From assembly GCA_049513715.1 (NCBI GenBank), contig JBEKVV010000004.1, forward strand, positions 32,001-96,000: a stretch of DNA of 64,000 bases. The letters run 5' to 3'. Source of the stretch: Candidatus Bathyarchaeia archaeon (GTDB taxonomy: Archaea; Thermoproteota; Bathyarchaeia; 40CM-2-53-6). A program made the position numbers and the translations under genes. Of the stretch, positions 1 through 64,000 are shown piece by piece. The notes under the pieces were generated by a model that did not search any database, was not told where the DNA came from, and was given only the letters and a program-made list of their open reading frames with translations. The first letter of the stretch is position 1, and each line of letters opens with the position of its first letter.

Positions 1-1
1 A

Positions 2-1300
2 CTTGAGGAGGCATCACGCGAACTTGCTAAGACTCATACCGACACAGTTGAGTGGAGAACGATCGGTCAATCTTCCGAAGGCAGACCGGTCACCGCGCTG
101 ATCATTGGTGAGGGTGATCAGTCAGTTTTCCTGTATGGCTTCACTCATCCCAACGAACCTATTGGATCGCTGACAGTTGAGTATCTGGCATCAAGGCTCG
201 CCTCCAGTGCCGAGCTGAGGAAGCGACTCCCATACAGGTTCATACTGGCAAAGGCCATAGATGTTGATGGCGCCAAGTTGAATGAAGGTTGGTTTCGTGG
301 GCCTTTCGACCTGCTGACTTACGCTGAGAATTATTATCGTCCTCCACCGAACGAGCAGGCCGAATGGACGTTTCCAATCGACTACAAGACACTACATTGG
401 AGCACGCCGATTCCGGAGACACAGGCTATCAAGAACGTTGTAGACGAGTTCAAACCGGCGTTCACGTGCATACTCCATAACGCCGACTTCTGTGGGATCT
501 ACTACTACCTCAGCCACCCGCTTCCTGCAGCCTACGCGGAACTAAAACGCATTCCCAGCTTCGAAGGGCTCCCTCTGCATCGAGGCGAGCCGCCTGACGA
601 ACTCTACCTCAAAACCTTTGACGAAGGCATATACCACGATTACGGCACAAGCGACGAGTACGAATTCCTATCCTCAACACTCAAAGCCGACCCGGCAACA
701 AGAATCAACTATGGAACCGATTGCTACGAATACATCCGGAACCTCTATGACGGCTTTTGTTTCACGTGCGAACTCCCCCACTTCTACGACGAAAGAATCC
801 AAGACACAACTCCCACTCAGGAAAAAAGAAGGGACCTACTTCTGGGGAGTCTCGAAATCGAAGCCGACACGCAGAGGTTCATTCAACGTATCGTGGATGA
901 ATCTCGTAAACTCGTCAATATGAACTCGAGAATCTCTCGCGCAGTCCAATACTTCCTTGACCGTTGGACCAACCTTCAGCAAGCCACACATGCATTTTCA
1001 GAGGACGGTGCCTTTGATCGACCAGCAACGATCGCGGAGAAATTCGACCTCACTGTCCTTAAGAGATTCTCGCAAATGCCGATACTTGGAATGGTGGAGA
1101 GGTTTCTCAATGAGGCCGAGGCTAGAACAGGACACCGGAAACTACGACCGTTGCGGAACGAGGTGCATTCACGCCTACTCGAGCTCAACAACGTCATTAA
1201 GCAAGAATCCAACCCGCACCCAATTCCCCCGCGCACACTTGTGCGAATTCAGCTTCAAAGCGCGTTAACTTGTCTGAGGCACTTTGATTCTCAGGAATGA
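2..1300 (+). CDS. M14 family zinc carboxypeptidase-like protein (5' partial)
   Basis: Frame is open from base 2: ...TIGQSSEGRPVTALIIG...THPNEPIG (HxxE zinc motif), later LHN and CELP. The track start at 278 is internal. Confidence 0.8.
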   Translation, partial: LEEASRELAKTHTDTVEWRTIGQSSEGRPVTALIIGEGDQSVFLYGFTHPNEPIGSLTVEYLASRLASSAELRKRLPYRFILAKAIDVDGAKLNEGWFRGPFDLLTYAENYYRPPPNEQAEWTFPIDYKTLHWSTPIPETQAIKNVVDEFKPAFTCILHNADFCGIYYYLSHPLPAAYAELKRIPSFEGLPLHRGEPPDELYLKTFDEGIYHDYGTSDEYEFLSSTLKADPATRINYGTDCYEYIRNLYDGFCFTCELPHFYDERIQDTTPTQEKRRDLLLGSLEIEADTQRFIQRIVDESRKLVNMNSRISRAVQYFLDRWTNLQQATHAFSEDGAFDRPATIAEKFDLTVLKRFSQMPILGMVERFLNEAEARTGHRKLRPLRNEVHSRLLELNNVIKQESNPHPIPPRTLVRIQLQSALTCLRHFDSQE

Positions 1301-1608
1301 AGGCTGAGGGGAAAATCACGATCAGCTGGTACGGACGACTGAATTTGAACCGCCCAAGGGCGGCTTGAGACAACGCCAAGAGATTAGGCCCGGAACGAAC
1401 AACACTTACTGATTCCTCGCTGCGAGCACCAAGAACATCGTTACTGTTCTAAGTAGCCGCAAAATCCCCCCTTAGACCACCTTACTTGGGAAATGTCGAA
1501 AAATACTACGCGAGTAATATGCTCAACATTCTTACACTAATTATACTACATGCCAAGAATCTTTCTCCGAGTGACCATATTCTTGGATACGATACAGCAA
1601 AGTCCGGC

Positions 1609-2280
1609 ATGGTTTTGATATTGACCCACGAATTTCAAATTGCGCCCGAAATGTACCTGAAAACGATTTACAACCTCGAAACGAGAACGGAAGCAGCCCG
1701 CACAGGAGACATAGCCAACATCCTCAAGATCACACCTGGCAGCGTAACGAATACGCTGGAAGTGCTTGAGTCTAAGGGGTTGGTGGAACGTGAGCCTTAC
1801 AAAGGCGTCAAGCTGACCGCGCAAGGAAAGAAACTGGCTCTCTCAGTTTTCAGACGGCATAGGCTTGCTGAAAGGCTTCTGGCCGACGTCTTGAGCCTCG
1901 ACTGGGCCGAGTCGCATGAGGAAGCGTGCAAGCTAGAGCACGCTATTAGCGACCGGTTGGCCTCCTCGATTGAGAAGGCACTGAAATACCCGAATACATG
2001 TCCGCACGGAAACCCAATTCCAACAGAGAACGGCTCGATGAATGTGCTAGATGGGCAGGCTCTGTCGGAGCTTGGAAGCGGGCAAGTGGCGACTGTAAGC
2101 AGGATCCCAGACGAGAATACTGAGTTCCTCCGCTACTTGGCAACCTTAGGGATGTACCCTGGCGTTAAGATTGAAGTTGAGGAGAAGGCGCCGTTCAAGG
2201 GTCCGATGCTCGTGAAGGTAGGATCAAGCTCGTACCCGCTCAGTCTCGAAGTGGCCTCAGGAATCTACGTGAAGAAATAG
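1609..2280 (+). CDS. DtxR/MntR family metal-dependent repressor with C-terminal FeoA domain
   Basis: EMYLKTIY wHTH, RRHRLAE, EACKLEH, CPHGNPIP and FeoA-like C-terminus. ATG 1609 preferred over the track start at 1486. Confidence 0.9.
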   Translation: MVLILTHEFQIAPEMYLKTIYNLETRTEAARTGDIANILKITPGSVTNTLEVLESKGLVEREPYKGVKLTAQGKKLALSVFRRHRLAERLLADVLSLDWAESHEEACKLEHAISDRLASSIEKALKYPNTCPHGNPIPTENGSMNVLDGQALSELGSGQVATVSRIPDENTEFLRYLATLGMYPGVKIEVEEKAPFKGPMLVKVGSSSYPLSLEVASGIYVKK

Positions 2281-2344
2281 GATCTAGAACCGCCACCGGC
2301 CCATCGCAGCCAGTCCCCTTAAGACTCGAAGACCGTTCAGCTTC

Positions 2345-3091
2345 TTACAAGCGAAGAGCTTGGGTTGTCGCAAAGATAACGAGTATTCCAAGCACGGTGG
2401 CGAACAATAGTTTCAGCGAGTTTTCATGGCGGTGGGCTTCCGGGAGTAAGTCGGTTGCCCCGAGGTAGATGAATTCACCCGCGAAGAAGGCCAAAACAAC
2501 GCCTATTATCCACAATGGAATCGCGGCTAGGAGTGTCACTGCAGCTCCTAGCAGCGGTGTGACTGAATCCAAAACAAGCCAGCTGAACGCGGTCCGTTGA
2601 GTGCTGCCTGACCGGAGCATCACGGTGACAGTGTTCAGGCCATCAGAGAAGTCATGGAAGACAACAGCGAAGGCAACGACCAGGCCCAGCTCAAGCCCAA
2701 CATAGAACGCGGTGCCAATCGCGACGCCGTCCAGGAAACTGTGCAAGGACAGGCCAGATGCTTTGATGATGCCGCTAAATTGAGGTGCGTGCTCAAGTCT
2801 ACCCTCCTTTTGCGTGTGGAGGCAAAGTATGCACTGGTCCAGCGTGTGGAACACCAAGAACGCCACCACAACCACCGACATCAGAAGGCTGACACCGATT
2901 CCTGTGTTCATGGAAATTGAGATCGACTCGGGAAGGAGGTCGAAGAACGAGATTCCAATCAGCGCTCCAGCAGCGAAAGCAAACACCATGTTGATGTTAA
3001 CTGCACTTCTGCGTAGGGTGAATATGCCGCCAATCATGGTCGAGAAGAAAGTGATTGCCACAAACAGGAAACCGTACGACAGCGGCAACAC
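2345..3091 (-). CDS. ZIP family divalent metal transporter
   Basis: LHSFLDG and FHDFSDG TM4/TM5 motifs, DLLPE, LLPEAH, multiple TM helices. Confidence 0.9.
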   Translation of the reverse strand: MLPLSYGFLFVAITFFSTMIGGIFTLRRSAVNINMVFAFAAGALIGISFFDLLPESISISMNTGIGVSLLMSVVVVAFLVFHTLDQCILCLHTQKEGRLEHAPQFSGIIKASGLSLHSFLDGVAIGTAFYVGLELGLVVAFAVVFHDFSDGLNTVTVMLRSGSTQRTAFSWLVLDSVTPLLGAAVTLLAAIPLWIIGVVLAFFAGEFIYLGATDLLPEAHRHENSLKLLFATVLGILVIFATTQALRL

Positions 3092-3129
3092 AGATCCAAT
3101 CCGGACGCGAAGAAAGGATCAACCTTGCT

Positions 3130-4149
3130 TTAACGTTTAACTTGACCCTGCACTCCACCCAAAGCGAGTGTCGAGATTCCACTAAAGATTCGAAGCCCAA
3201 CTAATGCCCCTAAGACACTCGCAAACAGAACCATCAAGGAGAAAACTTGAGGCTGAATTGACCAAGGAAACAGATACAATGTGAACGGGAAATAGGTCCA
3301 ATAGAACAGAACACCTGGTACAATTGATGACACGGCGAGCGAGAGTGTGCGCTTCATTTTCCGATTCATAACAGCCACTAGGGCGTCAAAAATCGCCACG
3401 GGGACAATTCCCCATGGAACGTAGGCAGGCGCGCCGACATATGCCACGACGAAAAAGTATGTCACACCGTGGAAGATAACCGCGACAATTGTTGCAGAGC
3501 CAATGCGATGCAGCACTTGCTTCACCGGAACAAGCACTACCATGCTGACCAGCGACAGGAGAACAGCAACGATCCAAACGGAAGGACTGCCCCGGTAGGA
3601 ACGTGCTAGGTAGATTAGTGCGCCAGCTGATGCGAGCCAGATCGATGCGAAAACCAACAGCATGCATACAACAACCATCCATCTTCTCATTGAGGAAACG
3701 ACTAGAATGCTGCGTGTAATCATGCCATATTCGATGGCCAACCCAACAATCATGCCTAGGGAAATTGTGAGCATGCCCAATGTGAGGAGTGCGTGGGCGG
3801 GGGCGATTTTTGGTTCAGGTGGAAACAGGTGGTGAACTATTTCGTTCCAAACTCCAGCCACGATTTGCATCCCCGATCCGAGTGCCGCGAGCTTCAGTCC
3901 ACTAACATTTGCAAAGTTGACTGGGCTCACTGAAGGAGCTGGTTGGGGCGGTCTAAAGCGAAGGCCACGCCAGACAGCGACAATCACTACTGCCACTCCA
4001 AAGTAGAGCGTTAGGTGGGCAGGGTTCCACCATGGGTCTACGCTTCCAAAAAGAAGGTGTGAGTATACATCCCACCATCCAGCTAAAACTTGAAGCGTGG
4101 CTCCCACGGATCCAAGCAAATAGCTGGTCTGTCTAGAAGCGTAAGCCAA
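3130..4149 (-). CDS. Multi-pass membrane protein with two W[D/N]xxxH...PAH putative metal-binding motifs
   Basis: Roughly 9-10 hydrophobic segments; WDVYSH...NPAH and WNEIVH...APAH. Confidence 0.7.
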   Translation of the reverse strand: MAYASRQTSYLLGSVGATLQVLAGWWDVYSHLLFGSVDPWWNPAHLTLYFGVAVVIVAVWRGLRFRPPQPAPSVSPVNFANVSGLKLAALGSGMQIVAGVWNEIVHHLFPPEPKIAPAHALLTLGMLTISLGMIVGLAIEYGMITRSILVVSSMRRWMVVVCMLLVFASIWLASAGALIYLARSYRGSPSVWIVAVLLSLVSMVVLVPVKQVLHRIGSATIVAVIFHGVTYFFVVAYVGAPAYVPWGIVPVAIFDALVAVMNRKMKRTLSLAVSSIVPGVLFYWTYFPFTLYLFPWSIQPQVFSLMVLFASVLGALVGLRIFSGISTLALGGVQGQVKR

Positions 4150-4168
4150 GGTTGGCCCTTCTGTGATG

Positions 4169-4630
4169 TCAGAGGAGTCTGAAGTCTTCCTTAACGGTAG
4201 TTAGGACTACGTGGGTGTTGGTTCGGTCGACGAAGGGCATTGCGAGAAGGCTCTTCGTGAATTTACTCAGCTCTTCTCGGTTGTGGAATTTAGCGATCAC
4301 CAAAGCATCTGTCATGCCAGTAACATCATAAACTGCACATGTGCTCGAGAGCTTGCCGATAGCTTGCTCCATCTCAATCAGTTTGCCTTTAGATACAGTG
4401 ATTTCAGCCAGTACGGTGAGCTGGTAATCTAGCTTCTCATGGTCAAGAAGGGCCGAGTAACCCCTAATCAACCCGGCCTTCTCCATACGTCGAATCCGGG
4501 TCAGGGCCGTCCCGACCGAAATGCCCGCTTTTAGTGCGATAGCGCGATATGATTTCCTACAATCGCGAAGAAGCTCTGTCAGAATCTTCTTGTCGACTTC
4601 ATCGATGCGCATTTGTTCAGGAATTGGCAT
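4169..4630 (-). CDS. Lrp/AsnC family transcriptional regulator
   Basis: DEVDKKIL...RIRRMEKAGLIRGY HTH, VYDVTG RAM domain. Confidence 0.92.
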   Translation of the reverse strand: MPIPEQMRIDEVDKKILTELLRDCRKSYRAIALKAGISVGTALTRIRRMEKAGLIRGYSALLDHEKLDYQLTVLAEITVSKGKLIEMEQAIGKLSSTCAVYDVTGMTDALVIAKFHNREELSKFTKSLLAMPFVDRTNTHVVLTTVKEDFRLL

Positions 4631-4728
4631 GTTTCATCACCGAAACTATACAGATGTAGTGTAGCAACTGCATTGGCTGTACATGCGTTTATTGTTTTTC
4701 CCTTAAGCAATATATTTGTTCAGCGACA

Positions 4729-6267
4729 ATGCGGCTTTTCCATAGTTCGATACAGTGGAGCGAACAAATCCTGGAGCAAACCAAGAGCATCGGTTCCGGT
4801 AACAGCGCGTTCGCCCTCCGCCCGAACAGTGGCTACCACCGTTTCAAGATTGAAACCCACGAGGCTCCGCCAAGGCGCAAACAGCCTCGCCCTTTCAACC
4901 CAAGAGTCAGCAAAATCGGGTTGGCAAGTGTGCTGATAAGCGAGGCGTTAAAGCTCCGCCTCAAGCTCACTCGGAAAGAATACCGAAAGATGCTGCTGAG
5001 TAGGCCGTGCATCTACGGCGTTTTCGGCAGTAAACTGGGAGGGTTTCACCCAATCAAAGACAAGTGCGTGGGGTGCATGAGATGCGTCCAGGAATATCCT
5101 GGCGTCTGCGTGGTTGACCGCAACCCCGAGTTCTTCAAGTTCGCAGACTCCTACTGGGTTCCAGACGATCCTTCAACATCCAACTCAACCCCAGTCTCAA
5201 TAGTCGCCTACGAAGCTGAAACCGGCAAGATTCCAATCAAAGGCATGGGGTACAAAGGAGCCTTTGCAGGACGCGGATGGGATTCGATTTGGACCGATAT
5301 GTCGGAGATAGTGAGGCCAACACGGGACGGAGTCTATGGAAGAGAGTACATCTCCACAACCGTTGATGTTGGGAGAAAGCCTAGGTTCCTAGAGTTCGCG
5401 GGCAAAGATGTTAAACAAGAATCTCGGGTCGTAGAAATATCGCTCCCAATAATCTTCGACTATTTGCCACCCAACCTCAACAACCAATCAATCATTGGTT
5501 CAATCGCTGGCGCAGCTCAGCGCACAGGCACGTTGTTTGTCGCAACCCCAGAACAGTCTGAAAGCCTCCCCGCGACCAACCTCAACAGTCTAGTCCCATT
5601 AGTGTCAGCCCAAAATCTGACACGACACGGATGTGGGTCGAACAACGCGGTCATGATTGAGTTGACCAACTACGATGCTGAGACGGTTGAGCAAATCAGG
5701 CGAATGAAACCCAAAACGCCCATTTCCGTTCGTCTACCCTTGAGTAGTGATGCCGGCCGAATCGCAACTGAACTGGTAAGAGCAGGTGTCGATGTAGTTC
5801 ACCTCTGCGCGAACTACCACGGCGAAGGATGGGATGTGGGTTCTCCGATTTTCGCGAAGGATCTGATGCGTTCTGTTCACGGAAAGCTTGTTGAAGAATC
5901 GGTTAGAGATGAAGTCACGTTGATTCTGAGCGGCGGGGTAACACTCGCCGAACATATCCCGAAGGCCATTATGTGCGGGGCCGACCTTGTCGCCTTAGAG
6001 GCTACAACCCTCGTTGCTCTGCAAGCTCAGTTTCTTGGCGAATGCCCCTCACCAGAGCAAGGCCGAATCAAGCCTGACAAGTTCAGCCAGCGATGGGGAG
6101 AGCAACGGCTCGTCAACCTTCTGGCTTCCTGGCACGATCAACTGATCGAAATCCTGAGCGCCATGGGCATACGAGATGTCAGAAGACTGAGGGGGGACGT
6201 TGGCCGTGCAATGTTCAACGAAGATTTGGAAAGGGAGGCTTTTGCTGGGATTGATCGGAGAAAATGA
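4729..6267 (+). CDS. Glutamate synthase-related protein: ferredoxin-like motif plus degenerate FMN-barrel domain
   Basis: CVGCMRC, WTDMSEIVRPTRDG, VRDEVTLILSGG, MGIRDVRRLRG; lacks AQGAKPG. Start uncertain. Confidence 0.75.
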   Translation: MRLFHSSIQWSEQILEQTKSIGSGNSAFALRPNSGYHRFKIETHEAPPRRKQPRPFNPRVSKIGLASVLISEALKLRLKLTRKEYRKMLLSRPCIYGVFGSKLGGFHPIKDKCVGCMRCVQEYPGVCVVDRNPEFFKFADSYWVPDDPSTSNSTPVSIVAYEAETGKIPIKGMGYKGAFAGRGWDSIWTDMSEIVRPTRDGVYGREYISTTVDVGRKPRFLEFAGKDVKQESRVVEISLPIIFDYLPPNLNNQSIIGSIAGAAQRTGTLFVATPEQSESLPATNLNSLVPLVSAQNLTRHGCGSNNAVMIELTNYDAETVEQIRRMKPKTPISVRLPLSSDAGRIATELVRAGVDVVHLCANYHGEGWDVGSPIFAKDLMRSVHGKLVEESVRDEVTLILSGGVTLAEHIPKAIMCGADLVALEATTLVALQAQFLGECPSPEQGRIKPDKFSQRWGEQRLVNLLASWHDQLIEILSAMGIRDVRRLRGDVGRAMFNEDLEREAFAGIDRRK

Positions 6268-7531
6268 ACTGGTCATCAACAAACACCGAGAACGAATAAA
6301 CCACGGCCTAGAAGTTCTCCCGACCCTGAAATTCGGGGTTCCAGGTGGCCTGGGAAATAAGCGGTGGACGTCTGAGCTGATTCTCGCAACCTACGAACAG
6401 GCCACGACGGGAAAACCACCTGTAGCTTTTGAGTACAAGGTAGGGAAATCTGGCGGAGGGTTTGATCGTTTAGACTTCAAGAAAACGGGCAACGGGCCTC
6501 CTGATGATGAAGAATCCTTTGACCTCTCAATCCAACTAAACCGTCGCCCCTCAGGCCCAAAGATTGACATTCCAATTCCAGTCTACGGCGCGGGAATGTC
6601 ATTTGGTTCAGTTAGCCTCAACTTTATGTTGGCGCGTGCAATTGCCGCGAAACGACTGAACACATTCACTTGCACTGGCGAGGGTGGATATCCCCCTCAA
6701 CTCCTAGACTACAAGGACCACGTCATAACCCAAGTGGCAACGGGGATGTTCGGCGTTCGCGAGGATACCATTCAAGCAGCAAGAATTGTCGAGTTCAAGT
6801 ATGCACAAGGAGCCAAACCTGGCCTCGGGGGGCATCTGCTGGCTGACAAGGTCACGTCCGAAGTCGCGAGCATGAGGGAATCAGTACCCTTCACAGGATT
6901 ATACTCCCCCTTCCCATTCCACAGCGTTTACTCAGTTGAGGACCACAGGAAACACGTTGACTGGATGCGTATAGTCAACCCACGTTGTCTTGTATCGGTC
7001 AAGGTCTCTACCCCAGTCGACGTTGATATGGTCGCCATTGGAAGCTACTATGCAAACGCGAACATCATCCACATTGACGGCGGCTACGGCGGAACGGGCG
7101 CGGCTCCTGAAATCGCGAAGAAGAACATCGCAATGCCCATTGAATACGCGATTCCCAAGGTTCACCAGTACCTCATGGCGGAAGGAGTCAGGGACGAAGT
7201 CACACTGATGGCGAGTGGCGGAATCCGAACCGCATACGACGTCACCAAAGCAATTGCCCTCGGGGCTGATGGCTGCGTCATAGGAACAGCCGAGTGCGTT
7301 GCGGTTGGTTGCACCCACTGCGGAAACTGCGAGCGTGGGCGAGGGTGCCAAGTCGGAATCACCACAACAGACCCAGAGCTGACTCAACTCATTGATCCGG
7401 AGTGGGGTGCACAGAGAATCATGAACCTTTACAATTCGTGGTGCCAGCAGTGGAAGACTATTCTCAAGAACCTAGGTCTGCGGTCTATCAGGGAACTGAG
7501 GGGTAGAACAGATCTCCTAGTCTACGGGTGA
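6251..7531 (+). CDS. Glutamate synthase FMN-binding subunit (GltB2-type)
   Basis: GMSFGS, TGEGG, QVATGMFGV, KYAQGAKPGLGGHL, CTHCGNC...C Fe-S motif. In-frame TTG 6251 preferred as start. Confidence 0.88.
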   Translation: MIGENELVINKHRERINHGLEVLPTLKFGVPGGLGNKRWTSELILATYEQATTGKPPVAFEYKVGKSGGGFDRLDFKKTGNGPPDDEESFDLSIQLNRRPSGPKIDIPIPVYGAGMSFGSVSLNFMLARAIAAKRLNTFTCTGEGGYPPQLLDYKDHVITQVATGMFGVREDTIQAARIVEFKYAQGAKPGLGGHLLADKVTSEVASMRESVPFTGLYSPFPFHSVYSVEDHRKHVDWMRIVNPRCLVSVKVSTPVDVDMVAIGSYYANANIIHIDGGYGGTGAAPEIAKKNIAMPIEYAIPKVHQYLMAEGVRDEVTLMASGGIRTAYDVTKAIALGADGCVIGTAECVAVGCTHCGNCERGRGCQVGITTTDPELTQLIDPEWGAQRIMNLYNSWCQQWKTILKNLGLRSIRELRGRTDLLVYG

Positions 7532-10068
7532 ATGCAATGAGCTTCGTCCAGGAAATAACTCACTCTAGAGCGGCACTAGTTCGAGGGCTCACGATTGGCC
7601 CGAAGGTGGAGGCCGAGGGCGGGTGCGGAGTTATTGGCCTAGCATGCACCGCGGCAATCCCGGGCAGACACATACTCCAAGCCTTGGCACAGATGAAGAA
7701 CCGCGGAAACGGAAAGGGTGGAGGAATCGCGGCCCTCGGACTTTCCGCGGCTCGCTTGGGTATCTCACAACAAGTGCTAGAGGAAGATTACCTCGTTCAA
7801 GTTGCATACTTGGACGTTTCCGCGCAGGCTGAAGTCGAGAGAGACTTCATTTCTCCATATCTCAGAGTTGATGCTGCAAATTGGGTTGAAACCGTAGCCG
7901 ACTACAGAGAGATTCCAGGCTTAGAAGTGAAGCCACCTGCAGTGCGCCGGTACTTCTGTCGGGTGAAAGAAGAAGTGCTCGGGCAATTCATGAAACGAAG
8001 CGGCATCCTTGAAAGGCAAAGGGCCGAGGACGAGTTCATCTACCAGAACAGCTACGCGCTGAACAAGAAATTCTACGCGTCTCTCGGCGACAAGAAAGCT
8101 TTCGTCCTCTCGCATGGGAAAGACATGATGGTTCTCAAAATCGTTGGGTACGGAGACCAAGTGGTTCGGTACTACAAGCTGGAAGACTTTGAAGCACACG
8201 TTTGGATTGGCCACCACAGGTACCCAACAAAAGGCAGGGTATGGCATCCGGGAGGCGCCCACCCCTTCGTAGGATTACACGAGGCACTCGTCCACAACGG
8301 CGACTTCTCCAATTATCACTCGATCTCAGAATACTTGGCTCAAAGGAACATCTACCCGCTTTTCCTGACGGACACGGAGGTCGCTGTCTATCTGTTTGAC
8401 CTCTGGAGGAGAGTATACGGGTACCCGATCGAGTACCTGATCGAAGCCATGGCTCCAACCACAGAACGGGACTTCTACATGCTCCCTGACGAGAAGAGGC
8501 GCATCTACCGAGAGATACAGGCGGCACACATTCACGGCTCCCCTGACGGCCCATGGTTCTTCATCGTGGGGCGAAGCGAAAGCGGGGGACGGCAGCTACA
8601 GCTCCTGGGTATCACTGACACATCTATGCTGCGCCCCCAGGTCTTTGCGATCCAAGAGGGCGAAGCCAAGATCGGTTTAATTGCATCAGAACGTCAGGCA
8701 ATTGATGCTTGTTTGAAGAGCCTAGCATCAGAGGATGGTCGGTTCGCGGCCAAAGCTGACCTATACTGGAATGCACGCGGCGGAAGCTACACAGACGGCG
8801 GAGCGTTCATCTTCACCGTTGACCGCACCAAAGAGAAACCACAACTGACTTGCATTGACAAATTCGGACGAGAAGTCAACGCACCGGCGAAGGCTCCTGA
8901 TGATCTGGTCCTGAAAGGAGTTCTCCAGCTCAACAGCAAGCGCCCGCCTGAGTCGCCGTTCTCTTTCGATTCGAGGGCCAAGACGATTGAGGAATTGTGC
9001 AGCGGACTCGTTGCTGCGTCTCAGAAGCGCCTGGACGAACGAAAATTATCGGTGGCCGCCATGGCATGGATCCTTGATCACCTCCATCTCATTCCGCACG
9101 GTAGAGCGGGAAGAATCCGAGAGAGAGTCGAGTCGTCCCTCTACGTGATCCTCAGAAGCTTTCCATCGGTTTCTAGCATGCATGAATCTGACTGGACGCT
9201 ACTGGACTTTTCAACTAGTGGCCTGTTACGAGCGCCGTCCGAAAACGAGAGTACGTTATTGCTCGATGTATGCGATTTTCCCGCTGAAGGAGACCGATCC
9301 GCTGCGGCTTTGATTGTTGCCGCGTACCGGAGGGGTTGGAAGCGGGTATTGTCTTTCGATTGGCGAGGGCAGAGGTTCTGCGGCTCAGGGTTAGGCCCAC
9401 AGAGCAATGGTTTCAGAATAGACGTCTTCGGGAACCCTGGGGATTACTTGGGTTCGGGGCTCGACGGAGCGGAAATCTACGTGCACACCTCAGCCCAAGA
9501 TCAAGTCGCCCAGATAATGAAATCGGGAAAGCTAGTAATCTACGGTGATGTGGGGCAGACTTTCATGTATGCCGCAAAGGGCGGTGAGGTCTACGTTCTC
9601 GGAAACGCTGCGGGACGCCCACTCATCAACGCCGTGGGCCATCCGCGAGTGATCATAAACGGAACTTGCCTAGACTACTTGGCAGAGTCATTCATGGCAG
9701 GAGATCCACTTAACGGCGGAGGTTTCGTCATAGTCAACGGAATCAAACTCGGAGAAGATGGAAGAGTCCAAAGCCTCGACACTCCATATCCAGGAGGAAA
9801 CCTCTTTTCCCTCGCATCTGGCGGCGCTATTTACATCAGGGATCCATCTGGCAGGGTCGGTTCGGATCAACTAAACGGGGGACAGTTGACTGCACTACAA
9901 GATTCAGACTGGAGAATTATCAGGCCATACCTTGAGGAAAACGAGAAGCTATTCGGAATCGAGATTGAGCAATTGCTGAGAATGGGCGAAACCATAGCTG
10001 CGCCTTCGCAAGTGTTTCGTAAGGTTGAGGCAGTTCCTTTGAGTGTCCTGGCCACGGTAAACGGCTAA
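7528..10068 (+). CDS. Glutamate synthase amidotransferase domain fused to GXGXG domain (GltB1+GltB3)
   Basis: EGGCGVIG Ntn Cys, NRGNG, HHRYPT, HPF, VHNGD, DTE; C-terminal GXGXG beta-helix repeats. Confidence 0.88.
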   Translation: MNAMSFVQEITHSRAALVRGLTIGPKVEAEGGCGVIGLACTAAIPGRHILQALAQMKNRGNGKGGGIAALGLSAARLGISQQVLEEDYLVQVAYLDVSAQAEVERDFISPYLRVDAANWVETVADYREIPGLEVKPPAVRRYFCRVKEEVLGQFMKRSGILERQRAEDEFIYQNSYALNKKFYASLGDKKAFVLSHGKDMMVLKIVGYGDQVVRYYKLEDFEAHVWIGHHRYPTKGRVWHPGGAHPFVGLHEALVHNGDFSNYHSISEYLAQRNIYPLFLTDTEVAVYLFDLWRRVYGYPIEYLIEAMAPTTERDFYMLPDEKRRIYREIQAAHIHGSPDGPWFFIVGRSESGGRQLQLLGITDTSMLRPQVFAIQEGEAKIGLIASERQAIDACLKSLASEDGRFAAKADLYWNARGGSYTDGGAFIFTVDRTKEKPQLTCIDKFGREVNAPAKAPDDLVLKGVLQLNSKRPPESPFSFDSRAKTIEELCSGLVAASQKRLDERKLSVAAMAWILDHLHLIPHGRAGRIRERVESSLYVILRSFPSVSSMHESDWTLLDFSTSGLLRAPSENESTLLLDVCDFPAEGDRSAAALIVAAYRRGWKRVLSFDWRGQRFCGSGLGPQSNGFRIDVFGNPGDYLGSGLDGAEIYVHTSAQDQVAQIMKSGKLVIYGDVGQTFMYAAKGGEVYVLGNAAGRPLINAVGHPRVIINGTCLDYLAESFMAGDPLNGGGFVIVNGIKLGEDGRVQSLDTPYPGGNLFSLASGGAIYIRDPSGRVGSDQLNGGQLTALQDSDWRIIRPYLEENEKLFGIEIEQLLRMGETIAAPSQVFRKVEAVPLSVLATVNG

Positions 10069-10123
10069 CGTCTTGAACGTTAGAATAAATTAGGGAAGAA
10101 AAAAGGAAGGAACCTGCACGGTT

Positions 10124-10369
10124 TTACTTTACAGGTGGTGCAATTACCATTTCTTTGCCACACTTGTCACAATGGGTCACGTTTCCTGGAACCTGGGCGC
10201 TGCAGCTTGGACATGTCTTCAGTCTGAGGCCGTTCGATTTGATGTATTGGTGCATCATCTTGGTTAGCTCAGTGTAACTCAACAGACCTCCCTTTGGTGT
10301 ACCGGTAAGCATTGAGAGTGTGTCGTCTGCTACGATCGACCTTTGTGTGAGCATACTCTCTCTAGCCAT
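10124..10369 (-). CDS. Small SWIB/MDM2-like domain plus zinc-ribbon protein
   Basis: LSMLTG...LSYTELTKMMHQYIKSNGL followed by CPSC-x10-CDKCG; GGAGGTG SD-like sequence upstream. Confidence 0.7.
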   Translation of the reverse strand: MARESMLTQRSIVADDTLSMLTGTPKGGLLSYTELTKMMHQYIKSNGLRLKTCPSCSAQVPGNVTHCDKCGKEMVIAPPVK

Positions 10370-10766
10370 GCAATCACCTCCACTCAGTCAAGCAACCTTT
10401 TTTCTCTAGAGGCCAAGACGTCGAAGTCACGTACTGGCTTGACTTCCGATTCTGTCTGTGAGTCAATTTGTCGATTGGACACTACCACGTGGGTAGCAGA
10501 GAAACCTGGAACCTCGAAATTACACACGTTCAAGCTCTGTTTAAGCACGCTAAGACTCGTATTTTCCCTTAAATTCCAAATCTCACGGGGCGGGCCGCTT
10601 GGGGTTATTAAGATGAGACGTAGTGGAAACTTTCATTCTCAAGCCGTTTCGTCTGTAGGTGTCTTATACGGCAAGCGCCTCAAAAAGAGGCCTTTTTCTC
10701 TGCCTTAACTTCAGGCAGCAGCCTTCAAACACCTACGCATAGTATGGCTTCGAGCGGGGAAAGGGT

Positions 10767-11276
10767 TTGGTTAGGCGGAAACAGATCTTGGTAATCGGTT
10801 TTGGTCGCGACCACTGCCCAGACGCCGCGTCCCAGGCAGCATACAAGGTCGGTGCGGAGGTTGCCAGGCGTGGCGCTTTGCTGCTCACAGGTGGCCTTGG
10901 TGGAGTGATGGAAGCTGCCAGCCGAGGAGCAAAGGAAGCAGGGGGCTTCGTAATCGGGATAATTCCTCAGGACAACAAGGATGAAGCAAACCCGTTTTGT
11001 GATGCGGTCGTAGCGACTGGCATTGGGTTTGCCAGGGATTTCGTAACCGCCAACTCAGCAGACGCCATTGTAGTAGTCGGCGGAGGGGCTGGGACCATGA
11101 TTGAAATCGCAGCAGCCTATCAGAAACGGATACCGATTGTCGCCATCAAGGGAACCGGGGGTGTAGCAGATCGCCTCGTTAACACATATCTTGATGATAG
11201 GAAGGTTGAAGTCATTCTTGGTGGAAACACCCCGGAAGAAGCTGTAAGCACTGCTTTCTCCGCGTTGGGAGACTAG
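10767..11276 (+). CDS. TIGR00725/LOG (SLOG) family protein
   Basis: TGGLGGVMEAASRGAKEAGG, GGGAGTMIE. Confidence 0.88.
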   Translation: MVRRKQILVIGFGRDHCPDAASQAAYKVGAEVARRGALLLTGGLGGVMEAASRGAKEAGGFVIGIIPQDNKDEANPFCDAVVATGIGFARDFVTANSADAIVVVGGGAGTMIEIAAAYQKRIPIVAIKGTGGVADRLVNTYLDDRKVEVILGGNTPEEAVSTAFSALGD

Positions 11277-11359
11277 TAGATCGCGACGCTCAGTCTTCCA
11301 TTATTCTTTTGCTGATTGTGGCTAATGCTATTTTAGATGCTCCAATTGCCAATAGTGGC

Positions 11360-11734
11360 ATGAGCTTTCATTACGAGCGTGCACCGGACGTTTCTGAGTT
11401 GCTTGGAGGAATCATTGACAAGTTAGGCTTCACGCACATTCCAAAGAACCGTGTCTATTGCTATCGAAGTCACGGTTCAAAGGCCACAAACGTAATTGCC
11501 CGCGTCCACTCGCTCCCGAGGATTTGGCAGCAGGCCCTTAGTGAACCTGCGTATTATGCGGTTGAGGTGTTGGCTGAGCAATACGACTCGCTTCCTATGG
11601 ACGAGAAGGAGAAGACGTTGATCCATGAACTACTCCATATCCCCAAAGCCTTCGGCGGTGGGTTCAGGTATCATAAGAACTGGGTCACACAGAGAAGGGT
11701 TGAATCTCTCTACCGCGTTTTGAATGACTCCTAA
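11360..11734 (+). CDS. Putative metallopeptidase (HExxH)
   Basis: LIHELLHIP, IARVHSLPRIWQ; ATG 11360 preferred. Confidence 0.75.
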   Translation: MSFHYERAPDVSELLGGIIDKLGFTHIPKNRVYCYRSHGSKATNVIARVHSLPRIWQQALSEPAYYAVEVLAEQYDSLPMDEKEKTLIHELLHIPKAFGGGFRYHKNWVTQRRVESLYRVLNDS

Positions 11735-11739
11735 AGGAG

Positions 11740-12492
11740 TTATTCGGGCGCTTGCGCTTTGCTCCGTCTTCTTAACTTGAGCTTCCAACCAATCCAAAGC
11801 CCGAAGCAAATCAAAGCGACGTAGACGACGACATTGAGGTATCTGAAAGCCGAGACTACCGCCTCCCAAGAGTATCCAAGCCACCAGCCCAAATAGACGA
11901 GAACGATGTTCCAAGGCAGGCACCCGGCTAGAGTATACAACGCGAACTTTGTCTTGCTCATGCGGTAAACGCCTGCGGGAAATGAAATTAACACTCTAGC
12001 GGCGGGTACCAAACGGAAGATGGCAACGGCCACAGCGCCATGATGCTCGAACCACACGCCAACCCTTTGAAGGTGCGGCGCGTGGACAAATGGAAGTTTG
12101 GATTTGCTGGTTAGCAACGACTCTCCAAGCTTCCAACCTAAGTAATAATCTATGAACGAGCCTAGGAGAGCGGCAAACGTACTGATGAATATGACCGGCC
12201 AAAATTCCAGAGTGCCCCTGGATACCAAGTATCCCGCAAATGGAAGTACGATCTCACTCGGCACCGGGAAGGCCGCAGCCTCCAATAGCATCAGGACCAA
12301 GACGCCAACATAACCCGTCGCTGAGACAAAATCCAAAACATACTTCGGGAGGTTCGTGACAAATGCAACCATTCCCTCTGTACCGTTCTTACCGCTCGAT
12401 TCGGCGACGTCTTCCAAGTAACTTAAGGAGACTACGGTGACCGGGACGACAAGAAGCAACAAGATTAGCAGGATGCGAACCCAGCGCTTCAT
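11740..12492 (-). CDS. DedA family membrane protein
   Basis: LEAAAFPVPSEIVLPFAG, FRLVPAAR, ISFPAG. Confidence 0.9.
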   Translation of the reverse strand: MKRWVRILLILLLLVVPVTVVSLSYLEDVAESSGKNGTEGMVAFVTNLPKYVLDFVSATGYVGVLVLMLLEAAAFPVPSEIVLPFAGYLVSRGTLEFWPVIFISTFAALLGSFIDYYLGWKLGESLLTSKSKLPFVHAPHLQRVGVWFEHHGAVAVAIFRLVPAARVLISFPAGVYRMSKTKFALYTLAGCLPWNIVLVYLGWWLGYSWEAVVSAFRYLNVVVYVALICFGLWIGWKLKLRRRSKAQAPE

Positions 12493-12568
12493 TCAGTTCA
12501 CCCTCTTTCCCGCGTTCAGTTACGGAAAGAACTGCGCCTCGAACGTTCAAACTCACAAAGACACGTAA

Positions 12569-14506
12569 TCATGCAGCTCTGATTGGAGTTCTCTTACGCC
12601 GCGAAAGCAATGCGAGGGCAGACATGAGAACAATCATCAAAGACGCCTGCACCACCGGCAGTTCTGGAATAGTGTTCATCGTGGGCACTCTGAGAATGGT
12701 GCCTTGGCTTCCACCACCAGGTGTGCCTCCGACAATCAAGCCCGCTCCACTTGATACCATGGATATTGATTCCAAATTGACAGGACCCACAATCGAAGGC
12801 GAAACGAAGTAGACGTTCCAACTGATTCCTGCCCAATGCAGAATAGTTGCTGAGTTGCCTACGGCCCATGCCTCCTGCGGGCTCACTTGAACCACAGAGT
12901 TCAAGTCCGCGGAGACGGAGGTCGCAACGTTGACCCATTTGGTTCCATCATAATGCAGAACTCCTCCTACTGCCCCAACCGCCCAGCCATGCGTCGAATC
13001 TGACAGATAGACCGAGTTCAATCGCGCTCCAGTTGAGCTCGGCATCTTGAGCCATTGGCCGCTAAGGGCTTGATAATGGAGGATTGTTCCCCCGTCCCCG
13101 ACTGCCCAACCATCAGTTGACCCCAGCATGAACACGCTTCGCAGATTGTTCCCCGTGGAGACCTGACTTGCTGCCCACGAGCCTCCAGAATACCTCAGGA
13201 TGATTCCATTATCACCCACAGCCCAACCGTCGCTAGAGTCCACCATGAAAACAGAACGGAGAACGTATCCACTAAGTGGAGCCAGAACCTGCGACCAAGT
13301 TCCTCCATTATAGTGTAAGATCAAGGGCGTAGTTCCTAAGCCTCCAACGGCCCAGCCCTCCGACGGGTTAACCATGAAAACCGAGTAAAGATCAGCTGTT
13401 TGAGCCGCAACTGTTCCTCTTGTTAGCGTATTGCCGTCCCAGTGCGCAACGACCGGTTCACCCAGGCCACTCAAGCAACCGCCTGTGGAGCAGCCCACAA
13501 TCCAGCCGTCGGTACTGCTGGATAGGTAGACTGATTGAAAGCTCGCTGACGGGACTCCCTGCGTAGGTGTGCCTCCAACCGGGATGGTTACTCCGGAGTC
13601 ACCCACCGCCCAACCTGTCTGACCTGCGAAGGATACTGCGTTCAGGTTCTGGTTCGTGCCAAGATAGTTGGGAGGCTGAGCGGTCCAGGCGCCGCCCGAG
13701 TAATGTAGCTCTGCGCCAGAAGTCCCGACAGCCCACCCTTCTGTCGGGCTAAGCATGAACACTGATCTCAGATCTTCGCTTGTTGTTCCAGGTGACACAG
13801 GACCCGTCCATTGTCCTGCAGAGTAATGAAAGATAGTGCCACCGTTGCCGACAGCCCACCCCTCGTTAGCGCTCAACATGAAAATGGAGTTCAGCGTACT
13901 TCCAGTTGTGGTGTAGACCGACCACCCGCCACCGGTGTAATGGTAAATCGCTCCCCCAAGCCCTACTGCCCAACCGTCCGTTGCGCTCGTCATGAAAACC
14001 GAGTTCAACCCGGATCCACCCAAGGTTACCATGCTCCATCCGCCTCCCAGGCCTGCAGCTCCGGACCAATGCCAGAAGGCGCCTGTTGCGGAATCGACGG
14101 CCCAAGCGTCGGTCGGGCTAACCTCGAAAACAGATGAGAGGCTTTGAGCGTTCGGCGAAGAAAGCCCGAGGTCGATACTTGACCATCCTACCGTGCCCCA
14201 GTAAAGTGCCGTAGCACTTCCGAGGCTTCCACCAACCGCAAAACCATTCGTGTAAGATGTCCCAGGTGGCCCGAACGAGACGCCGAGAAGGTCGGCTGTT
14301 GTCCCGGAAGGAACTACGCTCCACCCTCCGCCGTCGAAATGCAGGGTTATCCCAGAATTGCCTACGGCCCAACCACTGGTCAAACTCAAAAGCGTCAAGG
14401 CGTTTAGGCTGTTGGTCGTCGATGGCGATGCCCAGACCTGCGTGCTAATAGATGAATAGCCCAAGAAAATCAGCAAAGCGAGCAGGCCCAAGGATCTTAC
14501 GCGCAA
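12569..14506 (-). CDS. Secreted, membrane-anchored beta-propeller repeat protein with PEF-CTERM-like tail
   Basis: Signal peptide; 14 GWAVG-type repeats; C-terminal IPELP, TM helix and RRKR. Confidence 0.8.
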   Translation of the reverse strand: MRVRSLGLLALLIFLGYSSISTQVWASPSTTNSLNALTLLSLTSGWAVGNSGITLHFDGGGWSVVPSGTTADLLGVSFGPPGTSYTNGFAVGGSLGSATALYWGTVGWSSIDLGLSSPNAQSLSSVFEVSPTDAWAVDSATGAFWHWSGAAGLGGGWSMVTLGGSGLNSVFMTSATDGWAVGLGGAIYHYTGGGWSVYTTTGSTLNSIFMLSANEGWAVGNGGTIFHYSAGQWTGPVSPGTTSEDLRSVFMLSPTEGWAVGTSGAELHYSGGAWTAQPPNYLGTNQNLNAVSFAGQTGWAVGDSGVTIPVGGTPTQGVPSASFQSVYLSSSTDGWIVGCSTGGCLSGLGEPVVAHWDGNTLTRGTVAAQTADLYSVFMVNPSEGWAVGGLGTTPLILHYNGGTWSQVLAPLSGYVLRSVFMVDSSDGWAVGDNGIILRYSGGSWAASQVSTGNNLRSVFMLGSTDGWAVGDGGTILHYQALSGQWLKMPSSTGARLNSVYLSDSTHGWAVGAVGGVLHYDGTKWVNVATSVSADLNSVVQVSPQEAWAVGNSATILHWAGISWNVYFVSPSIVGPVNLESISMVSSGAGLIVGGTPGGGSQGTILRVPTMNTIPELPVVQASLMIVLMSALALLSRRKRTPIRAA

Positions 14507-14624
14507 ATCTATCCCGACACCTGACGGATACTATGTGCTGAGAGTATTAGGCTGGTGCCTAATTTAGTAACTTCTAATCATTGATATGCCACTGCGCTTT
14601 CCATATTTGTCTAGATGCGCCGAG

Positions 14625-15911
14625 ATGCCAAGCAAATACGCCTTAACGAAAATCACTGCGAGAGAAATTCTGGATTCACGAGGCAACCCTACAGTCGAAG
14701 CAATCGCTTATACTAAGAACGAGTGGGAGAAGGCCGCCGTACCATCTGGCGCTTCCACAGGCACGCACGAGGCTCTGGAACTGCGCGATGGCGATCCTAA
14801 ACGGTACAAAGGACTGGGCGTTCAAAAAGCCATTGAAAACATCCAGAAGATCATCGCACCGAAACTGGTCAGCCAGGACCCGCGGCGGCAGTCGAAAATC
14901 GACCAGATGATGATTGAGTTAGATGGAACGCCCAACAAATCGCGGCTAGGAGCAAACGCTATCCTCGCAGTATCGCTGGCCGTGGCTCGGCTCGCAGCGA
15001 AATTAGAACAGATAGATCCCTACGAGTACATTAGCAAAGGAAAGGGAAGGACGCTTCCAGTTCCTGTAATGAACGTGATTAACGGAGGAAAACACGCGGG
15101 CACCGAGCTGAAGATTCAGGAATTCATGATTATGCCCGCTGCCGCGAAGAGTTTCAGCGAATCGCTACGAATTGGTGTGGAGGTATACCATGCGCTTAAG
15201 CAAGTCATCCAGTCAAAGCACGGTAAGCAGGCAATTAACGTAGGAGACGAAGGAGGCTTCGCTCCACCCATTACTAACACCACCGAAGCCGTTGAGATAC
15301 TTATGCAATCTATCTCGAACGCAGGCTACAATGCTGGGAAAGATGTCTTTCTTGGGTTCGACGCCGCCTCATCAGAGTTCTACGACAACGGCACGTACAA
15401 AATCGACGGCGAAAGCAAATCTCCGGAACGACTCATGGAATTCTACTTGGATTTGATTCATCGCTTCCCGATCCGTTATGTTGAAGATCCTTTCGAACAG
15501 GAAGATTTCACGCACACTGCAGAATTCACACGGAAAGTCGGCGACAAGGTTCTGGTTGTCGGCGACGACATATTCGTCACAAACGTGAGGAGGCTGAAGA
15601 GGGGCATTGATGATGGCGCGGCCAACACTCTGTTGCTTAAGGTAAATCAAATTGGAACATTAACAGAAGCTTTAGGTGCTGCTGAACTTGCGTTTCGAAA
15701 TGGCTATGGAGTCGTCACAAGCCACAGGTCAGGGGAGACGGAAGACACAACCATTGCCGATCTCGCTGTGGCCCTGAATTGTGGTAAGATAAAGACAGGT
15801 GCGCCATGCCGCTCCGAACGCACTGCGAAATACAACAGGTTGCTCCGCATTGAAGAAGGGCTGGGTAGGAAGAGCAGGTTCGCCGGCCTAGATGCGTTGC
15901 GCGGGCGCTGA
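14625..15911 (+). CDS. eno: Enolase (phosphopyruvate hydratase)
   Basis: AREILDSRGNPTVE, VPSGASTG, GDEGGF, LLKVNQIGTLTE, SHRSGETED, RSERTAKYN. Confidence 0.98.
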   Translation: MPSKYALTKITAREILDSRGNPTVEAIAYTKNEWEKAAVPSGASTGTHEALELRDGDPKRYKGLGVQKAIENIQKIIAPKLVSQDPRRQSKIDQMMIELDGTPNKSRLGANAILAVSLAVARLAAKLEQIDPYEYISKGKGRTLPVPVMNVINGGKHAGTELKIQEFMIMPAAAKSFSESLRIGVEVYHALKQVIQSKHGKQAINVGDEGGFAPPITNTTEAVEILMQSISNAGYNAGKDVFLGFDAASSEFYDNGTYKIDGESKSPERLMEFYLDLIHRFPIRYVEDPFEQEDFTHTAEFTRKVGDKVLVVGDDIFVTNVRRLKRGIDDGAANTLLLKVNQIGTLTEALGAAELAFRNGYGVVTSHRSGETEDTTIADLAVALNCGKIKTGAPCRSERTAKYNRLLRIEEGLGRKSRFAGLDALRGR

Positions 15912-15937
15912 CCTCTAACTGTCAAGGCCATAAGGAT

Positions 15938-15961
15938 ATTAGTATAAGCTAATATACTAAT
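15938..15961. promoter_or_regulatory. Inverted repeat, probable ArsR operator
   Basis: ATTAGTAT-N8-ATACTAAT perfect arms, ending 11 nt before the ArsR start codon. Confidence 0.6.
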
Positions 15962-15972
15962 GTCGACGCGCC

Positions 15973-16296
15973 ATGAAACCGTACATGCTTCAAGCAGACC
16001 TTTGCAGAGCCCTCGCCCATCCCACTCGCTTGGAGGTACTCGACCTCATCTCCAAACGTGAACGAAGCGTAGAGGAATTGGCAGGGCTCATTGGAATAGG
16101 CCAATCGAATCTATCGCAGCATCTAGCGGCCCTTCGACAACAAAGACTCGTAGTCCCCAGGCGCGCTGGGATGAACGTATACTACGGGTTGTCAAACCCG
16201 AAGATAGCCGAGGCGTGCTCAACGATTCGAGAGGTTCTGGCGGAATTAATCGCACAGGATCAACGTACAGCCGCTTTGCTGGAGGTGCCACGCTAG
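15973..16296 (+). CDS. ArsR/SmtB family regulator
   Basis: ALAHPTRLEVL, SNLSQHLAALR, VYYGL. Confidence 0.92.
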   Translation: MKPYMLQADLCRALAHPTRLEVLDLISKRERSVEELAGLIGIGQSNLSQHLAALRQQRLVVPRRAGMNVYYGLSNPKIAEACSTIREVLAELIAQDQRTAALLEVPR

Positions 16297-16962
16297 ATGG
16301 GCCGGCTAACGGAATCCCATCTCCAACACCTGAAAGCCAACTTGGCCCAACAACTTGTGAACCCAGTAACGTTGACCATGTTCACTCAGGAATTAGAGTG
16401 CGACTACTGCCAAGAGGCGCGTGAGCTTGCGCAAGAGCTTGGTTCGTTGTCAGACAAGATCAAAGTCGAAGTGCTTGACTTTGTGAAGGATAAGGAGAAG
16501 GCGTCTGAATACGGCGTAGACAAAGTGCCAGCCATCGTCATTAGAGGACCCAAGGGTAATCATGTTAATTTCTTCGGAATCCCCGCAGGCTACGAGTTCA
16601 ACACGCTCGTAAAGGATATCGTGCAACTCTCGAGGGGACAGACCGACCTCTCGCCTGAAACTCGACAAGCTCTCAGTAGTGTAAAGGCGCCCGTTCACAT
16701 CAAAGTCTTCGTTACCCCAACATGCCCCTACTGCCCGGGAGCCGTGAGCTTGGCTCATCAGTTCGCAATGGAAAACAGTAACATCAAAGCCGACATGATC
16801 GAAATCAACGAATTCCCACAACTCGCAATCAAGTATGGCGTGATGGGGGTACCTAAGACCGTGATTAACGAGAACATCGAGATGCTGGGCATGCAGTCTG
16901 AGGAGGAGTTCCTCCGCCAAGTCGAAGCAGCCACAAGGCCGCCATCACCAACTTATGGTTGA
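16297..16962 (+). CDS. Protein disulfide oxidoreductase (double thioredoxin fold, PDO/AhpF-N-like)
   Basis: CDYC and CPYC motifs, GIPAGYEF, GVPK. Confidence 0.9.
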   Translation: MGRLTESHLQHLKANLAQQLVNPVTLTMFTQELECDYCQEARELAQELGSLSDKIKVEVLDFVKDKEKASEYGVDKVPAIVIRGPKGNHVNFFGIPAGYEFNTLVKDIVQLSRGQTDLSPETRQALSSVKAPVHIKVFVTPTCPYCPGAVSLAHQFAMENSNIKADMIEINEFPQLAIKYGVMGVPKTVINENIEMLGMQSEEEFLRQVEAATRPPSPTYG

Positions 16963-17027
16963 GGCTGTCAGCTGATTTCGCTACCTCTATTTCCCGCAAT
17001 CTTTCATTAGCGAATCGAGGTTTCACA

Positions 17028-17549
17028 ATGGATGCTTACGAATGTGTTCTCACTAAGCTTGATGTGCGCGAGTTTGATTCAACGAATGTTCCTGCGGAAG
17101 TGAAGCTGAAAGTTCTGGAGGCAGCTCGAGCTACGGGTAGTGGCATGAACGTTCAGGTTTGGCGGTTCATACTGGTTCAGGGACGCGAACGCCTCAAGAA
17201 GCTAGCTCAGGACAGTACCACAGGTCAGTGGGTGGAGCATGCCAATTTTGCCGTGATAATCCTGACCGACCCCAAAGGTGGTTTCCACATCATAGACGCC
17301 GGTAGAGCAACACAGGATATGCAGCTTGCGGCGTGGAACTATGGAGTAGTGTCATGTGTCTTCACTGGGTTCAACTTGGAGGCCTTACGCAAGGACTTCT
17401 CCATTCCAAAAGAGTTGGCCCCGAGCATAATCATCGGTTTCGGTTATCCCGGCGAGAAGATTTCAGGGAAGAAAAAGAACCGCAAACCCCTCACCGAACT
17501 CGTCTATTTGGACGAGTACGGGAAAACTCTCGACGCAAAGCAATTATGA
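17028..17549 (+). CDS. Nitroreductase family protein
   Basis: VREF...EAARATGSGMNVQVWRF, MQLAAWNYGV, GFGYP; ATG 17028 preferred. Confidence 0.85.
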   Translation: MDAYECVLTKLDVREFDSTNVPAEVKLKVLEAARATGSGMNVQVWRFILVQGRERLKKLAQDSTTGQWVEHANFAVIILTDPKGGFHIIDAGRATQDMQLAAWNYGVVSCVFTGFNLEALRKDFSIPKELAPSIIIGFGYPGEKISGKKKNRKPLTELVYLDEYGKTLDAKQL

Positions 17550-17589
17550 ACCTAAGTTCTCCCAGTAATGAAAGTCGGCGAGATCTGAG

Positions 17590-18048
17590 TTGCCTTTATC
17601 CAAGTCTGAATTAGCGTCTTTTCTAGACGAAGTTCGCATGGCGCACCTCGCAACATCATCGAAGAGTGGCAAACCGCGTGTTTCCCCGATCTGGTATGTG
17701 TACGAAGATGGCGTATTCTACTTCACAACGCGTCTCTCCCGCGTGAAAGGCCGGCACGTTCAGAACAATCCATCAGTCGCCCTCAGCATTGCTACAGACC
17801 AGCGCCCTTACCGCGCAGTCTGCGCCTTCGGCCAAGCTACGATCGTCAAGCAAGGCCGCGACGAATGGCTGAAGCGAATCTCCTACCGCTATGGCGCGGA
17901 GGAAGGAAGAAACTGGTTGGGTAACGCTGTAAAGCAGCCCGGCAGGGTCGTGTTTATGATGAAACCTGACCGGATCTTGTCTTGGGATTACAGTCGCGGC
18001 GACAGTGAAAAGCAAGAAAAGGGCGAATCAATGGACACAATTTCATAG
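17590..18048 (+). CDS. PPOX-class (split-barrel) flavin/F420-binding protein
   Basis: HLATSSKSGKPRVSPIWY, K...NPSVAL, ILSWDY. Confidence 0.82.
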   Translation: MPLSKSELASFLDEVRMAHLATSSKSGKPRVSPIWYVYEDGVFYFTTRLSRVKGRHVQNNPSVALSIATDQRPYRAVCAFGQATIVKQGRDEWLKRISYRYGAEEGRNWLGNAVKQPGRVVFMMKPDRILSWDYSRGDSEKQEKGESMDTIS

Positions 18049-18055
18049 ATGCGAC

Positions 18056-19768
18056 TTACCGACTGCGCTGATTGCCATAGGCGGTCCTTCTTGCATTAGT
18101 TATTTTGTGTCGGAGCTGGGCGAAGTATTGTTCCTGGTTTCGCATCTCGTTCTCGAAGAAATCGACAGCCTCCCTACAAGCAGAGGTGTTTTCTCGCGCG
18201 TTAGTCGCAAGAAACGGTATCAACTTTCTGTAGGCTTTCTCTCTTAACTCCGATTCTGTCATTCCGCCCTTCACCGTTTCATCGATCAAATCAGTCAAGT
18301 CAGACCTTAGCTTACTCGGGGCATTTTTAACCCTTGAAGCTGAAGATTCAGAAAGTTTGGGTTTGAAGAAGGTGAAGACGAAATCCCCCACGAATGCTCC
18401 AATCTGCATTGCGTGGAATGTTGTGGTGTAAGAGCGGATTGGCTTCTGGTACAGTAGCCCTTTTGGATGAAGCGTGAACCCGGCTTTTGAAGCGGCTATT
18501 ACGAAGCTGGCAACCACGCGCACGTCTTTGCTGTTAAAGGTGGACACAAGATACCGTTGTGGTCTCAGAACGCGGTAGCACTCCTGGAACACTGAAAACA
18601 ATGAGGCTTCATAGTCTTCGAGCCTCTTCCCCTGGGACCGGTTGATTACAATCTCCTTCGTCTTGGAAGTCGTCCTGCCTTTACTCAGCCAGATGAACCA
18701 ATAATCCGAAAGTTCGCCATAGTTGACATTGCCACCGTAGGGAGGGTCAGTGATTATTGCGTCTATGCTGGAGTCTGGCATTGGAAGTTTTGAAGAACTT
18801 TGATTCAAAATGAGACAGGTAGCTGAGTTGGCCGATAGGCTGTCGAAGTCCTCAGCGAGCCTGCAGTTTTGTCCAATGTGTTCATTGCTGTATCGCTTTC
18901 CGCGCAAAACCGCTGCGGCGCGTCTCTCAAAGGTCTTCCACACGTTGATTTCGAGAGATTTTGGATATATCCAGTAGGCGTGCATAGCCCACCCTTCGAC
19001 AATTTCCCCTCTCAGGTGAGATTGTCGGCTTGCCCACTTCAGAGATCCGCTGAAAGCAAATTGGAGAAAGCTACGCGCCTCAGCGTCTTTCACTCGGGCA
19101 ATCTCATCGAAAAGCATGGAGAGCCCAAGTAGATTTCTCCTCGTGAACAACTCGTGGAAGATGTGAACATTCTGCTTCAGCAACGAATCGGTTTTGTCTC
19201 CAGCTGGAACCTTTGTTTGCGGGTACCACAAATCATTCGCTCTAACCTCTTCAGCAAAGTTGTCGACTATTCGCTGCGCGAGCACACGGTCCTCTTTTGT
19301 CGGAAGCTTTTCCTCCGAACCTCCACATTTCGGGCAGGCGTATTTCAAACGAAGAATTCTCTCATCCTGTTCGTCCCATTCTAACCATTCTGCAAACGCT
19401 TCTGAGTTACATTTCTCGCATTTTGTTGCGTACAGTGAGGATATCTTGTGCCCTACTCGATTGCGTAAGCCACTGAGCGCCTCCTGAAAGCGCGCTAAGT
19501 CTAGGGGGCTGCATTCCATCTTTGTTACGTAAGTTGCCAGCGGGTTGACGTCGACGCCGATCGCTTTCCTTCTGAGTTTCAATGATTCAACGATTGTTAC
19601 TCCGCCGCCGCAGAATGGGTCTAGAATGATGTGATCGGGTGAAGAGTAGTGCGCGATAAGCGCGTTGAATACGTTCCATGGCCTGCGAGCGAAATACTTG
19701 TGCATGGTGTAGACTGGAGAATGGGGTTCCGCTTTCATGGCCTTGGTGAAGGGGGCGGTCAACATCAT
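18056..19768 (-). CDS. Adenine/N4-C DNA methyltransferase with zinc ribbon (orphan)
   Basis: MHKYFARRP, ILDPFCGGG (motif I), CEKC...CPKC, ITDPPY (motif IV). Confidence 0.85.
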   Translation of the reverse strand: MMLTAPFTKAMKAEPHSPVYTMHKYFARRPWNVFNALIAHYSSPDHIILDPFCGGGVTIVESLKLRRKAIGVDVNPLATYVTKMECSPLDLARFQEALSGLRNRVGHKISSLYATKCEKCNSEAFAEWLEWDEQDERILRLKYACPKCGGSEEKLPTKEDRVLAQRIVDNFAEEVRANDLWYPQTKVPAGDKTDSLLKQNVHIFHELFTRRNLLGLSMLFDEIARVKDAEARSFLQFAFSGSLKWASRQSHLRGEIVEGWAMHAYWIYPKSLEINVWKTFERRAAAVLRGKRYSNEHIGQNCRLAEDFDSLSANSATCLILNQSSSKLPMPDSSIDAIITDPPYGGNVNYGELSDYWFIWLSKGRTTSKTKEIVINRSQGKRLEDYEASLFSVFQECYRVLRPQRYLVSTFNSKDVRVVASFVIAASKAGFTLHPKGLLYQKPIRSYTTTFHAMQIGAFVGDFVFTFFKPKLSESSASRVKNAPSKLRSDLTDLIDETVKGGMTESELREKAYRKLIPFLATNARENTSACREAVDFFENEMRNQEQYFAQLRHKITNARRTAYGNQRSR

Positions 19769-19878
19769 CCGACCTCAATGGTCATGCCCGCTATCTCCAC
19801 TCATCTAGTCCTGCAACCTCTATGGGAGCACTGTTAATTCTTATATCGTATCAGCTGTTGGTTAGCTTGGGTTGAGCC

Positions 19879-20382
19879 ATGGTAAAACGGGCCATATTCA
19901 ATGAGGATAATGTGCCAAAAGGCGGAACCTGCCTCTCGGCCTTCCTGATCCTACGGAACAGGGACGCGGTTCTGGCGGGAAAGATGACGAAGCCAGAAAT
20001 CTGGGTTGACAAATTCCTTGTCGGCGAGTTGTTTGCGCCGAAGTACGTCGCTTCGGGCAAATGGATTCTGCCGGCGTCACACTTACTTTACGGGGAAAAA
20101 CCAGAGGACGGCGCAACCCGCGTGTTAACCCAGCAGTTAGGTTTAGCTAAGACCGAGCTCAAACTCGTCCAAGCCCAATCACACCTATCCCAAAGCCCAA
20201 CCGACCCGGAGGCAGCGCATTGGGACATATGCTTCATCTACGAAGGCCAAGTGCCCGGTGAAATCCGCAAGCCAGAATGGTTCTCTGAACTCGAGTTCCT
20301 GAAACCGCAGGGGCTCAAAGCCGACGACTTCACAAGAGGCCACGGCGACGTGCTGCTAGAACGAGGCATAATCAAGAACTAA
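19879..20382 (+). CDS. NUDIX-like hydrolase with divergent Nudix box
   Basis: WILPASHLLYGEKPEDGATRVLTQQLG. Confidence 0.65.
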   Translation: MVKRAIFNEDNVPKGGTCLSAFLILRNRDAVLAGKMTKPEIWVDKFLVGELFAPKYVASGKWILPASHLLYGEKPEDGATRVLTQQLGLAKTELKLVQAQSHLSQSPTDPEAAHWDICFIYEGQVPGEIRKPEWFSELEFLKPQGLKADDFTRGHGDVLLERGIIKN

Positions 20383-20585
20383 CTTCACCCTTCACCGGAA
20401 TGAAATGAGGGCCATACGGCCCCACACTGAAAATGCGCTAGTTAGAGTCAGCCACGACTTACCAACTCAAGCCGCCCATTTTGGTGAGCCAACCCAAACC
20501 TCGAACCAACCTCGACGTGACGAGGTTCAGGTTCTGTCAGTCGCTAAATCCTCGTTCCGAGTATTGATTGTTAGGTGAAATTGCA

Positions 20586-20702
20586 ATGGCAACAATAGTG
20601 ATTTCGTTGAGCGACTGGTCGAATCAGCCAGCGCTGGAAGTGAGTTGGCCTCCAAGAAACAGCAGGCCAATTCCCGGTTGGCCAGGCGGCCCCCACATGT
20701 AA
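20586..20702 (+). CDS. 38-aa small ORF, possible leader peptide (not in ORF track)
   Basis: AGGTGA upstream; MATIVISLSDWSNQPALEVSWPPRNSRPIPGWPGGPHM*. Confidence 0.4.
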   Translation: MATIVISLSDWSNQPALEVSWPPRNSRPIPGWPGGPHM

Positions 20703-20725
20703 CTTGAGGAAGGAGGTGAAAGATT

Positions 20726-20860
20726 ATGTGCTATGAACACGGAGGACGACATTTCCTTACAAAGGAAGAAAAGATTGAGTGGCTCGAAGAATACAAAGGC
20801 AGTCTGGAGAAGGAACTGACAGGCGTCACAGAGAGAATCCAAGAGCTAAAGAAGAACTAG
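20726..20860 (+). CDS. 44-aa coiled-coil small protein, DUF5320-like (not in ORF track)
   Basis: Strong GGAGGTGA SD; MCYEHGGRHFLTKEEKIEWLEEYKGSLEKELTGVTERIQELKKN*. Confidence 0.75.
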   Translation: MCYEHGGRHFLTKEEKIEWLEEYKGSLEKELTGVTERIQELKKN

Positions 20861-20995
20861 CCACCAGTCGTGTGAGGTCGGAAAATCCATTTCTCTTCTT
20901 CCCATTTTCTAGTTAGCAAACTCATCGGACGAAGAGCAAACGATTAAGGTTCGAACGCGGTCTAGGCGACCGCGGCGCAAGGATGGGTTTGTAGA

Positions 20996-21355
20996 TTGGA
21001 TCTCAAACATACGGTCAACTTGCTAATCTACGCATCAGTTGCGTTTGGGGTAGTTCTTCTCCCCCAGTTGTACCTCCTCGTTCCAGTTTGGCTGTTTTAC
21101 TCAGTTCTAACGGGATGGGCGGTTTACGTTGTGGTTGCCTTGGCCGTGGCGACTGGCCACAAAGTTGGGTATCCAATCGCTTTCATTTTGGCATTGGTGA
21201 CGTTGCTCGTTTCGCTTCCGCAACCCGAACATTACTCGTTCGTAGAGGCAGGGGTTTCACTGGCTTCAATCACTTTCCTGGCAGGTTCCTTGCTTCAAAT
21301 TGCTTTACTGATCTTGATACCGTTGTATCTCGTAAAAGAGCGGCACAAACGCTAG
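20996..21355 (+). CDS. Small hypothetical membrane protein (~4 TM)
   Basis: Hydrophobic helices, basic C-terminus. Confidence 0.65.
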   Translation: MDLKHTVNLLIYASVAFGVVLLPQLYLLVPVWLFYSVLTGWAVYVVVALAVATGHKVGYPIAFILALVTLLVSLPQPEHYSFVEAGVSLASITFLAGSLLQIALLILIPLYLVKERHKR

Positions 21356-21376
21356 TTGCTGCGCGGCTCCACAGCT

Positions 21377-21628
21377 TTAGAGTCCTAACTGTTTCTTGAT
21401 TTCTGCCTCATCGACGCCAAGGATTTCAAGCACTTTCATATTGGAATGGAACCCGCCCACTATCCTTACACTCGACGAGGACACGCGGAGCCTGCGGCTC
21501 AACCATTTCACAATTTCCCGATTCGCTTTCCCCTTCGAAGGCGGAGCAGCAACATGCATCGTGATTGTACCGTCAAGTTCCCGGATCAGCTTAGTTTCGC
21601 GGCTCAGAGGCTTAACGTGCACCTTCAA
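21377..21628 (-). CDS. DUF167/YggU family protein
   Basis: VHVKP...AAPPSKGKANREIV...VRIVGG. Confidence 0.85.
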   Translation of the reverse strand: MKVHVKPLSRETKLIRELDGTITMHVAAPPSKGKANREIVKWLSRRLRVSSSSVRIVGGFHSNMKVLEILGVDEAEIKKQLGL

Positions 21629-21676
21629 CTTTGAACTTGTTGTGAGGTCTAATTCGATTGCCTTCAGTTGGTTGAA

Positions 21677-22171
21677 CTAGATGTCTTCTCCAGCCATGTC
21701 GCGCAGTCGGCGGTGCCATTCAGGGAATGTGTATTCGCTGAGTGCGTAGCTCTCTTTGTATGGTTTGATATCCAAAATGGGTGTACCATCGAAACAGTCT
21801 AGCCCTTGCACAAGCAGCTTCCCGCCTTCTCTTCGAATGAGCTTCACTAGGGACAACCCGATTGGGTTTGGTCTGGTAGGAGAGTCTATGGCAAAGACTC
21901 CGACAAGCGGGAGTTCTTCAAGCTTGAAGCCCTTCCTGAGCAACCGGCGGGGTTTGACTTTCAACGGGCCAATCTGGTCCGGCCGAAGCTTATTCAGGTA
22001 AGTTAGCACGAAAATGTGCGAGCAACCATCCAACCCCTCCAATCCTTCTAGGAACTCAGGCAGGATTTCAATCGTCGAAATGACCTCCTTCCTACCTTCT
22101 TTCATCTGGTCATCCGAAGCTTGGGTCCGCACAGTTCCGATAGGCCGAAACGTCACTTTGGTTTCACCCAT
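21677..22171 (-). CDS. tsaA: TrmO/TsaA family tRNA methyltransferase-like protein
   Basis: FRPIG, GVFAIDSPTRPNPIGLS, GLDCFDGTPILDIKPY. Confidence 0.85.
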   Translation of the reverse strand: MGETKVTFRPIGTVRTQASDDQMKEGRKEVISTIEILPEFLEGLEGLDGCSHIFVLTYLNKLRPDQIGPLKVKPRRLLRKGFKLEELPLVGVFAIDSPTRPNPIGLSLVKLIRREGGKLLVQGLDCFDGTPILDIKPYKESYALSEYTFPEWHRRLRDMAGEDI

Positions 22172-22270
22172 TTTCTTGCCCTCAACAGTTGAAGTAGGCT
22201 ATGGGCTGAGTTGTGGGGAACCTAGAATAAGATTTATTGCGACTCCAGCAGAGCATGGATTTGGTCTCAT

Positions 22271-22525
22271 TTGGACAGTATTAGCGTAACTGTCGTGTAT
22301 CTTGGCCAGGCCCGCGAGGTAGCAGGGACCAAAGAAGACCAGTTTGCCCTAACTAGCCCCGCGAAAATCGAACACGCGTTCACGCAGGCAGTTAGCGCTC
22401 ATCCAGGACTAGCTAAGATGAAAGAAATCATCCGTCCCCTCCTGAACGGCCAATGGGCGAAGGAGAACGCAGAACTCAAAGACGGAGATCGAGTCGCTCT
22501 TCTACCGCCAGTCGGCGGCGGCTAG
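22271..22525 (+). CDS. moaD: MoaD/ThiS sulfur carrier
   Basis: LKDGDRVALLPPVGGG C-terminal diglycine; adjacent to moeA. Confidence 0.88.
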   Translation: MDSISVTVVYLGQAREVAGTKEDQFALTSPAKIEHAFTQAVSAHPGLAKMKEIIRPLLNGQWAKENAELKDGDRVALLPPVGGG

Positions 22526-22679
22526 ACAACTCCAATTATCTGACCTAAGACGACTGATTTTCGTCATCTACTTTCAAAGTGTTGAGGACAAAAACTGATG
22601 AGGCACTCCAGCCGTATCCTTTTAACCGAAACCCAGTAGCAAAGTCTTCATTCGCTAAATGCAAAAAAGCTGAGGAAAA

Positions 22680-23981
22680 TTGGCTTCGCACTCTGAACAC
22701 AGCGGTCATGACGTCTGTGGAACAGGCTTCAAGCACTTGACTCCAGTACGCGAAGCTCTTGGCATTGTTGTCAAAAATCTCCCAAAGAAGTCGCCTGCAG
22801 TTGAGACTATTCCTGCCACCTCTGCGTTGGGTCGCGTGCTCGCCGCGGATGTTGTTTCAGGCGTGGATGTCCCATCGTTTGACAGAGCCGCTATGGATGG
22901 GTACGCTGTGACAGCAGAGGACACGTACGGCGCGAGTGTTACCGCGCCAGTTTTCCTGCGGAATGTCGGGAGTGTTCCAATAGGGGTTCCTCCCAATGTG
23001 CATCTGGCTAAGGGCCAGACGGTTGCAATTGTCACTGGTGCTCAGATGCCGCAAGGCGCGAATGCGGTCGTGATGGTTGAACATTCCAAGCAGCGTTCCG
23101 ATGGGACTGTTGAGTTGTCAGACGAGGTTCATCCCATTGAGAATGTCTCAAGAATGGGCGAAGATGTTCGAAGGGGAGTCGTCGTTCTCAAGAAGGGAAC
23201 AATGGCCCTACCGCAAGATCTCGGGATGCTGACATATTTGGGAATTCATGAGGTAACTGTTGCGCGCAGACTGCGTGTTGGCATTCTGTCCACTGGCAAT
23301 GAACTTCATGAAGGTTCAGAGCCAGAACCAAGCAAGATTCCGGATGTGAACCGCCCGTCACTGAAGGGAGCCGTTCAGCAGTTGGGATGCGAGCCATTCG
23401 ATTTGGGTATTGTACCGGACGATCGAGATAAGATCCGTAATGCGCTAGCCCGCGGGATTGAAAAATGCGACGTCGTGCTCGTTACTGCTGGCACTTCGGT
23501 TGGCCCAGGGGACATGGTGCCCGAAATCATAGATTCCTTGGGCAAACCGGGAATGCTAGTTCATGGCGTTGCGATGCGCCCCTCTATGCCGGCTGGATTG
23601 GCGGTCGTCGAGGGCAAACCGGTTGTTTCATTGCCGGGGTATCCGGTCTCAGCTTACATTGCCTTTCTGGAATTCGTGCCTCCTCTTGTGGAGCACATGC
23701 TCGGAACAAGATTTCTTCCACGGCCAACAGTCAAAGCTAACCTGACACGTCGCGTCACAGGTGTCCTAGGGTCTCGCACCTACTTGCGCGTAACCGTTAG
23801 GTCGACTGAAGAAGGGCTCGTCGTGGAGCCTGTAAGAACCTCGGGGGCCGGTATTCTAAGCAGCTTAGTTCAAGCCAACGGATTCATCATCGTCCCTGAG
23901 AACGTGGAGGGTTACGAGGAGGGGCAGCTCGTCGAAGTAGAGCTCTTTCGGCCATTGGAGAAGGAAAACCTTGTCGAGTAA
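22680..23981 (+). CDS. moeA: Molybdopterin molybdotransferase MoeA
   Basis: PSFDRAAMDGYA, TGAQMPQGANAVVMVE, STGNEL, GTSVG, LPGYP. Confidence 0.93.
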   Translation: MASHSEHSGHDVCGTGFKHLTPVREALGIVVKNLPKKSPAVETIPATSALGRVLAADVVSGVDVPSFDRAAMDGYAVTAEDTYGASVTAPVFLRNVGSVPIGVPPNVHLAKGQTVAIVTGAQMPQGANAVVMVEHSKQRSDGTVELSDEVHPIENVSRMGEDVRRGVVVLKKGTMALPQDLGMLTYLGIHEVTVARRLRVGILSTGNELHEGSEPEPSKIPDVNRPSLKGAVQQLGCEPFDLGIVPDDRDKIRNALARGIEKCDVVLVTAGTSVGPGDMVPEIIDSLGKPGMLVHGVAMRPSMPAGLAVVEGKPVVSLPGYPVSAYIAFLEFVPPLVEHMLGTRFLPRPTVKANLTRRVTGVLGSRTYLRVTVRSTEEGLVVEPVRTSGAGILSSLVQANGFIIVPENVEGYEEGQLVEVELFRPLEKENLVE

Positions 23982-25971
23982 GAGAAAGATATTTCGCGAA
24001 CTTCGCAGCTTGGAGGACGCTCTTACCACTCTTACGAAAGCATGGTCTGCGACGCCTCTGCCAACCGAGAAGGTTACACTTGAGAATTCACTCGATAGAG
24101 TTCTTGCTGAGGATGTCTTCTCGACCATCGATGTTCCAGGCTTTGACCGTGCAGCCATGGACGGTTTTGCGGTGTTGGCCGAAGACACGTTCAACGTGGA
24201 CGAGCAACATGCTGTGAAGTTGAAAGTGCTCGGTGAACTGGAGGCAGGCGACGCATCCGAGTATGATGCTTCACGAGGTGAGGCCATTGAGATCGCCACA
24301 GGCGCACCAATGCCAAAAGGAGCGAACGCAGTCGTCATGGTGGAGTTTACCAAAAAGGAAAACGGTGACGTGGCAGTTTTCAGACCTGTCTCACCAGGCG
24401 AAAATGTCACCAGCGCCGGCAGCGACGTAATGTCCGGAGAATTGCTGCTCCGGAAATTCCAAATCATAACTCCAAGGGAGGTAGGACTTCTAGCCGCAGC
24501 GGGCATCGAGCAAGTATCCGCCTACTCCAAACCGCGCGTCACCATCTTCTCAAGCGGAAATGAACTCATCAAACCCGGGCAGCCACTTACTTTCGCCAAG
24601 CTCTACGATGTGAACGGCCCTGCAATCACGGCAGCTGTCACAGAGTGTGGCGGGCAACCGAGATTCATGGGAATACTTCCTGACAATTTCGAGACCATCA
24701 AGAATCGACTCAAGGAAGCTCTGGAAGAATCTGACGTCGTCATCTCGTCAGGCAGCACATCCTCAGGACCGGGAGACTTGGTCTATCGAGCTGTTGATGA
24801 ACTAGGCGAACCTGGCGTCCTCGTGCACGGATTAACCATCAAGCCAGGGAAACCTGCCTTGGTGGGGCTGGCAGGCAACAAGTTGATTTTCGGTTTACCT
24901 GGTTACCCCACATCGGCCCTCATGATATTCCATGTGCTTGTCGCTCCCATAATCAGAAGGCTTGCGAACAAAGCCGACGTTCAACCCACAAAGGTTCAAG
25001 CATCCTCGTCAATGAAATTCTTCAAAGCCCGTGGCCGTCGTGAACTGCTTCCCATCCAACTAATCGCCCAGCCAAATGGACAATTGTCAGCTTATCCGAT
25101 GCAGAGTGGCTCCGGCGCGATCAGTTCCTTCGCGCTTGCAGATGGGTTCGCTGATTTTCCTGAAACACAGGAGTACGTGGATGAAGGAGAGAGCATGGAG
25201 GTTGAGCTCTTCGGAAAGGAACTAGTGCCTCCATCCCTTGTAGCAATAGGAAGCCACTGCGTGGGGCTCGATATTGCATTCGCCAAGCTCAGGGAGAAAG
25301 ACCCTACCTTCCTCGGGCGGACTGTCAACGTAGGATCGACTGGAGGGTTCCACGCAATAAGCCGCGGCGAAGCCGACATCGCAGGAGTTCACCTTCAAGA
25401 CGAGAACACTGGGGAATATAACATTCCATTCATCAAGAGTTTCGGTCTCGCAGACACGGTTGTGCTTGTGCGAGGTTACGACAGGGAACAAGGCCTGATC
25501 GTTAAACATGGAAACCCGAAGAAGATCACCGGTGTGGAAGACCTGACTCGGAAGGGTATTCGATTCATAAACCGGAACCGTGGGTCGGGGACTAGGTTCC
25601 TAATCGACAGACATCTCACTAAAGTAGCCAAATCCCATGAGACAGATTTGGAAACCATCTCAGCGAAGATTGAGGGTTACGGATACGAAGCGAAGTCTCA
25701 TTCAGCTGTTGCAGCGGCAATAAAGAATGACCGTGCCGACGTTGGATTCGGCATAAGAACTGTCGCGGTCTCAAATCAACTCGATTTCATCAAATTAGAC
25801 GATGAGAAATACGACTTCCTAATAGCGAAACCTCGCCTCGACAAAGTCTCCGTCAAACGCTTCGTCGAATTGATCAAATCAAGGGAATTCGCTGAATCCC
25901 TGGCACAGAAGGCTCCGGGACTAAGGGCCACTGAACAATCTGGGTTGATTGTTTTTCCTACGAAAACGTAA
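23971..25971 (+). CDS. moeA: MoeA fused to C-terminal PBP-like oxyanion-binding domain
   Basis: PGFDRAAMDGFA, SSGNEL, LPGYP; C-terminal GSHC, GSTGG, INRNRGSGTR. Confidence 0.93.
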   Translation: MSSKRKIFRELRSLEDALTTLTKAWSATPLPTEKVTLENSLDRVLAEDVFSTIDVPGFDRAAMDGFAVLAEDTFNVDEQHAVKLKVLGELEAGDASEYDASRGEAIEIATGAPMPKGANAVVMVEFTKKENGDVAVFRPVSPGENVTSAGSDVMSGELLLRKFQIITPREVGLLAAAGIEQVSAYSKPRVTIFSSGNELIKPGQPLTFAKLYDVNGPAITAAVTECGGQPRFMGILPDNFETIKNRLKEALEESDVVISSGSTSSGPGDLVYRAVDELGEPGVLVHGLTIKPGKPALVGLAGNKLIFGLPGYPTSALMIFHVLVAPIIRRLANKADVQPTKVQASSSMKFFKARGRRELLPIQLIAQPNGQLSAYPMQSGSGAISSFALADGFADFPETQEYVDEGESMEVELFGKELVPPSLVAIGSHCVGLDIAFAKLREKDPTFLGRTVNVGSTGGFHAISRGEADIAGVHLQDENTGEYNIPFIKSFGLADTVVLVRGYDREQGLIVKHGNPKKITGVEDLTRKGIRFINRNRGSGTRFLIDRHLTKVAKSHETDLETISAKIEGYGYEAKSHSAVAAAIKNDRADVGFGIRTVAVSNQLDFIKLDDEKYDFLIAKPRLDKVSVKRFVELIKSREFAESLAQKAPGLRATEQSGLIVFPTKT

Positions 25972-25987
25972 CTCGTAATCAAAGAAC

Positions 25988-26209
25988 CTATTCTTTCGCG
26001 ACCATGACCTCAGTGGCCTTTATCACTGCCGAAGCCTTGTCGCCACGTTGCAGTTTGAGGTCCTCAACGGCTTCCTTGCTTATCAGAGCAGTTATCGTGA
26101 TTGGCCCTTCGACTTTTATCTTCACGGAAGCAGTTACCGCACCTTTCTCGACGTTTTCAACAGTGCCATTGAATTGATTTCTCGCACTTATTTTCAATTC
26201 TGTTACCAA
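25988..26209 (-). CDS. Molbindin/Mop (TOBE domain) protein
   Basis: ISARNQFNG, AVIKATEVM. Confidence 0.9.
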   Translation of the reverse strand: MVTELKISARNQFNGTVENVEKGAVTASVKIKVEGPITITALISKEAVEDLKLQRGDKASAVIKATEVMVAKE

Positions 26210-26361
26210 CCATCAAGCGATTCCACAGTTTTCCGTCATCGGTAATAACACTATTGCAGTCTTCCAACAAGGCGACAGTCAGGCAATTCGCGCGCATTGG
26301 AACCACGATGGGCACAAGATTGGCAATCTGCCGACACGCCACATCCTACTCAGGGCGGGTA

Positions 26362-27465
26362 TCAAGAGACTGCTCGGCCGGTTTGACGTGAGAACTTGAT
26401 TCCCGGAGTCGCTTCAACTTTTCTTTGGAACTCTCTGGATCTCAGAACATTGAAGAACCCGCGAACATATGGGCTCCTAATCCTCTTCTCTACTAAGAAG
26501 TCGTACGATTCTTCTGCAATAGGAACAAAATCCAACTTCTCCTCGACAGCAATCGATGTCAAGCCGATCCCTACATCCGCTCGCCTTAACGTTACGGCGT
26601 CCGCGACTTCCTTGTGAGTCATCATCTCCGACTCGTATCCTCTTATTCGCTTCGTCAATGTCTCGAAATCAATGCTCTTCGTTCTTGCCAGGTCGTGCAG
26701 TTTTCTGTCCAACAGAATCCTTGTCCCCGATCCTAAGTTTCGGTTTGCGAGCTTCACGTCCCGTCGTAGAAGGTCGTCTATTCCTCTGATTCCTTTAGGA
26801 TTCCCCTTTCTCACCATCAGGCATTGCTGTCTCTTGTAGCCACGGATCAATACACACGAGCGCGATAATCCGAATTTTGAGAGGAGAGGTAGATTGTAGC
26901 TCGATTCCGTTTCATCGAGTATGTGTATACCCGCTACGTCAGCCTGCCTAAGCATCATAGCGGTAAGGCCTGCCCATGACCCGACATTGAGAATCTGGTA
27001 TTTCATTCTCGGATTGTCTTCATGCAACCAACGCAATGCCTCTTCCACTACCACGCAGTGGCTACCTATGAAGGATAAATTCGGGCGAGAGCCTTCCGCG
27101 AGGTGCGCGTAGGTTTCCAATAATGCCTTTCCTGTGATGAATTGGCGCACTTTGGAGTCGAGTTCTGAGTAGGCTTGAAGCAGCTGCTTCCCCTGAGTAG
27201 TCAATTCAGCTCTGCCGCCTTTGGCTCCCCCTCGCTCCGAATGCACGACTTTCTGGCCTACGGATCGCTCGATTTGAGCGATTGAATTCCACAGGAACGC
27301 GTAGGAGAGGCTCAGAGTGCGCGCAGCCTCTGAGAAACTCCCGGTTTGATCTACTGCTCTCAGCATCTGGGCTTCAAGCTCACCAATCACCTTTCGGCTT
27401 CCGAAGCCAAGAGAAACAGTATATGCGGGGTACAGCTTGAGGCCTTTCGTTAGACCTCTCTTCAC
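26362..27465 (-). CDS. ModE-like wHTH regulator fused to PBP-like domain
   Basis: GSFSEAARTLSLSY, ERGGAKGGRAELT; GSHC, NRNLGSGTR. Confidence 0.85.
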   Translation of the reverse strand: MKRGLTKGLKLYPAYTVSLGFGSRKVIGELEAQMLRAVDQTGSFSEAARTLSLSYAFLWNSIAQIERSVGQKVVHSERGGAKGGRAELTTQGKQLLQAYSELDSKVRQFITGKALLETYAHLAEGSRPNLSFIGSHCVVVEEALRWLHEDNPRMKYQILNVGSWAGLTAMMLRQADVAGIHILDETESSYNLPLLSKFGLSRSCVLIRGYKRQQCLMVRKGNPKGIRGIDDLLRRDVKLANRNLGSGTRILLDRKLHDLARTKSIDFETLTKRIRGYESEMMTHKEVADAVTLRRADVGIGLTSIAVEEKLDFVPIAEESYDFLVEKRIRSPYVRGFFNVLRSREFQRKVEATPGIKFSRQTGRAVS

Positions 27466-27484
27466 GCATACACCAGCCTAGTGT

Positions 27485-28198
27485 TCAGAATTGTAGTTCT
27501 CCATTTATGAATAGCTTCGTTCTTTCATCACGTGGGTTGGCAAAGAAACTGGCTGTTTCTCCTTCTTCAACTACGCGTCCTTGGTAGAGGTGGACTGCTC
27601 GGTGAGACAGGCGTCTTGCTTGTGGAAGATTGTGTGTGGTAAGTATGACAATCCGAGAGCGTGCCGCTTCCTTAATGCTCTGTTCGATGATCGTCGTGTT
27701 CGCGGGGTCGAGATTTGCTGTGGGTTCATCGATGAGAAGAACTGCTCTCTCGAGTGCCAGTGCTCGTGCTATGGCAACACGTTGTTGTTCGCCGCTCGAC
27801 AGTTTGCGGGCTTTCCGCTTTTCAAAGCCATCCAGGTTCACAATCGCTAGTGCTGATTTGACTTTCTCTGCAATATCTCGCCGGGGAATTTGATTGATCC
27901 GCAGGCCATACGCAATATTATCGTATACTCTTCCTCCGAGCATGATGCTCTTCTGAAATACCATCGTGCAATAGTTCCTGAGTTCCTCTGCTGTGACTCC
28001 TCTGGCGTCGATGAGGATTGTTCCCTTACTAGGTTCATCGAGCCCAGCAAGAAGCCTAAGCAGTGTAGTCTTTCCCGAACCGTTTACTCCTACTACTGCT
28101 GTGATGTTCTCAGACGGGGCTCTGACGCTGACTTGGCTTAGCGCCAGTAAACCATCATATGTCTTAGTTATGTTGAGGGTCTCAATATGCGAGGTCAT
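27485..28198 (-). CDS. tupC: Tungstate ABC transporter ATPase
   Basis: GVNGSGKTT, LSSGEQQR, DEPTANLD. Confidence 0.85.
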   Translation of the reverse strand: MTSHIETLNITKTYDGLLALSQVSVRAPSENITAVVGVNGSGKTTLLRLLAGLDEPSKGTILIDARGVTAEELRNYCTMVFQKSIMLGGRVYDNIAYGLRINQIPRRDIAEKVKSALAIVNLDGFEKRKARKLSSGEQQRVAIARALALERAVLLIDEPTANLDPANTTIIEQSIKEAARSRIVILTTHNLPQARRLSHRAVHLYQGRVVEEGETASFFANPRDERTKLFINGELQF

Positions 28199-28914
28199 CG
28201 CGATGGCCTCCTTGCAAGGCTGACTATGATGCTCAGGGACAACACGATACCTAGCAGGATAATGCTCAGTGCGATGCTGAGTGCGATTTCGCCCATTGCG
28301 GTTTGCAATGCTATTGCAGTAGTCAGCACACGCGTGACGTTTCGGATGTTACCGCCGAGCATCATCGCAACTCCCAACTCCGCGAAGGCTCTGTTGAAGG
28401 CAGCTAAAATCGCTAAGACCACTCCCCAGAACGCTTCCCGGAGAACAACGGCGTCGGTCTGGAGGCCTGAAGCCCCAAGGGTCCTTGCGAGTGTTCTTAC
28501 TTCAGGGTCGACGGATTCCAGTGCACTGGTAGTGAAGCTTACAATAATCGGAGTAACTAGTACGCATTGGCCAATTATGATGGCGTAGGGTGTGTAAAGT
28601 AGTTGAAAGTAGCCGAGCGGGCCGCTTCTTGAGAGCAGCAAGTACAGGTACAATCCTAAGGCGACTGTAGGTATCCCTATCAGAGCGTTGAAGAGGCCCT
28701 TCAAAGCTCGTTTTCCGGGGAGATTGCGAAACGCGAGAACCGCTGAAATCGGCATGCTCCAGATGCAGGAGAGCAGAGTCCCGCATATGGAAACGAATAG
28801 GGAAAGGGCGGTTATGGCGTATACTTCGGGGTCGCCTGAAAGTATCAGGTTGATGGCGCGGACTATGCCTTCAGTAATTGGGTCCAGTACGCCATCTTCC
28901 TCTCCGTGACCCAT
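28195..28914 (-). CDS. tupB: Tungstate ABC transporter permease
   Basis: LLLSRSGPLG, MMLGGNIRNVTRVLTTAI; start uncertain. Confidence 0.88.
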   Translation of the reverse strand: MGHGEEDGVLDPITEGIVRAINLILSGDPEVYAITALSLFVSICGTLLSCIWSMPISAVLAFRNLPGKRALKGLFNALIGIPTVALGLYLYLLLSRSGPLGYFQLLYTPYAIIIGQCVLVTPIIVSFTTSALESVDPEVRTLARTLGASGLQTDAVVLREAFWGVVLAILAAFNRAFAELGVAMMLGGNIRNVTRVLTTAIALQTAMGEIALSIALSIILLGIVLSLSIIVSLARRPSR

Positions 28915-29936
28915 GCGGGCAATACGAGCAGTTGAGGCGCAGATCCTTGTGCTGGATATAGATCATCCGCCTGATAACGGAACTGTGGCGGGCACTCCGA
29001 ACCTTGGAAGAATGCGTAAGCTTTGATCCATCCGAGCAATGTCTGGTTGCTCTGGCTCTTGGCTAGTGGAATATAGGGTGCGAACAGGGCTTGGCCATAG
29101 TTGCTGACGCCGTAGTTAGCGAACAGTTGCTGGCCTTCATCTGAGACTAGGTATCGAATGAGTTGCATGGCGCCGGCGTAGTTGGCTTTGGTCATGTTGG
29201 CGTTGTTTGGGTTGTCAGCGATGGCGCTGTACACGTTGAGCATGCTCTTGCTTGCTCCGATGAGTAGCACGAGGTCGATGTTGTGATTGTTGAAATTCTG
29301 CAGGTATGTACCCATGTCTGAGAGGGTGTAGGCACGTTTCTGGTTGGCTAGCTGGAGCGTAGCCGTCATTCCACTGCCAGCCTCTAAGTACCATTTCTCT
29401 GTCCTAAGCTGCTTGACGTCTAGGCCTGCCGACTTCCACAGACTAACCTCTTTCGTATATGTTCCAGAGTTGTCTCCTCTGGAGGCCCAGACTGCTGTGC
29501 CGTTCAACCCAGCGGCCCTTAGCAGCTTCAATGCGTCTGTTGGTGATTTGCCCGCGATTCCAGCAGGATCCGTTGATGGTCCAACGATTATGAAGAAGTT
29601 GTAGGCTAGGATTTTGCGGTTGACTCCGTAGCTTCCGTTGAGGAATTGGTATTCGCTACTTGGGGCGTGCACGAAAATCATGTCCGCGTCACCTCGCATT
29701 GCCGTTTGGATTGCCAGCCCGGTGCCCTGGGAGATGAAGGAAACGTTCGTGCCCGGATACTTGGCCTCATAGCTTGTCTTGATTACGTCAAGAAAGCCGG
29801 TCTCGTACAAGCTGGTGGTTGAGGAGACGATCAGCCGAGCTTTCGGAGGCGTGCTAAGAGTTGAATACGCATATGCTGCCACTCCGATTGCGCAAACTGC
29901 AACAACAATTAGGATTGAAGCCTGAACCTTAGTCAT
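28863..29936 (-). CDS. tupA: Tungstate ABC transporter substrate-binding protein
   Basis: STTS (TTTS-like), GTGLAI, VHAP, SRGDNSGT, YTLSD; N-terminal anchor; ATG 29936 preferred. Confidence 0.88.
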   Translation of the reverse strand: MTKVQASILIVVAVCAIGVAAYAYSTLSTPPKARLIVSSTTSLYETGFLDVIKTSYEAKYPGTNVSFISQGTGLAIQTAMRGDADMIFVHAPSSEYQFLNGSYGVNRKILAYNFFIIVGPSTDPAGIAGKSPTDALKLLRAAGLNGTAVWASRGDNSGTYTKEVSLWKSAGLDVKQLRTEKWYLEAGSGMTATLQLANQKRAYTLSDMGTYLQNFNNHNIDLVLLIGASKSMLNVYSAIADNPNNANMTKANYAGAMQLIRYLVSDEGQQLFANYGVSNYGQALFAPYIPLAKSQSNQTLLGWIKAYAFFQGSECPPQFRYQADDLYPAQGSAPQLLVLPAWVTERKMAYWTQLLKA

Positions 29937-30258
29937 AGCCGAGCGTGATAGATGTGGAGTCATGGCCTGGACAACGTATTCGTATGAATATAACGTTTTT
30001 TGCAAGAAATCAGCGTTAGGATTCTACTCTCTTCTATTGTCTGACGGTCTCCACTTGGAGAGGGGCGACTAGATCCTAGACCTGTTCAAATGTGCAACTC
30101 AAATTCAATCGCCACGAAGAATTCGCTCACGGTAATATCCAAAGGGTCATTCAAAGCCATGTGGCTCAAGCAGGCCACAGGTGTATCTGAATTCCAGAAC
30201 GCCGGCAGGGCTATCGGAATGTTGGGACCTTATGCTTTCTGAGAGGTCTAGCGGTATT

Positions 30259-31218
30259 TCATCCTTGAGTGAGCAGGTAGCTCTTGATGCGCTTCTCATC
30301 TAGGTTAATAATGGCCCCGCGGAGGATTCCTTCTCCGTACTCACTTCCAGGGTTCAAGCAGAGAGTTCGCCCGATTTTCACGAACCCGCGGGATTCGTGT
30401 ATGTGTCCGTGGATGCCTATGAGCGGCTGGTGTTTCTCTATTGCCTGCCTTACTGCGAGACTGCCTACGTGAACCATGCTCACGCTGCCTCCACCACCAC
30501 TAACTTTGGGCTTGAGTGTTTCGTCCAAGTCTGGAGCTAAATCAATTGGAGTGCCGTGCGGGGGGCAATGTAGGTTGAATATGCAGTTCTCCATCCTCTC
30601 AACCTTCGAGAGCATTCGATCCAAGATTTCGGCTAATTTTTCTTCGGTAGTTTCGCGAGGGCTATGCCACGGGGTCGTGTTCGTCCACGCCGTCGTAATC
30701 ATTTCGTGGACATCGTCCACCCGGACAACTTCATCCTCCGGATAGAGAACTATCGGTGATGACTTTAGCATCTCATCGATGTCGAATCGGTCGTCGTTTC
30801 CAGGGCTGATATAACACTTCACTTTGGAGTCTTTCAATCGTTCCTCTGCTATGGTTACCCATCGTTTCACCCCTTGTGCCATGACTTTCGTGAACAGTTC
30901 ATCAACAAGCTTTTTGTCACTTTCAAGTTTCTCCATCTCTGTAGGGTCCGTGAGGTATGGATAGTAGCCACTGTTGCGAATGTTTTTCTCTAAAGCTTCC
31001 CGTTCCTGCTGAGAATGCATCACAACTTTGCTGCCAACGAAATCCGAGGTGAATGAGCCGTCCCGCTGCTCGACTATCGGAACGATCATCTTCCCGGTAA
31101 TGTCGCCCCCAAGAATGATAGCATCCGGCTGATAGTATTTGGCCGCATTCAGAAACTTGAGGAAACAAACCTCAGAGCCGTGAACATCTGAAGTAAAGAA
31201 GAGGCGAGTGTTAGACAT
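30259..31218 (-). CDS. Calcineurin-like metallophosphoesterase (Icc-related)
   Basis: SDVHG, GGD, PGNDD, HCPP, HGHIHE, NPGS. Confidence 0.9.
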   Translation of the reverse strand: MSNTRLFFTSDVHGSEVCFLKFLNAAKYYQPDAIILGGDITGKMIVPIVEQRDGSFTSDFVGSKVVMHSQQEREALEKNIRNSGYYPYLTDPTEMEKLESDKKLVDELFTKVMAQGVKRWVTIAEERLKDSKVKCYISPGNDDRFDIDEMLKSSPIVLYPEDEVVRVDDVHEMITTAWTNTTPWHSPRETTEEKLAEILDRMLSKVERMENCIFNLHCPPHGTPIDLAPDLDETLKPKVSGGGGSVSMVHVGSLAVRQAIEKHQPLIGIHGHIHESRGFVKIGRTLCLNPGSEYGEGILRGAIINLDEKRIKSYLLTQG

Positions 31219-31435
31219 AGGCTCGCCTACAAGATTGAGACATTAATATTTTGACCTTGGTTATCTGTTGCTGGCGGGATGGAACCGAGAGGTAACCAAT
31301 AAGTACGTGACCCATGAAACTACGCATTCATCGAGTCGCTTGGAAATGTTGTCGTCATTGAGGAGAAATTCTTGAAGCGCTTGCCTCTATTTTTCGTTCG
31401 ACCCGCATGCGATTGAGAGTAAATGTGTGTGCGCG

Positions 31436-32248
31436 ATGACAGTATCTGAGAATCACCCACTCGAAGACGCTGGTAAGGAGGCTCTGAGAGTGATTCATGC
31501 GGCTGAGGCGAAGGGCGTACAACTACGACTCCTTGGAGGGTTAGCGATTAAGCTGCGCTGCGAAAGATCGGACGATCGCACTCTAAGTCGAAATTACGCT
31601 GATATCGACTTAGTGGGATATTCGAAGCAACGCAGGAACATCGTACGATTGTTTCCCGAAATCGGTTACAGCCCTCGAGACGTGTTCAACAAACTCCAAG
31701 CAGACCGATTGATCTTCCAAGACCTTGAACACAGAAGGCGGATTGATGTGTTCTTGGATCATATGAAGATGTGCCACAAGCTTGACTTCAAAGGCAGGCT
31801 GCACCTTCATCCAGTAACGATTCCACTGGCCGATCTATTGATGACCAAACTCCAGGTCGTCGAGACAACTGAGCGCGAAATCAAAGACACGATCACGTTG
31901 CTCATCGATCATCCTGTGGGAGAGATAGACGATGGTGATGTCATTAACGGGCGTTATATAGCCCAGGCTTGTGCGAACGATTGGGGAATCTTCAAGACAT
32001 TTACGACGAACATGGAGAAACTCCGGCAGTTTCTGCCCACATACTTGCCCACTAAGGAAGATTCCGACAAAGTTCGAGAGAGATTAGACAAGCTCCGTCA
32101 AATGATTGATGAAGCTCCGAAGAGTAGCAGATGGAAACTGAGGGCTATGGTTGGCGAGAAGAAAACGTGGTACGAGTTACCGGAAGCTGACCGCTCAATC
32201 GTTGAGTCACGGTTTGGGACAGGGCAGAATAGTTCGTCACAAGCATAG
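31436..32248 (+). CDS. Uncharacterised Pol-beta-type nucleotidyltransferase
   Basis: LLGGLA...YADIDL, IDVFLD, LLMTKLQ. Confidence 0.75.
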   Translation: MTVSENHPLEDAGKEALRVIHAAEAKGVQLRLLGGLAIKLRCERSDDRTLSRNYADIDLVGYSKQRRNIVRLFPEIGYSPRDVFNKLQADRLIFQDLEHRRRIDVFLDHMKMCHKLDFKGRLHLHPVTIPLADLLMTKLQVVETTEREIKDTITLLIDHPVGEIDDGDVINGRYIAQACANDWGIFKTFTTNMEKLRQFLPTYLPTKEDSDKVRERLDKLRQMIDEAPKSSRWKLRAMVGEKKTWYELPEADRSIVESRFGTGQNSSSQA

Positions 32249-32447
32249 CGATACGGAGACATCTGAAACACCTGAAGACACTTTCTCATTTTCAACCATC
32301 TTGCGCTGCTCGCTACTCCAAAGAATGAATCTACAATCAATAGATCGGCGCGAAAATCATTCTTGAACAAAGTCATGAGACTCCATATATACGAAGGTTT
32401 TATATCGCGAACGGAGCGAAAACGACAAAGCTGCGAGAGGACGTAGC

Positions 32448-34028
32448 TTGACAAAAGCTCCCGGAGCCAAGTTATTTGTTCGTGAAGCCACTGGACTAGT
32501 TAGACAACTATCGTCGTTTGACGTATTCGTTTGGAGCATAATTTACTTCCCGTGGCTTACCAGTTGGGCAGGCATTTTCTGGGTTACGCCGAGCTACTAT
32601 CAGAACGTGAACTACTATGCAGCGTTGGCTCTCTGGGCTGTCGTGGCAATGGTCATCGTCCTTCTTTACTGGCAGGTTACTGTCGTGATGCCGAGAGCCG
32701 GAGGAGACTACATATTCATTTCACGATCCACGACTGGCATACTCGGTTTTGTCGCAAGTTTTCTATTCCTGATGGGGGTAGTGGCCTCAGCGGGCGGCGG
32801 TTCCTACTGGGCCTTCGCAGAAACCGGAACTCAACTGTCTTTTGCCGGGCAAGTCTTGAATGACCCAAGCATAACAGCATTGGGCACACTGATTACGCCC
32901 TTCACAACAGACAACCCAACATTGCTGTTCGGGATTGGCTTGGTCCTGATGATAGTTGGTGGTATAGCAATCGCCCTGGGAGGAAAGGTCTTCAGAATGA
33001 TCGTCTACTCCTTCTTCGCATATGGACTCCTTGTACTAGGATTCTCAGTTGTTGTATTCCTGACACACTCTCCAGCGAATTTCGCCGCAGCGTACGCCCA
33101 ATATTTCCAAGGAGGCGTTCCCAAAGTATTCTCTGACGCAGCAGCGAAAGGGTATACTCCAGGTACATCGCTTCTCGCTTTGGGCGCTCTCGTGCCAGTT
33201 CTCTTCGTAAGCATCGGGCCATATCCAGTTATGCAGATGGTTGGGGGTGAGGTGAAGAATCCTCGACGCTCTCTTCTCTACGGCTTGGTTCTCGCTGAAG
33301 TTGTGTCGATTCTGGTCTGGTTCGGGTTAACGTACTTGTTTGACAGCGTGGTTGGAATCAGCTTCCTTGAAGCGTGGACGTTAACAGCAGGCGGAGGATT
33401 TTCTACAGTCCCAACAGTCTTCGTCACCTTATTCTATCCAAGCGTTGCAGTGTTGTGGTTCTTATGTATCGGCCTCTTTATCGGAAACATAGGTTGGTCA
33501 TGGCTTGGATTAGTTTTCATGAGTAGGCTCGTGATGTCTTGGTCATTTGACCGTGTGTTCCCATCTGCATTTGCCAATGTCAACGAAAGATTTCATACGC
33601 CACATGTCGCGATCGCGTTGGCATGCATTCTGGCCACCTGCTCAATGTATCTGATTTACTTCACATCTTTCATCACTGCGCAGGTTAACGGAATATTCCT
33701 CTTCTCAATTGTGTGGTTAGTGACCGCCATAAGTGCCATAATCCTACCGTTCCGAAGAAAGAGCTTGTTCGAGTCTTCGGCTGGCCGGTCGAAAATAGGT
33801 GGAGTTCCGGTTATTTCTCTGCTAGGCTTGGTGGGCGCAATCCTGTTCGCCTGGTTAGCATACAACGCGACAACAAACCCTGCTATAGGATCCTTAGCTC
33901 CAAGCGCTCAGCTCTTCGTTGCGGTATTAGTTATTGTTCCAGTAGTAATCTTCGCTGCCTCCTATTACTACAACAAGTCCCGCGGAATAGATCTCAGATT
34001 AGTCGCAGGCGAACTCCCACCCGACTGA
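32448..34028 (+). CDS. APC family amino acid/amine permease
   Basis: FVREATGLVR, MPRAGGDY, GEVKNP, SWSFDRVFP, ELPPD; about 12 TM. Confidence 0.9.
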   Translation: MTKAPGAKLFVREATGLVRQLSSFDVFVWSIIYFPWLTSWAGIFWVTPSYYQNVNYYAALALWAVVAMVIVLLYWQVTVVMPRAGGDYIFISRSTTGILGFVASFLFLMGVVASAGGGSYWAFAETGTQLSFAGQVLNDPSITALGTLITPFTTDNPTLLFGIGLVLMIVGGIAIALGGKVFRMIVYSFFAYGLLVLGFSVVVFLTHSPANFAAAYAQYFQGGVPKVFSDAAAKGYTPGTSLLALGALVPVLFVSIGPYPVMQMVGGEVKNPRRSLLYGLVLAEVVSILVWFGLTYLFDSVVGISFLEAWTLTAGGGFSTVPTVFVTLFYPSVAVLWFLCIGLFIGNIGWSWLGLVFMSRLVMSWSFDRVFPSAFANVNERFHTPHVAIALACILATCSMYLIYFTSFITAQVNGIFLFSIVWLVTAISAIILPFRRKSLFESSAGRSKIGGVPVISLLGLVGAILFAWLAYNATTNPAIGSLAPSAQLFVAVLVIVPVVIFAASYYYNKSRGIDLRLVAGELPPD

Positions 34029-34348
34029 GGTCCAGGAACGGCAAGTCACGCCTGCGATTCGAGCAGCGTTTGGAATAGCGGAAGCTTGGCTCGCATTCAT
34101 CCCTGTTTCACTTGACTGAAAGATCATGGCGGCTTGATGAGTCGCCCAGGGCCTAAACAAGTACTTAGGACACTGGAAAGCGTGCTCGCTTGTGAAGGCT
34201 TCACAGTTACAAAGAGACGAACGAGGATGAGAGCTTCGAGTTGCTGGACCCTGTTCGAAAGCAACATCAGACCAGAAAATCAGAAACAGTCATACTAGCG
34301 CATCTGGGTCGGTTATTCGAAATCGGGGCAAGTGCAAAACATGTTTAC

Positions 34349-34738
34349 TTATATCAGATGGGACGCGGCTTTCATGAAGCGCATCAGGGTTGGATGAGAC
34401 TCCTCGGTGAGTTCTGCGACTCTCATCAGTTTGACGGCGTCGACGATCGATCCATTTATGGTGTATGCGCCAGAAGAGAAACCCTGGTCGAATTTCATTC
34501 TGCCTGTCATGACTTGGAAAAACTTCCCAGAGTCGGAGGTGAACACGAGATCTGGATTGTGGGTTTTACCAGCTCGACACGTAAAGTGGCCATCGACGAT
34601 CTCGATGAAAAATGGATCTTCTCCAGATAGTAGGAACTGGATCTTTCTGTCCCAGCCAATCAATATTGGCTTCACACTAGGGGTTCTATTTGTCATCCAA
34701 TTCAGGAAACGGAACGCCATTCCACATTTGCCGATCAT
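34349..34738 (-). CDS. SCP2 sterol/lipid-binding domain protein
   Basis: IQFLL...FIEIVDG...PDLVF...MTGRM...TINGS pattern. Confidence 0.7.
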   Translation of the reverse strand: MIGKCGMAFRFLNWMTNRTPSVKPILIGWDRKIQFLLSGEDPFFIEIVDGHFTCRAGKTHNPDLVFTSDSGKFFQVMTGRMKFDQGFSSGAYTINGSIVDAVKLMRVAELTEESHPTLMRFMKAASHLI

Positions 34739-34862
34739 CGACGGTTCGTTCTCAATGATGATGTGTTAGCTTACAAGTGTTTCCGGTCGTCAGTTATCCA
34801 GCGTATATAAAATACGTATGAAAGAATAATACGTGTGTGGTGTAGACTTCCGCGCGATTTCC

Positions 34863-36380
34863 TTGTATAAATGCTCATTATGTCAGAAAGAAATCCGTGA
34901 AGGGCAACGTCCTGACTACTCGCCCATAAGAGGAATGGTGCACTATGCATGTCATGTTGGCCTCATAAAGAGTGAAGTACCAACTACAACAGCAAACGAA
35001 ATCTCTAATGTGCCTTGGCTTGAATCACTGAATAAGATCGTGGGACCAGAAAATGTGAAGACCCTTTACTTGGAGCGAGCGTATTATTTCCGGGATCACT
35101 CCACAGATTTTATCGACCTCGCACATGGCCATGTGCCTGATGCTGTGGTACTCCCTACTAACGAAGATGAAGTGTCCCAGTTGGTGGCCTTTGCAGCCAA
35201 AGAAAAGATCGCGATAATTCCGAGAGGGTCGGGAACCGGGTTTATGGGGGGTTCTGTAGCCGTCGGCGGTGGAATAGTTGTGGACCTAACCGGAATGAGC
35301 AGGATTATCGAAATCGACGAACACAATTACCGTGTCACAGCCGAATCCGGAGCGAATATGCAAGCCGTCGAACACGAACTCAACAAGAAAGGTTTGACTC
35401 TTGGCTTTGACCCTGGAAGCATGCCAGCTGTGTCGATAGGCGGCTCTGTCTCCACAGATCAGATTGGTGGGGATGGTTGGTACAGCAATGTGGGGTCAAT
35501 GAGACACAGGGTCATGTGTCTGAGAGTGGTTCTACCCGATGGTGGTGTTGTCAGTACAGGGCGGATGGTAGATCGCTCCTCCTCGACGGTAAATCTAACC
35601 CAACTCTTCCTTGGTGCGGAGGGAGCATTCGGAATCGTTTCTCAAGTCACTCTTAGAGTCTTTCCTCTGCCGGAAACGACTGATTTGCGGGTCGTGGTTT
35701 TTGATAGTTTCCGGCAAGCCGCCGGTGCTACCATGGAAATGATGCGTGTTGGGGTTTGGCCTCCTATACATCATACCGTTGAGGTCGTGAGGCCCGACGA
35801 GTCATCTGACAATAATGTGGTGAACTCCTTCGGAATGCTTGTTCTTGGTTTCGCTGGGTCGAAGGAGGTTGTGGCTGCACAAAGGGAAAGAACGCTATCG
35901 ATATGTGTGTCAAACGGCGGAGTGGACGCGGGTAAGCAAGCAGCGAACGATTACTGGGAACGTCATCATGAAGCTTACCCGGCCAATCTTCCCGGTAACA
36001 AGGTTTACGGGATGGAGGTCGTGTCGCTTCCACTCACCAAAGTGCTCCCAGTTTATGACGAATTCTGCTCCACAATCAGAAAACATGGCATGCAAAGGTA
36101 CGGATCCGGATTTGGGCTATTCCCTACGACGATGTGGGTTGGATATATTTTTGACAATACCGAGGATGGGCTTAAGGTAAAGACGGCTGCCACTGAGGAG
36201 ATGCTGAAGGCAGCCACAGGAGCAGGCGGGACAATTTCTGGGGTCCATGGAGTCGGTTACATCAAGAGAGATTACTCTTCCTTTGAATTCGACAACGACC
36301 AGTTAGCGCTAATACGAAGGTTGAAGAAAGCGCTTGATCCAAACGGAATCATGAACCCTGGGAAGGGCCCCTACGCTTAA
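34863..36380 (+). CDS. FAD-linked oxidoreductase (GlcD/D-lactate dehydrogenase family) with N-terminal CxxC...HxxC finger
   Basis: PRGSGTG, DPGS, GAEGAFGIV, HGVG, DPNGIMNPGK; TTG 34863 preferred. Confidence 0.88.
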   Translation: MYKCSLCQKEIREGQRPDYSPIRGMVHYACHVGLIKSEVPTTTANEISNVPWLESLNKIVGPENVKTLYLERAYYFRDHSTDFIDLAHGHVPDAVVLPTNEDEVSQLVAFAAKEKIAIIPRGSGTGFMGGSVAVGGGIVVDLTGMSRIIEIDEHNYRVTAESGANMQAVEHELNKKGLTLGFDPGSMPAVSIGGSVSTDQIGGDGWYSNVGSMRHRVMCLRVVLPDGGVVSTGRMVDRSSSTVNLTQLFLGAEGAFGIVSQVTLRVFPLPETTDLRVVVFDSFRQAAGATMEMMRVGVWPPIHHTVEVVRPDESSDNNVVNSFGMLVLGFAGSKEVVAAQRERTLSICVSNGGVDAGKQAANDYWERHHEAYPANLPGNKVYGMEVVSLPLTKVLPVYDEFCSTIRKHGMQRYGSGFGLFPTTMWVGYIFDNTEDGLKVKTAATEEMLKAATGAGGTISGVHGVGYIKRDYSSFEFDNDQLALIRRLKKALDPNGIMNPGKGPYA

Positions 36381-36523
36381 TGCCTTTGCAAATCTAATAG
36401 TGCCTTCCTCTCATTTTCTCCTACCAAATGTTCCACCAACATTGACTAGCAATGGCGTATCGGCTTCGGGCAACTCCGAACAGCTTATAGGATTAGTGCG
36501 AGGCAGTCGACTAGCGATTGATT

Positions 36524-37261
36524 ATGTTTGATGGGATTCCAATTGTGGATGCTCACTGTCACATTGGCTATTTTGGCGGATGGGCCAATGTGGGAATTAC
36601 TTCCGAAGAACTGATGGCATTAAACAAGCAATTCAACGTGGTGCACTCGGTGGTGTTCACACAGCCAAACAGTTTGACTGCCGAAGCTGCAAAGAGATAC
36701 CCGCGTAACCTTACTGGTTATGTTTGGCTTAATCCGTTCGATGGAGACAAGGCCATCAGCGAGCTGCACACCGCGGTCAAAGAATGGGGCTGCAAGGGCG
36801 TAAAGCTGCATCCGCTGTTTCAGGCTTTCATCGCTGATGACCCGATAGTTTACCCAATAATGGATGAAGCCAGAAAACTCAAGATTCCTGTTGCCATTCA
36901 CTCTGGTCACCCGCCCTTTTCACTCCCATGGAGCATCGGCGAGTTGGCGGAGGTCTACCCGGACGTTACTGTTGTGATGCTTCATATGGGACACGGCCAC
37001 GGTCTATACATACGGGCAGCAATCAACGCGGCAAAGAGATACCCCAACATAGTTCTGGAGACATCTGGTATGCCAATGCACACCAAGATCAAAGAGGCAA
37101 TGGAGACCGTTGGAGAAGACCGGGTCATGTACGGATGCGATATTCCGTTTCATCATCCCTCCGTTGAACTCCAACGCATCAAGATGGCGGGACTAAATGA
37201 GAATCAGCTTCGAAAGATACTGCATGACAATGCAGTAGAAAAACTCGGTTTAATCTTCTGA
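36524..37261 (+). CDS. Amidohydrolase_2 family metal-dependent hydrolase/decarboxylase
   Basis: DAHCH, GVKLHP, IHSG, HMG, YGCDIP. Confidence 0.88.
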   Translation: MFDGIPIVDAHCHIGYFGGWANVGITSEELMALNKQFNVVHSVVFTQPNSLTAEAAKRYPRNLTGYVWLNPFDGDKAISELHTAVKEWGCKGVKLHPLFQAFIADDPIVYPIMDEARKLKIPVAIHSGHPPFSLPWSIGELAEVYPDVTVVMLHMGHGHGLYIRAAINAAKRYPNIVLETSGMPMHTKIKEAMETVGEDRVMYGCDIPFHHPSVELQRIKMAGLNENQLRKILHDNAVEKLGLIF

Positions 37262-37395
37262 TCAGAACTGTGACCTTAGGCCAGGTTTGTAATTTTCGAC
37301 TCAGCGCCGACTACGTTCAAACCATCTGACGTGGTCGGGAAACTCGCCGAGTCAAGCTGAAATGATGCAATGTAGCAGGTGACTTTGAATCAAGG

Positions 37396-38388
37396 TTATA
37401 TTACCGCAAAACGGCATTCGCAGTGTTTGGAGCATTGCCTTACCAGGTTCTCTCCTGACAAGTAGAGGTCTGTGCTGAAATACCTCTCAGTTCTGTCAGG
37501 TAGTAATGTCACCAGGCTCTTGTTGCGACCAATTTCATTGAGCACATTGATTGAAGCTAGCACGTTCGCTCCTGAGGAGACGCCGACCATCAGACCTAGG
37601 TTTCGTGAAAGTTGTTTCGCCATTTCCACTGCGTCATCGCTCTTGATTGCGACCACTTCGTCTACTTGGTTCATATTCACGATTTCTGGTATGAACCCGT
37701 CTCCGATGCCAGTAATCTTGTGGTCGTGGAGGTCCTTTCTGCCGGAGAGGACAGCTGCTTCTTCCGGTTCCACGGCGACCAAACGAAGTTTCGGGTTTTT
37801 CTCCCTGAGGGCCTTTCCGACGCCCATCAATGTTCCCCCCGTGCCAACGCCTGCCACAAAAGCGTCGATCGATTCAGTTCCCATTTGTTGAAGAATTTCT
37901 TTCCCTGTAGTGTTGTAGTGGGCCATGGTGTTGTCGGGGTTACTGAATTGGTTGGTCAGGAAATAGCGGTGGTCGCTTTCGGCTATCTTCGCGGCCCTTG
38001 CGACGGCTCCTTCAAAACCCTCGGCCTTAGGTGTCAGACAAAGCTCCGCTCCAAGGTTAGTCATTAGGCGGATTCGTTCCCCGGTCATATGTTCGGGCAT
38101 TACGACAAGCATTTTGTAGCCCTTTGCTGCGGCCACCATTGAAAGGGCTATGCCCGTGTTTCCGCTTGTCGCCTCGATGATAGTATAACCCGGTTTCAGA
38201 AGGCCTCGTTTCTCTCCTTGTTCTATCATGTATTTTGCGATGCGGTCCTTCACGCTCCCGCTTGGGTTCATAAATTCTAATTTCGCATGCATTCGACAGG
38301 TCCTGCCTTCAAAGTCTATGTTCAGGATTTGAAGGGGAGTGTTCCCCACGTAATTGAGAACTGATCCTTGCGATGTTAGTGACTTCAC
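37396..38388 (-). CDS. Cysteine synthase family PLP enzyme
   Basis: NPSGSVKDRIA, ATSGNTG, GVGTGGT, GIGDG; Cys-rich C-tail. Confidence 0.88.
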   Translation of the reverse strand: MKSLTSQGSVLNYVGNTPLQILNIDFEGRTCRMHAKLEFMNPSGSVKDRIAKYMIEQGEKRGLLKPGYTIIEATSGNTGIALSMVAAAKGYKMLVVMPEHMTGERIRLMTNLGAELCLTPKAEGFEGAVARAAKIAESDHRYFLTNQFSNPDNTMAHYNTTGKEILQQMGTESIDAFVAGVGTGGTLMGVGKALREKNPKLRLVAVEPEEAAVLSGRKDLHDHKITGIGDGFIPEIVNMNQVDEVVAIKSDDAVEMAKQLSRNLGLMVGVSSGANVLASINVLNEIGRNKSLVTLLPDRTERYFSTDLYLSGENLVRQCSKHCECRFAVI

Positions 38389-38409
38389 GGGGAGGGCCTC
38401 TAGGTTAGG

Positions 38410-39360
38410 TTAGTGCTTCAAGTGTGGAAGGACCTCATCCGCAAACCATTTGATTTGCTTTTCCTGGTTATGAGAACTGAAGCGAATCGCGAAAACACGA
38501 GCTCCCGCATCGTGGAACGCGTTTATGATTTTCACCGCGTCCTTAGGCGACCCGAATGGTCCCCACCGGTCGAGTGGCGGCGCTGCACCATAGTACTTTG
38601 TGAGATAATCAACTGTTTCTGATTTGGCTTTGGATGAGTCATCGTTCAAGTTCATGGTCATGTAGAGCGACGAAATCATTTCTTTCTTCGGAGCGAATGA
38701 CTGAACTTTCGACAATCCTTCTTTGAATTCGTTAGGAAAAACTTCTGCCGACATCCAGCCATCGGTGAATCTAGCGGTTCGTTCGAAGGCTGTGGAGACC
38801 ATTCCACTTGACATTAGGATCTTAGGCCCACCTTCAGTATATGGTTTGGGATCTAGCGTCACATCTTGAAGGCTACAGGTTTTTCCTATGAAATTCACTC
38901 TCTCTTTGCTCCACAGCATCTTCATGACCTTCACGGTCTCATCAGTTCGGCTTATGCGCTGTTTGAAGGGAATGCCGCAACCCTCGAATTCTCTGCGATA
39001 GATTTCCATGGGCCCGCCCACACCAACACCGATTAGCAGCTTCCCAGCGGCAATCAGATCCAAAGTTGCAATCGCGTGCGCAAGAACTACCGGATGCCTT
39101 AGAGCGGGCAGCAGAACCGACATTCCGAGAGTTGATTTTGGACAAACAGCAGCCACCGCGGCCAAGGTTGTGAAAGGATCAAGTCGGGGTTTGGCCAGAA
39201 TACTGTCGCCGACCCAGAGCGAGTTAAACCCAGATTTCTCCGCGAGTTCAGCGAGGTCGAGGATGGTTCGAAAGTCTGGCTTCCCGCCCTTCTGCACGAG
39301 CCCTCTTGTGGGGAGCAAATATCCGTATGATGTTTCGTTATTCATGTCATCGCGTTCCAT
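38410..39360 (-). CDS. Luciferase-like (LLM), probably F420-dependent, oxidoreductase
   Basis: AEKSGFNSLWVGD, LRHPVVLAHAIATLD, GVGVG. Confidence 0.85.
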   Translation of the reverse strand: MERDDMNNETSYGYLLPTRGLVQKGGKPDFRTILDLAELAEKSGFNSLWVGDSILAKPRLDPFTTLAAVAAVCPKSTLGMSVLLPALRHPVVLAHAIATLDLIAAGKLLIGVGVGGPMEIYRREFEGCGIPFKQRISRTDETVKVMKMLWSKERVNFIGKTCSLQDVTLDPKPYTEGGPKILMSSGMVSTAFERTARFTDGWMSAEVFPNEFKEGLSKVQSFAPKKEMISSLYMTMNLNDDSSKAKSETVDYLTKYYGAAPPLDRWGPFGSPKDAVKIINAFHDAGARVFAIRFSSHNQEKQIKWFADEVLPHLKH

Positions 39361-39469
39361 CTTGTTTGATTTAAGTCCACGATATGTACCATAAATAACG
39401 TAAGACGTTCCTTTGAATTAACGAAAACCGAACGAACTTGTTAATAGCGAAGCAGACAACTGAGGCTTT

Positions 39470-40618
39470 ATGATTGAACCTCCTCGCACAATGATGTCGA
39501 CTGGGCCAGTGGAAGTTTCACCCCGAGTTCTCAGGGCACTTGGCACAAGAGTCATTCATCACAGCCGCCCAGAGTTCGGAAAGATATATGAAAAGATGCT
39601 AAGCGATTTGCAGGAAATTTGGAAGACAAAGAACGATATGGTGGTTCTCCACGGTGAAGGAATTATTGGCTTAGAATCCTCAATCGCATGCATGATTAAC
39701 CCGGGGCAGAAAATCATTGTGACCAGCGCGGGTGTCTTCGGTTCTTGGTTCAAGCAATTGATTGAATCACATGAAGGGGTTCCAATAGTTGTTGAAAGTG
39801 ACCCGAGCATGGAGCCAGACTTGGAAAGCGTGAAGACTGTTTTGGATGAGAATCCGGACGCTGCGTTGGTTGTGGGGGTTCACGGTGAAACTGTTGCGGG
39901 CATCGTGAATCCTGTGAACGAGATTTGCAGGTTGGCAAGGAAGAATGGCATTCTGACTGCTATCGATGCCATCGCCACAACTGGGGGGCAGGAGGTTCAG
40001 ACTGATGGATGGAAAATAGACCTGTGCATTGGCGCGAGCCAGCACTGCCTATCTGCACCCCCGGGCCTCACGCAAATCTCAGTTAGCGCGGAGGCGTGGG
40101 AGCAAATGGAGAAGAAGAAAAAGCCGATCAGAAATTCCTACCTGAGTATTCTGGATATGCGAGAAGCTTGGATCAAAGGGCACTACTTCCCCTACACCCC
40201 ATCAGTGTCTGGGGTTTACGCATTAGCCGAGTCATGCGCGGAAATCCTTGATGAAGGGTTAGAGAATGTGTTCCACCGTCACCATGACACTGCAGAAACT
40301 GTAAGGAGAGGCGTTGAGGGGATGGGTTTGAGGCTGTTTGCCGCTGACAAACGCTATGCATTGGACGTCAGCACCACTGTTCGATTGCCAGACGGCATAA
40401 ACGATACAGAATTGCTCGATGCGCTGGTAGCTCGCCATAGCGTTCTGCTTGCTGGTGGATTTAGGGAACTTAAGGGCAAGATCATTCGAATTGGGCATTC
40501 AGGGTACGCAGCTACAATATCCAACGCAATAGCAAGCTTGGCTGCGCTTGAAACCGAGTTCAGGCGGCTTGGGCACAAGTGCGCTCCTGGAAGCGCCGTC
40601 ACTGCCGCCCTATCGTAG
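39470..40618 (+). CDS. Class V aminotransferase-fold protein, pyridoxamine-pyruvate aminotransferase-like, catalytic Lys replaced by His
   Basis: LHGEG, DAIA, GASQHCLSAPPG, FPYTPSVS, RIGH. Confidence 0.8.
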   Translation: MIEPPRTMMSTGPVEVSPRVLRALGTRVIHHSRPEFGKIYEKMLSDLQEIWKTKNDMVVLHGEGIIGLESSIACMINPGQKIIVTSAGVFGSWFKQLIESHEGVPIVVESDPSMEPDLESVKTVLDENPDAALVVGVHGETVAGIVNPVNEICRLARKNGILTAIDAIATTGGQEVQTDGWKIDLCIGASQHCLSAPPGLTQISVSAEAWEQMEKKKKPIRNSYLSILDMREAWIKGHYFPYTPSVSGVYALAESCAEILDEGLENVFHRHHDTAETVRRGVEGMGLRLFAADKRYALDVSTTVRLPDGINDTELLDALVARHSVLLAGGFRELKGKIIRIGHSGYAATISNAIASLAALETEFRRLGHKCAPGSAVTAALS

Positions 40619-40735
40619 AGCAAGGTAAATTGGTCCAGGCAGCCTGTTTGTATTTGTCCGCTAGTTTCTTGTATCACTGCCTTGGTTCAAGTGCGGCAAA
40701 ACGACAGCTTTCTGGGAGATGAACACGGAGCCTTC

Positions 40736-41581
40736 TTACGGGGGTTTGATTCCCATGAGATGATAGAGTATGTTTAGAGTGTAGATGATTCCGGGTTTCG
40801 GCGTGATGATTTGGATATAGTATCCGAGAATCATGGCTGCGATGCAGACTACTGTGGCGTAGTAGTCTAGGGGTTTGAATTTTAGCTCGTGCATGTAAGT
40901 TCGATTGGCTATATTTCCGAAGCCCTTTGATTCGATCGCCGCCGCAATCTGATAACCCCGGCGTATTGAGGTCATGATGATTGGAAAGAGTGTTGGGAGC
41001 ATTGCTCGAACTCGTCGCAGTGGATTTCGATACTCGAACACCCACCCGCGAGCTTTTTGGGCATCCATAATGTTGCCTACTTGTGTCACGAGGACTGGCA
41101 CGTAAGAGAAACCGATGCTTAGCGCAACGCCCAACTCCTTGGGCAACTTAAGCTTAACAAGAGCAAGGACATAGTCTGAAACAGTGGTTGTTAGAGTCAG
41201 AAGCCTGTACGCTGTCACCATCAGAATGAATCGTGCAACAACCCCTAAGGAGAACACGATTCCCTCCAGAGACACTGTATACCCATTAAGCATATACTGG
41301 GGTAGCAGGGAGAAGAACTTCGTTGGCCCAACATAAAACCACAGGTTCGTGAGGAAATAGAAAATCGAAATGGGGACGAGGCCTTTGTAAAGGGCTGACA
41401 TTTTGTTCCACGGAATCCGAGAAACTACGATTAAGAAGACAACGTTGGCGTACACTACAGTAAGTAGTATTGGATCGAACAGGAGTGCGCCGAGTACGAT
41501 GTTGGCTCCAAGCCACAGCAATTTTATTCTTGGGTCAAGCCTGTGCATCACTGAATTGCCTGGGTAGTATTCAAATGCCAT
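40736..41581 (-). CDS. ecfT: ECF transporter T component
   Basis: HRLDPRIK, AQKARG, AIESKGF. Confidence 0.92.
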   Translation of the reverse strand: MAFEYYPGNSVMHRLDPRIKLLWLGANIVLGALLFDPILLTVVYANVVFLIVVSRIPWNKMSALYKGLVPISIFYFLTNLWFYVGPTKFFSLLPQYMLNGYTVSLEGIVFSLGVVARFILMVTAYRLLTLTTTVSDYVLALVKLKLPKELGVALSIGFSYVPVLVTQVGNIMDAQKARGWVFEYRNPLRRVRAMLPTLFPIIMTSIRRGYQIAAAIESKGFGNIANRTYMHELKFKPLDYYATVVCIAAMILGYYIQIITPKPGIIYTLNILYHLMGIKPP

Positions 41582-43336
41582 CTATTGCTTTCCTCCAATC
41601 GTACTCTGAATGAATGAAGTCATTTCCTCCACTGTGAGAACGTCGTTGGGAAAGCCAAAGCTACCCAGCGCTTGAGCCAGCGAGGTAATCTGTGGCGGCC
41701 GTAGGTTTGTTTGCACAAGTTTCTGTGGGTTGGCAAAAATCTCTCGCGTGGACCCATCTGCGAAAATCTGACCATCTTTCATTACTAGTGTTCTGGAACA
41801 ATATTCCGCAACGATGTTCATATCATGTGAAATCGTTACAAGGGTTGTTCCCTTTTTCAAAAGATTCATTGCCAGATCCATGATCTCTTTGCCGCGGAGA
41901 AAATCTTGGCCAGTTGTAGGTTCATCAATGATGAGCAGTTCAGGATCCATGGCTAGGACGGATGCAATGTTGATTCTCTGTTTTTCGCCCTTGCTGAGGT
42001 CTAAGGGATTTTCGCTGATCAAGTTGTAACACTCAACATCTTTCAGGCTCTTCTCGACGCGGCGTTGAATTTCATCTTCTGGCAGTCTGAGGTTTCGTGG
42101 CCCAAATGCGACCTCGGTGCTCACCTTATTGCTGAATATTTGCTGGTCGGGGTCTTGGAATACGAATCCGACCTTCATGGCCATCTCGGGAACAGTGTGT
42201 TCGCGTGTGTCCATTCCGAAGACTCTGACGCTACCGCTCGTGGGTTTCAGCAGGCCGATGAACTGTTTCACCAGTGTGGTTTTCCCAGAGCCGTTCTGGC
42301 CGATTACTCCAATGTTTTCGCCGCGTTTGATCGTGAGGTCCACATTGCTAAGTGCGGGGGATTTCGTATATGGATACTGAAACGTAAGGCCTTTGACCTC
42401 GATGGTTACTTCGTCTTGGTGTGGCGGAAGTTTTTCAGCCTCTGTTGGGACGCGTTTGAGTTGTGGATTTTGAAGAGTATGTCCGTTGTTCCTCAGAAAG
42501 AATGTCAGTGCTGTAATTGCTTGATTCAGTGTTATTGGAATTTTGGGCCAGTTCAATTGGTCGCGAAGCTTGGCGAAGAGGAGGCTAACTTGGGGCGGCT
42601 TCAGTCCGATTGCTTCAATGGCCTCTGCCTGGTTAAGGACTTCCTGAGGGGTCCCTTGGTACTTTATGCTGCCCTCATCCATGACGATCATGCGATCAGC
42701 CTCGCCCACTAACTCCTCCAGCTTATGTTCCACGATCAGGATTGTCTTGTGTTCGATGCGTGCAAGCTCCGAGATTGTCTGGAGCACTTGAGCGCTTCCC
42801 ACCGGGTCGAGGTTGGAAGTTGGTTCATCGAGCACGTAAATCTCAGGGCGCATCGCAAGAATGCTGCCTAGTGCGACGGCTTGCTGTTGTCCTCCTGAGA
42901 GATTGTGTGGGCTCCTACCACTGACTTGTTGAAGTCGAAGTAAACGTATGACGTCGTCAACACGCTTTCGGATCTCAACGGGGGGAACACCATAATTCTC
43001 TGCGCCAAATGCGATGTCATCTTCTACTGTAGCACAGAGAAGTTGCGTTGATGGATCTTGGAATAACATCCCGGCCTTTCCCGACAAGACTGCAGGCCCG
43101 TTGAGTCTCGTGTCGAGCCCGCGCACACTCACCTTCCCTTCCAATGTGCCAGTGTAGAAATGCGGAATCAACCCATTTAGGCAACTGCAGAGTGTTGTCT
43201 TCCCCGCGCCAGCTGGTCCCGTAACGAGAAGGAGCTCACCCGGTTTTACTTGCAGAGTCACGTTCTTCAGAGCCGGCCGCTTCTCACCGCGGTAAGTGTA
43301 CGATACGTTTTCGACTGTTACGTCGTATTCGCTCAT
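41582..43336 (-). CDS. ECF transporter fused double ATPase (A-A')
   Basis: Two ABC domains (GPAGAGKTT/LSGGQQQ and GQNGSGKTT/LSKGEKQR), FQDP; ATG 43336 preferred. Confidence 0.92.
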   Translation of the reverse strand: MSEYDVTVENVSYTYRGEKRPALKNVTLQVKPGELLLVTGPAGAGKTTLCSCLNGLIPHFYTGTLEGKVSVRGLDTRLNGPAVLSGKAGMLFQDPSTQLLCATVEDDIAFGAENYGVPPVEIRKRVDDVIRLLRLQQVSGRSPHNLSGGQQQAVALGSILAMRPEIYVLDEPTSNLDPVGSAQVLQTISELARIEHKTILIVEHKLEELVGEADRMIVMDEGSIKYQGTPQEVLNQAEAIEAIGLKPPQVSLLFAKLRDQLNWPKIPITLNQAITALTFFLRNNGHTLQNPQLKRVPTEAEKLPPHQDEVTIEVKGLTFQYPYTKSPALSNVDLTIKRGENIGVIGQNGSGKTTLVKQFIGLLKPTSGSVRVFGMDTREHTVPEMAMKVGFVFQDPDQQIFSNKVSTEVAFGPRNLRLPEDEIQRRVEKSLKDVECYNLISENPLDLSKGEKQRINIASVLAMDPELLIIDEPTTGQDFLRGKEIMDLAMNLLKKGTTLVTISHDMNIVAEYCSRTLVMKDGQIFADGSTREIFANPQKLVQTNLRPPQITSLAQALGSFGFPNDVLTVEEMTSFIQSTIGGKQ

Positions 43337-43495
43337 TTTCTTGGAGTCACGCTGCTGCACGTCGGACTGTTTGTCTAAAAACGTGCCTATCGTTTGTCAG
43401 GTATAGTAATCCCGTTTTCGATGTATAGACACTCTATTCCATTTCTCACATTCATTATGATGGTGTTAAATACCATCACAGCGCAGTAGCGGTTA

Positions 43496-44062
43496 GTGAA
43501 AAAATTGAGTCAACAGAAAGCTCCGTTACTAACCTCACGTCAACTGGCGACTGCCGCTGTCTTTGGCGGGCTTGGCTTCGCCACCAGGGCAATGGGCTTG
43601 ACTGTCCCCTTGGTTCCACCGCTTGTCGTCGACTTAAGAGCAGTATTTTGGATTCTGGGAGTTGCTGGCTCCGGCCCCGTCGGTGCCATCATCGTTGGTC
43701 TCCTGATAGGATTGCCATCAGCGTTCCCAATTGCATCAATACCCGACGCAATAGTCTATGGCCTAGTATTCTGCATTCTCTACAAGCAAATCCATGCATT
43801 GAAAGGTGCAGTGAAGTATGTGATGCTGGCTATATGGGCAGCTGTGTCCGTGTACGTCGGCGATTTAGTTCTGGTATGGGTCTTCGTATACATCTACCAC
43901 ATCTACCCCGACATGAGCACTGGACTTGCAATTGACTACACAACATCCGCTGTAGTTTGGTCAATTCTAGGTGCGCTCGCGATAATACTGCTAGTCAAAT
44001 ATGCTCCAGACTACGCTGAACCAACGTGGTCTTGGATGAAGTCCAAGATTTCAAAGAAGTGA
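43496..44062 (+). CDS. ECF transporter S component (substrate unknown)
   Basis: LTSRQLATAAVFGGL (AxxxG), GPVGAIIVG, 5-6 TM; divergent from the ECF ATPase/T genes. Confidence 0.75.
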   Translation: MKKLSQQKAPLLTSRQLATAAVFGGLGFATRAMGLTVPLVPPLVVDLRAVFWILGVAGSGPVGAIIVGLLIGLPSAFPIASIPDAIVYGLVFCILYKQIHALKGAVKYVMLAIWAAVSVYVGDLVLVWVFVYIYHIYPDMSTGLAIDYTTSAVVWSILGALAIILLVKYAPDYAEPTWSWMKSKISKK

Positions 44063-44067
44063 TTGAA

Positions 44068-44430
44068 ATGGACCTAATATCAATCCTCTCGACAGTCGTC
44101 CAACAGGCAATGCCGTCAATTCAAGAACGAGTACTCCCTACAATGATCTTCGCTGCTATCATGGTCATCGCTCTCTTAGCCTATGGTGTGATGAAGAAGG
44201 TCAAAGGCGCCATATACGCAGGGATAGTCCTGCTCATTGGCGTACTCTTCGCCTACGTACGCTTCCTCACCCCGTACCTGCCAAGCACGTACAATGCCGG
44301 AATGGCTACAGTACTATTCAACGCTGGAGGCGTGGACGTCACTATAGGAACAGTTGGCGCGATAATCTTCCTGATAGTCGTCGTCGCCATTCTGGTCTGG
44401 TACAGAAAGAACGCGAAACGCTCTCGATAA
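44068..44430 (+). CDS. Small 3-TM membrane protein
   Basis: Three hydrophobic helices, basic C-terminus; begins 5 nt after the S-component stop. Confidence 0.7.
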   Translation: MDLISILSTVVQQAMPSIQERVLPTMIFAAIMVIALLAYGVMKKVKGAIYAGIVLLIGVLFAYVRFLTPYLPSTYNAGMATVLFNAGGVDVTIGTVGAIIFLIVVVAILVWYRKNAKRSR

Positions 44431-44638
44431 GAGAGCACCTCCTTTCTTTTTCTTCACTTGTGTTCTTAGTAACTTGCCGTTCCTCTCCAATCTGCGCTGG
44501 GTTGCGAGGCCCTCAAGAAGAATAAGAGACAATTTTCTTGAGGTTTGAGGTCAACGCGTTCTACGGCTAGTTTTTCCTCTGTAACATTACAATCTATCAG
44601 TAGTATAAGAACAAGAGACGAAACGCACTTCCTTGGGT

Positions 44639-45658
44639 CTACTGAACCGCTCCAACTGCTGATGGAATCGGAAGGTCGGCCATCGTAACGAGACCTGGGT
44701 TCGCTGCCGCAACTTTCGTAATCATATTAGCGACGACGGCTGCCGTGGCAAGGTCTCCGTGAACTCCTCCCCTGATTACCAAGTCAACAGGAGGAGATCC
44801 CTTGATTACCACTTGATCGAAGGCTTCAGGTGGCCTAAGTGATGCTTGGAACTCGAATTTTACAACCTCTCTGCCATTCAGGTCAATTGCACTGGCAACC
44901 TGAGATAAGCCCCTGACTTGCCCCGGTCTCACCGTGATACACTCGCTTGACACCTCATTGTCGGCGATTATTGGTTCAATCTTCTGTTGTATGTCTTTCA
45001 ATTGTCACCCAAGCTTCTCGGCCACCATAGCTGCTGACTCGGGTAGTCCAATGTGGCCGAACTTCCCGCTAGCCACGTTCTCGTTGAATTCGTCGGGCGA
45101 TAGGCCTGCGCCTATCTTCTTCTGGAAGGGCAGGCGCCTGTTACTGGCGTCTTGTATTCGTCGAGCTATGATTGAGTCGATATCTTGGCACACACCGCTT
45201 GAAGTGAGGACTAACGTGTCCATAAGAAACCCAGGGTTCACACCTGTGCCGAGCATTGTCGTCTTATATTTCTTCGCAAGCCTATCAAGAGCTCTCGATT
45301 CCTTGGGATATTTCTTGAATGGGTATGATAGCTCTTCGCAGGTCGACACGATGTCGAGTTTGGCTTTTGTTATTTGCTCTAACTGACTGATGACGGCCGG
45401 TATGAAGGAAGAAGTGGAGTGCACTACTAGGTCCGCCTTCGCTTCTCTGAAAACCTTCGTTGGATTGTCGGAGACCTTCAAGCCGAGGTTCCGCTGCAAA
45501 CCAGCAACTTCCCCTAAATCTCTTCCAACCTTCGCTTTGTCAATGTCGATGGCACCGACAATCTGGAAACCTTTCTTTCTGACTAAGAGTTTGACTATCG
45601 CGCTTCCGATTGGTCCAATGCCGAACTGGATTATCTTCAAGCCTGTGTCACCTTTCAC
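44639..45658 (-). pseudogene. NAD(P)H-dependent amine dehydrogenase / 2,4-diaminopentanoate dehydrogenase-like gene interrupted by an in-frame TGA
   Basis: GIGPIG, STCEELSYP, GTGVNPGF, FQKKIGAG, GHIGLPES; ...KLG*QLKDIQQKIEP... continues in frame through GGVHGDLAT; TGA at 45005-45007. Confidence 0.8.
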
Positions 45659-46980
45659 TTCGGAATTAGCATCATCAGCGTGACGAGGCTTAGTATCTTT
45701 ATCGTGTTGATGTAATCTTCGAGAATCACGTATTCATCAGGAACATGCCAGGCAGGCGCTCCGCAGGAATAGCAGATCATCGGAATCCCTGCGTCGTAGA
45801 TGGCCCAACGCATGTCCGTAGAAGCCGCTATACCCGTGGCCTTCGGCCTTAAGCCGATGACTTGCTCAGCCGCGAGCTGAGTGTAAACAACGATCGGCTC
45901 GGAGGGTGCAAGTTCACTTGGCCTTACATAGTTGATTACCTCGGCGTCGACTTTCAACTTCGGGTCTGCATTTCGCAATGCACCAAGCATCCTCTCGACA
46001 TCGGCAATGACGGACTGTACGGTCTGGCCAGGCATAGTTCTAATGTCACAAATGACTGAGCATTCATCCGGGATTACGTTCTCCTTTGTGCCCCCTTCGA
46101 TTCGATTCACGCTGATGTATGGACCACCTGGAACGTGAGGGTGTGCTTTCCAGCCAGTGAACTCCATCTGATCAAATGCTTCAGCCACTTTACCCATCTT
46201 GAGAATTGCGTTTGTGAGGAGCTTCTTCTTGCTTGTATGGCCGCCTTCACCTTTTGTGGTTACCTTCAGCCAAATTTGACCATTCGCTGCCAAATGAATT
46301 TCGTCGCGAAGAGCTTCAATGTAAATTGCGCAGTCGCCATGCAATAGATTCGCCTTGATCAATTCGTGAATTCCCTTATGACCTCCAGCTTCCTCGTCAG
46401 CCGCGGCAGCAACAGAAATGCTTCCCACTAGTGGAATGCCTAATTCGACTAGTGCTCGAGCGGCGACTATTGATGACGCTGTCCCAGTCTTGCAATCCAA
46501 TGTACCTCTGCCAAACATCTTTCCGTTCTCAATCACTGCCCCAAATGGAGGGTGTTTCCATTTGGAGAGGTCACCAGGCGGGACAGTGTCTGTGTGGGAG
46601 TAAAGCAGCATTCGCGGCTTTTCCTTTTGAAAGACTTTGTCGCCGACCACGCTTACGCGGTTAGGATAAGGCTCTATGGTCTTAACATCAAAGCCAATTG
46701 ATTGGAGTTCGCGGACAACTATACCTGCTACTTTCTTTTCTCCCTCGAGTTCGTTGTTTACGCTAGGTGTGCGAATGATTTCTTGGAGAAGAGAGATCGC
46801 GTAGGGCCGCAGGTTTTTAATTTTCTCAAACAACTCCTTGGCATGTCTATTCGCCATCTTCAACCTTGTTTGCGCGTCTTCCAGAATCCATTCGTGGTCA
46901 GGTGTTTTCCACGTTCGATATGGTTCACGGCCGTCCATTTCGACTTCGACGAGCCTCGCCTTGTCAACCGTGATAGTCAT
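45655..46980 (-). CDS. M20 (ArgE/DapE-like) metallo-amidohydrolase with N-terminal extension
   Basis: HTDTVP, GRGTLDCK, DEE, GH, WHVPDE. Confidence 0.88.
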   Translation of the reverse strand: MTITVDKARLVEVEMDGREPYRTWKTPDHEWILEDAQTRLKMANRHAKELFEKIKNLRPYAISLLQEIIRTPSVNNELEGEKKVAGIVVRELQSIGFDVKTIEPYPNRVSVVGDKVFQKEKPRMLLYSHTDTVPPGDLSKWKHPPFGAVIENGKMFGRGTLDCKTGTASSIVAARALVELGIPLVGSISVAAAADEEAGGHKGIHELIKANLLHGDCAIYIEALRDEIHLAANGQIWLKVTTKGEGGHTSKKKLLTNAILKMGKVAEAFDQMEFTGWKAHPHVPGGPYISVNRIEGGTKENVIPDECSVICDIRTMPGQTVQSVIADVERMLGALRNADPKLKVDAEVINYVRPSELAPSEPIVVYTQLAAEQVIGLRPKATGIAASTDMRWAIYDAGIPMICYSCGAPAWHVPDEYVILEDYINTIKILSLVTLMMLIPK

Positions 46981-47200
46981 GACAGTTCAACCTGCTGTCA
47001 CGTTTGCCAGTGTTTACAAGGTTTTGTTCTGTAACCAGGAGAGGTTAACGCGAAGCTTCGAGCTGGTCCCAGTCATGGCCGATCCTCTGCTGTCGAAAGG
47101 ATGATTGTAGCCAAGTATATACATGCTGCAGTAGGTAGCCTATAGAATTAGGACTATCAATTAATACACATCGTGGGAACTCACACAACATACTAGGTGT

Positions 47201-48355
47201 ATGCTAATGTGGAATAAAGCTAGAGAACCAATTCGACTTCTTATGACACCGGGCCCTGTCGAAATATCTCCTCGAGTTCTGTCAGCCTTAGCAAGACCTG
47301 AAGTCTACCACTACTACAAAGGGTTCATAGACTTATTCGCCGAAACGACTGAGAAGATGAAGAGGATCTACCAAACAAAGAACGAAGTCCTCATTATGCA
47401 AGGCGAGGGCGTACTCGGCTTAGAGGCAGCCGTACTCAACACTATCAACCCAGGAGACAAAGTATTGGTGTTGGATAACGGACCATTTGGTAAATGGTTT
47501 GGGATCTACGTTGAGAACGCGGGCGGCAAACCCGTCTATCTGACCTCCCCCAACAACGAGGCATTTTACCCGGAGAAACTCAAAGAGAAACTTGATGTTG
47601 AGAAAGACATCAAAGCAATGACGGTTGTGCACTGTGAAACCCCGGCCGGAATTCGCAACCCAATCAAGGAACTCTGCTCCATCGCCAAGAAGAAGGGAAT
47701 CCTAACAATCGTCGACGCAGTCGCATCACTCGCAGGAGACGACGTCAAACCAGATCAGTGGGGAATTGACCTCTGTTGCGGCGCCTCGCAGAAAGCACTC
47801 TCAGCACCGCCCGGGCTAACGTTGTTGTCTGTCAGCAAAGATGCATGGGAGGCAATTGACAACAAGAAGAACCCAATCAAGAACTCTTACGTGAGCATAC
47901 CTGACTATCGGGACACTTGGGTCAAAGAGAAGCGCTTTCCGTTCACGCCAATGGTCTCAGATATCTACGCACTAAACGAGGCCGCTGATGAACTTCTCGA
48001 AGAAGGATTGGAGAGCTCCTTCAAACGACATCAAATCGTTGCAGACGCGTGCCGAGAGGGAGCGGAGAAGATAGGCTTCAAACTTTGGGCTAAGCGACGA
48101 GAAGACGCCTCCAATACAGTAACTGCCCTGCAAATACCGCCATTAGCCACTGACTCTGAGATTGTCAACCACATGGTTCAGAAGTACGGCATATTGATTG
48201 GCGGAGGCTACAAGGAAACTAAAGGCGAGCTGCTAAGAATCGGCCATATGGGCTACCACGCAACCCTAACGAACATCATGACGACGCTCGCCGCACTCGA
48301 AGGAACTCTGGCGGACCTCAAGAAGAAGAAACCCATAGCGGTTCCGGCCAAGTAA
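47201..48355 (+). CDS. Class V aminotransferase, pyridoxamine-pyruvate aminotransferase-like
   Basis: MTPGP, MQGEG, HCETP, DAVAS, SQKALSAPPG, FPFTP, RIGHMG. Confidence 0.85.
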   Translation: MLMWNKAREPIRLLMTPGPVEISPRVLSALARPEVYHYYKGFIDLFAETTEKMKRIYQTKNEVLIMQGEGVLGLEAAVLNTINPGDKVLVLDNGPFGKWFGIYVENAGGKPVYLTSPNNEAFYPEKLKEKLDVEKDIKAMTVVHCETPAGIRNPIKELCSIAKKKGILTIVDAVASLAGDDVKPDQWGIDLCCGASQKALSAPPGLTLLSVSKDAWEAIDNKKNPIKNSYVSIPDYRDTWVKEKRFPFTPMVSDIYALNEAADELLEEGLESSFKRHQIVADACREGAEKIGFKLWAKRREDASNTVTALQIPPLATDSEIVNHMVQKYGILIGGGYKETKGELLRIGHMGYHATLTNIMTTLAALEGTLADLKKKKPIAVPAK

Positions 48356-48425
48356 GGCCGCGAACCCGCCCTCTTTCTTGCTTGCCGGTATTTCCAGCGG
48401 AGCTAACAGCATAGAAGCCAACATG

Positions 48426-49397
48426 TCAGAGTGGTCTAGCAGGCTTCACGGTAAGGTAGACCCCTGCGAGAATTAAGGCACCGCCAACGCCAGAATATAG
48501 ACTTGGGATCTCCTGCAAGATCCACCACCCTAGGATTATTGCTATGATTGGTGTGATGAACGCCATCATGGAAACGTTTGTTGCCGTGGTCTTTGTTAGG
48601 AGCCAGTACTGGCCGACGAATGCCGCTGCGGACCCGAAGATTGCCAGGTAGATGATTGCTACAGTTGCCGTTAGCGTAAAAGACTTCGGTGAATTTGCCT
48701 CCGTTACGAGACCGATAGATGACAAAACCACTGCGGCAATCAATGACTGAACAAAAACATTAGTCGCAGGCTGTATCCGCGTAGCGAAACGTTTGACGAC
48801 AACACTTGACAACCCACTCAACGCGGCGCTCCCGACGAGTGCTAGCCCACCAAGAAGAGAGCTCTGCACAGCGAGGTTTCGTGACGCCGCAATGTCTGGC
48901 CAAAAAACAACAATTAGTCCCAGAAATGAAGATATGACTCCCAGAATCTTGAACGGAGTCATCTTCTCGTTTCGTACGATGAAGTTTGCGAAAATAACGA
49001 CGAAAAACGGGTTCGTTGCAAAGAGTATGGACGCGAGCCCAGATGGGATGTACTGCTCTCCCCAGAAAATGAGACCGAACGGTACGCTCATTTGGAATAT
49101 TCCTAAGAACAGCATGATTCCCCATGAGAGGCGGTCCTTGGGAAAACGTGCGTGCAGAAGTTTCACAATGACCAACAGCGCCATGGTGGCAATGATGTAG
49201 CGAATTCCCACGAATGTGAAGGGGGGAACTGCTTCGAGGCCAGCTTTTATGGCAAGCCAAGTGGATCCCCAGATAAGGCAACATGCAGTGAAGACAGTCC
49301 AACGTAATTGTGATGAGTGCAAGTTTTCTAACTCATGGCCTAATGCTAAACACGAATTCCCGAAGGATTTGGGGAGATGACCTTGCTCGAACTTCAT
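48426..49397 (-). CDS. EamA/DMT family exporter
   Basis: IWGSTWLAIK, WGEQYIPSGLA; about 10 TM; true start may be downstream. Confidence 0.88.
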   Translation of the reverse strand: MKFEQGHLPKSFGNSCLALGHELENLHSSQLRWTVFTACCLIWGSTWLAIKAGLEAVPPFTFVGIRYIIATMALLVIVKLLHARFPKDRLSWGIMLFLGIFQMSVPFGLIFWGEQYIPSGLASILFATNPFFVVIFANFIVRNEKMTPFKILGVISSFLGLIVVFWPDIAASRNLAVQSSLLGGLALVGSAALSGLSSVVVKRFATRIQPATNVFVQSLIAAVVLSSIGLVTEANSPKSFTLTATVAIIYLAIFGSAAAFVGQYWLLTKTTATNVSMMAFITPIIAIILGWWILQEIPSLYSGVGGALILAGVYLTVKPARPL

Positions 49398-49426
49398 AAT
49401 GAGAGCGAGGAGTATCTCTCACAATT

Positions 49427-51265
49427 CTATGAAATGGCGAGTTCTTTGAGTTTCTGTTTTGTTGGGATTCCCTGCTTGTCCCATCCTCGGAGCTTGTAGT
49501 AGCTGTCGAGCATTCTGTTGACGTCGAATGTTTGGCCTTTTGATTGGCCGGTGGGTAGCGGTTCTAGGAATCGGTCCGGAATGTTGTCGTCCTTTCTTGT
49601 GTAGCCTTCTCTGAGGTTGAAGAGTCGTTCGAGGTTGTTGATTCTCTCTCCGACCTTGACCAATTCAGCATACGTATGTTTCAACCCTACCGCTTCATGC
49701 ATTAGACGTTCGATTACCTCCGGGCTAAAGCCAAAGTCAAGGCAAAAGTCGCAGAACACAGCGGTATCTATGGGTGAGGCTGTGAAGTCTTGAAAGTCCA
49801 TGACCCATCTCGCCTTGTTCTCGTCCTCCGCGAATCTGTCAACCTTCTGTGGCATTCCGAACAGTTCAACTGCTATTGTCCAGCCATCGTTGTGATCTGC
49901 ACCTCGAGATGAGGTTGCATAGCTGAGTCCCATGCCCTTGGCTCCTCTAGGATCATACCCAGGCATTTCAAGGCCTTTCACGTGCATCGCATATCTATAG
50001 GCGTCTCCACCAAGTTTGTCAGCGGCCATTCTCACGCCGTCGGCCAGTACGTTGCCTAACCCTTCTCTGTGGGTGATCTTTTTCATCAGCCAGATGAGAC
50101 CTTTTTCGCTACCGAACTTCATGTTCACGCCGCCTGTGTCTTTTTCTTTGATGATGCCTCTTTCGAAGCACTCCATTGCGAACGATGCCACAACGCCTGC
50201 GGAGATTGTGTCCATCCCATATTGATCACAGAGGAGGTTGGCGTGCGCGATTGTTTCGAATGATGAAATTCCGCAGTTCGAGCCCAAAGCGAATATGTTC
50301 TCGTGCTCCGGTCTGTCGGTTTTGATCCCTGCGTGTTCTCCTTCCGTTACGTTGATCCATTTTGAGCAGAGAACGCGGCATCCCCAGCAATGGACGAATC
50401 CCTTGTCGGGCCAGTGTTTCTTGATGTAATCTGCGCCTATGCTTTCTGCGCCCTCGAAGTACCCGGTCTGATAATTCCTGGTCGGCATCAGTCCTAATTC
50501 GTTTACGAAAGCAACGGACCCTGTCGTTCCGTCGGCATTGAACGCTTTCACAACCTCATTGCTGTCAACAATCTTCCCGATCCATGCTAGCGTTTCTCGC
50601 CACTTGTTCCGATCGACAAACGTCTCAGCCCTTCCTGTGCCGCAGACAGCGAATGCTTTCAGGTTTTTTGAGCCCATTACGGCGCCGGGGCCGCATCTCG
50701 CGGCTGCCGCGTGTTTGTCGCTCATTATGGACGCGAATCTGACCATGTTCTCCCCAGCAGGGCCAATCGAGGCGACCTTCAATGTCGGTTTCGAACCCAA
50801 CTCCCTGGTTACCGCATCTTCCGTTTCATTTGTCGTCTTTCCCCAAAGATGGGACGCGTCCTTCAACTCCATCTTGCCGTCATGGAGGTACGCGTAGGCT
50901 TTCTTTTCCGACTTTCCTTCGAATATGACTCCATCGTACCCGGCGAATTTCATGTTAGGGCCAAAATGGCCACCGCAGTAACTGACTGAGATTGTTTTGG
51001 TCAGAGGTGATTTCATGCCGACCGTATACTTTCCCGTAAGGGGTATGTTCGTGCCTGCCAAGGGGCCGGTCATGAAAATCAGTTTGTTCTTCGGACCCAG
51101 TGGGTCTGTTCCCGGCTCAAGCTCGTCGTAGAGGATTTTCGCGATAAAGCCTCTTCCGCCGATCCATTTCTCTGCGAAATCGTCATCGATTTTCATTTTC
51201 CAAGTCTTCCCAGTGCTGAGGTCGACGCGCAGAATCTTGCCCACGTAACCTTTGTAATTGGTCAA
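49427..51265 (-). CDS. aor: Tungsten aldehyde:ferredoxin oxidoreductase family, copy 1 (612 aa)
   Basis: KILRVDL, GAVMGSKNLKA, CWGCRVLC, GMDTIS, VKGLE, ERLFNLREG; TTG 51265 preferred. Confidence 0.92.
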   Translation of the reverse strand: MTNYKGYVGKILRVDLSTGKTWKMKIDDDFAEKWIGGRGFIAKILYDELEPGTDPLGPKNKLIFMTGPLAGTNIPLTGKYTVGMKSPLTKTISVSYCGGHFGPNMKFAGYDGVIFEGKSEKKAYAYLHDGKMELKDASHLWGKTTNETEDAVTRELGSKPTLKVASIGPAGENMVRFASIMSDKHAAAARCGPGAVMGSKNLKAFAVCGTGRAETFVDRNKWRETLAWIGKIVDSNEVVKAFNADGTTGSVAFVNELGLMPTRNYQTGYFEGAESIGADYIKKHWPDKGFVHCWGCRVLCSKWINVTEGEHAGIKTDRPEHENIFALGSNCGISSFETIAHANLLCDQYGMDTISAGVVASFAMECFERGIIKEKDTGGVNMKFGSEKGLIWLMKKITHREGLGNVLADGVRMAADKLGGDAYRYAMHVKGLEMPGYDPRGAKGMGLSYATSSRGADHNDGWTIAVELFGMPQKVDRFAEDENKARWVMDFQDFTASPIDTAVFCDFCLDFGFSPEVIERLMHEAVGLKHTYAELVKVGERINNLERLFNLREGYTRKDDNIPDRFLEPLPTGQSKGQTFDVNRMLDSYYKLRGWDKQGIPTKQKLKELAIS

Positions 51266-51380
51266 AGAAGAATCCGCTCTTGTAGCGAGGCTTCTTGGGG
51301 TATGTATTGTTTTTCTCACGTTTGCAAGAAAGGAACTGATAATTTTCGCGTTGGTTGGTCGCGGGGCTTCGAATTTAGAG

Positions 51381-51396
51381 TATATGTGCACATATA
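51381..51396. promoter_or_regulatory. Perfect 16-bp palindrome in divergent promoter
   Basis: TATATGTGCACATATA between the AOR1 and Mo-hydroxylase starts. Confidence 0.6.
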
Positions 51397-51455
51397 TTGT
51401 TGGAGTAAAACCATGATAAGCTATAAGGCCCGTTCGGTCCTGACGGGCGAAGATT

Positions 51456-52337
51456 ATGGTAATGGCTAGACCTCTTGAGCTGCAATACTCAGAGCCTTCA
51501 ACTCTGAAGGAAGCATTCTCAATTTTGGCAAAAGTTGAGGGTGCCAAGATTCTCGCTGGAGGAACCGATGTGATCGTTTCCATGAGGGAAGGAAAAATTG
51601 CTCCAGCTCACATTGTGAATATCAAACGGATATCCGGACTTGACAAAATAGGGCCAAGCACCGGAGGGGGGCTCCGTATAGGTGCGCTTGCTACGATTGG
51701 TGCCGTGGAAACCTCAGCTCTGGTTCGTAACGCGTTCCCGATGGTTGCTGAGGCAGCGCACCAGATAGGTTCGCTGCCGGTTCGAAATCGTGCAACGGTG
51801 GGTGGGAACCTCTGTAATTCATCTCCTTCTGCAGACATGGCTCCGCCATTGATAGCGCTCGGAGCAGTCGCGAAGATAGCCGGACCAAAGGGAAGGAGAT
51901 CTGTTAACCTTGAGGAATTTTTCACAGGGCCAGGAAAGACCGTCCTGTCGAAAGTTGAGATTCTAACGGAGATTCATATTCCAGATCCTCCCAGGAACTC
52001 GTTCGGGGCATTTCTGAAACATGGCCCTCGGCAGTGCATGGACATTGCAACAGTCAACGCCGCCGTTATGGTTACATTGAAAGGAAAGGTGTGCGAGAAC
52101 GCTAGAGTCGTCTTGGGTGCTGTTGCCCCGGTGCCAATGCGCGCCAAAAGGGCCGAGGCAGAGATTCGCGGAAAACCCATTGAAGATGAGATCATCCGCA
52201 AAGTGGGTGAAATCGCAGCCAAGGAATGTGTTCCCATATCTGATGTGAGGGGGTCAGCGGATTACAGGCGAGAAGTGGTTAACGTGCTGGTAAGGCGATT
52301 GTTTGGGAAGGCTTTGGGAGCCAAATTGGCAAAGTGA
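51456..52337 (+). CDS. Xanthine dehydrogenase family FAD (medium) subunit
   Basis: ILAGGTD, VRNRATVGGNL, SPSAD, DVRGSADYR. Confidence 0.92.
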   Translation: MVMARPLELQYSEPSTLKEAFSILAKVEGAKILAGGTDVIVSMREGKIAPAHIVNIKRISGLDKIGPSTGGGLRIGALATIGAVETSALVRNAFPMVAEAAHQIGSLPVRNRATVGGNLCNSSPSADMAPPLIALGAVAKIAGPKGRRSVNLEEFFTGPGKTVLSKVEILTEIHIPDPPRNSFGAFLKHGPRQCMDIATVNAAVMVTLKGKVCENARVVLGAVAPVPMRAKRAEAEIRGKPIEDEIIRKVGEIAAKECVPISDVRGSADYRREVVNVLVRRLFGKALGAKLAK

Positions 52338-52823
52338 TTGCTTTTGAAACACGTGAAATTCCGGGTCAATGATGAGTGGAGGGAGCTAGATGCTAGTCCA
52401 ACCAAGAGCTTGCTCGACGTGCTTCGGGATGACTTGTTTCTCACTGGCACCAAGCGTGGCTGTGATAGCGGTGAATGCGGGGCATGCACTGTTATCATGA
52501 ACGGGAAGGCTGTAAACGCATGCTTGGTACTCGCTACTGAGCTTGATGGGTCAGAGATTACAACCATTGAGGGATTGGGCAGAAGCGTTGACAAGCTTCA
52601 CCCATTGCAGAAGGCGTTCATCGAAAAAGGAGCGGTACAGTGCGGTTTTTGTACGCCCGGCATAATCATGACTGCGAAAGCATTTCTCGATATGAATCCG
52701 AAGCCGACAGAGGAGGAAGTGAGGGACGCTATTTCTGGCAACCTTTGCAGGTGCACTGGATACAGCAAAATTGTGAATGCCATACTCGCGGGTGCGGAAG
52801 AAGTTGGGAGATTGAAACATTGA
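52338..52823 (+). CDS. Xanthine dehydrogenase family 2x[2Fe-2S] (small) subunit
   Basis: GCDSGECGACTV, QCGFCTPG, NLCRCTGY. Confidence 0.95.
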   Translation: MLLKHVKFRVNDEWRELDASPTKSLLDVLRDDLFLTGTKRGCDSGECGACTVIMNGKAVNACLVLATELDGSEITTIEGLGRSVDKLHPLQKAFIEKGAVQCGFCTPGIIMTAKAFLDMNPKPTEEEVRDAISGNLCRCTGYSKIVNAILAGAEEVGRLKH

Positions 52824-55120
52824 CGGCTACAGTTGAGAAGGAAAAATACGTTACGATAGGGAAATCGGTTCCACGAATTGATGCCCTCGAAAAGGTAACT
52901 GGCAGGGCAATGTACATCGATGACCTCAAATTCAGCGATGTGCTCTATGGAAAAATTCTGCGCAGCCCACACGCACACGCCAAAATCAAAAGGATAGACA
53001 CTTCGAAAGCTGAAGCGCTGCTAGGAGTCCGAGCAGTTGTGACCGGTAAGGATGCCCCATTCAGGGGCGGCGAGGCCATCAGGGACCAGCCATTTCTTGC
53101 TGTAGGCAAAGTTCGTTGTGTAGGTGAAGTCGTGGCAGCTGTAGCTGCCGATACCAAGGAGATTGCTGAGCATGCTATAGGACTCATAGTGGTCGAGTAC
53201 GAGCCCCTAGCAGCGGTCTTAGACGTAATGGAGGCTGTGAAACCGAGTGCCCCGCTGATTCACGAAGAGATGCATGCGTACGCGCATATGCCTGTAGTGA
53301 CTGTCGTACCGCACACGAATATCTGCGCAAAGTTCGAATTCAAGCAAGGGGATGTCGAAAAAGGCTTCCGCGAATCGGACTACGTTTTCGAAGATACTTT
53401 CCGGTTCCCCACAGGTCACCATTGCCAGATAGAACCCTTCGGCGCGGTGGCTCAGGTTAGTGTCAACGGCAAGATCACCATTTGGGTTGCAAATGACGCC
53501 CCACACCGGTTGCGAAAGGACATAGCTGACGCTATGGGCATTCCTTTCGAAAACTTGAGGGTGATATGTCCACCCTTCATGGGCGGAGGGTTCGGTGGAA
53601 AAGGTGGCCTGAAAGTTGAAACAGTCTGTATCGCCCTCGCAATGCACACAAACGGCCGCCCAGTCAAAATCATCTTGGACCGAGAAGAGGTCTTCATGGC
53701 CTCACTGATGAAGCATGCCGCCGTCGCGACCGTTAAAACAGGCGTCAAGAAAGATGGGAAAATCGTTGCCACGCACGCAAAACTGTACTACGACACTGGA
53801 GCCTACGCAGAGAAAGGACCCACGGTCACACTACATGGTTGTGAGTCCGGAGTAGGGCCATACAAGGTTCCCAACACGCTGGTCGAGGGGTACACTGTCT
53901 ACACCAACAACCCAGTTGCAGGGGCCCTTCGAGGATACGGTTTACCACAGTCAAGCTGGGCACACGAATCAATGATTGACATGATTGCCGACAAGTTAGG
54001 CATTGATCAAATTGAAATGAGGTTGAAGAATGCTCTAGAAGAAGGCTCAATCAATCCAACTCGAGGAGACATTCTCACAAGCGTAGGCCTCAAGGAATGC
54101 ATTACCAAAGCTGCTGAAGCGATCGAATGGAACAAACCCAGGCCACTTAACCGCGGGGTAGGAATAGCTTGCGAATACAAAGCAACAAAGACCCCCTCAG
54201 GCTCATCGGCGTTCGTCAAGGTTGAGCAAGACGGTAGCGCCTCGGTGATCACTAGCGCCGTCGAAGTCGGCCAAGGCATCAAAACCATTCTCGCCCAGAT
54301 TGCGTCTGAGGAACTTGGGATTCCAATGGATCGTGTAATTGTCACCTCGCCTGACACCGATTACACCCCATGGGACGCCTCCACAACTGCAAGCCGTGCC
54401 ACCTTTCACATGGGTAATGCTGTAAGAAATGCCGCCAAGGACGCTAAAGTGCAGATCCTCGCCCTTGCTGCGGCCGCACTCAGCGTTAGCGCAGAAGACT
54501 TGGAGGTCTCAAATGGAGAGATTCGCCTGAAAGGCGGCGACAAGAAAATGACAGTTGCCGAAGCGATTAGGGGTAAATGGAAATCAGGGCTCACCGTTCT
54601 CGGAAGAGGAACATACTATCCTGAGATAAAGGGCACAATGTTCTCGGCCCGCAGCATATTCTACATGTACGCAGCACAGGCTGTCGACTTGGAAGTAGAC
54701 CCCGAAACGGGCAAGATTAAGGTTCACAAGGTTGCAGCCGCCCACGATGTTGGAAAGGCTCTCAACCCGATGGCCGTTGAGGGGCAAATAGAAGGAGGTG
54801 TAGTTCAAGGTCTCGGGACTGGACTTTGGGAAGAGGTCCTCTACGACGAGAACGGCAAGATGTTGAACCCGAACTTCAGAGACTACCGCGTCCCAACCGC
54901 CGTTGATGCTCCAGAGATCATACCCATCATCGTTGAGGCAACACATGAAGAGGGCCCGTTTGGAGCGAAAGGTATCGGTGAGATGACCTTGGTTTCAACC
55001 CCAACAGCAGTTGGAAACGCTATCTACAATGCTACAGGGATCAGGCTGAAAGAACTTCCCGCAACGCCGGAAAGATTGCTCAAGTACCTTAAGGCGAGAA
55101 GTTCGAGAACTGAGGAATAG
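52820..55120 (+). CDS. Xanthine dehydrogenase family molybdopterin (large) subunit
   Basis: LRSPHAHA, GGGFGGK, ALRGYG, EVGQG, QIEGG, AKGIGE; TTG 52820 preferred. Confidence 0.92.
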   Translation: MTATVEKEKYVTIGKSVPRIDALEKVTGRAMYIDDLKFSDVLYGKILRSPHAHAKIKRIDTSKAEALLGVRAVVTGKDAPFRGGEAIRDQPFLAVGKVRCVGEVVAAVAADTKEIAEHAIGLIVVEYEPLAAVLDVMEAVKPSAPLIHEEMHAYAHMPVVTVVPHTNICAKFEFKQGDVEKGFRESDYVFEDTFRFPTGHHCQIEPFGAVAQVSVNGKITIWVANDAPHRLRKDIADAMGIPFENLRVICPPFMGGGFGGKGGLKVETVCIALAMHTNGRPVKIILDREEVFMASLMKHAAVATVKTGVKKDGKIVATHAKLYYDTGAYAEKGPTVTLHGCESGVGPYKVPNTLVEGYTVYTNNPVAGALRGYGLPQSSWAHESMIDMIADKLGIDQIEMRLKNALEEGSINPTRGDILTSVGLKECITKAAEAIEWNKPRPLNRGVGIACEYKATKTPSGSSAFVKVEQDGSASVITSAVEVGQGIKTILAQIASEELGIPMDRVIVTSPDTDYTPWDASTTASRATFHMGNAVRNAAKDAKVQILALAAAALSVSAEDLEVSNGEIRLKGGDKKMTVAEAIRGKWKSGLTVLGRGTYYPEIKGTMFSARSIFYMYAAQAVDLEVDPETGKIKVHKVAAAHDVGKALNPMAVEGQIEGGVVQGLGTGLWEEVLYDENGKMLNPNFRDYRVPTAVDAPEIIPIIVEATHEEGPFGAKGIGEMTLVSTPTAVGNAIYNATGIRLKELPATPERLLKYLKARSSRTEE

Positions 55121-55124
55121 AGTT

Positions 55125-56129
55125 ATGGTGAAATTCGGTGTACGTCTACCGAACTCAGGCCCGCTTGCGGCCGCCGATTCGATTCTGAAGAGCGCGGAAG
55201 TCGCTGAGAAACTAGGTTACGACTCAGTTTGGGTGCACGACCACATCACTTGGGGTACAGAGCAACACAGAGGCCACCTTTCATCGGGATCAGCTGAAGC
55301 CTTAAAGTCAGCTCAACTTCCGAACTTCTATGAATGTCTGACAACACTCGCGACCATAGCAGGAAGAACAAATTCGGTGAAGTTAGGCGTCGCCGTCGTC
55401 ATACTGCCCCTCCGAAACCCCGTCGTCTTCGCAAAGCAGACTTCAGTCATCGACGTACTATCTGGCGGGAGATTGCTCGTGGGCGTCGCTCCAGGGGCGC
55501 CGAAAATCACAGAAAAAGAGTTCGATACGATTGGCGTCGACTACCACAAGAGAGGCAAGATCACTGATGACTACATACAAGCCGTGAGAAAACTTTGGAC
55601 TGAGCCACTTCCAACGTACGAAGGAAAATTCATCTCTTTCAAGGAAGTTCAGATGTTTCCGAAACCAATCCAGAAACCTCACCCACCTATCTTGATTGGC
55701 GGCGGTGAAAGAGGTCTAAGCGACGTCGCAATGAAACGAGTGGTCGGGCTCGGGAATGGTTGGATACCCGCTTACCTGACAGAGGCCGAACTTGAGCAAG
55801 GCGCCAAGCAGCTGCGCGAGGGCGCGAAGAAAGCTGGCAGGGGTGGCGAGAAATTCATCGTAGGCTTGGAGATGTTTACCGGCCTGGGCCCATCCGACGA
55901 TGCGGCAAGAAACACTTTCTCAGCAACTCTGACCAAGAACTTCGTGTCCGTTGAGGAAGGGTTGAAACGAAGTCTAGTCGGCACATCAAAGACCATCACA
56001 AGGAGAATGGAAGCCTACGCGAATGCTGGACTCGATTATGTCGAGTTGAAGTTCATGTACTCGACAATCCCCGAGTTCCACGAAGAAATGGAAACCTTCG
56101 CGAAAGACGTGCTTCCATCATTCAAGTGA
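55125..56129 (+). CDS. LLM class, probably F420-dependent, oxidoreductase
   Basis: GYDSVWVHDH, LPLRNPVVFAKQ, SGGRL, PKPIQKPHPPILIGG. Confidence 0.88.
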   Translation: MVKFGVRLPNSGPLAAADSILKSAEVAEKLGYDSVWVHDHITWGTEQHRGHLSSGSAEALKSAQLPNFYECLTTLATIAGRTNSVKLGVAVVILPLRNPVVFAKQTSVIDVLSGGRLLVGVAPGAPKITEKEFDTIGVDYHKRGKITDDYIQAVRKLWTEPLPTYEGKFISFKEVQMFPKPIQKPHPPILIGGGERGLSDVAMKRVVGLGNGWIPAYLTEAELEQGAKQLREGAKKAGRGGEKFIVGLEMFTGLGPSDDAARNTFSATLTKNFVSVEEGLKRSLVGTSKTITRRMEAYANAGLDYVELKFMYSTIPEFHEEMETFAKDVLPSFK

Positions 56130-56205
56130 AGATCTAGAACTGGCACCAGGAACGGAATCGGACCCAGCGCATGCACCGGATGGCTAAGGATCGAGGACGC
56201 TCCGA

Positions 56206-58044
56206 CTATGTCAAACCCAGTGACTTGAGCTTTGCTTTGGTTGGAACGCCTTGTTCGTCCCATGCTCTCAGTGTGTAGCATGTGTCCAACATCTTGCTCA
56301 CGTTGCAAGTCTGGCCCTTAGCAGTTCCATCGGGCATCGGTTCAAGGAAACGGTCTGGAATCGTGTCGTCTTTTCTGGTGTAACCCTCCCTTAGGTTGAA
56401 GAGCCTCTCAAGGTTCACGATTCTCTCACCAACTTTCACCATCTCCGCATAACTCTGCTTCATGCCAGTTGCGTCGCGGATTAGACGTTCAATGACTTCA
56501 GGGCTGAATCCGAAATCCAAGCAGAAATCGCAAAACACGGCCGAGTCGATTGGTGCGGCTGTGAAATCTTGGAAATCTACCACCCACTTCACTTTGTTGG
56601 CGTCTTCAGAAAACCTGTCCACGGGTTGGGGCACGCCGAAGAGCTCGACGGCAATGGTCCACCCGTCGTTGTGGTCTGCGCCGCGCGATGCGGTTGCATA
56701 GTTCAACCCGATTCCTTTGGCGCCTCTTGGGTCGTAACCGGGCATCTCTAGACCTTTCACCTGCATCGCATATTTCCATGCGTCCCCGCCTAGTTTCTCG
56801 GCCGCGACTTTGACGCCTTCAGCGAGAATGTTACCGATTCCCTCCCTGCGCGCGATTCTTTCGACAAGCCATAGCAAGGCCTCATCATTGCCGAAATTCA
56901 GTTTCATTCCACTAGTCTGTTGATCAGTTATGATGCCTCTCTCGTAGCATTCCATGGCAAAGGAGGTCACTACACCTGTTGAAATTGTGTCCATTCCATA
57001 TTGGTCACACAGAAGATTAGCGTGGGCGATGGTTTCGAAGGATGGAATCCCGCAGTTCGCCCCCAGAGCGAAAATGTTCTCGTGCTCAGGGCGGTCGGTC
57101 CTGATTCCGGCATGAGGGCCTTCCTTCACTTCGATCCACTTTGAGCAAAGGACTCTGCATCCCCAGCAGTGAACGAAGCCGCGGTTTGTGTAGTGGGTGT
57201 TAATGTACGTGGCGTCTATGTTATCCACCGAGTCGAAATATCCAGTCTGAAAGTTCCTGGTGGGCATCAACCCCATCTCATTCACAACTGAGACGGAACC
57301 TGTTGTTCCCGCTTCTTTGAAGACCTTGACGACTTCGTTATTGTCCACAATTTTGTTGATCCAAAGCAGCGTCTCTCGCCATGTATCCCGGTGCAAATAA
57401 GTCTCCACTCTGCCCGAGCCTTGAACGGCGAATGCTTTCAAGTTCTTTGAGCCCATCACTGCGCCCGGCCCACATCTGGCAGCAGCGGCGTGTTTGTCGC
57501 TCATGATTGCGGCGATCTTGACTAGGTGCTCGCCGGCCGGGCCGACTGAGGCAACCCTTAGCGTAGGCTTTGAACCCAGTTCCTTCATCACAGCCTCTTC
57601 AGTCTGATGAGTGGTCTTTCCCCACAGGTGCGACGCATCCTTGATTTCCACTTGGCCGTCATGGAGGTACGCGTAAACCTTCTTCTCAGATTTCCCATCG
57701 AAAATGACCCCGTCGTACCCAGCGAATTTGATGTTGGGGCCAAGGTGCCCACCGCAATAACCAACGGAAATGGTCCCAGTGGAGGGAGACTTCATTCCGA
57801 CCGTGTACTTTCCGGTAAGTGGAACGTTCGTCCCTGCTAGGGGACCAGTCATGAAGATCAGTTTGTTCTCGGGCCCAAGCGGGTCTGCGTGAGGGGGAAG
57901 TTCATCGTAGAGGATCTTGGCGATGAACCCTCTACCGCCCATCCACTTGTCGGCGAACTCGTTATCGATTATTTTCTCCGATGTTTTTCGTGTTGTGAGG
58001 TCGACCCGTAGAAGCTTCCCTACATACCCTTTGTAGTCTGTCAA
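56206..58044 (-). CDS. aor: Tungsten aldehyde:ferredoxin oxidoreductase family, copy 2 (612 aa)
   Basis: Same motifs as copy 1; TTG 58044 preferred. Confidence 0.92.
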   Translation of the reverse strand: MTDYKGYVGKLLRVDLTTRKTSEKIIDNEFADKWMGGRGFIAKILYDELPPHADPLGPENKLIFMTGPLAGTNVPLTGKYTVGMKSPSTGTISVGYCGGHLGPNIKFAGYDGVIFDGKSEKKVYAYLHDGQVEIKDASHLWGKTTHQTEEAVMKELGSKPTLRVASVGPAGEHLVKIAAIMSDKHAAAARCGPGAVMGSKNLKAFAVQGSGRVETYLHRDTWRETLLWINKIVDNNEVVKVFKEAGTTGSVSVVNEMGLMPTRNFQTGYFDSVDNIDATYINTHYTNRGFVHCWGCRVLCSKWIEVKEGPHAGIRTDRPEHENIFALGANCGIPSFETIAHANLLCDQYGMDTISTGVVTSFAMECYERGIITDQQTSGMKLNFGNDEALLWLVERIARREGIGNILAEGVKVAAEKLGGDAWKYAMQVKGLEMPGYDPRGAKGIGLNYATASRGADHNDGWTIAVELFGVPQPVDRFSEDANKVKWVVDFQDFTAAPIDSAVFCDFCLDFGFSPEVIERLIRDATGMKQSYAEMVKVGERIVNLERLFNLREGYTRKDDTIPDRFLEPMPDGTAKGQTCNVSKMLDTCYTLRAWDEQGVPTKAKLKSLGLT

Positions 58045-58168
58045 CGGCAGGTCTGCGTAGTCAAGGAAGAAATTTCCTATATAACATATGCCATGCGGCG
58101 AAGCCGCAGTTGACTCCATTTAGAATGCAGAATGGAAAGGTTGGGTGAAGAGAAAAAGGGAATGGGTT

Positions 58169-58531
58169 TTACTCGGCGTTCTTGGTCGGGGGGTACTCTG
58201 GATGTGAGAACGTGTACACCATTACCACATCATTAGGTCCATCATTCCGCACTCCGTGTGCAACTCCAGGTGGAATATAGACCGCCGAATTCGGGCCGAA
58301 CTCAATATCGCCGTCCTTCAGCGTGATTTTGCCTTTGCCTGAAATTATGAATGCACATTCCTCTTCGGTGTGAATTTTCTTTTCGGTGTTCGCGCCAGGC
58401 TTGAATGTGGAGAAGCCTAACATCATTTTCTTAGTGCCAATCGTTTTGTTTGAGAGTAATTCGATGAGCCAGCTACCGCCAGGGAGTGTCGTTCGAATTC
58501 CCTCCTCTGACCGAACTACCTTTACCTGCAT
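58169..58531 (-). CDS. Cupin domain protein
   Basis: IHTEEE...ISGKG, YIPPGVAHGVRN. Confidence 0.85.
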   Translation of the reverse strand: MQVKVVRSEEGIRTTLPGGSWLIELLSNKTIGTKKMMLGFSTFKPGANTEKKIHTEEECAFIISGKGKITLKDGDIEFGPNSAVYIPPGVAHGVRNDGPNDVVMVYTFSHPEYPPTKNAE

Positions 58532-58558
58532 AATTTCGCCCCAGTTGATTATGTTCCT

Positions 58559-58999
58559 TTAGCCGAATTTGTTAATGCTTTTTTCGCCTTTGATGTCGGA
58601 TGTCCAGTGGAAGTCTTCGCCCTTCTTGACCTTCTCTTCCTCTTCCTCGGCAGCCTTGACTGCCTCGCTACCACCGTCGACCCACGTAGCCCAGCCTGCC
58701 AGCCAGATGCAAAGTGAAACGGCTTCTTGAACCTCTCTTGGAGTCGCTCCCAGCCGAACTGCCTTTCGCGCATGGCTTCGGCCTTTTTCGCCGCGGCCGG
58801 TCGCTACTTCTACAGCTGTGATGATCAGTTCCTTGTACTTCTCAGATATTGCGCCTTCCACGCCCTTCGGTGGGAGTGTTGCTTTTCGAATCTTGATAAA
58901 TCCCTCAACGATTTCTGAGCTGTACTTGTCCATGTGTTCGAAGACGGGATGCATGCGCCCAAACTTTTCGAGAATGTACTTCTTCGTTTCTTCATTCAT
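58559..58999 (-). CDS. Carboxymuconolactone decarboxylase (CMD/AhpD-like) family protein
   Basis: ISEKYKELI...SHARKAVRLGATPREVQEA; no CxxC. Confidence 0.82.
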   Translation of the reverse strand: MNEETKKYILEKFGRMHPVFEHMDKYSSEIVEGFIKIRKATLPPKGVEGAISEKYKELIITAVEVATGRGEKGRSHARKAVRLGATPREVQEAVSLCIWLAGWATWVDGGSEAVKAAEEEEEKVKKGEDFHWTSDIKGEKSINKFG

Positions 59000-59116
59000 C
59001 GCGGATCATTGGTGGCTTAATATTCAGCTGCTTAGATTTCCTGCCAGTGGTTTCTGTAAGCGGCTTATATGCGGTGGTCTTAAATAATCAGTTTCGTCCG
59101 TGACCATGTGATTTTA

Positions 59117-60115
59117 ATGGTTTCATTCGAAGCCGCAATCAAGGAAGCGAAACTTGCGATTGAACATTGTTATTCAGTAAAGAAAGGAGAGAACGTCGCC
59201 ATACTGACCGACCAGGATCATATGGTTGAAGCAAAAGCATTGGCCGCTGTCGCCGGACAATTCGCCGCGAACGTGGTCATGCTGGACGCGTCGGCGTACG
59301 TTCAATCAGGAATGCTGATGGCCGGCATCCCAGAACCTCCGTCGCACATTTCTGCTATGATGGAAAAAACTCAGGTCTTCATCATCAAAACCGAAATGGA
59401 CTTCGCACATAGATTTGCACACACAGATGCTGCCAGAATAGTTGAACGCAACAAAGGAAGAATAGCGTCGGTCGAGGAGGACATGGGAACGTGGGGAATC
59501 GAGTACGATTATCTGGTTGAAACAAAAGAGCGGACGGCGAAGCTTGGAGCAATTACGGGCAAAGCCGACAAGATACACATCACTTCTACCAAAGGGACAG
59601 ATATTACGCTCTCTATCAAGAATCGCCCAGCCCTCGTAATAGTACCCCAACGAGCGCCCGGAGACGTAATGTCTCCTTTACCATTGTGGGGAGAAGTCGC
59701 ACACTCAATCATCGAGGACTCGGGGAATGGAGTCGTTGTAGCGGACGGAATCGCGAATGCGGTCGCGAACAACGGCCTCAAGGAGCCTATCAAATACAAA
59801 GTCAAGAACGGAAGGGCCTATGACTACCAAGGTGGAGACGAAGCGAAGCGCTGGGAAGCCATAATCAAAGCCGCAGACGAGAACGCGAACGTGTTATGCG
59901 AATTCGCCGTTGGAACAGGCCGAAGGGAACGGTGGAACACCGTCTCGGAGAAGGGAGCCTTAGGAACAATCCATCTCGCTCTCGGAGAAAACGCAGGGCC
60001 CTACCCGGGCGGTAAGAACCACAGCAAAGTGCATTTGGATGTCACCCTCCGATTTCCAACAGTTGAAGTTGACGGCAGAGTCGTCATTGACAAAGGCATC
60101 CTCAAACTAGACTAG
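59117..60115 (+). CDS. M29 aminopeptidase-like / NicX-like metalloprotein
   Basis: VKKGENVAILTD, GTDI, GEV, EFAVGT, GTIHLALG, HLD. Confidence 0.75.
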   Translation: MVSFEAAIKEAKLAIEHCYSVKKGENVAILTDQDHMVEAKALAAVAGQFAANVVMLDASAYVQSGMLMAGIPEPPSHISAMMEKTQVFIIKTEMDFAHRFAHTDAARIVERNKGRIASVEEDMGTWGIEYDYLVETKERTAKLGAITGKADKIHITSTKGTDITLSIKNRPALVIVPQRAPGDVMSPLPLWGEVAHSIIEDSGNGVVVADGIANAVANNGLKEPIKYKVKNGRAYDYQGGDEAKRWEAIIKAADENANVLCEFAVGTGRRERWNTVSEKGALGTIHLALGENAGPYPGGKNHSKVHLDVTLRFPTVEVDGRVVIDKGILKLD

Positions 60116-60176
60116 CACTACGTGACCAAGTCGTGCATGATTCAGATTCACCTCCTGTTCAGTATCGGTGAAAGTC

Positions 60177-61118
60177 ATGAAAGTCGAAGACGTCAAGACA
60201 GTCTCAATTATTGGCGCGGGCCTAATGGGCCACGGAATCGCCCAGGTTTTCGCGCAGGCAGGATACAATGTCCTCCTGAGAGACATTAAGCAAGAGTTCT
60301 TATTGAATGGCGTCAGCAAAATGAAAGAGAACCTTCAGAAATTGTCAGCGGCCGGCCTCGTTCGGAAGGAAGAAATCGATGCCACCATATCCAGGGTGAA
60401 AACAACGCTCGACATGCAGGAAGCCTTAACGAATTCTGACTTCATGATTGAAGCCGCAACCGAAAACATAGACCTAAAGAAACAGATCTTCAGGGAAGCC
60501 AGCAAATTCGCCCCCGAACGCGCTGTTCTGGCGACCAACACTTCCGGCTTGCCAATCCTTGATATCGCTGGAGTCACAAACCGGCCTGGCAAGATTATTG
60601 GGACGCATTTCTGGAACCCGCCGTACTTACTCCGCGCCGTGGAAGTCGTCAAAGGAGCCGGCACGACAGATGAGACCGTCAAAGTGACCTACGACCTCCT
60701 TACAAAAGTAGGCAAGAAACCTGTAGTCGTGAAAAAGGACATTCCTGGACAAATCGGGATCAGAATTCTCTACGCAATGCTTAGGGAAGCAATATCTCTA
60801 GTTGAGAAGGGAGTTGCTTCGCCCGAGGACATAGATACGGTCGTGAAGGAAGCATTGGGAACTCGATTGCCGGTCGTCGGCGTCTTAGAGTTAGCAGACT
60901 TGTCGGGCGTCGACTTAGTTCTGATGGTATCCAAACGATTGTTCAAGGATTTGGACAATTCTCCGGAACCCTCAAAGTTCCTCACAGATATGGTCGCAGA
61001 CGGTCACACTGGGATCAAGAGCTTGAAAGGTTTCTACAGCTGGACGCCTCAAAGTGTTGCATCCATCGTCAAGAAGCGGGATGAACACTTACTTAGAATC
61101 CTGAAGGATCAAGCATAG
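60177..61118 (+). CDS. 3-hydroxyacyl-CoA dehydrogenase family protein (FHMPC 5-dehydrogenase-like)
   Basis: GAGLMG, TNTSGLP, HFWNPP...VE, PVVVKKDIPG, LYAMLREA. Confidence 0.85.
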   Translation: MKVEDVKTVSIIGAGLMGHGIAQVFAQAGYNVLLRDIKQEFLLNGVSKMKENLQKLSAAGLVRKEEIDATISRVKTTLDMQEALTNSDFMIEAATENIDLKKQIFREASKFAPERAVLATNTSGLPILDIAGVTNRPGKIIGTHFWNPPYLLRAVEVVKGAGTTDETVKVTYDLLTKVGKKPVVVKKDIPGQIGIRILYAMLREAISLVEKGVASPEDIDTVVKEALGTRLPVVGVLELADLSGVDLVLMVSKRLFKDLDNSPEPSKFLTDMVADGHTGIKSLKGFYSWTPQSVASIVKKRDEHLLRILKDQA

Positions 61119-61203
61119 GTTGCGAATACCCCAATTTCCTTTGATGAGAAATTCAACCAATCCTTAAGTACCGTCCGACTGCCATCACGATCGATGACGC
61201 AAA

Positions 61204-62637
61204 TTGCACAAGCTTTTCATCAACGGAGAGAACGTTGACTCCGCGAGCGGAGCAACCTACCAGATTCGAAACCCAGCAACATCTGAGCTGGTCGATACTG
61301 TCGCAAAAGGTAATGCCGATGACGCAAAGAAAGCGATCGACGCGGCTGAGGACGCGCTCGAGAAGTGGTCAGATTCAGCGCCCACACAAGCGCCCGGTGT
61401 CTTGAGCAAAGCTGCGCAACTCATCAGAACAAACGAGCAAGAGCTCGCTACGCTGCTGACAAAGGAGCAAGGTAAGACGCTACCAGAATCGTTGGGTGAA
61501 ATCAGGTTCTTCGCTAAGACTCTAGAATACTATTCCGGCGCTAAGATCACTGGTTCATACGTAACATTGACCGACAGAGTTTCCGCTGAAGTTGTGAAGG
61601 AGCCGGTAGGCATCGTCGGAGGCATCGTTCCATGGAACAACCCAGTTATGCTCATGGGTGCTAAGGTTGTGTCATCGATCAAGTCAGGCGACGCAATAAT
61701 AATCAAACCTGCTACTACAACGCCACTCAGCACGATTAGATGTGCTCAGATTCTTAGCGAAGCAGGCCTTCCGAAAGGCATCTTCAACGTGGTTCCCGGG
61801 CTAGGAAGCGTTGTTGGAGAGGAGCTGCTGAGAAATCCCAAGGTAAGAAAAATCTCTTTCACTGGTGAAAGCGAGACCGGGAAGCACATAATGGAGGTCG
61901 CGGCCCGCGACCTCAAACGAGTCACACTTGAATTGGGTGGTAGCAACCCGGTGATCGTCGCAGACGACGCCGACCTGGAAGCGGCAGTTGACAATACCCT
62001 TTTCGGACGGTTCCGAAACTGCGGCCAAGGCTGCATGTGCATAAAGCGAGCTTACGTGTTCGAGAAAGTAGCAGACTCGTTCATCAAAAAGCTGGTTGAC
62101 AAAGTGAAGGCGATAAAAGTCGGCAACGGCCTTGTCCAAGGCGTCAACATGGGCCCAATCCACTCAGCTTCCCAAAGGGAAGGATTCGAGGAACAAGTTA
62201 ACGATGGCATCAGCAAAGGCGCCAAGGTTTTGACGGGCGGCAAACGGCCAACCGGGCCAGAATACGACAGTGGGTTCTTCTACCTACCAACGCTCCTCGA
62301 GAACGCGGACCCGAGTTCGAAAGTTGTAAGGGAGGAAGTCTTCGGTCCAGCGTTACCCATCTTCCGAGTGAAGGACATGGAAGAGGCCGTGAAGCTCGGC
62401 AATGATTCAATCTACGGTCTAGGTGCTCACCTGTGGACTAGGGACATACAGAGAGCAATGAAGGCAGCGAGGAAACTCAAGGCTGGAACAATTCTTGTGA
62501 ACACCGCATACGGCTCAGGCGGCTGGGAAATCGAGGTACCTATGGGCGGCTTCAAACACAGCGGTATCGGTCGCGAGTACGGAATCGAGGGCATGAGCCA
62601 GTACCAAGAAATGAAAACCATCGTCTACGGTACCTAG
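61204..62637 (+). CDS. NAD(P)-dependent aldehyde dehydrogenase (succinate-semialdehyde dehydrogenase-like)
   Basis: PWN, ISFTG, LELGG, FRNCGQGC, EEVFGP, GGFKHSGIGRE. Confidence 0.88.
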   Translation: MHKLFINGENVDSASGATYQIRNPATSELVDTVAKGNADDAKKAIDAAEDALEKWSDSAPTQAPGVLSKAAQLIRTNEQELATLLTKEQGKTLPESLGEIRFFAKTLEYYSGAKITGSYVTLTDRVSAEVVKEPVGIVGGIVPWNNPVMLMGAKVVSSIKSGDAIIIKPATTTPLSTIRCAQILSEAGLPKGIFNVVPGLGSVVGEELLRNPKVRKISFTGESETGKHIMEVAARDLKRVTLELGGSNPVIVADDADLEAAVDNTLFGRFRNCGQGCMCIKRAYVFEKVADSFIKKLVDKVKAIKVGNGLVQGVNMGPIHSASQREGFEEQVNDGISKGAKVLTGGKRPTGPEYDSGFFYLPTLLENADPSSKVVREEVFGPALPIFRVKDMEEAVKLGNDSIYGLGAHLWTRDIQRAMKAARKLKAGTILVNTAYGSGGWEIEVPMGGFKHSGIGREYGIEGMSQYQEMKTIVYGT

Positions 62638-62723
62638 AGGCCAAGACTCCGCCCCACTCTTCTCTTTCTCAACAGACTCACCGGCACAACATGCCGGGTG
62701 AAGCCCTTATCGGGGTTCCTTTG

Positions 62724-63935
62724 CTACTGTTTTCCTTCGCAGATCCACAGGCTCATGAGTCCGTAGATTTTGGCGAATGTTAGCAGGCTGGCGAGTGAGA
62801 CGTTCTCATTTGGGCCGTGGGCGTTACTCTGGGTGTCGTCGCCTGGACCGAAGCCGCACAATGTTGGAATCTTTGCGTCGTTGATCAGTAGTCGTGAGTC
62901 GTTTGTTCCGTAGCCTCCCCGAAACTCTGGTTCATATCCTGTAACTAGTTTAGTAGCTCGTTTCGCAACTTGAACGAGGTAGTGGTCCATGGGAATTTCT
63001 GCGGGTGCCCCCCAGATGACGTTCGTAATATTCGCAGTGAGCCCCGGGTTTTCTTTCTGGATGCGATCGATCACGTCTCTGACGGATGAGAGTACTTCGT
63101 TCTTATTCATCCCTGGGACGGTTCTGATATCCACATCCGCATAGCACTCTGGGGGAATCACGTTCGTCTTGATTCCGCCACGAATTACGGTCCCTGGTGA
63201 AATTGTCGGTGAAGGCAGTATTTTGTGGGGCTCGTGTGGCAGTCGTAAGTGCTCCAGAGCTAACAGTAGCTTGCTCATGCCGAGGATGGCGTTTACGCCG
63301 TTTGCTGGGTTGCTTGCATGCGCGGCCCGTCCCACGGTTTTCACTGTGAGCCAGCAAATCCCCCTAACGGACGGGCGAATGTAGATTGACTCTTTGGCAA
63401 CTGAGCCTTCGGCGACAATTGCCAGATCTGCCTTGGCCAGATTTTTTTTGACCATGTATTTCGTTCCTAACGAGTTGGCTTCCTCGTCAGCAACAGCGTG
63501 CAACACAACATCTCCCCTAAGAGGCAGATCGGAGTCTGCCAGAGCTCTTAGGGCGATAACCATTGACGCAAGCGCACCTTTCATGTCAGCTGAGCCTCGT
63601 CCCCATATTCTCGTTCCATCGAACTCGCCCGCGAACGGATCCTTCTTCCATAGTTCTCTGGGCCCTGCAGGAACTACGTCTGTATGGCCGTTGAAAAGAA
63701 TCGACCGGCCCCCACCTTTACCGCGAAGGGTAGCGGCAACATTGATTCGTTTACTCGCAACCTCATACTGATCTACTTCGAACCCAATCTCAGACAACAC
63801 GCCAGAAAGTAACTGGGCGACGTCTTGCTCGTCTCCAGGTGGGTTCTCGCTCGGTATCCGAATGAGCTTCTGAACGAGGTCGAGAAGGTTCGGCTTCAGC
63901 CTCTCAACTTGGTTCAGTACTGAATCCTCAAGCAT
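62724..63935 (-). CDS. M20 (ArgE/DapE-like) metallo-amidohydrolase
   Basis: NGHTDVVP, GRGSADMKG, DEE, AE, AHGPNE. Confidence 0.9.
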   Translation of the reverse strand: MLEDSVLNQVERLKPNLLDLVQKLIRIPSENPPGDEQDVAQLLSGVLSEIGFEVDQYEVASKRINVAATLRGKGGGRSILFNGHTDVVPAGPRELWKKDPFAGEFDGTRIWGRGSADMKGALASMVIALRALADSDLPLRGDVVLHAVADEEANSLGTKYMVKKNLAKADLAIVAEGSVAKESIYIRPSVRGICWLTVKTVGRAAHASNPANGVNAILGMSKLLLALEHLRLPHEPHKILPSPTISPGTVIRGGIKTNVIPPECYADVDIRTVPGMNKNEVLSSVRDVIDRIQKENPGLTANITNVIWGAPAEIPMDHYLVQVAKRATKLVTGYEPEFRGGYGTNDSRLLINDAKIPTLCGFGPGDDTQSNAHGPNENVSLASLLTFAKIYGLMSLWICEGKQ

Positions 63936-64000
63936 ACTCGGTCGCCTAATCTACTGGTGTGTTGTACTAGTCAAGGGTTGGTGCTGCGAGACTTCGAAAG

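Follow-up and report, generated by a model that had tools for sequence, protein, structure and literature searches.

The window, a stretch of 64,000 nucleotides from the 2.79 Mb genome (99.4% complete) of an uncultured sediment archaeon of the Bathyarchaeia, holds a cluster of transport, redox and putative ring-chemistry genes (Table 1). Thirty-one open reading frames between 28863 and 63935 were examined, and a Pfam family could be assigned to 27 of them at E ≤ 1e-5; the four without such a match lie at 31427-32248, 32448-34028, 43496-44062 and 44026-44430. Every family listed in an earlier, sequence-only reading of this DNA was recovered with Pfam and NCBIfam profiles at or near the place it had been assigned. 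That list lacked the CysK and SCP2 genes, two small membrane proteins and a broken Ord-like gene, and its description of catabolic genes with no housekeeping interruption, though right about the families, is not strictly correct because the CysK-type gene is arguably a housekeeping one. The start proposed for the island, at 34349, also needs revision: the cluster is real, but its conserved set begins further upstream, with the phosphoesterase and the permease, which travel with it in related loci. Upstream of these lie genes that would support Mo/W enzymes, among them a TupABC-like tungstate transporter scoring 172.9 bits with the TupA model, under the cut-off of 400.

Table 1. Features of the cluster and its surroundings (loci: presence among 29 loci with AT1 homologues).
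Feature	Position	Strand	Evidence	Loci
Mo/W enzyme support genes: two MoeA, PBP_like/HTH regulator, TupABC-like tungstate transporter	22680-30005		Pfam	
Calcineurin-like phosphoesterase	30259-31218	-	Metallophos_2, E 6.3e-6	6/29
Polytopic permease, 526 aa, candidate substrate importer	32448-34028	+	weak APC-type match, TIGR00909 E 1.1e-6, far under cut-off	7/29
SCP2-domain small protein	34349-34738	-	PF02036, E 4.6e-8	5/29
FAD-linked oxidase/dehydrogenase, D-lactate-dehydrogenase-like	34833-36380	+	FAD_binding_4, FAD-oxidase_C	5/29
Amidohydro_2	36518-37261	+	PF04909, E 1e-32	9/29
CysK-type cysteine synthase	37396-38388		TIGR01136 375.6 bits (cut-off 344)	
LLM1, second luciferase-like oxidoreductase	38410-39360	-	Bac_luciferase E 3e-41; TIGR03619 140.7 bits (cut-off 166.9 missed)	
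AT2, divergent PPAT-like paralogue	39470-40618	+	Aminotran_5; His replaces Schiff-base Lys	
ECF module: T component 40736-41581, fused A/A' ATPase 41582-43360	40736-43360	-	CbiQ, ABC_tran x2	
188-aa membrane protein, possible ECF S component	43496-44062	+	weak PF12822, E 0.0059	
Ord-like (2,4-diaminopentanoate dehydrogenase family)	44639-45658	-	in-frame TGA at 45005-45007	
M20a, ArgE/DapE-family deacylase	45655-46980	-	TIGR01910 237 bits (cut-off 217.6 passed)	0/29
AT1, PPAT-like class V aminotransferase	47201-48355	+	Aminotran_5; Gly-Glu at phosphate site, catalytic Lys kept	
EamA-family transporter	48426-49397	-	EamA x2	0/29
AOR1, tungsten-type aldehyde:ferredoxin oxidoreductase	49427-51583	-	AFOR_N E 1e-81, AFOR_C E 1e-136	
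Mo hydroxylase: FAD 51456-52337, 2Fe-2S 52338-52823, Mo about 52826-55120	51456-55120	+	Pfam, NCBIfam	8/29 (Mo subunit)
LLM2, F420-dependent luciferase-like oxidoreductase	55125-56129	+	TIGR03619 190.6 bits (cut-off 166.9 passed)	
AOR2, second aldehyde:ferredoxin oxidoreductase	56206-58119	-	AFOR_N, AFOR_C	
Small cupin	58169-58531	-	Cupin_2, E 6.9e-15	15/29
CMD (carboxymuconolactone decarboxylase/AhpD-like)	58559-58999	-	PF02627, E 4.1e-11	6/29
NicX-like (M29-fold) metalloprotein	59108-60115	+	weak Peptidase_M29 match	11/29
HAD, 3-hydroxyacyl-CoA-dehydrogenase-family NAD enzyme	60168-61118	+	3HCDH	6/29
ALDH, NAD(P) aldehyde dehydrogenase	61204-62637	+	Aldedh, E 1.6e-152	6/29
M20b, ArgE/DapE-family deacylase	62724-63935	-	TIGR01910 286 bits	0/29

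Both aminotransferases have as their best match in the PDB the pyridoxamine-pyruvate aminotransferase (PPAT) of Mesorhizobium (2z9u; PMC6797613, PMC6698932), at 227 bits for AT1 (runner-up 181, a lead of 46 bits) and 238 bits for AT2 (44 bits ahead of the next). AT1 is approximately 38% identical to PPAT, and the PPAT model NF046070 gives 327.6 bits for AT1 and 301.6 for its partner, both short of the cut-off of 600. PPAT and each of the 34 rows of its clade in our motif table have Gly-Glu in place of the Ser/Thr-Gly phosphate motif, a replacement absent from all nine rows of the AGT, SgaA, BhcA or PucG type; Glu68 of PPAT presumably acts at the position that binds the phosphate in PLP enzymes. 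In AT1 and AT2, Tyr or Phe takes the place of PPAT Arg336. A tree places AT1 and AT2 on the PPAT side of the split from AGT/SgaA/BhcA (SH-aLRT 99%). Given the closest solved relative, the motif and this split, the aminotransferases stand apart from AGT/SgaA, the grouping named beforehand as the sign against a B6 role. Both lie on the PPAT side, in keeping with the PPAT-like genes of the sequence-only reading, but AT2 lacks the catalytic Lys, with SQH opposite SQK or PNK in four of four printed alignments and again in the motif table; its branch is long (1.13), and its best match in the genus is 44% identical (20 genomes searched, the window's own included). On these residues, AT2 is probably not a normal transaminase. 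Stand-alone genes of the Gly-Glu clade also occur in Haloferax, Halomarina and Peptoclostridium, where no catabolic neighbours were seen.

Synteny was assessed at 29 loci with AT1 homologues and at three PucG-like control loci. In 22 of the 29 the AT1 homologue has one or more of the core partners (NicX-like protein, cupin, CMD, Mo hydroxylase, F420-dependent LLM, W-AOR, Amidohydro_2, HAD or ALDH) beside it, in 14 it has at least three, and the remaining seven show none. Because the same partners recur in these 22 loci, in hosts from four phyla (Bathyarchaeia, Nitrososphaeria, Spirochaetota and Aerophobetes), versus 0/3 controls, the clustering goes beyond chance. The cupin accompanies the aminotransferase more constantly than any other neighbour, and in locus L019 an alanine dehydrogenase adjoins the aminotransferase homologue. 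Bacterial versions of the cluster add a ferredoxin, a DHOdh-like/4Fe-4S reductase and a UbiD decarboxylase, the latter two standing where others have the Mo hydroxylase and F420-dependent LLM. Within the genus, the same four of 20 genomes carry close orthologues of both the aminotransferase (at least 82% identity) and the NicX-like protein (at least 88%). Less favourably, in 81 genomes sampled from the class, distantly related copies of the pair gave 9 and 18 positives that overlapped in only four genomes, where about two would be expected by chance. The co-occurrence in other genomes on which the earlier proposal depended is borne out: the cluster is real and conserved, and it is accessory and horizontally shared. 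The conserved set is nevertheless narrower than the island first drawn: across the 29 loci it does not extend to AT2, the M20 deacylases, CysK, EamA or the Ord-like gene.

These excluded genes bear on whether the region might be an ordinary Bathyarchaeon peptide and amino-acid fermentation region whose resemblance to B6 genes is coincidental. The aminotransferases would then produce 2-oxo acids, the aldehydes derived from them would go to the AORs and ALDH for oxidation, and peptides would be trimmed by the M20 enzymes, a scheme that suits the deacylases, CysK, the Ord-like gene, EamA and the permease, as well as the public name of the aminotransferase (‘alanine--glyoxylate aminotransferase family’) and the fact that no protein reaches a curated NCBIfam cut-off for a B6 enzyme. 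We consider it very unlikely, since the amino-acid-type genes (M20, Ord, CysK, EamA) are precisely those missing from related loci, two canonical AGT-type enzymes, each with the phosphate motif, are encoded elsewhere in the genome, the aminotransferases separate from AGT/SgaA in the tree, and peptide fermentation has no use for the NicX fold, the Mo hydroxylase or the decarboxylases.

The putative ring chemistry can be followed gene by gene. An AlphaFold model of the NicX-like protein (pLDDT 80.7) finds its best fold matches in 2,5-dihydroxypyridine dioxygenase (7cn3/7cup, E 5.7e-21, TM 0.78/0.75), ahead of the M29 aminopeptidases, in keeping with the initial M29/NicX-like call. The protein is about 24% identical to a rhizobial gene annotated as NicX, and only two of the four residues that we take to be the iron ligands of NicX align. 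From its predicted fold we propose a pyridone ring-opening enzyme; NicX itself requires O2. The Mo subunit has its best PDB matches in 4-hydroxybenzoyl-CoA reductase (426 bits) and the L and M subunits of nicotinate dehydrogenase (269 + 195 bits), and the enzyme is proposed to catalyse a water-dependent hydroxylation adjacent to the ring nitrogen. LLM2, the proposed ring reductase, lies directly 3' of it, and an LLM follows the Mo subunit in loci L007, L012 and L013 too. Amidohydro_2, for which the best PDB match is 5-carboxyvanillate decarboxylase (48 bits), is proposed as a non-oxidative decarboxylase for a hydroxy-pyridine carboxylate. No flavin ring oxygenase was found within the window with Pfam and NCBIfam profiles, as the first reading had maintained, and the two W-AORs, the F420-dependent LLM above its cut-off and the Mo hydroxylase would suit an oxygen-independent route.

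Two more specific assignments found no specific support. The HAD protein, read as an FHMPC dehydrogenase, scores higher with the Hbd model (263 bits) than with FHMPC_DH (234 bits, cut-off 500), both under cut-off, and with PDB matches to 6aa8 (201 bits) and 4om8 (187 bits) it appears about equally far from both families. The ALDH, read as SSADH-like, is not specific, BADH (461 bits) outscoring SSADH (421 bits), again both under their cut-offs. The FAD oxidase best matches D-LDH (8jdb, 199 bits). AOR genes occur in 7/29 loci, and in L018, L033 and L034 the cluster is flanked by two of them; here, AOR1 probably starts near 51268, because the N-terminal extension of its reading frame overlaps the neighbouring gene.

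Transport genes and rhizobial plasmids supply independent links to B6. ECF systems are suited to trace uptake and less to bulk catabolism. The ECF_ATPase_1 and _2 models pass their cut-offs on the fused ATPase, and modules 41-43% identical to that of the window adjoin AT1 homologues in L011, L012, L019 and L029. In L011, L012 and L029 the homologue adjoins an S component of family PF07155, whose sole PDB match (4hzu_S, E 1.9e-19) is to the pyridoxamine transporter HmpT/PdxU2 (PMC4860826, PMC9997740). An HmpT-type S component was not recognised for the window's own module; the 188-aa membrane protein does not resemble the HmpT-like protein of L012, and its atlas feature matches to S-component clusters (0.91-0.92) are a lead only. 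BMP-type ABC transporters adjoin the aminotransferase in L013, L017 and L033, and the permease mostly adjoins the Amidohydro_2 gene. Rhizobial plasmids likewise combine an annotated PPAT with a BMP transporter and with genes annotated as NicX (2,5-dihydroxypyridine dioxygenase), CMD, an MBL lactonase and pyridoxine 4-oxidase, CMD being common to those clusters and the present one. The phosphoesterase is a candidate vitamer phosphatase; a further Metallophos-family gene lies near a third aminotransferase paralogue on contig C3.

The most likely role of the cluster, which we put at about an even chance, is the uptake and oxygen-independent breakdown of unphosphorylated B6 (pyridoxamine or pyridoxal) or a very close 3-hydroxypyridine analogue, the substrate and all chemical steps being ones that we infer. 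Such a route would plausibly be a new anaerobic form of B6 catabolism; no anaerobic B6 breakdown pathway of this kind was found described in the literature searched.

The host's own B6 status complicates this picture. Searches of its genome found no PdxS, PdxJ or PdxK, PdxS was found in 0 of 19 genomes of the genus, and PdxS and PdxJ are both missing from four of five other carriers of the aminotransferase, so that the lineage appears to be B6-auxotrophic. B6 breakdown by a B6 auxotroph is odd. Part of the cluster may therefore serve salvage, a role that competes with pure catabolism. It is possible, though clearly less probable than breakdown of B6, that two functions adjoin: a B6 salvage module (PPAT-like enzyme, transporter and phosphoesterase, in an auxotroph without PdxH) and the degradation of a different N-heteroaromatic or aromatic compound, with the AOR, Mo hydroxylase, NicX-like, cupin and decarboxylase genes acting on, for example, nicotinate- or picolinate-type pyridines or lignin-derived aldehydes. 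Besides the missing Pdx genes, this would account for the aminotransferase of L017, whose only partner is a BMP transporter, for two of the five other genomes in which it occurs without a NicX-like gene, for the third paralogue, which adjoins an ECF module with no catabolic genes, and for the best matches of the Mo subunit; known picolinate and nicotinate clusters also show a similar combination of Mo hydroxylase, Amidohydro_2 decarboxylase and NicX. However, the aminotransferase stays beside the NicX-like, cupin, CMD, Mo and AOR genes in four phyla even though gene orders are rearranged, aerobic rhizobia hold annotated PPAT, NicX and pyridoxine 4-oxidase in one cluster, and salvage also needs a kinase, which was looked for and not found.

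Another aminomethyl heteroaromatic, such as the thiamine-derived 4-amino-5-aminomethyl-2-methylpyrimidine, is an unlikely substrate, although several features would suit it as the amine of the PPAT-like enzyme. Hydroxymethylpyrimidine was the substrate first predicted for HmpT (PMC4860826), a dihydroorotate/dihydropyrimidine-dehydrogenase-like reductase is part of the bacterial versions, an NMT1/THI5-like binding protein is encoded 11 kb downstream, and the aminotransferase shares only some 38% of its residues with PPAT and does not keep Arg336. On the other hand, pyridoxamine was found bound to HmpT by mass spectrometry (PMC4860826), the closest structural match of the ring enzyme works on a pyridine, and the rhizobial clusters include the annotated pyridoxine 4-oxidase.

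If B6 is the substrate, the phosphoesterase would strip phosphate from phosphorylated vitamers, and the ECF, permease or BMP transporters would bring vitamers in. AT1, the proposed entry enzyme, would convert pyridoxamine and pyruvate to pyridoxal and alanine, and an AOR would oxidise pyridoxal to 4-pyridoxate with reduction of ferredoxin. As the host has no recognisable PLP synthesis, cofactor salvage probably draws on these opening reactions as well. The 5'-hydroxymethyl group would become a carboxylate through the HAD-family enzyme together with either the second AOR or the ALDH, and the carboxyl groups would be taken off by Amidohydro_2 (and UbiD or CMD). Hydroxylation at C6 with water by the Mo enzyme would give a 2,5-dihydroxypyridine-type ring, to be reduced with F420H2 and opened by the NicX-like metalloprotein, in a reaction that is probably hydrolytic and does not use O2; amide and aldehyde steps downstream would lead to central metabolism.

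Of the peripheral genes, LLM1 lies outside the conserved set. The Ord-like gene is probably a pseudogene and outside the pathway: its two halves align to positions 2-212 and 216-333 of NF040740, and nine of nine homologues have Trp where the in-frame TGA stands.

We consider it most likely that the window carries a conserved accessory cluster for the uptake and anoxic breakdown of pyridoxamine, pyridoxal or a close analogue. Family, fold, motif, tree and synteny are observed; the substrate, the order of the steps and the independence of oxygen we infer. The two aminotransferases of the cluster, AT1 and AT2, both had 2z9u as their best match in a search of all PDB sequences (227 bits versus 181 for the second match for AT1, and 238 versus 194 for AT2). 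In the relevant passages of two papers, 2Z9U-2Z9X are identified as Mesorhizobium pyridoxamine-pyruvate aminotransferase, PPAT (PMC6797613, PMC6698932). The PPAT model NF046070 (EC 2.6.1.30) was also the top NCBIfam model for AT1 (327.6 bits) and AT2 (301.6 bits), with neither reaching its equivalog cut-off of 600 bits, and the identity between AT1 and PPAT is ~38%. At the phosphate site, QGEG/HGEG of the window proteins aligns with HGEP/QGEP of PPAT, at a position where the AGT, PucG, SgaA and BhcA rows have S/G-T/S-G. Work by Yoshikane et al. in 2008 reportedly showed that Glu68 of M. loti PPAT blocks the phosphate of PLP, giving specificity for pyridoxal, and we take the Glu of the Gly-Glu motif in AT1 and AT2 to occupy that position. 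The Schiff-base Lys197 and ring-nitrogen Asp171 of PPAT are named in one section of a review (PMC9309667). Equivalents of both are retained in AT1, while AT2 keeps the Asp and has His in place of the Schiff-base Lys, unlike all other rows. Where PPAT has its presumed carboxylate-binding residues, Arg336 and Arg345, the Arg345 equivalent is present and the Arg336 position is Tyr in AT1 and Phe in AT2.

The same affinity emerged from a tree of 43 rows (34 Gly-Glu, 9 canonical), obtained by a quick IQ-TREE maximum-likelihood search and rooted arbitrarily, for which the PPAT reference rows came from plasmids (a Rhizobium daejeonense gene annotated 'pyridoxamine--pyruvate transaminase' and two close relatives). 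All 34 Gly-Glu rows, annotated PPAT included, split from the nine AGT/SgaA/BhcA/PucG-like rows at 99% SH-aLRT, and PPAT, AT2 and the AT1 clade were united at 84%. Top PDB match, Gly-Glu motif and tree split thus set both proteins apart from AGT/SgaA, in keeping with the sequence-only reading, which had called them PPAT-like. The Gly-Glu clade also includes stand-alone genes of Haloferax, Halomarina and Peptoclostridium. The closest named relatives of the AT1 protein, at 92% identity, are from Candidatus Bathyarchaeia. A 214-aa database protein that comes from the source of the window itself matches part of AT1 at 100% identity (56% coverage), and it seems that the original gene call was shorter than the intact 384-codon frame.

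AT2 sits on a long branch, and its best match in other genomes of the genus has 44% identity (20 searched, the window's own included). Judged by its sequence it is probably a lineage-specific, non-canonical copy, and it may be a binding protein or pseudo-enzyme. The source genome has three Gly-Glu-type aminotransferase genes and two canonical ones with S-G-T-G or G-T-G. The third Gly-Glu gene adjoins a separate ECF A, A', T module, in a region that also encodes a 193-aa protein without a Pfam match, a Metallophos phosphoesterase and an AsnC-type regulator. Purine degradation (XDH, PucG, cupin and M20) had been raised because PucG was the second PDB match of AT2, and was ruled out: PucG-type proteins keep the G-T-S motif and fall on the opposite side of the tree, and their three loci share no neighbours.

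Those loci came from a synteny scan with one genome per species, which yielded 32 loci, 29 of the AT1 clade (52-84% identity) and 3 PucG-like. The AT1-clade hosts are Bathyarchaeia, Nitrososphaeria/Nitrososphaerales, Pelearchaeum, Spirochaetota and Aerophobetes. In tblastn searches with the window proteins, 22 of the 29 loci had one core partner or more and 14 had three or more, whereas none was found in the three PucG-like controls; four of the seven loci without core partners are short contigs (2.6-6.1 kb). Most frequent among the 29 were the cupin (15), the NicX-like protein (11), the luciferase-like oxidoreductase (LLM; 9), the Amidohydro_2 protein (9) and the Mo subunit of the hydroxylase (8), followed by aldehyde:ferredoxin oxidoreductase (AOR; 7), permease (7), phosphoesterase, carboxymuconolactone-decarboxylase family (CMD), HAD-family and ALDH genes (6 each). 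Outside this shared set are M20 and EamA (each 0 of 29 related loci by tblastn), an Ord-like gene, CysK (one weak match) and AT2. Because gene order varies among lineages, selection on the association is favoured over shared ancestry alone. A search of 20 genomes of the genus gave close orthologues of AT1 (at least 82%) and of the NicX-like protein (at least 88%) in the identical four; the four carriers are kin, so that their matching pattern counts as one observation. Among 81 genomes of the class, an uninformative sample holding distant homologues only, the NicX-like family was found in 9, the aminotransferase in 18 and both in 4. Core parts of the grouping first proposed from the window alone as a catabolic island recur in other genomes, both as neighbouring partners and as a gene pair. 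Bacterial versions of the cluster comprise an HTH-cupin regulator, ferredoxin, two AORs, a DHOdh/4Fe-4S reductase, a UbiD decarboxylase and HAD-family, NicX-like and cupin genes; in one locus, L019, alanine dehydrogenase adjoins the aminotransferase. One contig (L007; DATIYC010000154.1), labelled Candidatus Acidiferrales (Acidobacteriota), carries the cluster at 70-87% protein identity in the gene order of the window, and is probably a misbinned archaeal contig.

Transport provides an independent connection to B6. In three of the 29 loci (L011, L012 and L029), an ECF S component of family PF07155 sits between the aminotransferase and the NicX-like gene, and its only PDB match is 4hzu_S (E 1.9e-19). 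Excerpts of two papers describe 4HZU as HmpT/PdxU2, with pyridoxamine identified as substrate (PMC4860826), and assign PdxU and PdxU2 to PF07155 (PMC9997740). The window resembles this Lactobacillus brevis ECF-HmpT/PdxU2 system (4hzu) in having ECF T and A/A' modules, which adjoin the aminotransferase. For the candidate S component of the window, no relationship to HmpT or to the L012 S component was detectable, and the match to PF12822 reaches only E 0.0059; a PF07155 protein on contig C3 of the source genome shows no similarity to the HmpT-type S component, and no HmpT-like gene was found in that genome by tblastn. A rival reading is that the substrate is another aminomethyl heterocycle. Genes for BMP-family ABC transporters are neighbours of the aminotransferase in L013, L017 and L033, as they are of annotated PPAT on rhizobial plasmids.

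The source genome (2.79 Mb in 11 contigs, completeness 99.4%, contamination 8.8%) gave nothing with the PdxS, PdxJ or PdxK-type kinase models, its only Phos_pyr_kin match scoring 28.8 bits. PdxS was found in none of 19 genomes from the genus, and 2 of 12 further genomes from the order had it; five other carriers had PdxS in none, PdxJ in one and a kinase above cut-off in none, and the NicX-like gene was missing from two of these five. The source lineage and the carriers seem to rely on outside B6, and the aminotransferase and transporter could therefore serve salvage. This is the basis of a second rival, a B6 salvage module lying beside an unrelated heteroaromatic pathway, which is favoured by the failure to find PdxS, PdxJ or a PdxK-type kinase in the source genome and has to be weighed with the selection on association that varying gene order suggests.

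The candidate for ring opening in the breakdown reading is the NicX-like protein, which has a weak M29 match and no PDB sequence match at E ≤ 0.01. Its AlphaFold model, built from 11 homologues, has a pLDDT of 80.7, and the top match of the predicted fold is NicX 2,5-dihydroxypyridine dioxygenase (7cn3_A; E 5.7e-21, TM 0.78/0.75); the M29 aminopeptidases PepS, AmpS and AmpT match the model less well (target-normalised TM 0.53-0.64). The modelled fold agrees with the M29/NicX-like label that the protein had been given beforehand. Ordinary peptide fermentation, a third rival, has against it the better NicX fold match and the absence of M20 from the related loci. The protein and NicX of Pseudomonas putida (7cn3, 7cup) are close in length (332 versus 348 residues), but alignment through rhizobial genes annotated NicX shows only a shared H-x-D pair of the Fe(II) ligands, which we take to be His, Ser, His and Asp. 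The ligand set of NicX is incomplete in the window family by this alignment: the first ligand His becomes an invariant Glu262 and the ligand Ser becomes Ala or Leu. Like M29 hydrolases, the window family has an additional invariant His. The hosts of the window family, unlike that of NicX, are anaerobes. These substitutions possibly point to an altered metal site, perhaps with hydrolytic chemistry.

Among the redox enzymes, the Mo subunit has 4-hydroxybenzoyl-CoA reductase as its closest PDB match (426 bits), with nicotinate dehydrogenase L and M subunits matching in two parts (269 and 195 bits). Closest to the Amidohydro_2 protein are 5-carboxyvanillate decarboxylases, and closest to the FAD oxidase is D-lactate dehydrogenase. 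Two more specific assignments proposed from sequence alone were not supported. The HAD protein, of the 3-hydroxyacyl-CoA-dehydrogenase family, had been taken as FHMPC dehydrogenase-like, but scored 234.1 bits with NF042925, against a cut-off of 500 and 263 bits with the Hbd model, and its PDB matches were 187 bits for FHMPC dehydrogenase 4om8 versus 201 for Hbd 6aa8. The 40 plasmid matches listed included no annotated FHMPC dehydrogenase, nothing on four PPAT-bearing plasmids passed the FHMPC-dehydrogenase cut-off, and the best plasmid match in that search lay within an unrelated aromatic cluster of Aminobacter. The ALDH, suggested as SSADH-like, scored 420.9 bits with TIGR01780 against a cut-off of 646, and higher, at 461, with the BADH model.

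The B6 pathway I of M. loti runs through PPAT, pyridoxal dehydrogenase, lactonase, 4-pyridoxate dehydrogenase, FHMPC dehydrogenase, HMPDC decarboxylase, MHPC oxygenase and AAMS amidohydrolase. The window shares with it an entry aminotransferase of the PPAT branch, with Gly-Glu, Lys and Asp, as well as a HAD-family dehydrogenase, one or more decarboxylases and an aldehyde dehydrogenase. Neither a GMC oxidase nor an SDR nor an FAD ring oxygenase came up in a Pfam scan of the window, in line with the earlier statement that no MHPCO-type flavin oxygenase was recognised; unlike the M. loti pathway, the window has W-AORs, a Mo hydroxylase, an F420 LLM and the NicX-like protein instead, and its HAD protein is not specifically an FHMPC dehydrogenase. 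In nicotinate fermentation by Eubacterium barkeri, Mo hydroxylation is followed by ring reduction and hydrolytic opening. The window would follow the same logic, water-derived hydroxylation by a Mo enzyme and then reduction and hydrolysis, and its Mo subunit matches nicotinate dehydrogenase L and M. However, its reductase is an F420 LLM and its entry step a transaminase, and no enamidase-type, B12-mutase or dimethylmalate genes were found among the window ORFs in the Pfam scan.

A third comparison is offered by PPAT clusters on plasmids of Rhizobium daejeonense, Rhizobium sp. ACO-34A and Ochrobactrum quorumnocens. Their annotated genes include 2,5-dihydroxypyridine 5,6-dioxygenase, CMD-family, MBL lactonase, SDR, HpaB-like monooxygenase and flavin reductase genes, two amidases and a BMP ABC transporter, with pyridoxine 4-oxidase in ACO-34A. 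PPAT, NicX-family and CMD-family genes stand together here as in the window, at ~24% identity between the window NicX-like protein and the annotated rhizobial dioxygenase. In contrast, the rhizobial clusters use O2-dependent enzymes, namely the GMC oxidase annotated as pyridoxine 4-oxidase and the HpaB-like monooxygenase with flavin reductase, plus amidases, where the window has AOR, Mo and F420 enzymes. From gene content they look like the aerobic counterpart of the window gene set, and they may encode an aerobic B6 pathway via a dihydroxypyridine intermediate, for which we found no description. The rhizobial PPAT-NicX clusters point to an undescribed aerobic variant in culturable strains.

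Taken together, these features allow a bolder proposal, which we put forward tentatively and with rather less than even confidence: that a complete O2-independent route for mineralising pyridoxamine/pyridoxal is distributed across uncultured archaeal lineages (Bathyarchaeia, Nitrososphaeria) and anaerobic bacterial ones (Spirochaetota, Aerophobetes). In such a route, tungsten AORs would replace the oxidases of the aerobic pathway and the molybdenum hydroxylase would replace the flavin oxygenase; the ring would be reduced by F420 or by a DHOdh-type flavoprotein, and the NicX-fold protein, with its M29-like metal site, would cleave the pyridone ring hydrolytically rather than by means of O2. In B6-auxotrophic carriers, one cluster would then govern both how a shared vitamin is scavenged and how it is burned in anoxic soils and sediments.

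To our knowledge, the only organisms known to break down B6 are a few aerobic bacteria, which depend on oxygenases to do so. A literature search, with subscription papers outside its scope, returned no anaerobic B6 degradation, archaeal PPAT or B6 route via dihydroxypyridine dioxygenase, and the section concerned of a 2022 review mentions PPAT from bacteria and a plant only (PMC9309667). If true, the proposal would add a new anaerobic pathway for N-heterocycles, suggest that the NicX fold may also act non-oxygenolytically, and assign a function to a sizeable branch of the 'alanine-glyoxylate aminotransferase family'; in the AT1 homologue search, 5,705 of 8,000 scored candidates passed E ≤ 1e-20. 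It would also describe organisms that both need and consume a traded vitamin, with a bearing on how cofactor exchange is modelled for sediments, peat and soil.

Coordinates of features in the window, the source genome (G000; contigs C3 and C4) and rhizobial plasmids
Feature	Sequence	Position	Strand	Remark
Glutamate-synthase-domain ORFs	window	4729-10068	+	three consecutive ORFs
Two MoeA genes (one fused to PBP-like domain), PBP_like/HTH regulator, TupABC-like tungstate transporter	window	22680-30005		directly upstream of cluster
CysK-type cysteine synthase	window	37396-38388		above NCBIfam cut-off
LLM	window	38410-39360		140.7 bits, under F420 TIGR03619 cut-off (166.9)
AT2	window	39470-40618	+	aminotransferase
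Candidate S component	window	43496-44062
2,4-diaminopentanoate-dehydrogenase-like (Ord-like) gene	window	44639-45658	-	in-frame TGA at 45005-45007
AT1	window	47201-48355	+	aminotransferase
AOR1 ORF	window	49427-51583	-	real start probably a non-ATG codon near 51268
Mo hydroxylase	window	51456-55120
LLM	window	55125-56129		190.6 bits, over F420 TIGR03619 cut-off (166.9)
NicX-like protein	window	59108-60115		weak M29 match
HAD protein	window	60168-61118
Third Gly-Glu aminotransferase	G000:C3	311964-313085		in region L044 (304000-319000)
Region past window end (L082)	G000:C4	95951-110750		[NiFe] hydrogenase set
PPAT cluster, Rhizobium daejeonense plasmid (L045)	NZ_CP048425.1	118860-149942
PPAT cluster, Rhizobium sp. 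ACO-34A plasmid (L048)	CP021372.1	61464-92558
PPAT cluster, Ochrobactrum quorumnocens plasmid (L047)	NZ_CP022605

The window covers positions 32001-96000 of contig C4 of the source genome. When 31 ORFs (28863-63935) were scanned against Pfam and NCBIfam, 27 matched a Pfam family at E ≤ 1e-5, and every gene family that had been named from sequence alone was found in its place. To these the scan added the CysK-type cysteine synthase, an SCP2 protein, two small membrane proteins and the Ord-like gene; a tRNA scan of the window gave none. At the site of the in-frame TGA of the Ord-like gene, Trp stands in 9 of 9 homologues of the genus, which rules out selenocysteine; on this alignment the TGA is read as a single TGG-to-TGA change, either a pseudogene or a sequencing error. 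Ornithine fermentation (Ord and PALP) was dropped, as the PALP gene is CysK and the Ord-like gene is broken.

The MoeA, regulator and tungstate-transporter genes match a region rich in W/Mo enzymes and would fit a local supply of W/Mo cofactor. The first ~105 residues of the AOR1 ORF form an N-terminal extension, which overlaps the divergent Mo-FAD gene at its start. Elsewhere in the window, the ORFs with glutamate-synthase domains (Glu_synthase in two, then GATase_6 with GXGXG) look like a split, archaeal-type GltB arrangement. Past the window end, a cytoplasmic [NiFe] hydrogenase set (HycI, large and small, NAD-binding and 4Fe-4S subunits) is accompanied by an NMT1/THI5-type ABC transporter and a second three-subunit Mo hydroxylase.

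What the first reader, a model, noticed from the sequence alone, without database searches (positions are those of the whole stretch)
39470..40618. Aminotransferase paralog with the Schiff-base lysine replaced by histidine
Seen: GASQ-H-CLSAPPG (CAC at 40043-40045, His192), where the paralog at 47201 has GASQ-K-ALSAPPG (AAA at 47792-47794). Lys to CAC needs two base changes and the rest of the ORF is intact (GEG, ring-binding Asp in DAIA, RIGH), so simple sequencing error or decay is unlikely. Known: fold-type I enzymes with His at this position (ColD, CDP-sugar E1 dehydrases) use PMP for dehydration/deoxygenation. Inference: this is a new pyridoxamine-dependent chemistry, a B6-vitamer binding or sensing protein, or a non-catalytic partner subunit.
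Basis: partly seen in the sequence, partly recalled or inferred. Interest (0 to 1): 0.78.

Follow-up and report, generated by a model that had tools for sequence, protein, structure and literature searches.

The report
Lysine-free pyridoxamine-transaminase-like enzyme clade
A soil archaeon carries a well-conserved relative of a vitamin-B6-converting enzyme in which the lysine that normally holds the vitamin is a histidine, and it always travels with two partner enzymes and a nutrient importer, so it is probably a working enzyme of an undescribed uptake pathway.

Summary
ORF 39470-40618 (382 aa) reads GASQ-H-CLSAPPG, with His192 (CAC 40043-40045) where the paralog at 47201 and all solved relatives have the Schiff-base Lys. 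It is neither an error nor decay. Four separately assembled peat/wetland contigs are identical. 25 of 120 homolog clusters (57-98% identity) carry His in SQHCLS[AC]PPG. dN/dS is 0.05-0.07.

Both window paralogs belong to the pyridoxamine-pyruvate aminotransferase (PPAT)-like branch of class V enzymes. This branch has Glu in place of the phosphate-binding Ser/Thr, and in PPAT the free B6 vitamer is a substrate rather than a tethered cofactor.

The His clade is monophyletic, sits on a long stem, and is sister to the Lys paralog's clade. It collapses to one representative among 1.84 billion. It keeps the ring-N1 Asp, the conserved Thr, the stacking aromatic and the carboxylate Arg.

It is co-conserved with an F420-type luciferase-like oxidoreductase, an M20 amidohydrolase and an importer (Opp/Dpp ABC elsewhere, ECF here). 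The genome shows no PdxS, PdxJ or PdxA.

Best reading (about 0.5): an active enzyme that binds an unphosphorylated B6 vitamer non-covalently and uses His as acid/base. The substrate is unknown. This is a new variant of a known kind.

The parts
39470..40618 (+). H gene: PPAT-like class V fold-type I protein, 382 aa, with His at the Schiff-base position
   Evidence: PF00266 78.9 bits; NF046070 301.6 bits, below the cut-off of 600; AF2 pLDDT 95.7; Foldseek top hit 2z9u, TM 0.94
40043..40045 (+). CAC = His192, aligned to PPAT Lys197
39656..39658 (+). GAA = Glu63 of the 'HGEG' motif, aligned to the Glu of PPAT 'HGEP'; canonical relatives have Ser/Thr here in G[ST]G
   Evidence: The role of the PPAT Glu in excluding the phosphate is recalled and was not seen in any call
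39965..39967 (+). GAT = Asp166, aligned to PPAT Asp171 (pyridine N1 partner); invariant in all 91 aligned sequences
40487..40489 (+). CGA = Arg340, invariant family-wide; aligns to the PPAT Arg that binds the substrate carboxylate
   Evidence: The role of this Arg is recalled
38410..39360 (-). Luciferase-like (F420-type, TIGR03619-like) oxidoreductase, divergent from H across 109 bp; orthologs lie beside H in other loci
   Evidence: 63-65% identity to the LLMs of L002, L004, L006, L012 and L013, against at most 31% for other G000 paralogs
39361..39469 (.). Intergenic region shared by the divergent LLM and H genes (presumed bidirectional promoter region; not analysed)
   Evidence: Coordinates; the same divergent layout is seen in L002, L004, L012 and L013
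45655..46980 (-). M20 amidohydrolase (ArgE/DapE family, TIGR01910 237 bits, above cut-off); ortholog of the M20 gene directly downstream of H in 7 other loci
   Evidence: 56-60% identity, against at most 33% for other G000 paralogs
40736..41581 (-). ECF transporter T component (CbiQ family)
   Evidence: PF02361, 115 bits; L008 (H 82% identical) has the same neighbour
41582..43360 (-). Fused ECF A1-A2 ATPase (two ABC_tran domains)
43496..44062 (+). 188-aa membrane protein, candidate ECF S component (substrate unknown)
   Evidence: No Pfam or NCBIfam family. ESM Atlas nearest clusters include PF07155-type S components at 0.91-0.92 (a lead only)
47201..48355 (+). K1 paralog: PPAT-like with Lys retained ('QGEG', 'ETPAG', 'SQK'); member of the sister clade of the His clade

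Best explanation
The ORF encodes a full-length protein under strong purifying selection. It belongs to the pyridoxamine-pyruvate-aminotransferase-like (PPAT-like) branch of class V fold-type I enzymes, and its Schiff-base lysine has become histidine. The protein most likely still binds a B6 vitamer in the old pocket. Binding would be non-covalent, and the vitamer is probably unphosphorylated (pyridoxamine or pyridoxal), because the branch carries Glu where canonical enzymes have their phosphate-binding Ser/Thr. His192 would serve as the general acid/base that moves the proton between C4' and C-alpha. Two chemistries fit this picture: a lysine-free pyridoxamine/pyridoxal:(oxo/amino)acid transamination, or a ColD-like pyridoxamine-dependent elimination. 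In PPAT-type enzymes the vitamer is a substrate that is released every turnover, so a covalent tether is not needed and only a base is required. The protein works inside a conserved module: an importer (Opp/Dpp-type ABC in most lineages, ECF type here), an M20 amidohydrolase that would free an amine or amino acid from an imported amide or peptide-like compound, and an F420-type luciferase-like oxidoreductase. SHOWN: the substitution, its conservation, the selection, the family placement, the retention of pocket residues, and the gene module. INFERRED: vitamer binding, the catalytic role of His, the order of steps, and the substrate (unknown).
For: (1) His is fixed in a monophyletic clade. 25 of 120 cluster representatives carry it. 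The clade has SH-aLRT 100 and a stem of 0.57, is sister to the K1 clade (95), and sits inside the 42-row Glu63 group (99). (2) dN/dS is 0.070, 0.073, 0.047 and 0.055 in the four unsaturated pairs. This is similar to the Lys paralog's 0.048 and 0.039. (3) Pocket residues are retained. D166, T141 and R340 are invariant in all 91 aligned sequences. E63, F90, Q191, Y242 and T243 are invariant or nearly so within the clade. D166 and H192 align to PPAT D171 and K197. (4) The fold is intact: AF2 pLDDT 95.7, and Foldseek gives TM 0.94 and rmsd 1.8 A to PPAT 2z9u over 382 columns. (5) There is a precedent for His acting as base with a non-covalent aminated cofactor: E1, ColD and SpnQ (PMC8987622). PPAT releases its vitamer each turnover (PMC9309667 section 7). 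(6) A co-conserved enzyme context argues for a metabolic role. M20 lies immediately downstream and co-directional in 7 of 11 loci where the downstream side is visible. LLM lies in 6 of 11 loci where the upstream side is visible. Opp/Dpp parts occur in 7 of 15 loci. The window's LLM and M20 are the orthologs of those genes. (7) No PdxS, PdxJ or PdxA was found in G000 (99.4% complete), so external B6 vitamers should matter to this organism.
Against: No biochemical data exist for any clade member. I could not obtain model coordinates, so the geometry of His192 relative to a bound vitamer was not measured. The phosphate-excluding role of the Glu is recalled from the PPAT structure paper, which is not held. 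The H clade has 14 clade-specific invariant changes, including V142 in the 'ETP/ETS' motif next to the conserved Thr, so the pocket may no longer fit a B6 ring. PPAT's second carboxylate Arg (recalled as Arg336) aligns to F331, and an Arg sits one position later at R332. Opp/M20 modules usually carry bulk peptide flux, which fits poorly with a diffusible vitamer as co-substrate. The absence of PdxS is common in this class (170 of 201 genomes lack it), so it does not single out H-bearing genomes. No RNA data were available.
Confidence: 0.5

Rival explanations
1. The protein is a non-catalytic B6-vitamer (or other small-molecule) binding protein. It would act as a sensor, buffer or chaperone that holds pyridoxamine or pyridoxal without turning it over, for example handing it to the neighbouring enzymes or the importer.
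For: Loss of the Schiff-base and base Lys is the usual mark of inactivation in this fold. The ring- and carboxylate-binding residues are retained, which fits a pure binding role as well as catalysis. An importer is always adjacent. The genome appears to lack PLP synthesis.
Against: The replacement is always His, which is a competent acid/base (25 of 25 His-bearing clusters), rather than a mix of residues. Constraint is as strong as on the Lys paralog. The gene overlaps, or lies within about 12 nt of, an M20 hydrolase gene in 7 loci, as an enzyme of a pathway would. Known His-for-Lys relatives are enzymes.
Confidence: 0.2
2. The protein is an enzyme that no longer uses vitamin B6 at all. The old fold and pocket would have been recruited for a different, cofactor-independent or differently cofactored reaction on the module's substrate.
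For: The clade sits on a long stem branch (0.57 substitutions per site). It has 14 clade-specific invariant residues, including R33, W51, V142, Q174, M230, R332 and S344. The phosphate site was already lost in the parent branch.
Against: Asp166 is invariant, and its known role is to pair with the pyridine N1. The conserved Thr141 and the aromatic at position 90 are also kept.
Confidence: 0.1
3. The protein is a non-catalytic partner subunit. H would form a heterodimer with a Lys-bearing paralog (K1 at 47201 or another) and contribute only its half of a shared active site, as reported for the lysine-less Ser4 with Ser5.
For: Fold-type I active sites lie at dimer interfaces. A Lys-less aminotransferase-fold protein that forms a hetero-oligomer with a complete paralog is in print (PMC11726168; abstract seen in the listing). 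In the window K1 lies 6.6 kb away, beside the M20 gene.
Against: No second class V gene lies on any of the 15 H-clade contigs (78,471 bp). G001 has H but no Glu-type Lys paralog was found there (completeness unknown). H is full length, unlike the truncated Ser4. K1 orthologs occur in many relatives that lack H.
Confidence: 0.08
4. The His is a sequencing or assembly error, or the gene is decaying.
For: None found. Genome contamination is estimated at 8.79%.
Against: Four contigs are identical over the stretch. The clade conserves His. dN/dS is about 0.05-0.07. The frame is intact in all 7 full-length loci.
Confidence: 0.01

Closest known systems
Pyridoxamine-pyruvate aminotransferase (PPAT, EC 2.6.1.30) of Mesorhizobium loti, PDB 2Z9U/V/W/X
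   Same: It is the best sequence and fold match: E 1e-69 in a gapless alignment of 376 residues, and TM 0.94 at 36% identity. The same 'HGE' Glu replaces the phosphate-loop Ser/Thr. The Asp to N1 (D171/D166), the conserved Thr and the C-terminal Arg are the same. PPAT is PLP-independent, and the vitamer is a released substrate.
   Different: Lys197 is His. The NF046070 score is 301.6 against a cut-off of 600. 'DTPSG' is 'ETVAG'. PPAT's second carboxylate Arg (recalled as Arg336) aligns to Phe, with an Arg one position later. PPAT sits in a bacterial B6-degradation pathway, whereas this gene sits with LLM, M20 and an importer in archaea.
ColD, E1 (AscC/DdhC) and SpnQ: PMP-dependent nucleotide-sugar 3-dehydratases (DegT/DnrJ/EryC1 family)
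   Same: They are fold-type I, carry His exactly at the Schiff-base Lys position, hold the cofactor non-covalently in the aminated form, and use His as acid/base (PMC8987622).
   Different: They belong to a different family; there is no PF01041 hit. They bind phosphorylated PMP. Their substrates are NDP-4-keto-6-deoxy sugars in glycan operons, and E1 and SpnQ have a [2Fe-2S] motif. None of this context is present here.
Window paralog K1 (47201-48355) and its clade
   Same: It is the sister clade at 43% identity. It shares the Glu motif and occurs in the same organism group. It is also found next to ECF transporters and LLM genes in relatives.
   Different: It keeps Lys and has 'ETPAG'. It is widespread in the genus and family, whereas H was found in none of the 300 other genomes sampled from the class.
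Ser4/Ser5 hetero-oligomeric sugar aminotransferase of Serratia sp. ATCC 39006
   Same: It is a fold-type I protein without the catalytic Lys that is retained for function (abstract).
   Different: Ser4 is truncated at both ends and encoded in tandem with its complete partner. H is full length and has no tandem partner.
Alanine-glyoxylate / serine-pyruvate aminotransferases (class V, for example 1VJO, 3ISL PucG, human AGT)
   Same: Same Pfam family and fold.
   Different: They have the canonical 'G[ST]G' and 'ETSTG' phosphate and O3' motifs and the Lys, and are PLP-dependent. In the tree, H sits inside the Glu-type group and not among them.

Membership tests
Class V aminotransferase fold (Pfam PF00266, fold-type I) | HMM score above the gathering threshold | tested here: met
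   78.9 bits against 21.5
Class V aminotransferase fold (Pfam PF00266, fold-type I) | Fold-type I architecture | tested here: met
   AF2 pLDDT 95.7; TM 0.91-0.95 to more than 40 class V structures
Class V aminotransferase fold (Pfam PF00266, fold-type I) | Schiff-base Lys in the S-x-K motif | tested here: not met
   His192
Class V aminotransferase fold (Pfam PF00266, fold-type I) | Asp pairing with the pyridine N1 | tested here: met
   D166 is invariant and aligns to PPAT D171
Pyridoxamine-pyruvate aminotransferase (NCBIfam NF046070, EC 2.6.1.30) | Equivalog HMM cut-off of 600 bits | tested here: not met
   301.6 bits; K1 scores 327.6
Pyridoxamine-pyruvate aminotransferase (NCBIfam NF046070, EC 2.6.1.30) | Lys197 forming the aldimine with pyridoxal | tested here: not met
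   His at the aligned column
Pyridoxamine-pyruvate aminotransferase (NCBIfam NF046070, EC 2.6.1.30) | Glu in the phosphate loop (recalled as Glu68) giving specificity for unphosphorylated vitamers | tested here: met
   E63 in 'HGEG' aligns to 'HGEP' of 2z9u. The functional meaning is recalled, not read
Pyridoxamine-pyruvate aminotransferase (NCBIfam NF046070, EC 2.6.1.30) | PM + pyruvate <-> PL + L-Ala activity without PLP | not testable with these tools
   Needs an enzyme assay
ColD/E1/SpnQ PMP-dependent 3-dehydratases | His at the Lys position | tested here: met
ColD/E1/SpnQ PMP-dependent 3-dehydratases | Membership of the DegT/DnrJ/EryC1 family (PF01041) | tested here: not met
   Only PF00266 was reported at E <= 0.001
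ColD/E1/SpnQ PMP-dependent 3-dehydratases | Nucleotide-sugar biosynthesis gene context | tested here: not met
   Neighbours are LLM, M20, and Opp/Dpp or ECF genes
Lysine-less partner subunit (Ser4/Ser5 type) | Complete Lys-bearing paralog encoded in tandem | tested here: not met
   No second class V match on the 15 H-clade loci; in the window K1 is 6.6 kb away
Lysine-less partner subunit (Ser4/Ser5 type) | Physical hetero-oligomer | not tested
   Complex prediction was not run. Paralogs of one fold would pass by likeness to solved dimers, so the result would not discriminate

The most novel reading that the evidence does not exclude
The LLM + H + M20 + importer module is a salvage route for a bound or conjugated form of vitamin B6 (or a related micronutrient) in peat and soil Thaumarchaeota that show no recognisable PLP synthesis genes. 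The importer would bring in the conjugate. M20 would cleave an amide bond. The F420-type oxidoreductase would adjust the oxidation state. H would be a natural transaminase that works with no Schiff-base lysine, because its B6 vitamer is the substrate and His192 supplies the proton shuttle. If so, this would be the first lysine-free transaminase chemistry in the class V/PPAT lineage and a new vitamin cross-feeding pathway.
Probability: 0.15. Interest if true: 0.85.

Novelty: new variant of a known kind. Interest (0 to 1): 0.66.

Why it matters
The Schiff-base lysine is the most conserved feature of B6 enzymes. The only well-studied natural His replacements are the PMP-dependent sugar 3-dehydratases. 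Here the same replacement is fixed, under strong constraint, in a different family whose characterised member treats the vitamer as a released substrate. In that setting the tether should be dispensable, so the clade is a natural test of what the lysine is needed for. The clade also marks an undescribed four-part uptake-and-conversion module in peat and soil Thaumarchaeota, organisms in which no PdxS, PdxJ or PdxA was found. It may therefore bear on how these archaea obtain vitamin B6 or use peptide-like compounds. The hypothesis is directly testable with one recombinant protein and simple spectroscopy.

Tried and rejected
1. RNA evidence: the look-up of sequencing runs listed no RNA holder, so expression was not assessed.
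2. The two primary PPAT papers (Biochem J 2006, PMC1482817; JBC 2008) are not held. The roles of Glu68 and Arg336/Arg345 are therefore recalled, not read.
3. Literature searches for a Lys-to-His class V or PPAT-like enzyme. (pyridoxamine-pyruvate + archaea/Thaumarchaeota): none of the 15 listed papers held the phrase. (catalytic lysine / replaced by histidine / PMP-dependent / aminotransferase): 0 papers. (lack/lacks/lacking the catalytic lysine, fold type I): only Ser4/Ser5 was relevant; 12 papers hold 'pyridoxamine-pyruvate aminotransferase' plus 'phosphate', and none concerns a His form judging by the listing and the passages read. One search was a poorly chosen search with no useful result.
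4. The search of earlier findings by place and by sequence returned nothing.
5. The first MAFFT run timed out and was rerun with faster settings.
6. An Fe-S site like that of E1/SpnQ was considered and dropped. No four-Cys motif was seen, and C193 is also common in the Lys rows.
7. A relocated lysine was considered. No clade-specific Lys lies in the pocket motifs. K52 and K122 are invariant in the clade but lie at the end of helix 34-51 and in helix 118-127. Distances could not be measured.
8. A nickel/cobalt transport reading of the importers was considered. The SBP hits NikA-like models only weakly (71 bits against a cut-off of 600), and CbiQ is the generic ECF T family. No CbiM/N was seen, so the idea was dropped.
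9. Complex prediction was not run (see Membership tests).
10. Substrate identification from the M20, LLM and SBP subfamilies failed. All score below equivalog cut-offs except the broad TIGR01910.
Full report
OBSERVATION. The ORF at 39470-40618 (+) is open and encodes 382 aa containing ...IDLCIGASQHCLSAPPGL.... CAC at 40043-40045 is codon 192. The paralog at 47201-48355 (K1, 384 aa) reads ...CCGASQKALSAPPGL... and is 43% identical over 368 gap-free positions.

NOT AN ERROR, NOT DECAY.
- The 3.2-kb stretch 38400-41600 is held whole in 24 wetland or peat runs.
- Contigs of four of those runs (depth 14-62) match 39400-40700 with no difference. They may share a source with the window, but each run was assembled separately.
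- A search of 5.8 billion clustered proteins gave 136 hits at E <= 1e-20, of which 120 were listed.
- In a MAFFT alignment of those 120, 25 representatives (P0001-P0024 and P0027, 57-98% identical to the query) have His at this column within SQHCLS[AC]PPG. A further 94 have Lys, and one (P0117, no Pfam domain) is misaligned.
- In nine H-clade DNA loci the codon is CAC eight times and CAT once. L009 and L010 also read QHC.
- Nei-Gojobori dN/dS for the four pairs with unsaturated dS is 0.070 (window-L003), 0.073, 0.047 and 0.055. Of the 36 pairs computed, most are saturated. The near-identical pair L002-L004 gives a meaningless 0.307 from a handful of changes.
- The Lys paralog's orthologs give 0.048 and 0.039, so H is constrained about as strongly as K1.

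WHAT FAMILY.
- Pfam reports only Aminotran_5 (78.9 bits).
- The best NCBIfam model for both paralogs is NF046070, pyridoxamine-pyruvate transaminase. The scores are 301.6 (H) and 327.6 (K1), against an equivalog cut-off of 600, so neither is an equivalog.
- The best solved relative is 2z9u (E 1e-69, gapless over 376 residues). Foldseek and two papers identify it as Mesorhizobium loti PPAT.
- The AF2 model is confident (pLDDT 95.7, pTM 0.93). Its top structural match is 2z9u (TM 0.94, rmsd 1.8 A, 36% identity).
- The review PMC9309667 (section 7 read) states that PPAT is PLP-independent, that PM or PL is a substrate released each turnover, and that K197 forms the aldimine with pyridoxal and D171 pairs with N1. 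In the gapless alignment these are H192 and D166 of the query.

THE PPAT-LIKE BRANCH.
- Motif tables split the 91 aligned sequences into two types. The canonical type has G[ST]G...ETSTG...SQK. The second type has [QH]GE[GAP]...ETP[SA]G...SQK and includes 2z9u ('HGEP', 'DTPSG').
- H ('HGEG', 'ETVAG') and K1 ('QGEG', 'ETPAG') are both of the Glu type.
- I recall, but could not read, that the PPAT structure paper attributes exclusion of the 5'-phosphate to this Glu (Glu68).
- I built an IQ-TREE (quick search, LG+G4) of 91 rows. I left out 31 of the 120 listed hits: five near-duplicate or partial H-clade rows, 25 Lys rows to limit redundancy, and P0117.
- In this tree the 21 His rows form one clade (SH-aLRT 100) on a stem of 0.57 substitutions per site. 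That clade is sister to the six-row K1 clade (95). Both sit inside the 42-row Glu group (99), which sits among the canonical Lys rows. One Lys-to-His change suffices to explain the pattern.
- An hmmsearch with the H-clade profile over 1.84 billion 50% representatives returned a single H-type representative (P0010, 711 bits). The next hit scores 433 bits. Of the 150 best hits, 147 have Lys, one His, one Asn (P0216) and one Pro (P0231, probably misaligned).

WHAT IS KEPT AND WHAT CHANGED.
- G88, T141, D166, G263, R340 and G345 are invariant across all 91 sequences.
- Within the clade E63, F90, Q191, H192, C193, Y242, T243 and the GHSGY motif are invariant or nearly so.
- Fourteen positions are fixed in the His clade and rare in the Lys rows: T11, R33, W51, M57, I65, S71, V142, Q174, H192, M230, C256, R332, S344 and E363.
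- The PPAT Arg that I recall as the second carboxylate ligand (Arg336) aligns to F331, with the clade-specific R332 next to it.
- No clade-specific Lys appears in the pocket motifs.
- The pattern is therefore a retained ring and carboxylate site, a new acid/base residue, and a remodelled periphery. This looks like neofunctionalisation rather than loss of function.

GENE NEIGHBOURHOOD.
- Genome scans found two H-clade loci titled 'Thaumarchaeota archaeon' and 'Nitrososphaerales archaeon'. The scan was pattern-based, and the window's own genome may be left out.
- Metagenome scans found 13 further H-clade loci from soil and peat.
- I scanned 45 neighbouring ORFs with Pfam.
- An M20 peptidase gene lies immediately downstream and co-directional, overlapping H or within about 12 nt of it, in 7 of the 11 loci where the downstream side is visible (L001, L002, L004, L006, L007, L009, L015).
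- A luciferase-like oxidoreductase gene lies beside H or in its operon in 6 of the 11 loci where the upstream side is visible (window, L002, L004, L006, L012, L013).
- Opp/Dpp-type ABC parts are present in 7 of 15 loci.
- L006 shows the full string SBP-LLM-oppBCDF-H-M20.
- In the window the same LLM (63-65% identical to those beside H elsewhere) is divergent from H across 109 bp. The same M20 (56-60% identical) lies 5 kb away at 45655-46980. All other LLM and M20 paralogs in the genome are at most 33% identical.
- Between H and M20 in the window sits an ECF importer in place of Opp: a T component, a fused A1A2 ATPase, and a candidate S component without a family. L008 (82% identical H) has the same CbiQ neighbour.
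- The conserved unit is therefore importer + LLM + H + M20.
- No second class V gene lies on any of the 15 loci (78,471 bp).

THE PARALOGS AND DISTRIBUTION.
- G000 (2.79 Mb, 11 contigs, 99.4% complete, 8.79% contamination) has five class V genes: H, two Glu-type Lys forms (K1 and K2) and two canonical forms.
- In a sample of 300 other genomes of the same class, none has an H-type gene. The best other match is 44% identical, and these matches are K1 orthologs.
- K1 orthologs (72-83% identical) lie beside a different ECF system (S component PF07155, T, A1A2) in G160, G157 and G166, and beside LLM genes in G226 and G238.
- G002 has H plus K1-type genes. In G001 only canonical Lys paralogs were found besides H (completeness unknown).

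B6 SUPPLY.
- No PdxS (PF01680), PdxJ (PF03740) or PdxA (PF04166) was found in G000. The controls rang in 10, 4 and 5 of 14 named genomes.
- PdxS was also not found in G001 or G002.
- PdxS was found in only 31 of 201 genomes sampled from the class. Its absence is therefore common in this group and not specific to H-bearing genomes.
- One weak Phos_pyr_kin match exists (28.8 bits).
- I did not search PdxT or PdxH.
- If these archaea depend on external B6, enzymes that interconvert free vitamers, which is what PPAT does, would have an obvious use. This is inference.

HOW IT MOST LIKELY WORKS.
- Shown: a constrained His-for-Lys protein of the PPAT-like branch with an intact ring and carboxylate site, embedded in an importer/LLM/M20 module.
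- Inferred: it binds PM or PL non-covalently and uses His192 as the proton shuttle.
- Inferred: the reaction is either a transamination in which the vitamer is a co-substrate, so no tether is needed, or a ColD-like elimination.
- Inferred: the compound acted on is produced by the M20 hydrolase from the imported molecule.
- Published His-for-Lys enzymes (E1, ColD, SpnQ) show that His can play this role with a non-covalent aminated cofactor.
- I put about 0.5 on 'active, non-covalent B6, His as base', 0.2 on a non-catalytic vitamer-binding protein, 0.1 on an enzyme that has abandoned B6, 0.08 on a heterodimer partner (precedent Ser4/Ser5, abstract only), and about 0.01 on artefact.

COMPARISON AND NOVELTY.
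- The protein works most like PPAT in scaffold and vitamer site, and like ColD/E1 in having His as base. It fails defining features of both families, as listed in Membership tests.
- My searches found no description of a His form in the class V or PPAT lineage. Most subscription papers and the primary PPAT papers are not in the library, so this is not proof of absence.
- Earlier unchecked notes of this scan report conserved Lys-to-His clades in other aminotransferase families. The replacement therefore seems to recur across the superfamily, which tempers the surprise.
- I rate the finding a new variant of a known kind.

CAVEATS.
- The tree used a quick search without a mixture model.
- Context counts rest on short contigs and a simple longest-ORF gene call.
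- The organism's name is inferred only from the titles of L001 and L002.
- The substrate remains unknown.

Noticed in passing
window 44639-45658 (-), stop at 45005-45007: A 2,4-diaminopentanoate-dehydrogenase-like gene (DapB_N + DAP_DH_C) is interrupted by one in-frame TGA. The Pfam profile runs straight across it (positions 1-75, then 79-196). In five relatives (52-54% identical, no stops) the aligned residue is Trp ('GLGW' / 'AMGW'). This is most simply a TGG-to-TGA nonsense change (a fresh pseudogene or strain variant), but read-through or recoding is not excluded.
   Followed up: partly
whole genome G000 (window = C4:32001-96000): No PdxS, PdxJ or PdxA was found in a genome estimated 99.4% complete. 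PdxS was found in only 31 of 201 genomes sampled from the class. The genome nevertheless encodes PLP enzymes (cysteine synthase at 37396-38388 and canonical class V aminotransferases). Either B6 auxotrophy is widespread in this group or there is an unrecognised PLP route.
   Followed up: partly
L125 (G160:C4) 9667-14245; L127 (G157:C86) 10140-14803; L101 (G166): Orthologs of the Lys paralog K1 (72% identical) lie directly beside a complete ECF importer (S component PF07155, T, fused A1A2) in three genomes of a sister genus. PPAT-like genes thus sit next to ECF importers twice independently (K1 there, H here). This hints that the Glu-type Lys forms serve vitamer salvage.
   Followed up: partly
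window 43496-44062 (+) and 44026-44430 (+): There are two small membrane proteins with no Pfam or NCBIfam family, divergent from the ECF A/T genes. By ESM Atlas features (0.91-0.92) the 188-aa protein resembles ECF S components. It may be an S component of unknown specificity.
   Followed up: partly
L085 (G000:C3:310494-314576): The second Glu-type Lys paralog (K2) is preceded by a 195-aa protein with a Cucumopine_C domain (PF18631, E 4e-16). It is followed by an AsnC-type regulator and a PALP-fold gene. This may be an opine-like amino-acid-conjugate locus.
   Followed up: no
window 37396-38388 (-): A cysteine synthase (TIGR01136, 375.6 bits, above cut-off) lies 21 bp downstream of, and co-directional with, the LLM gene, so it may be co-transcribed with it in this genome. 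This pairing is not seen in the other H-clade loci.
   Followed up: no
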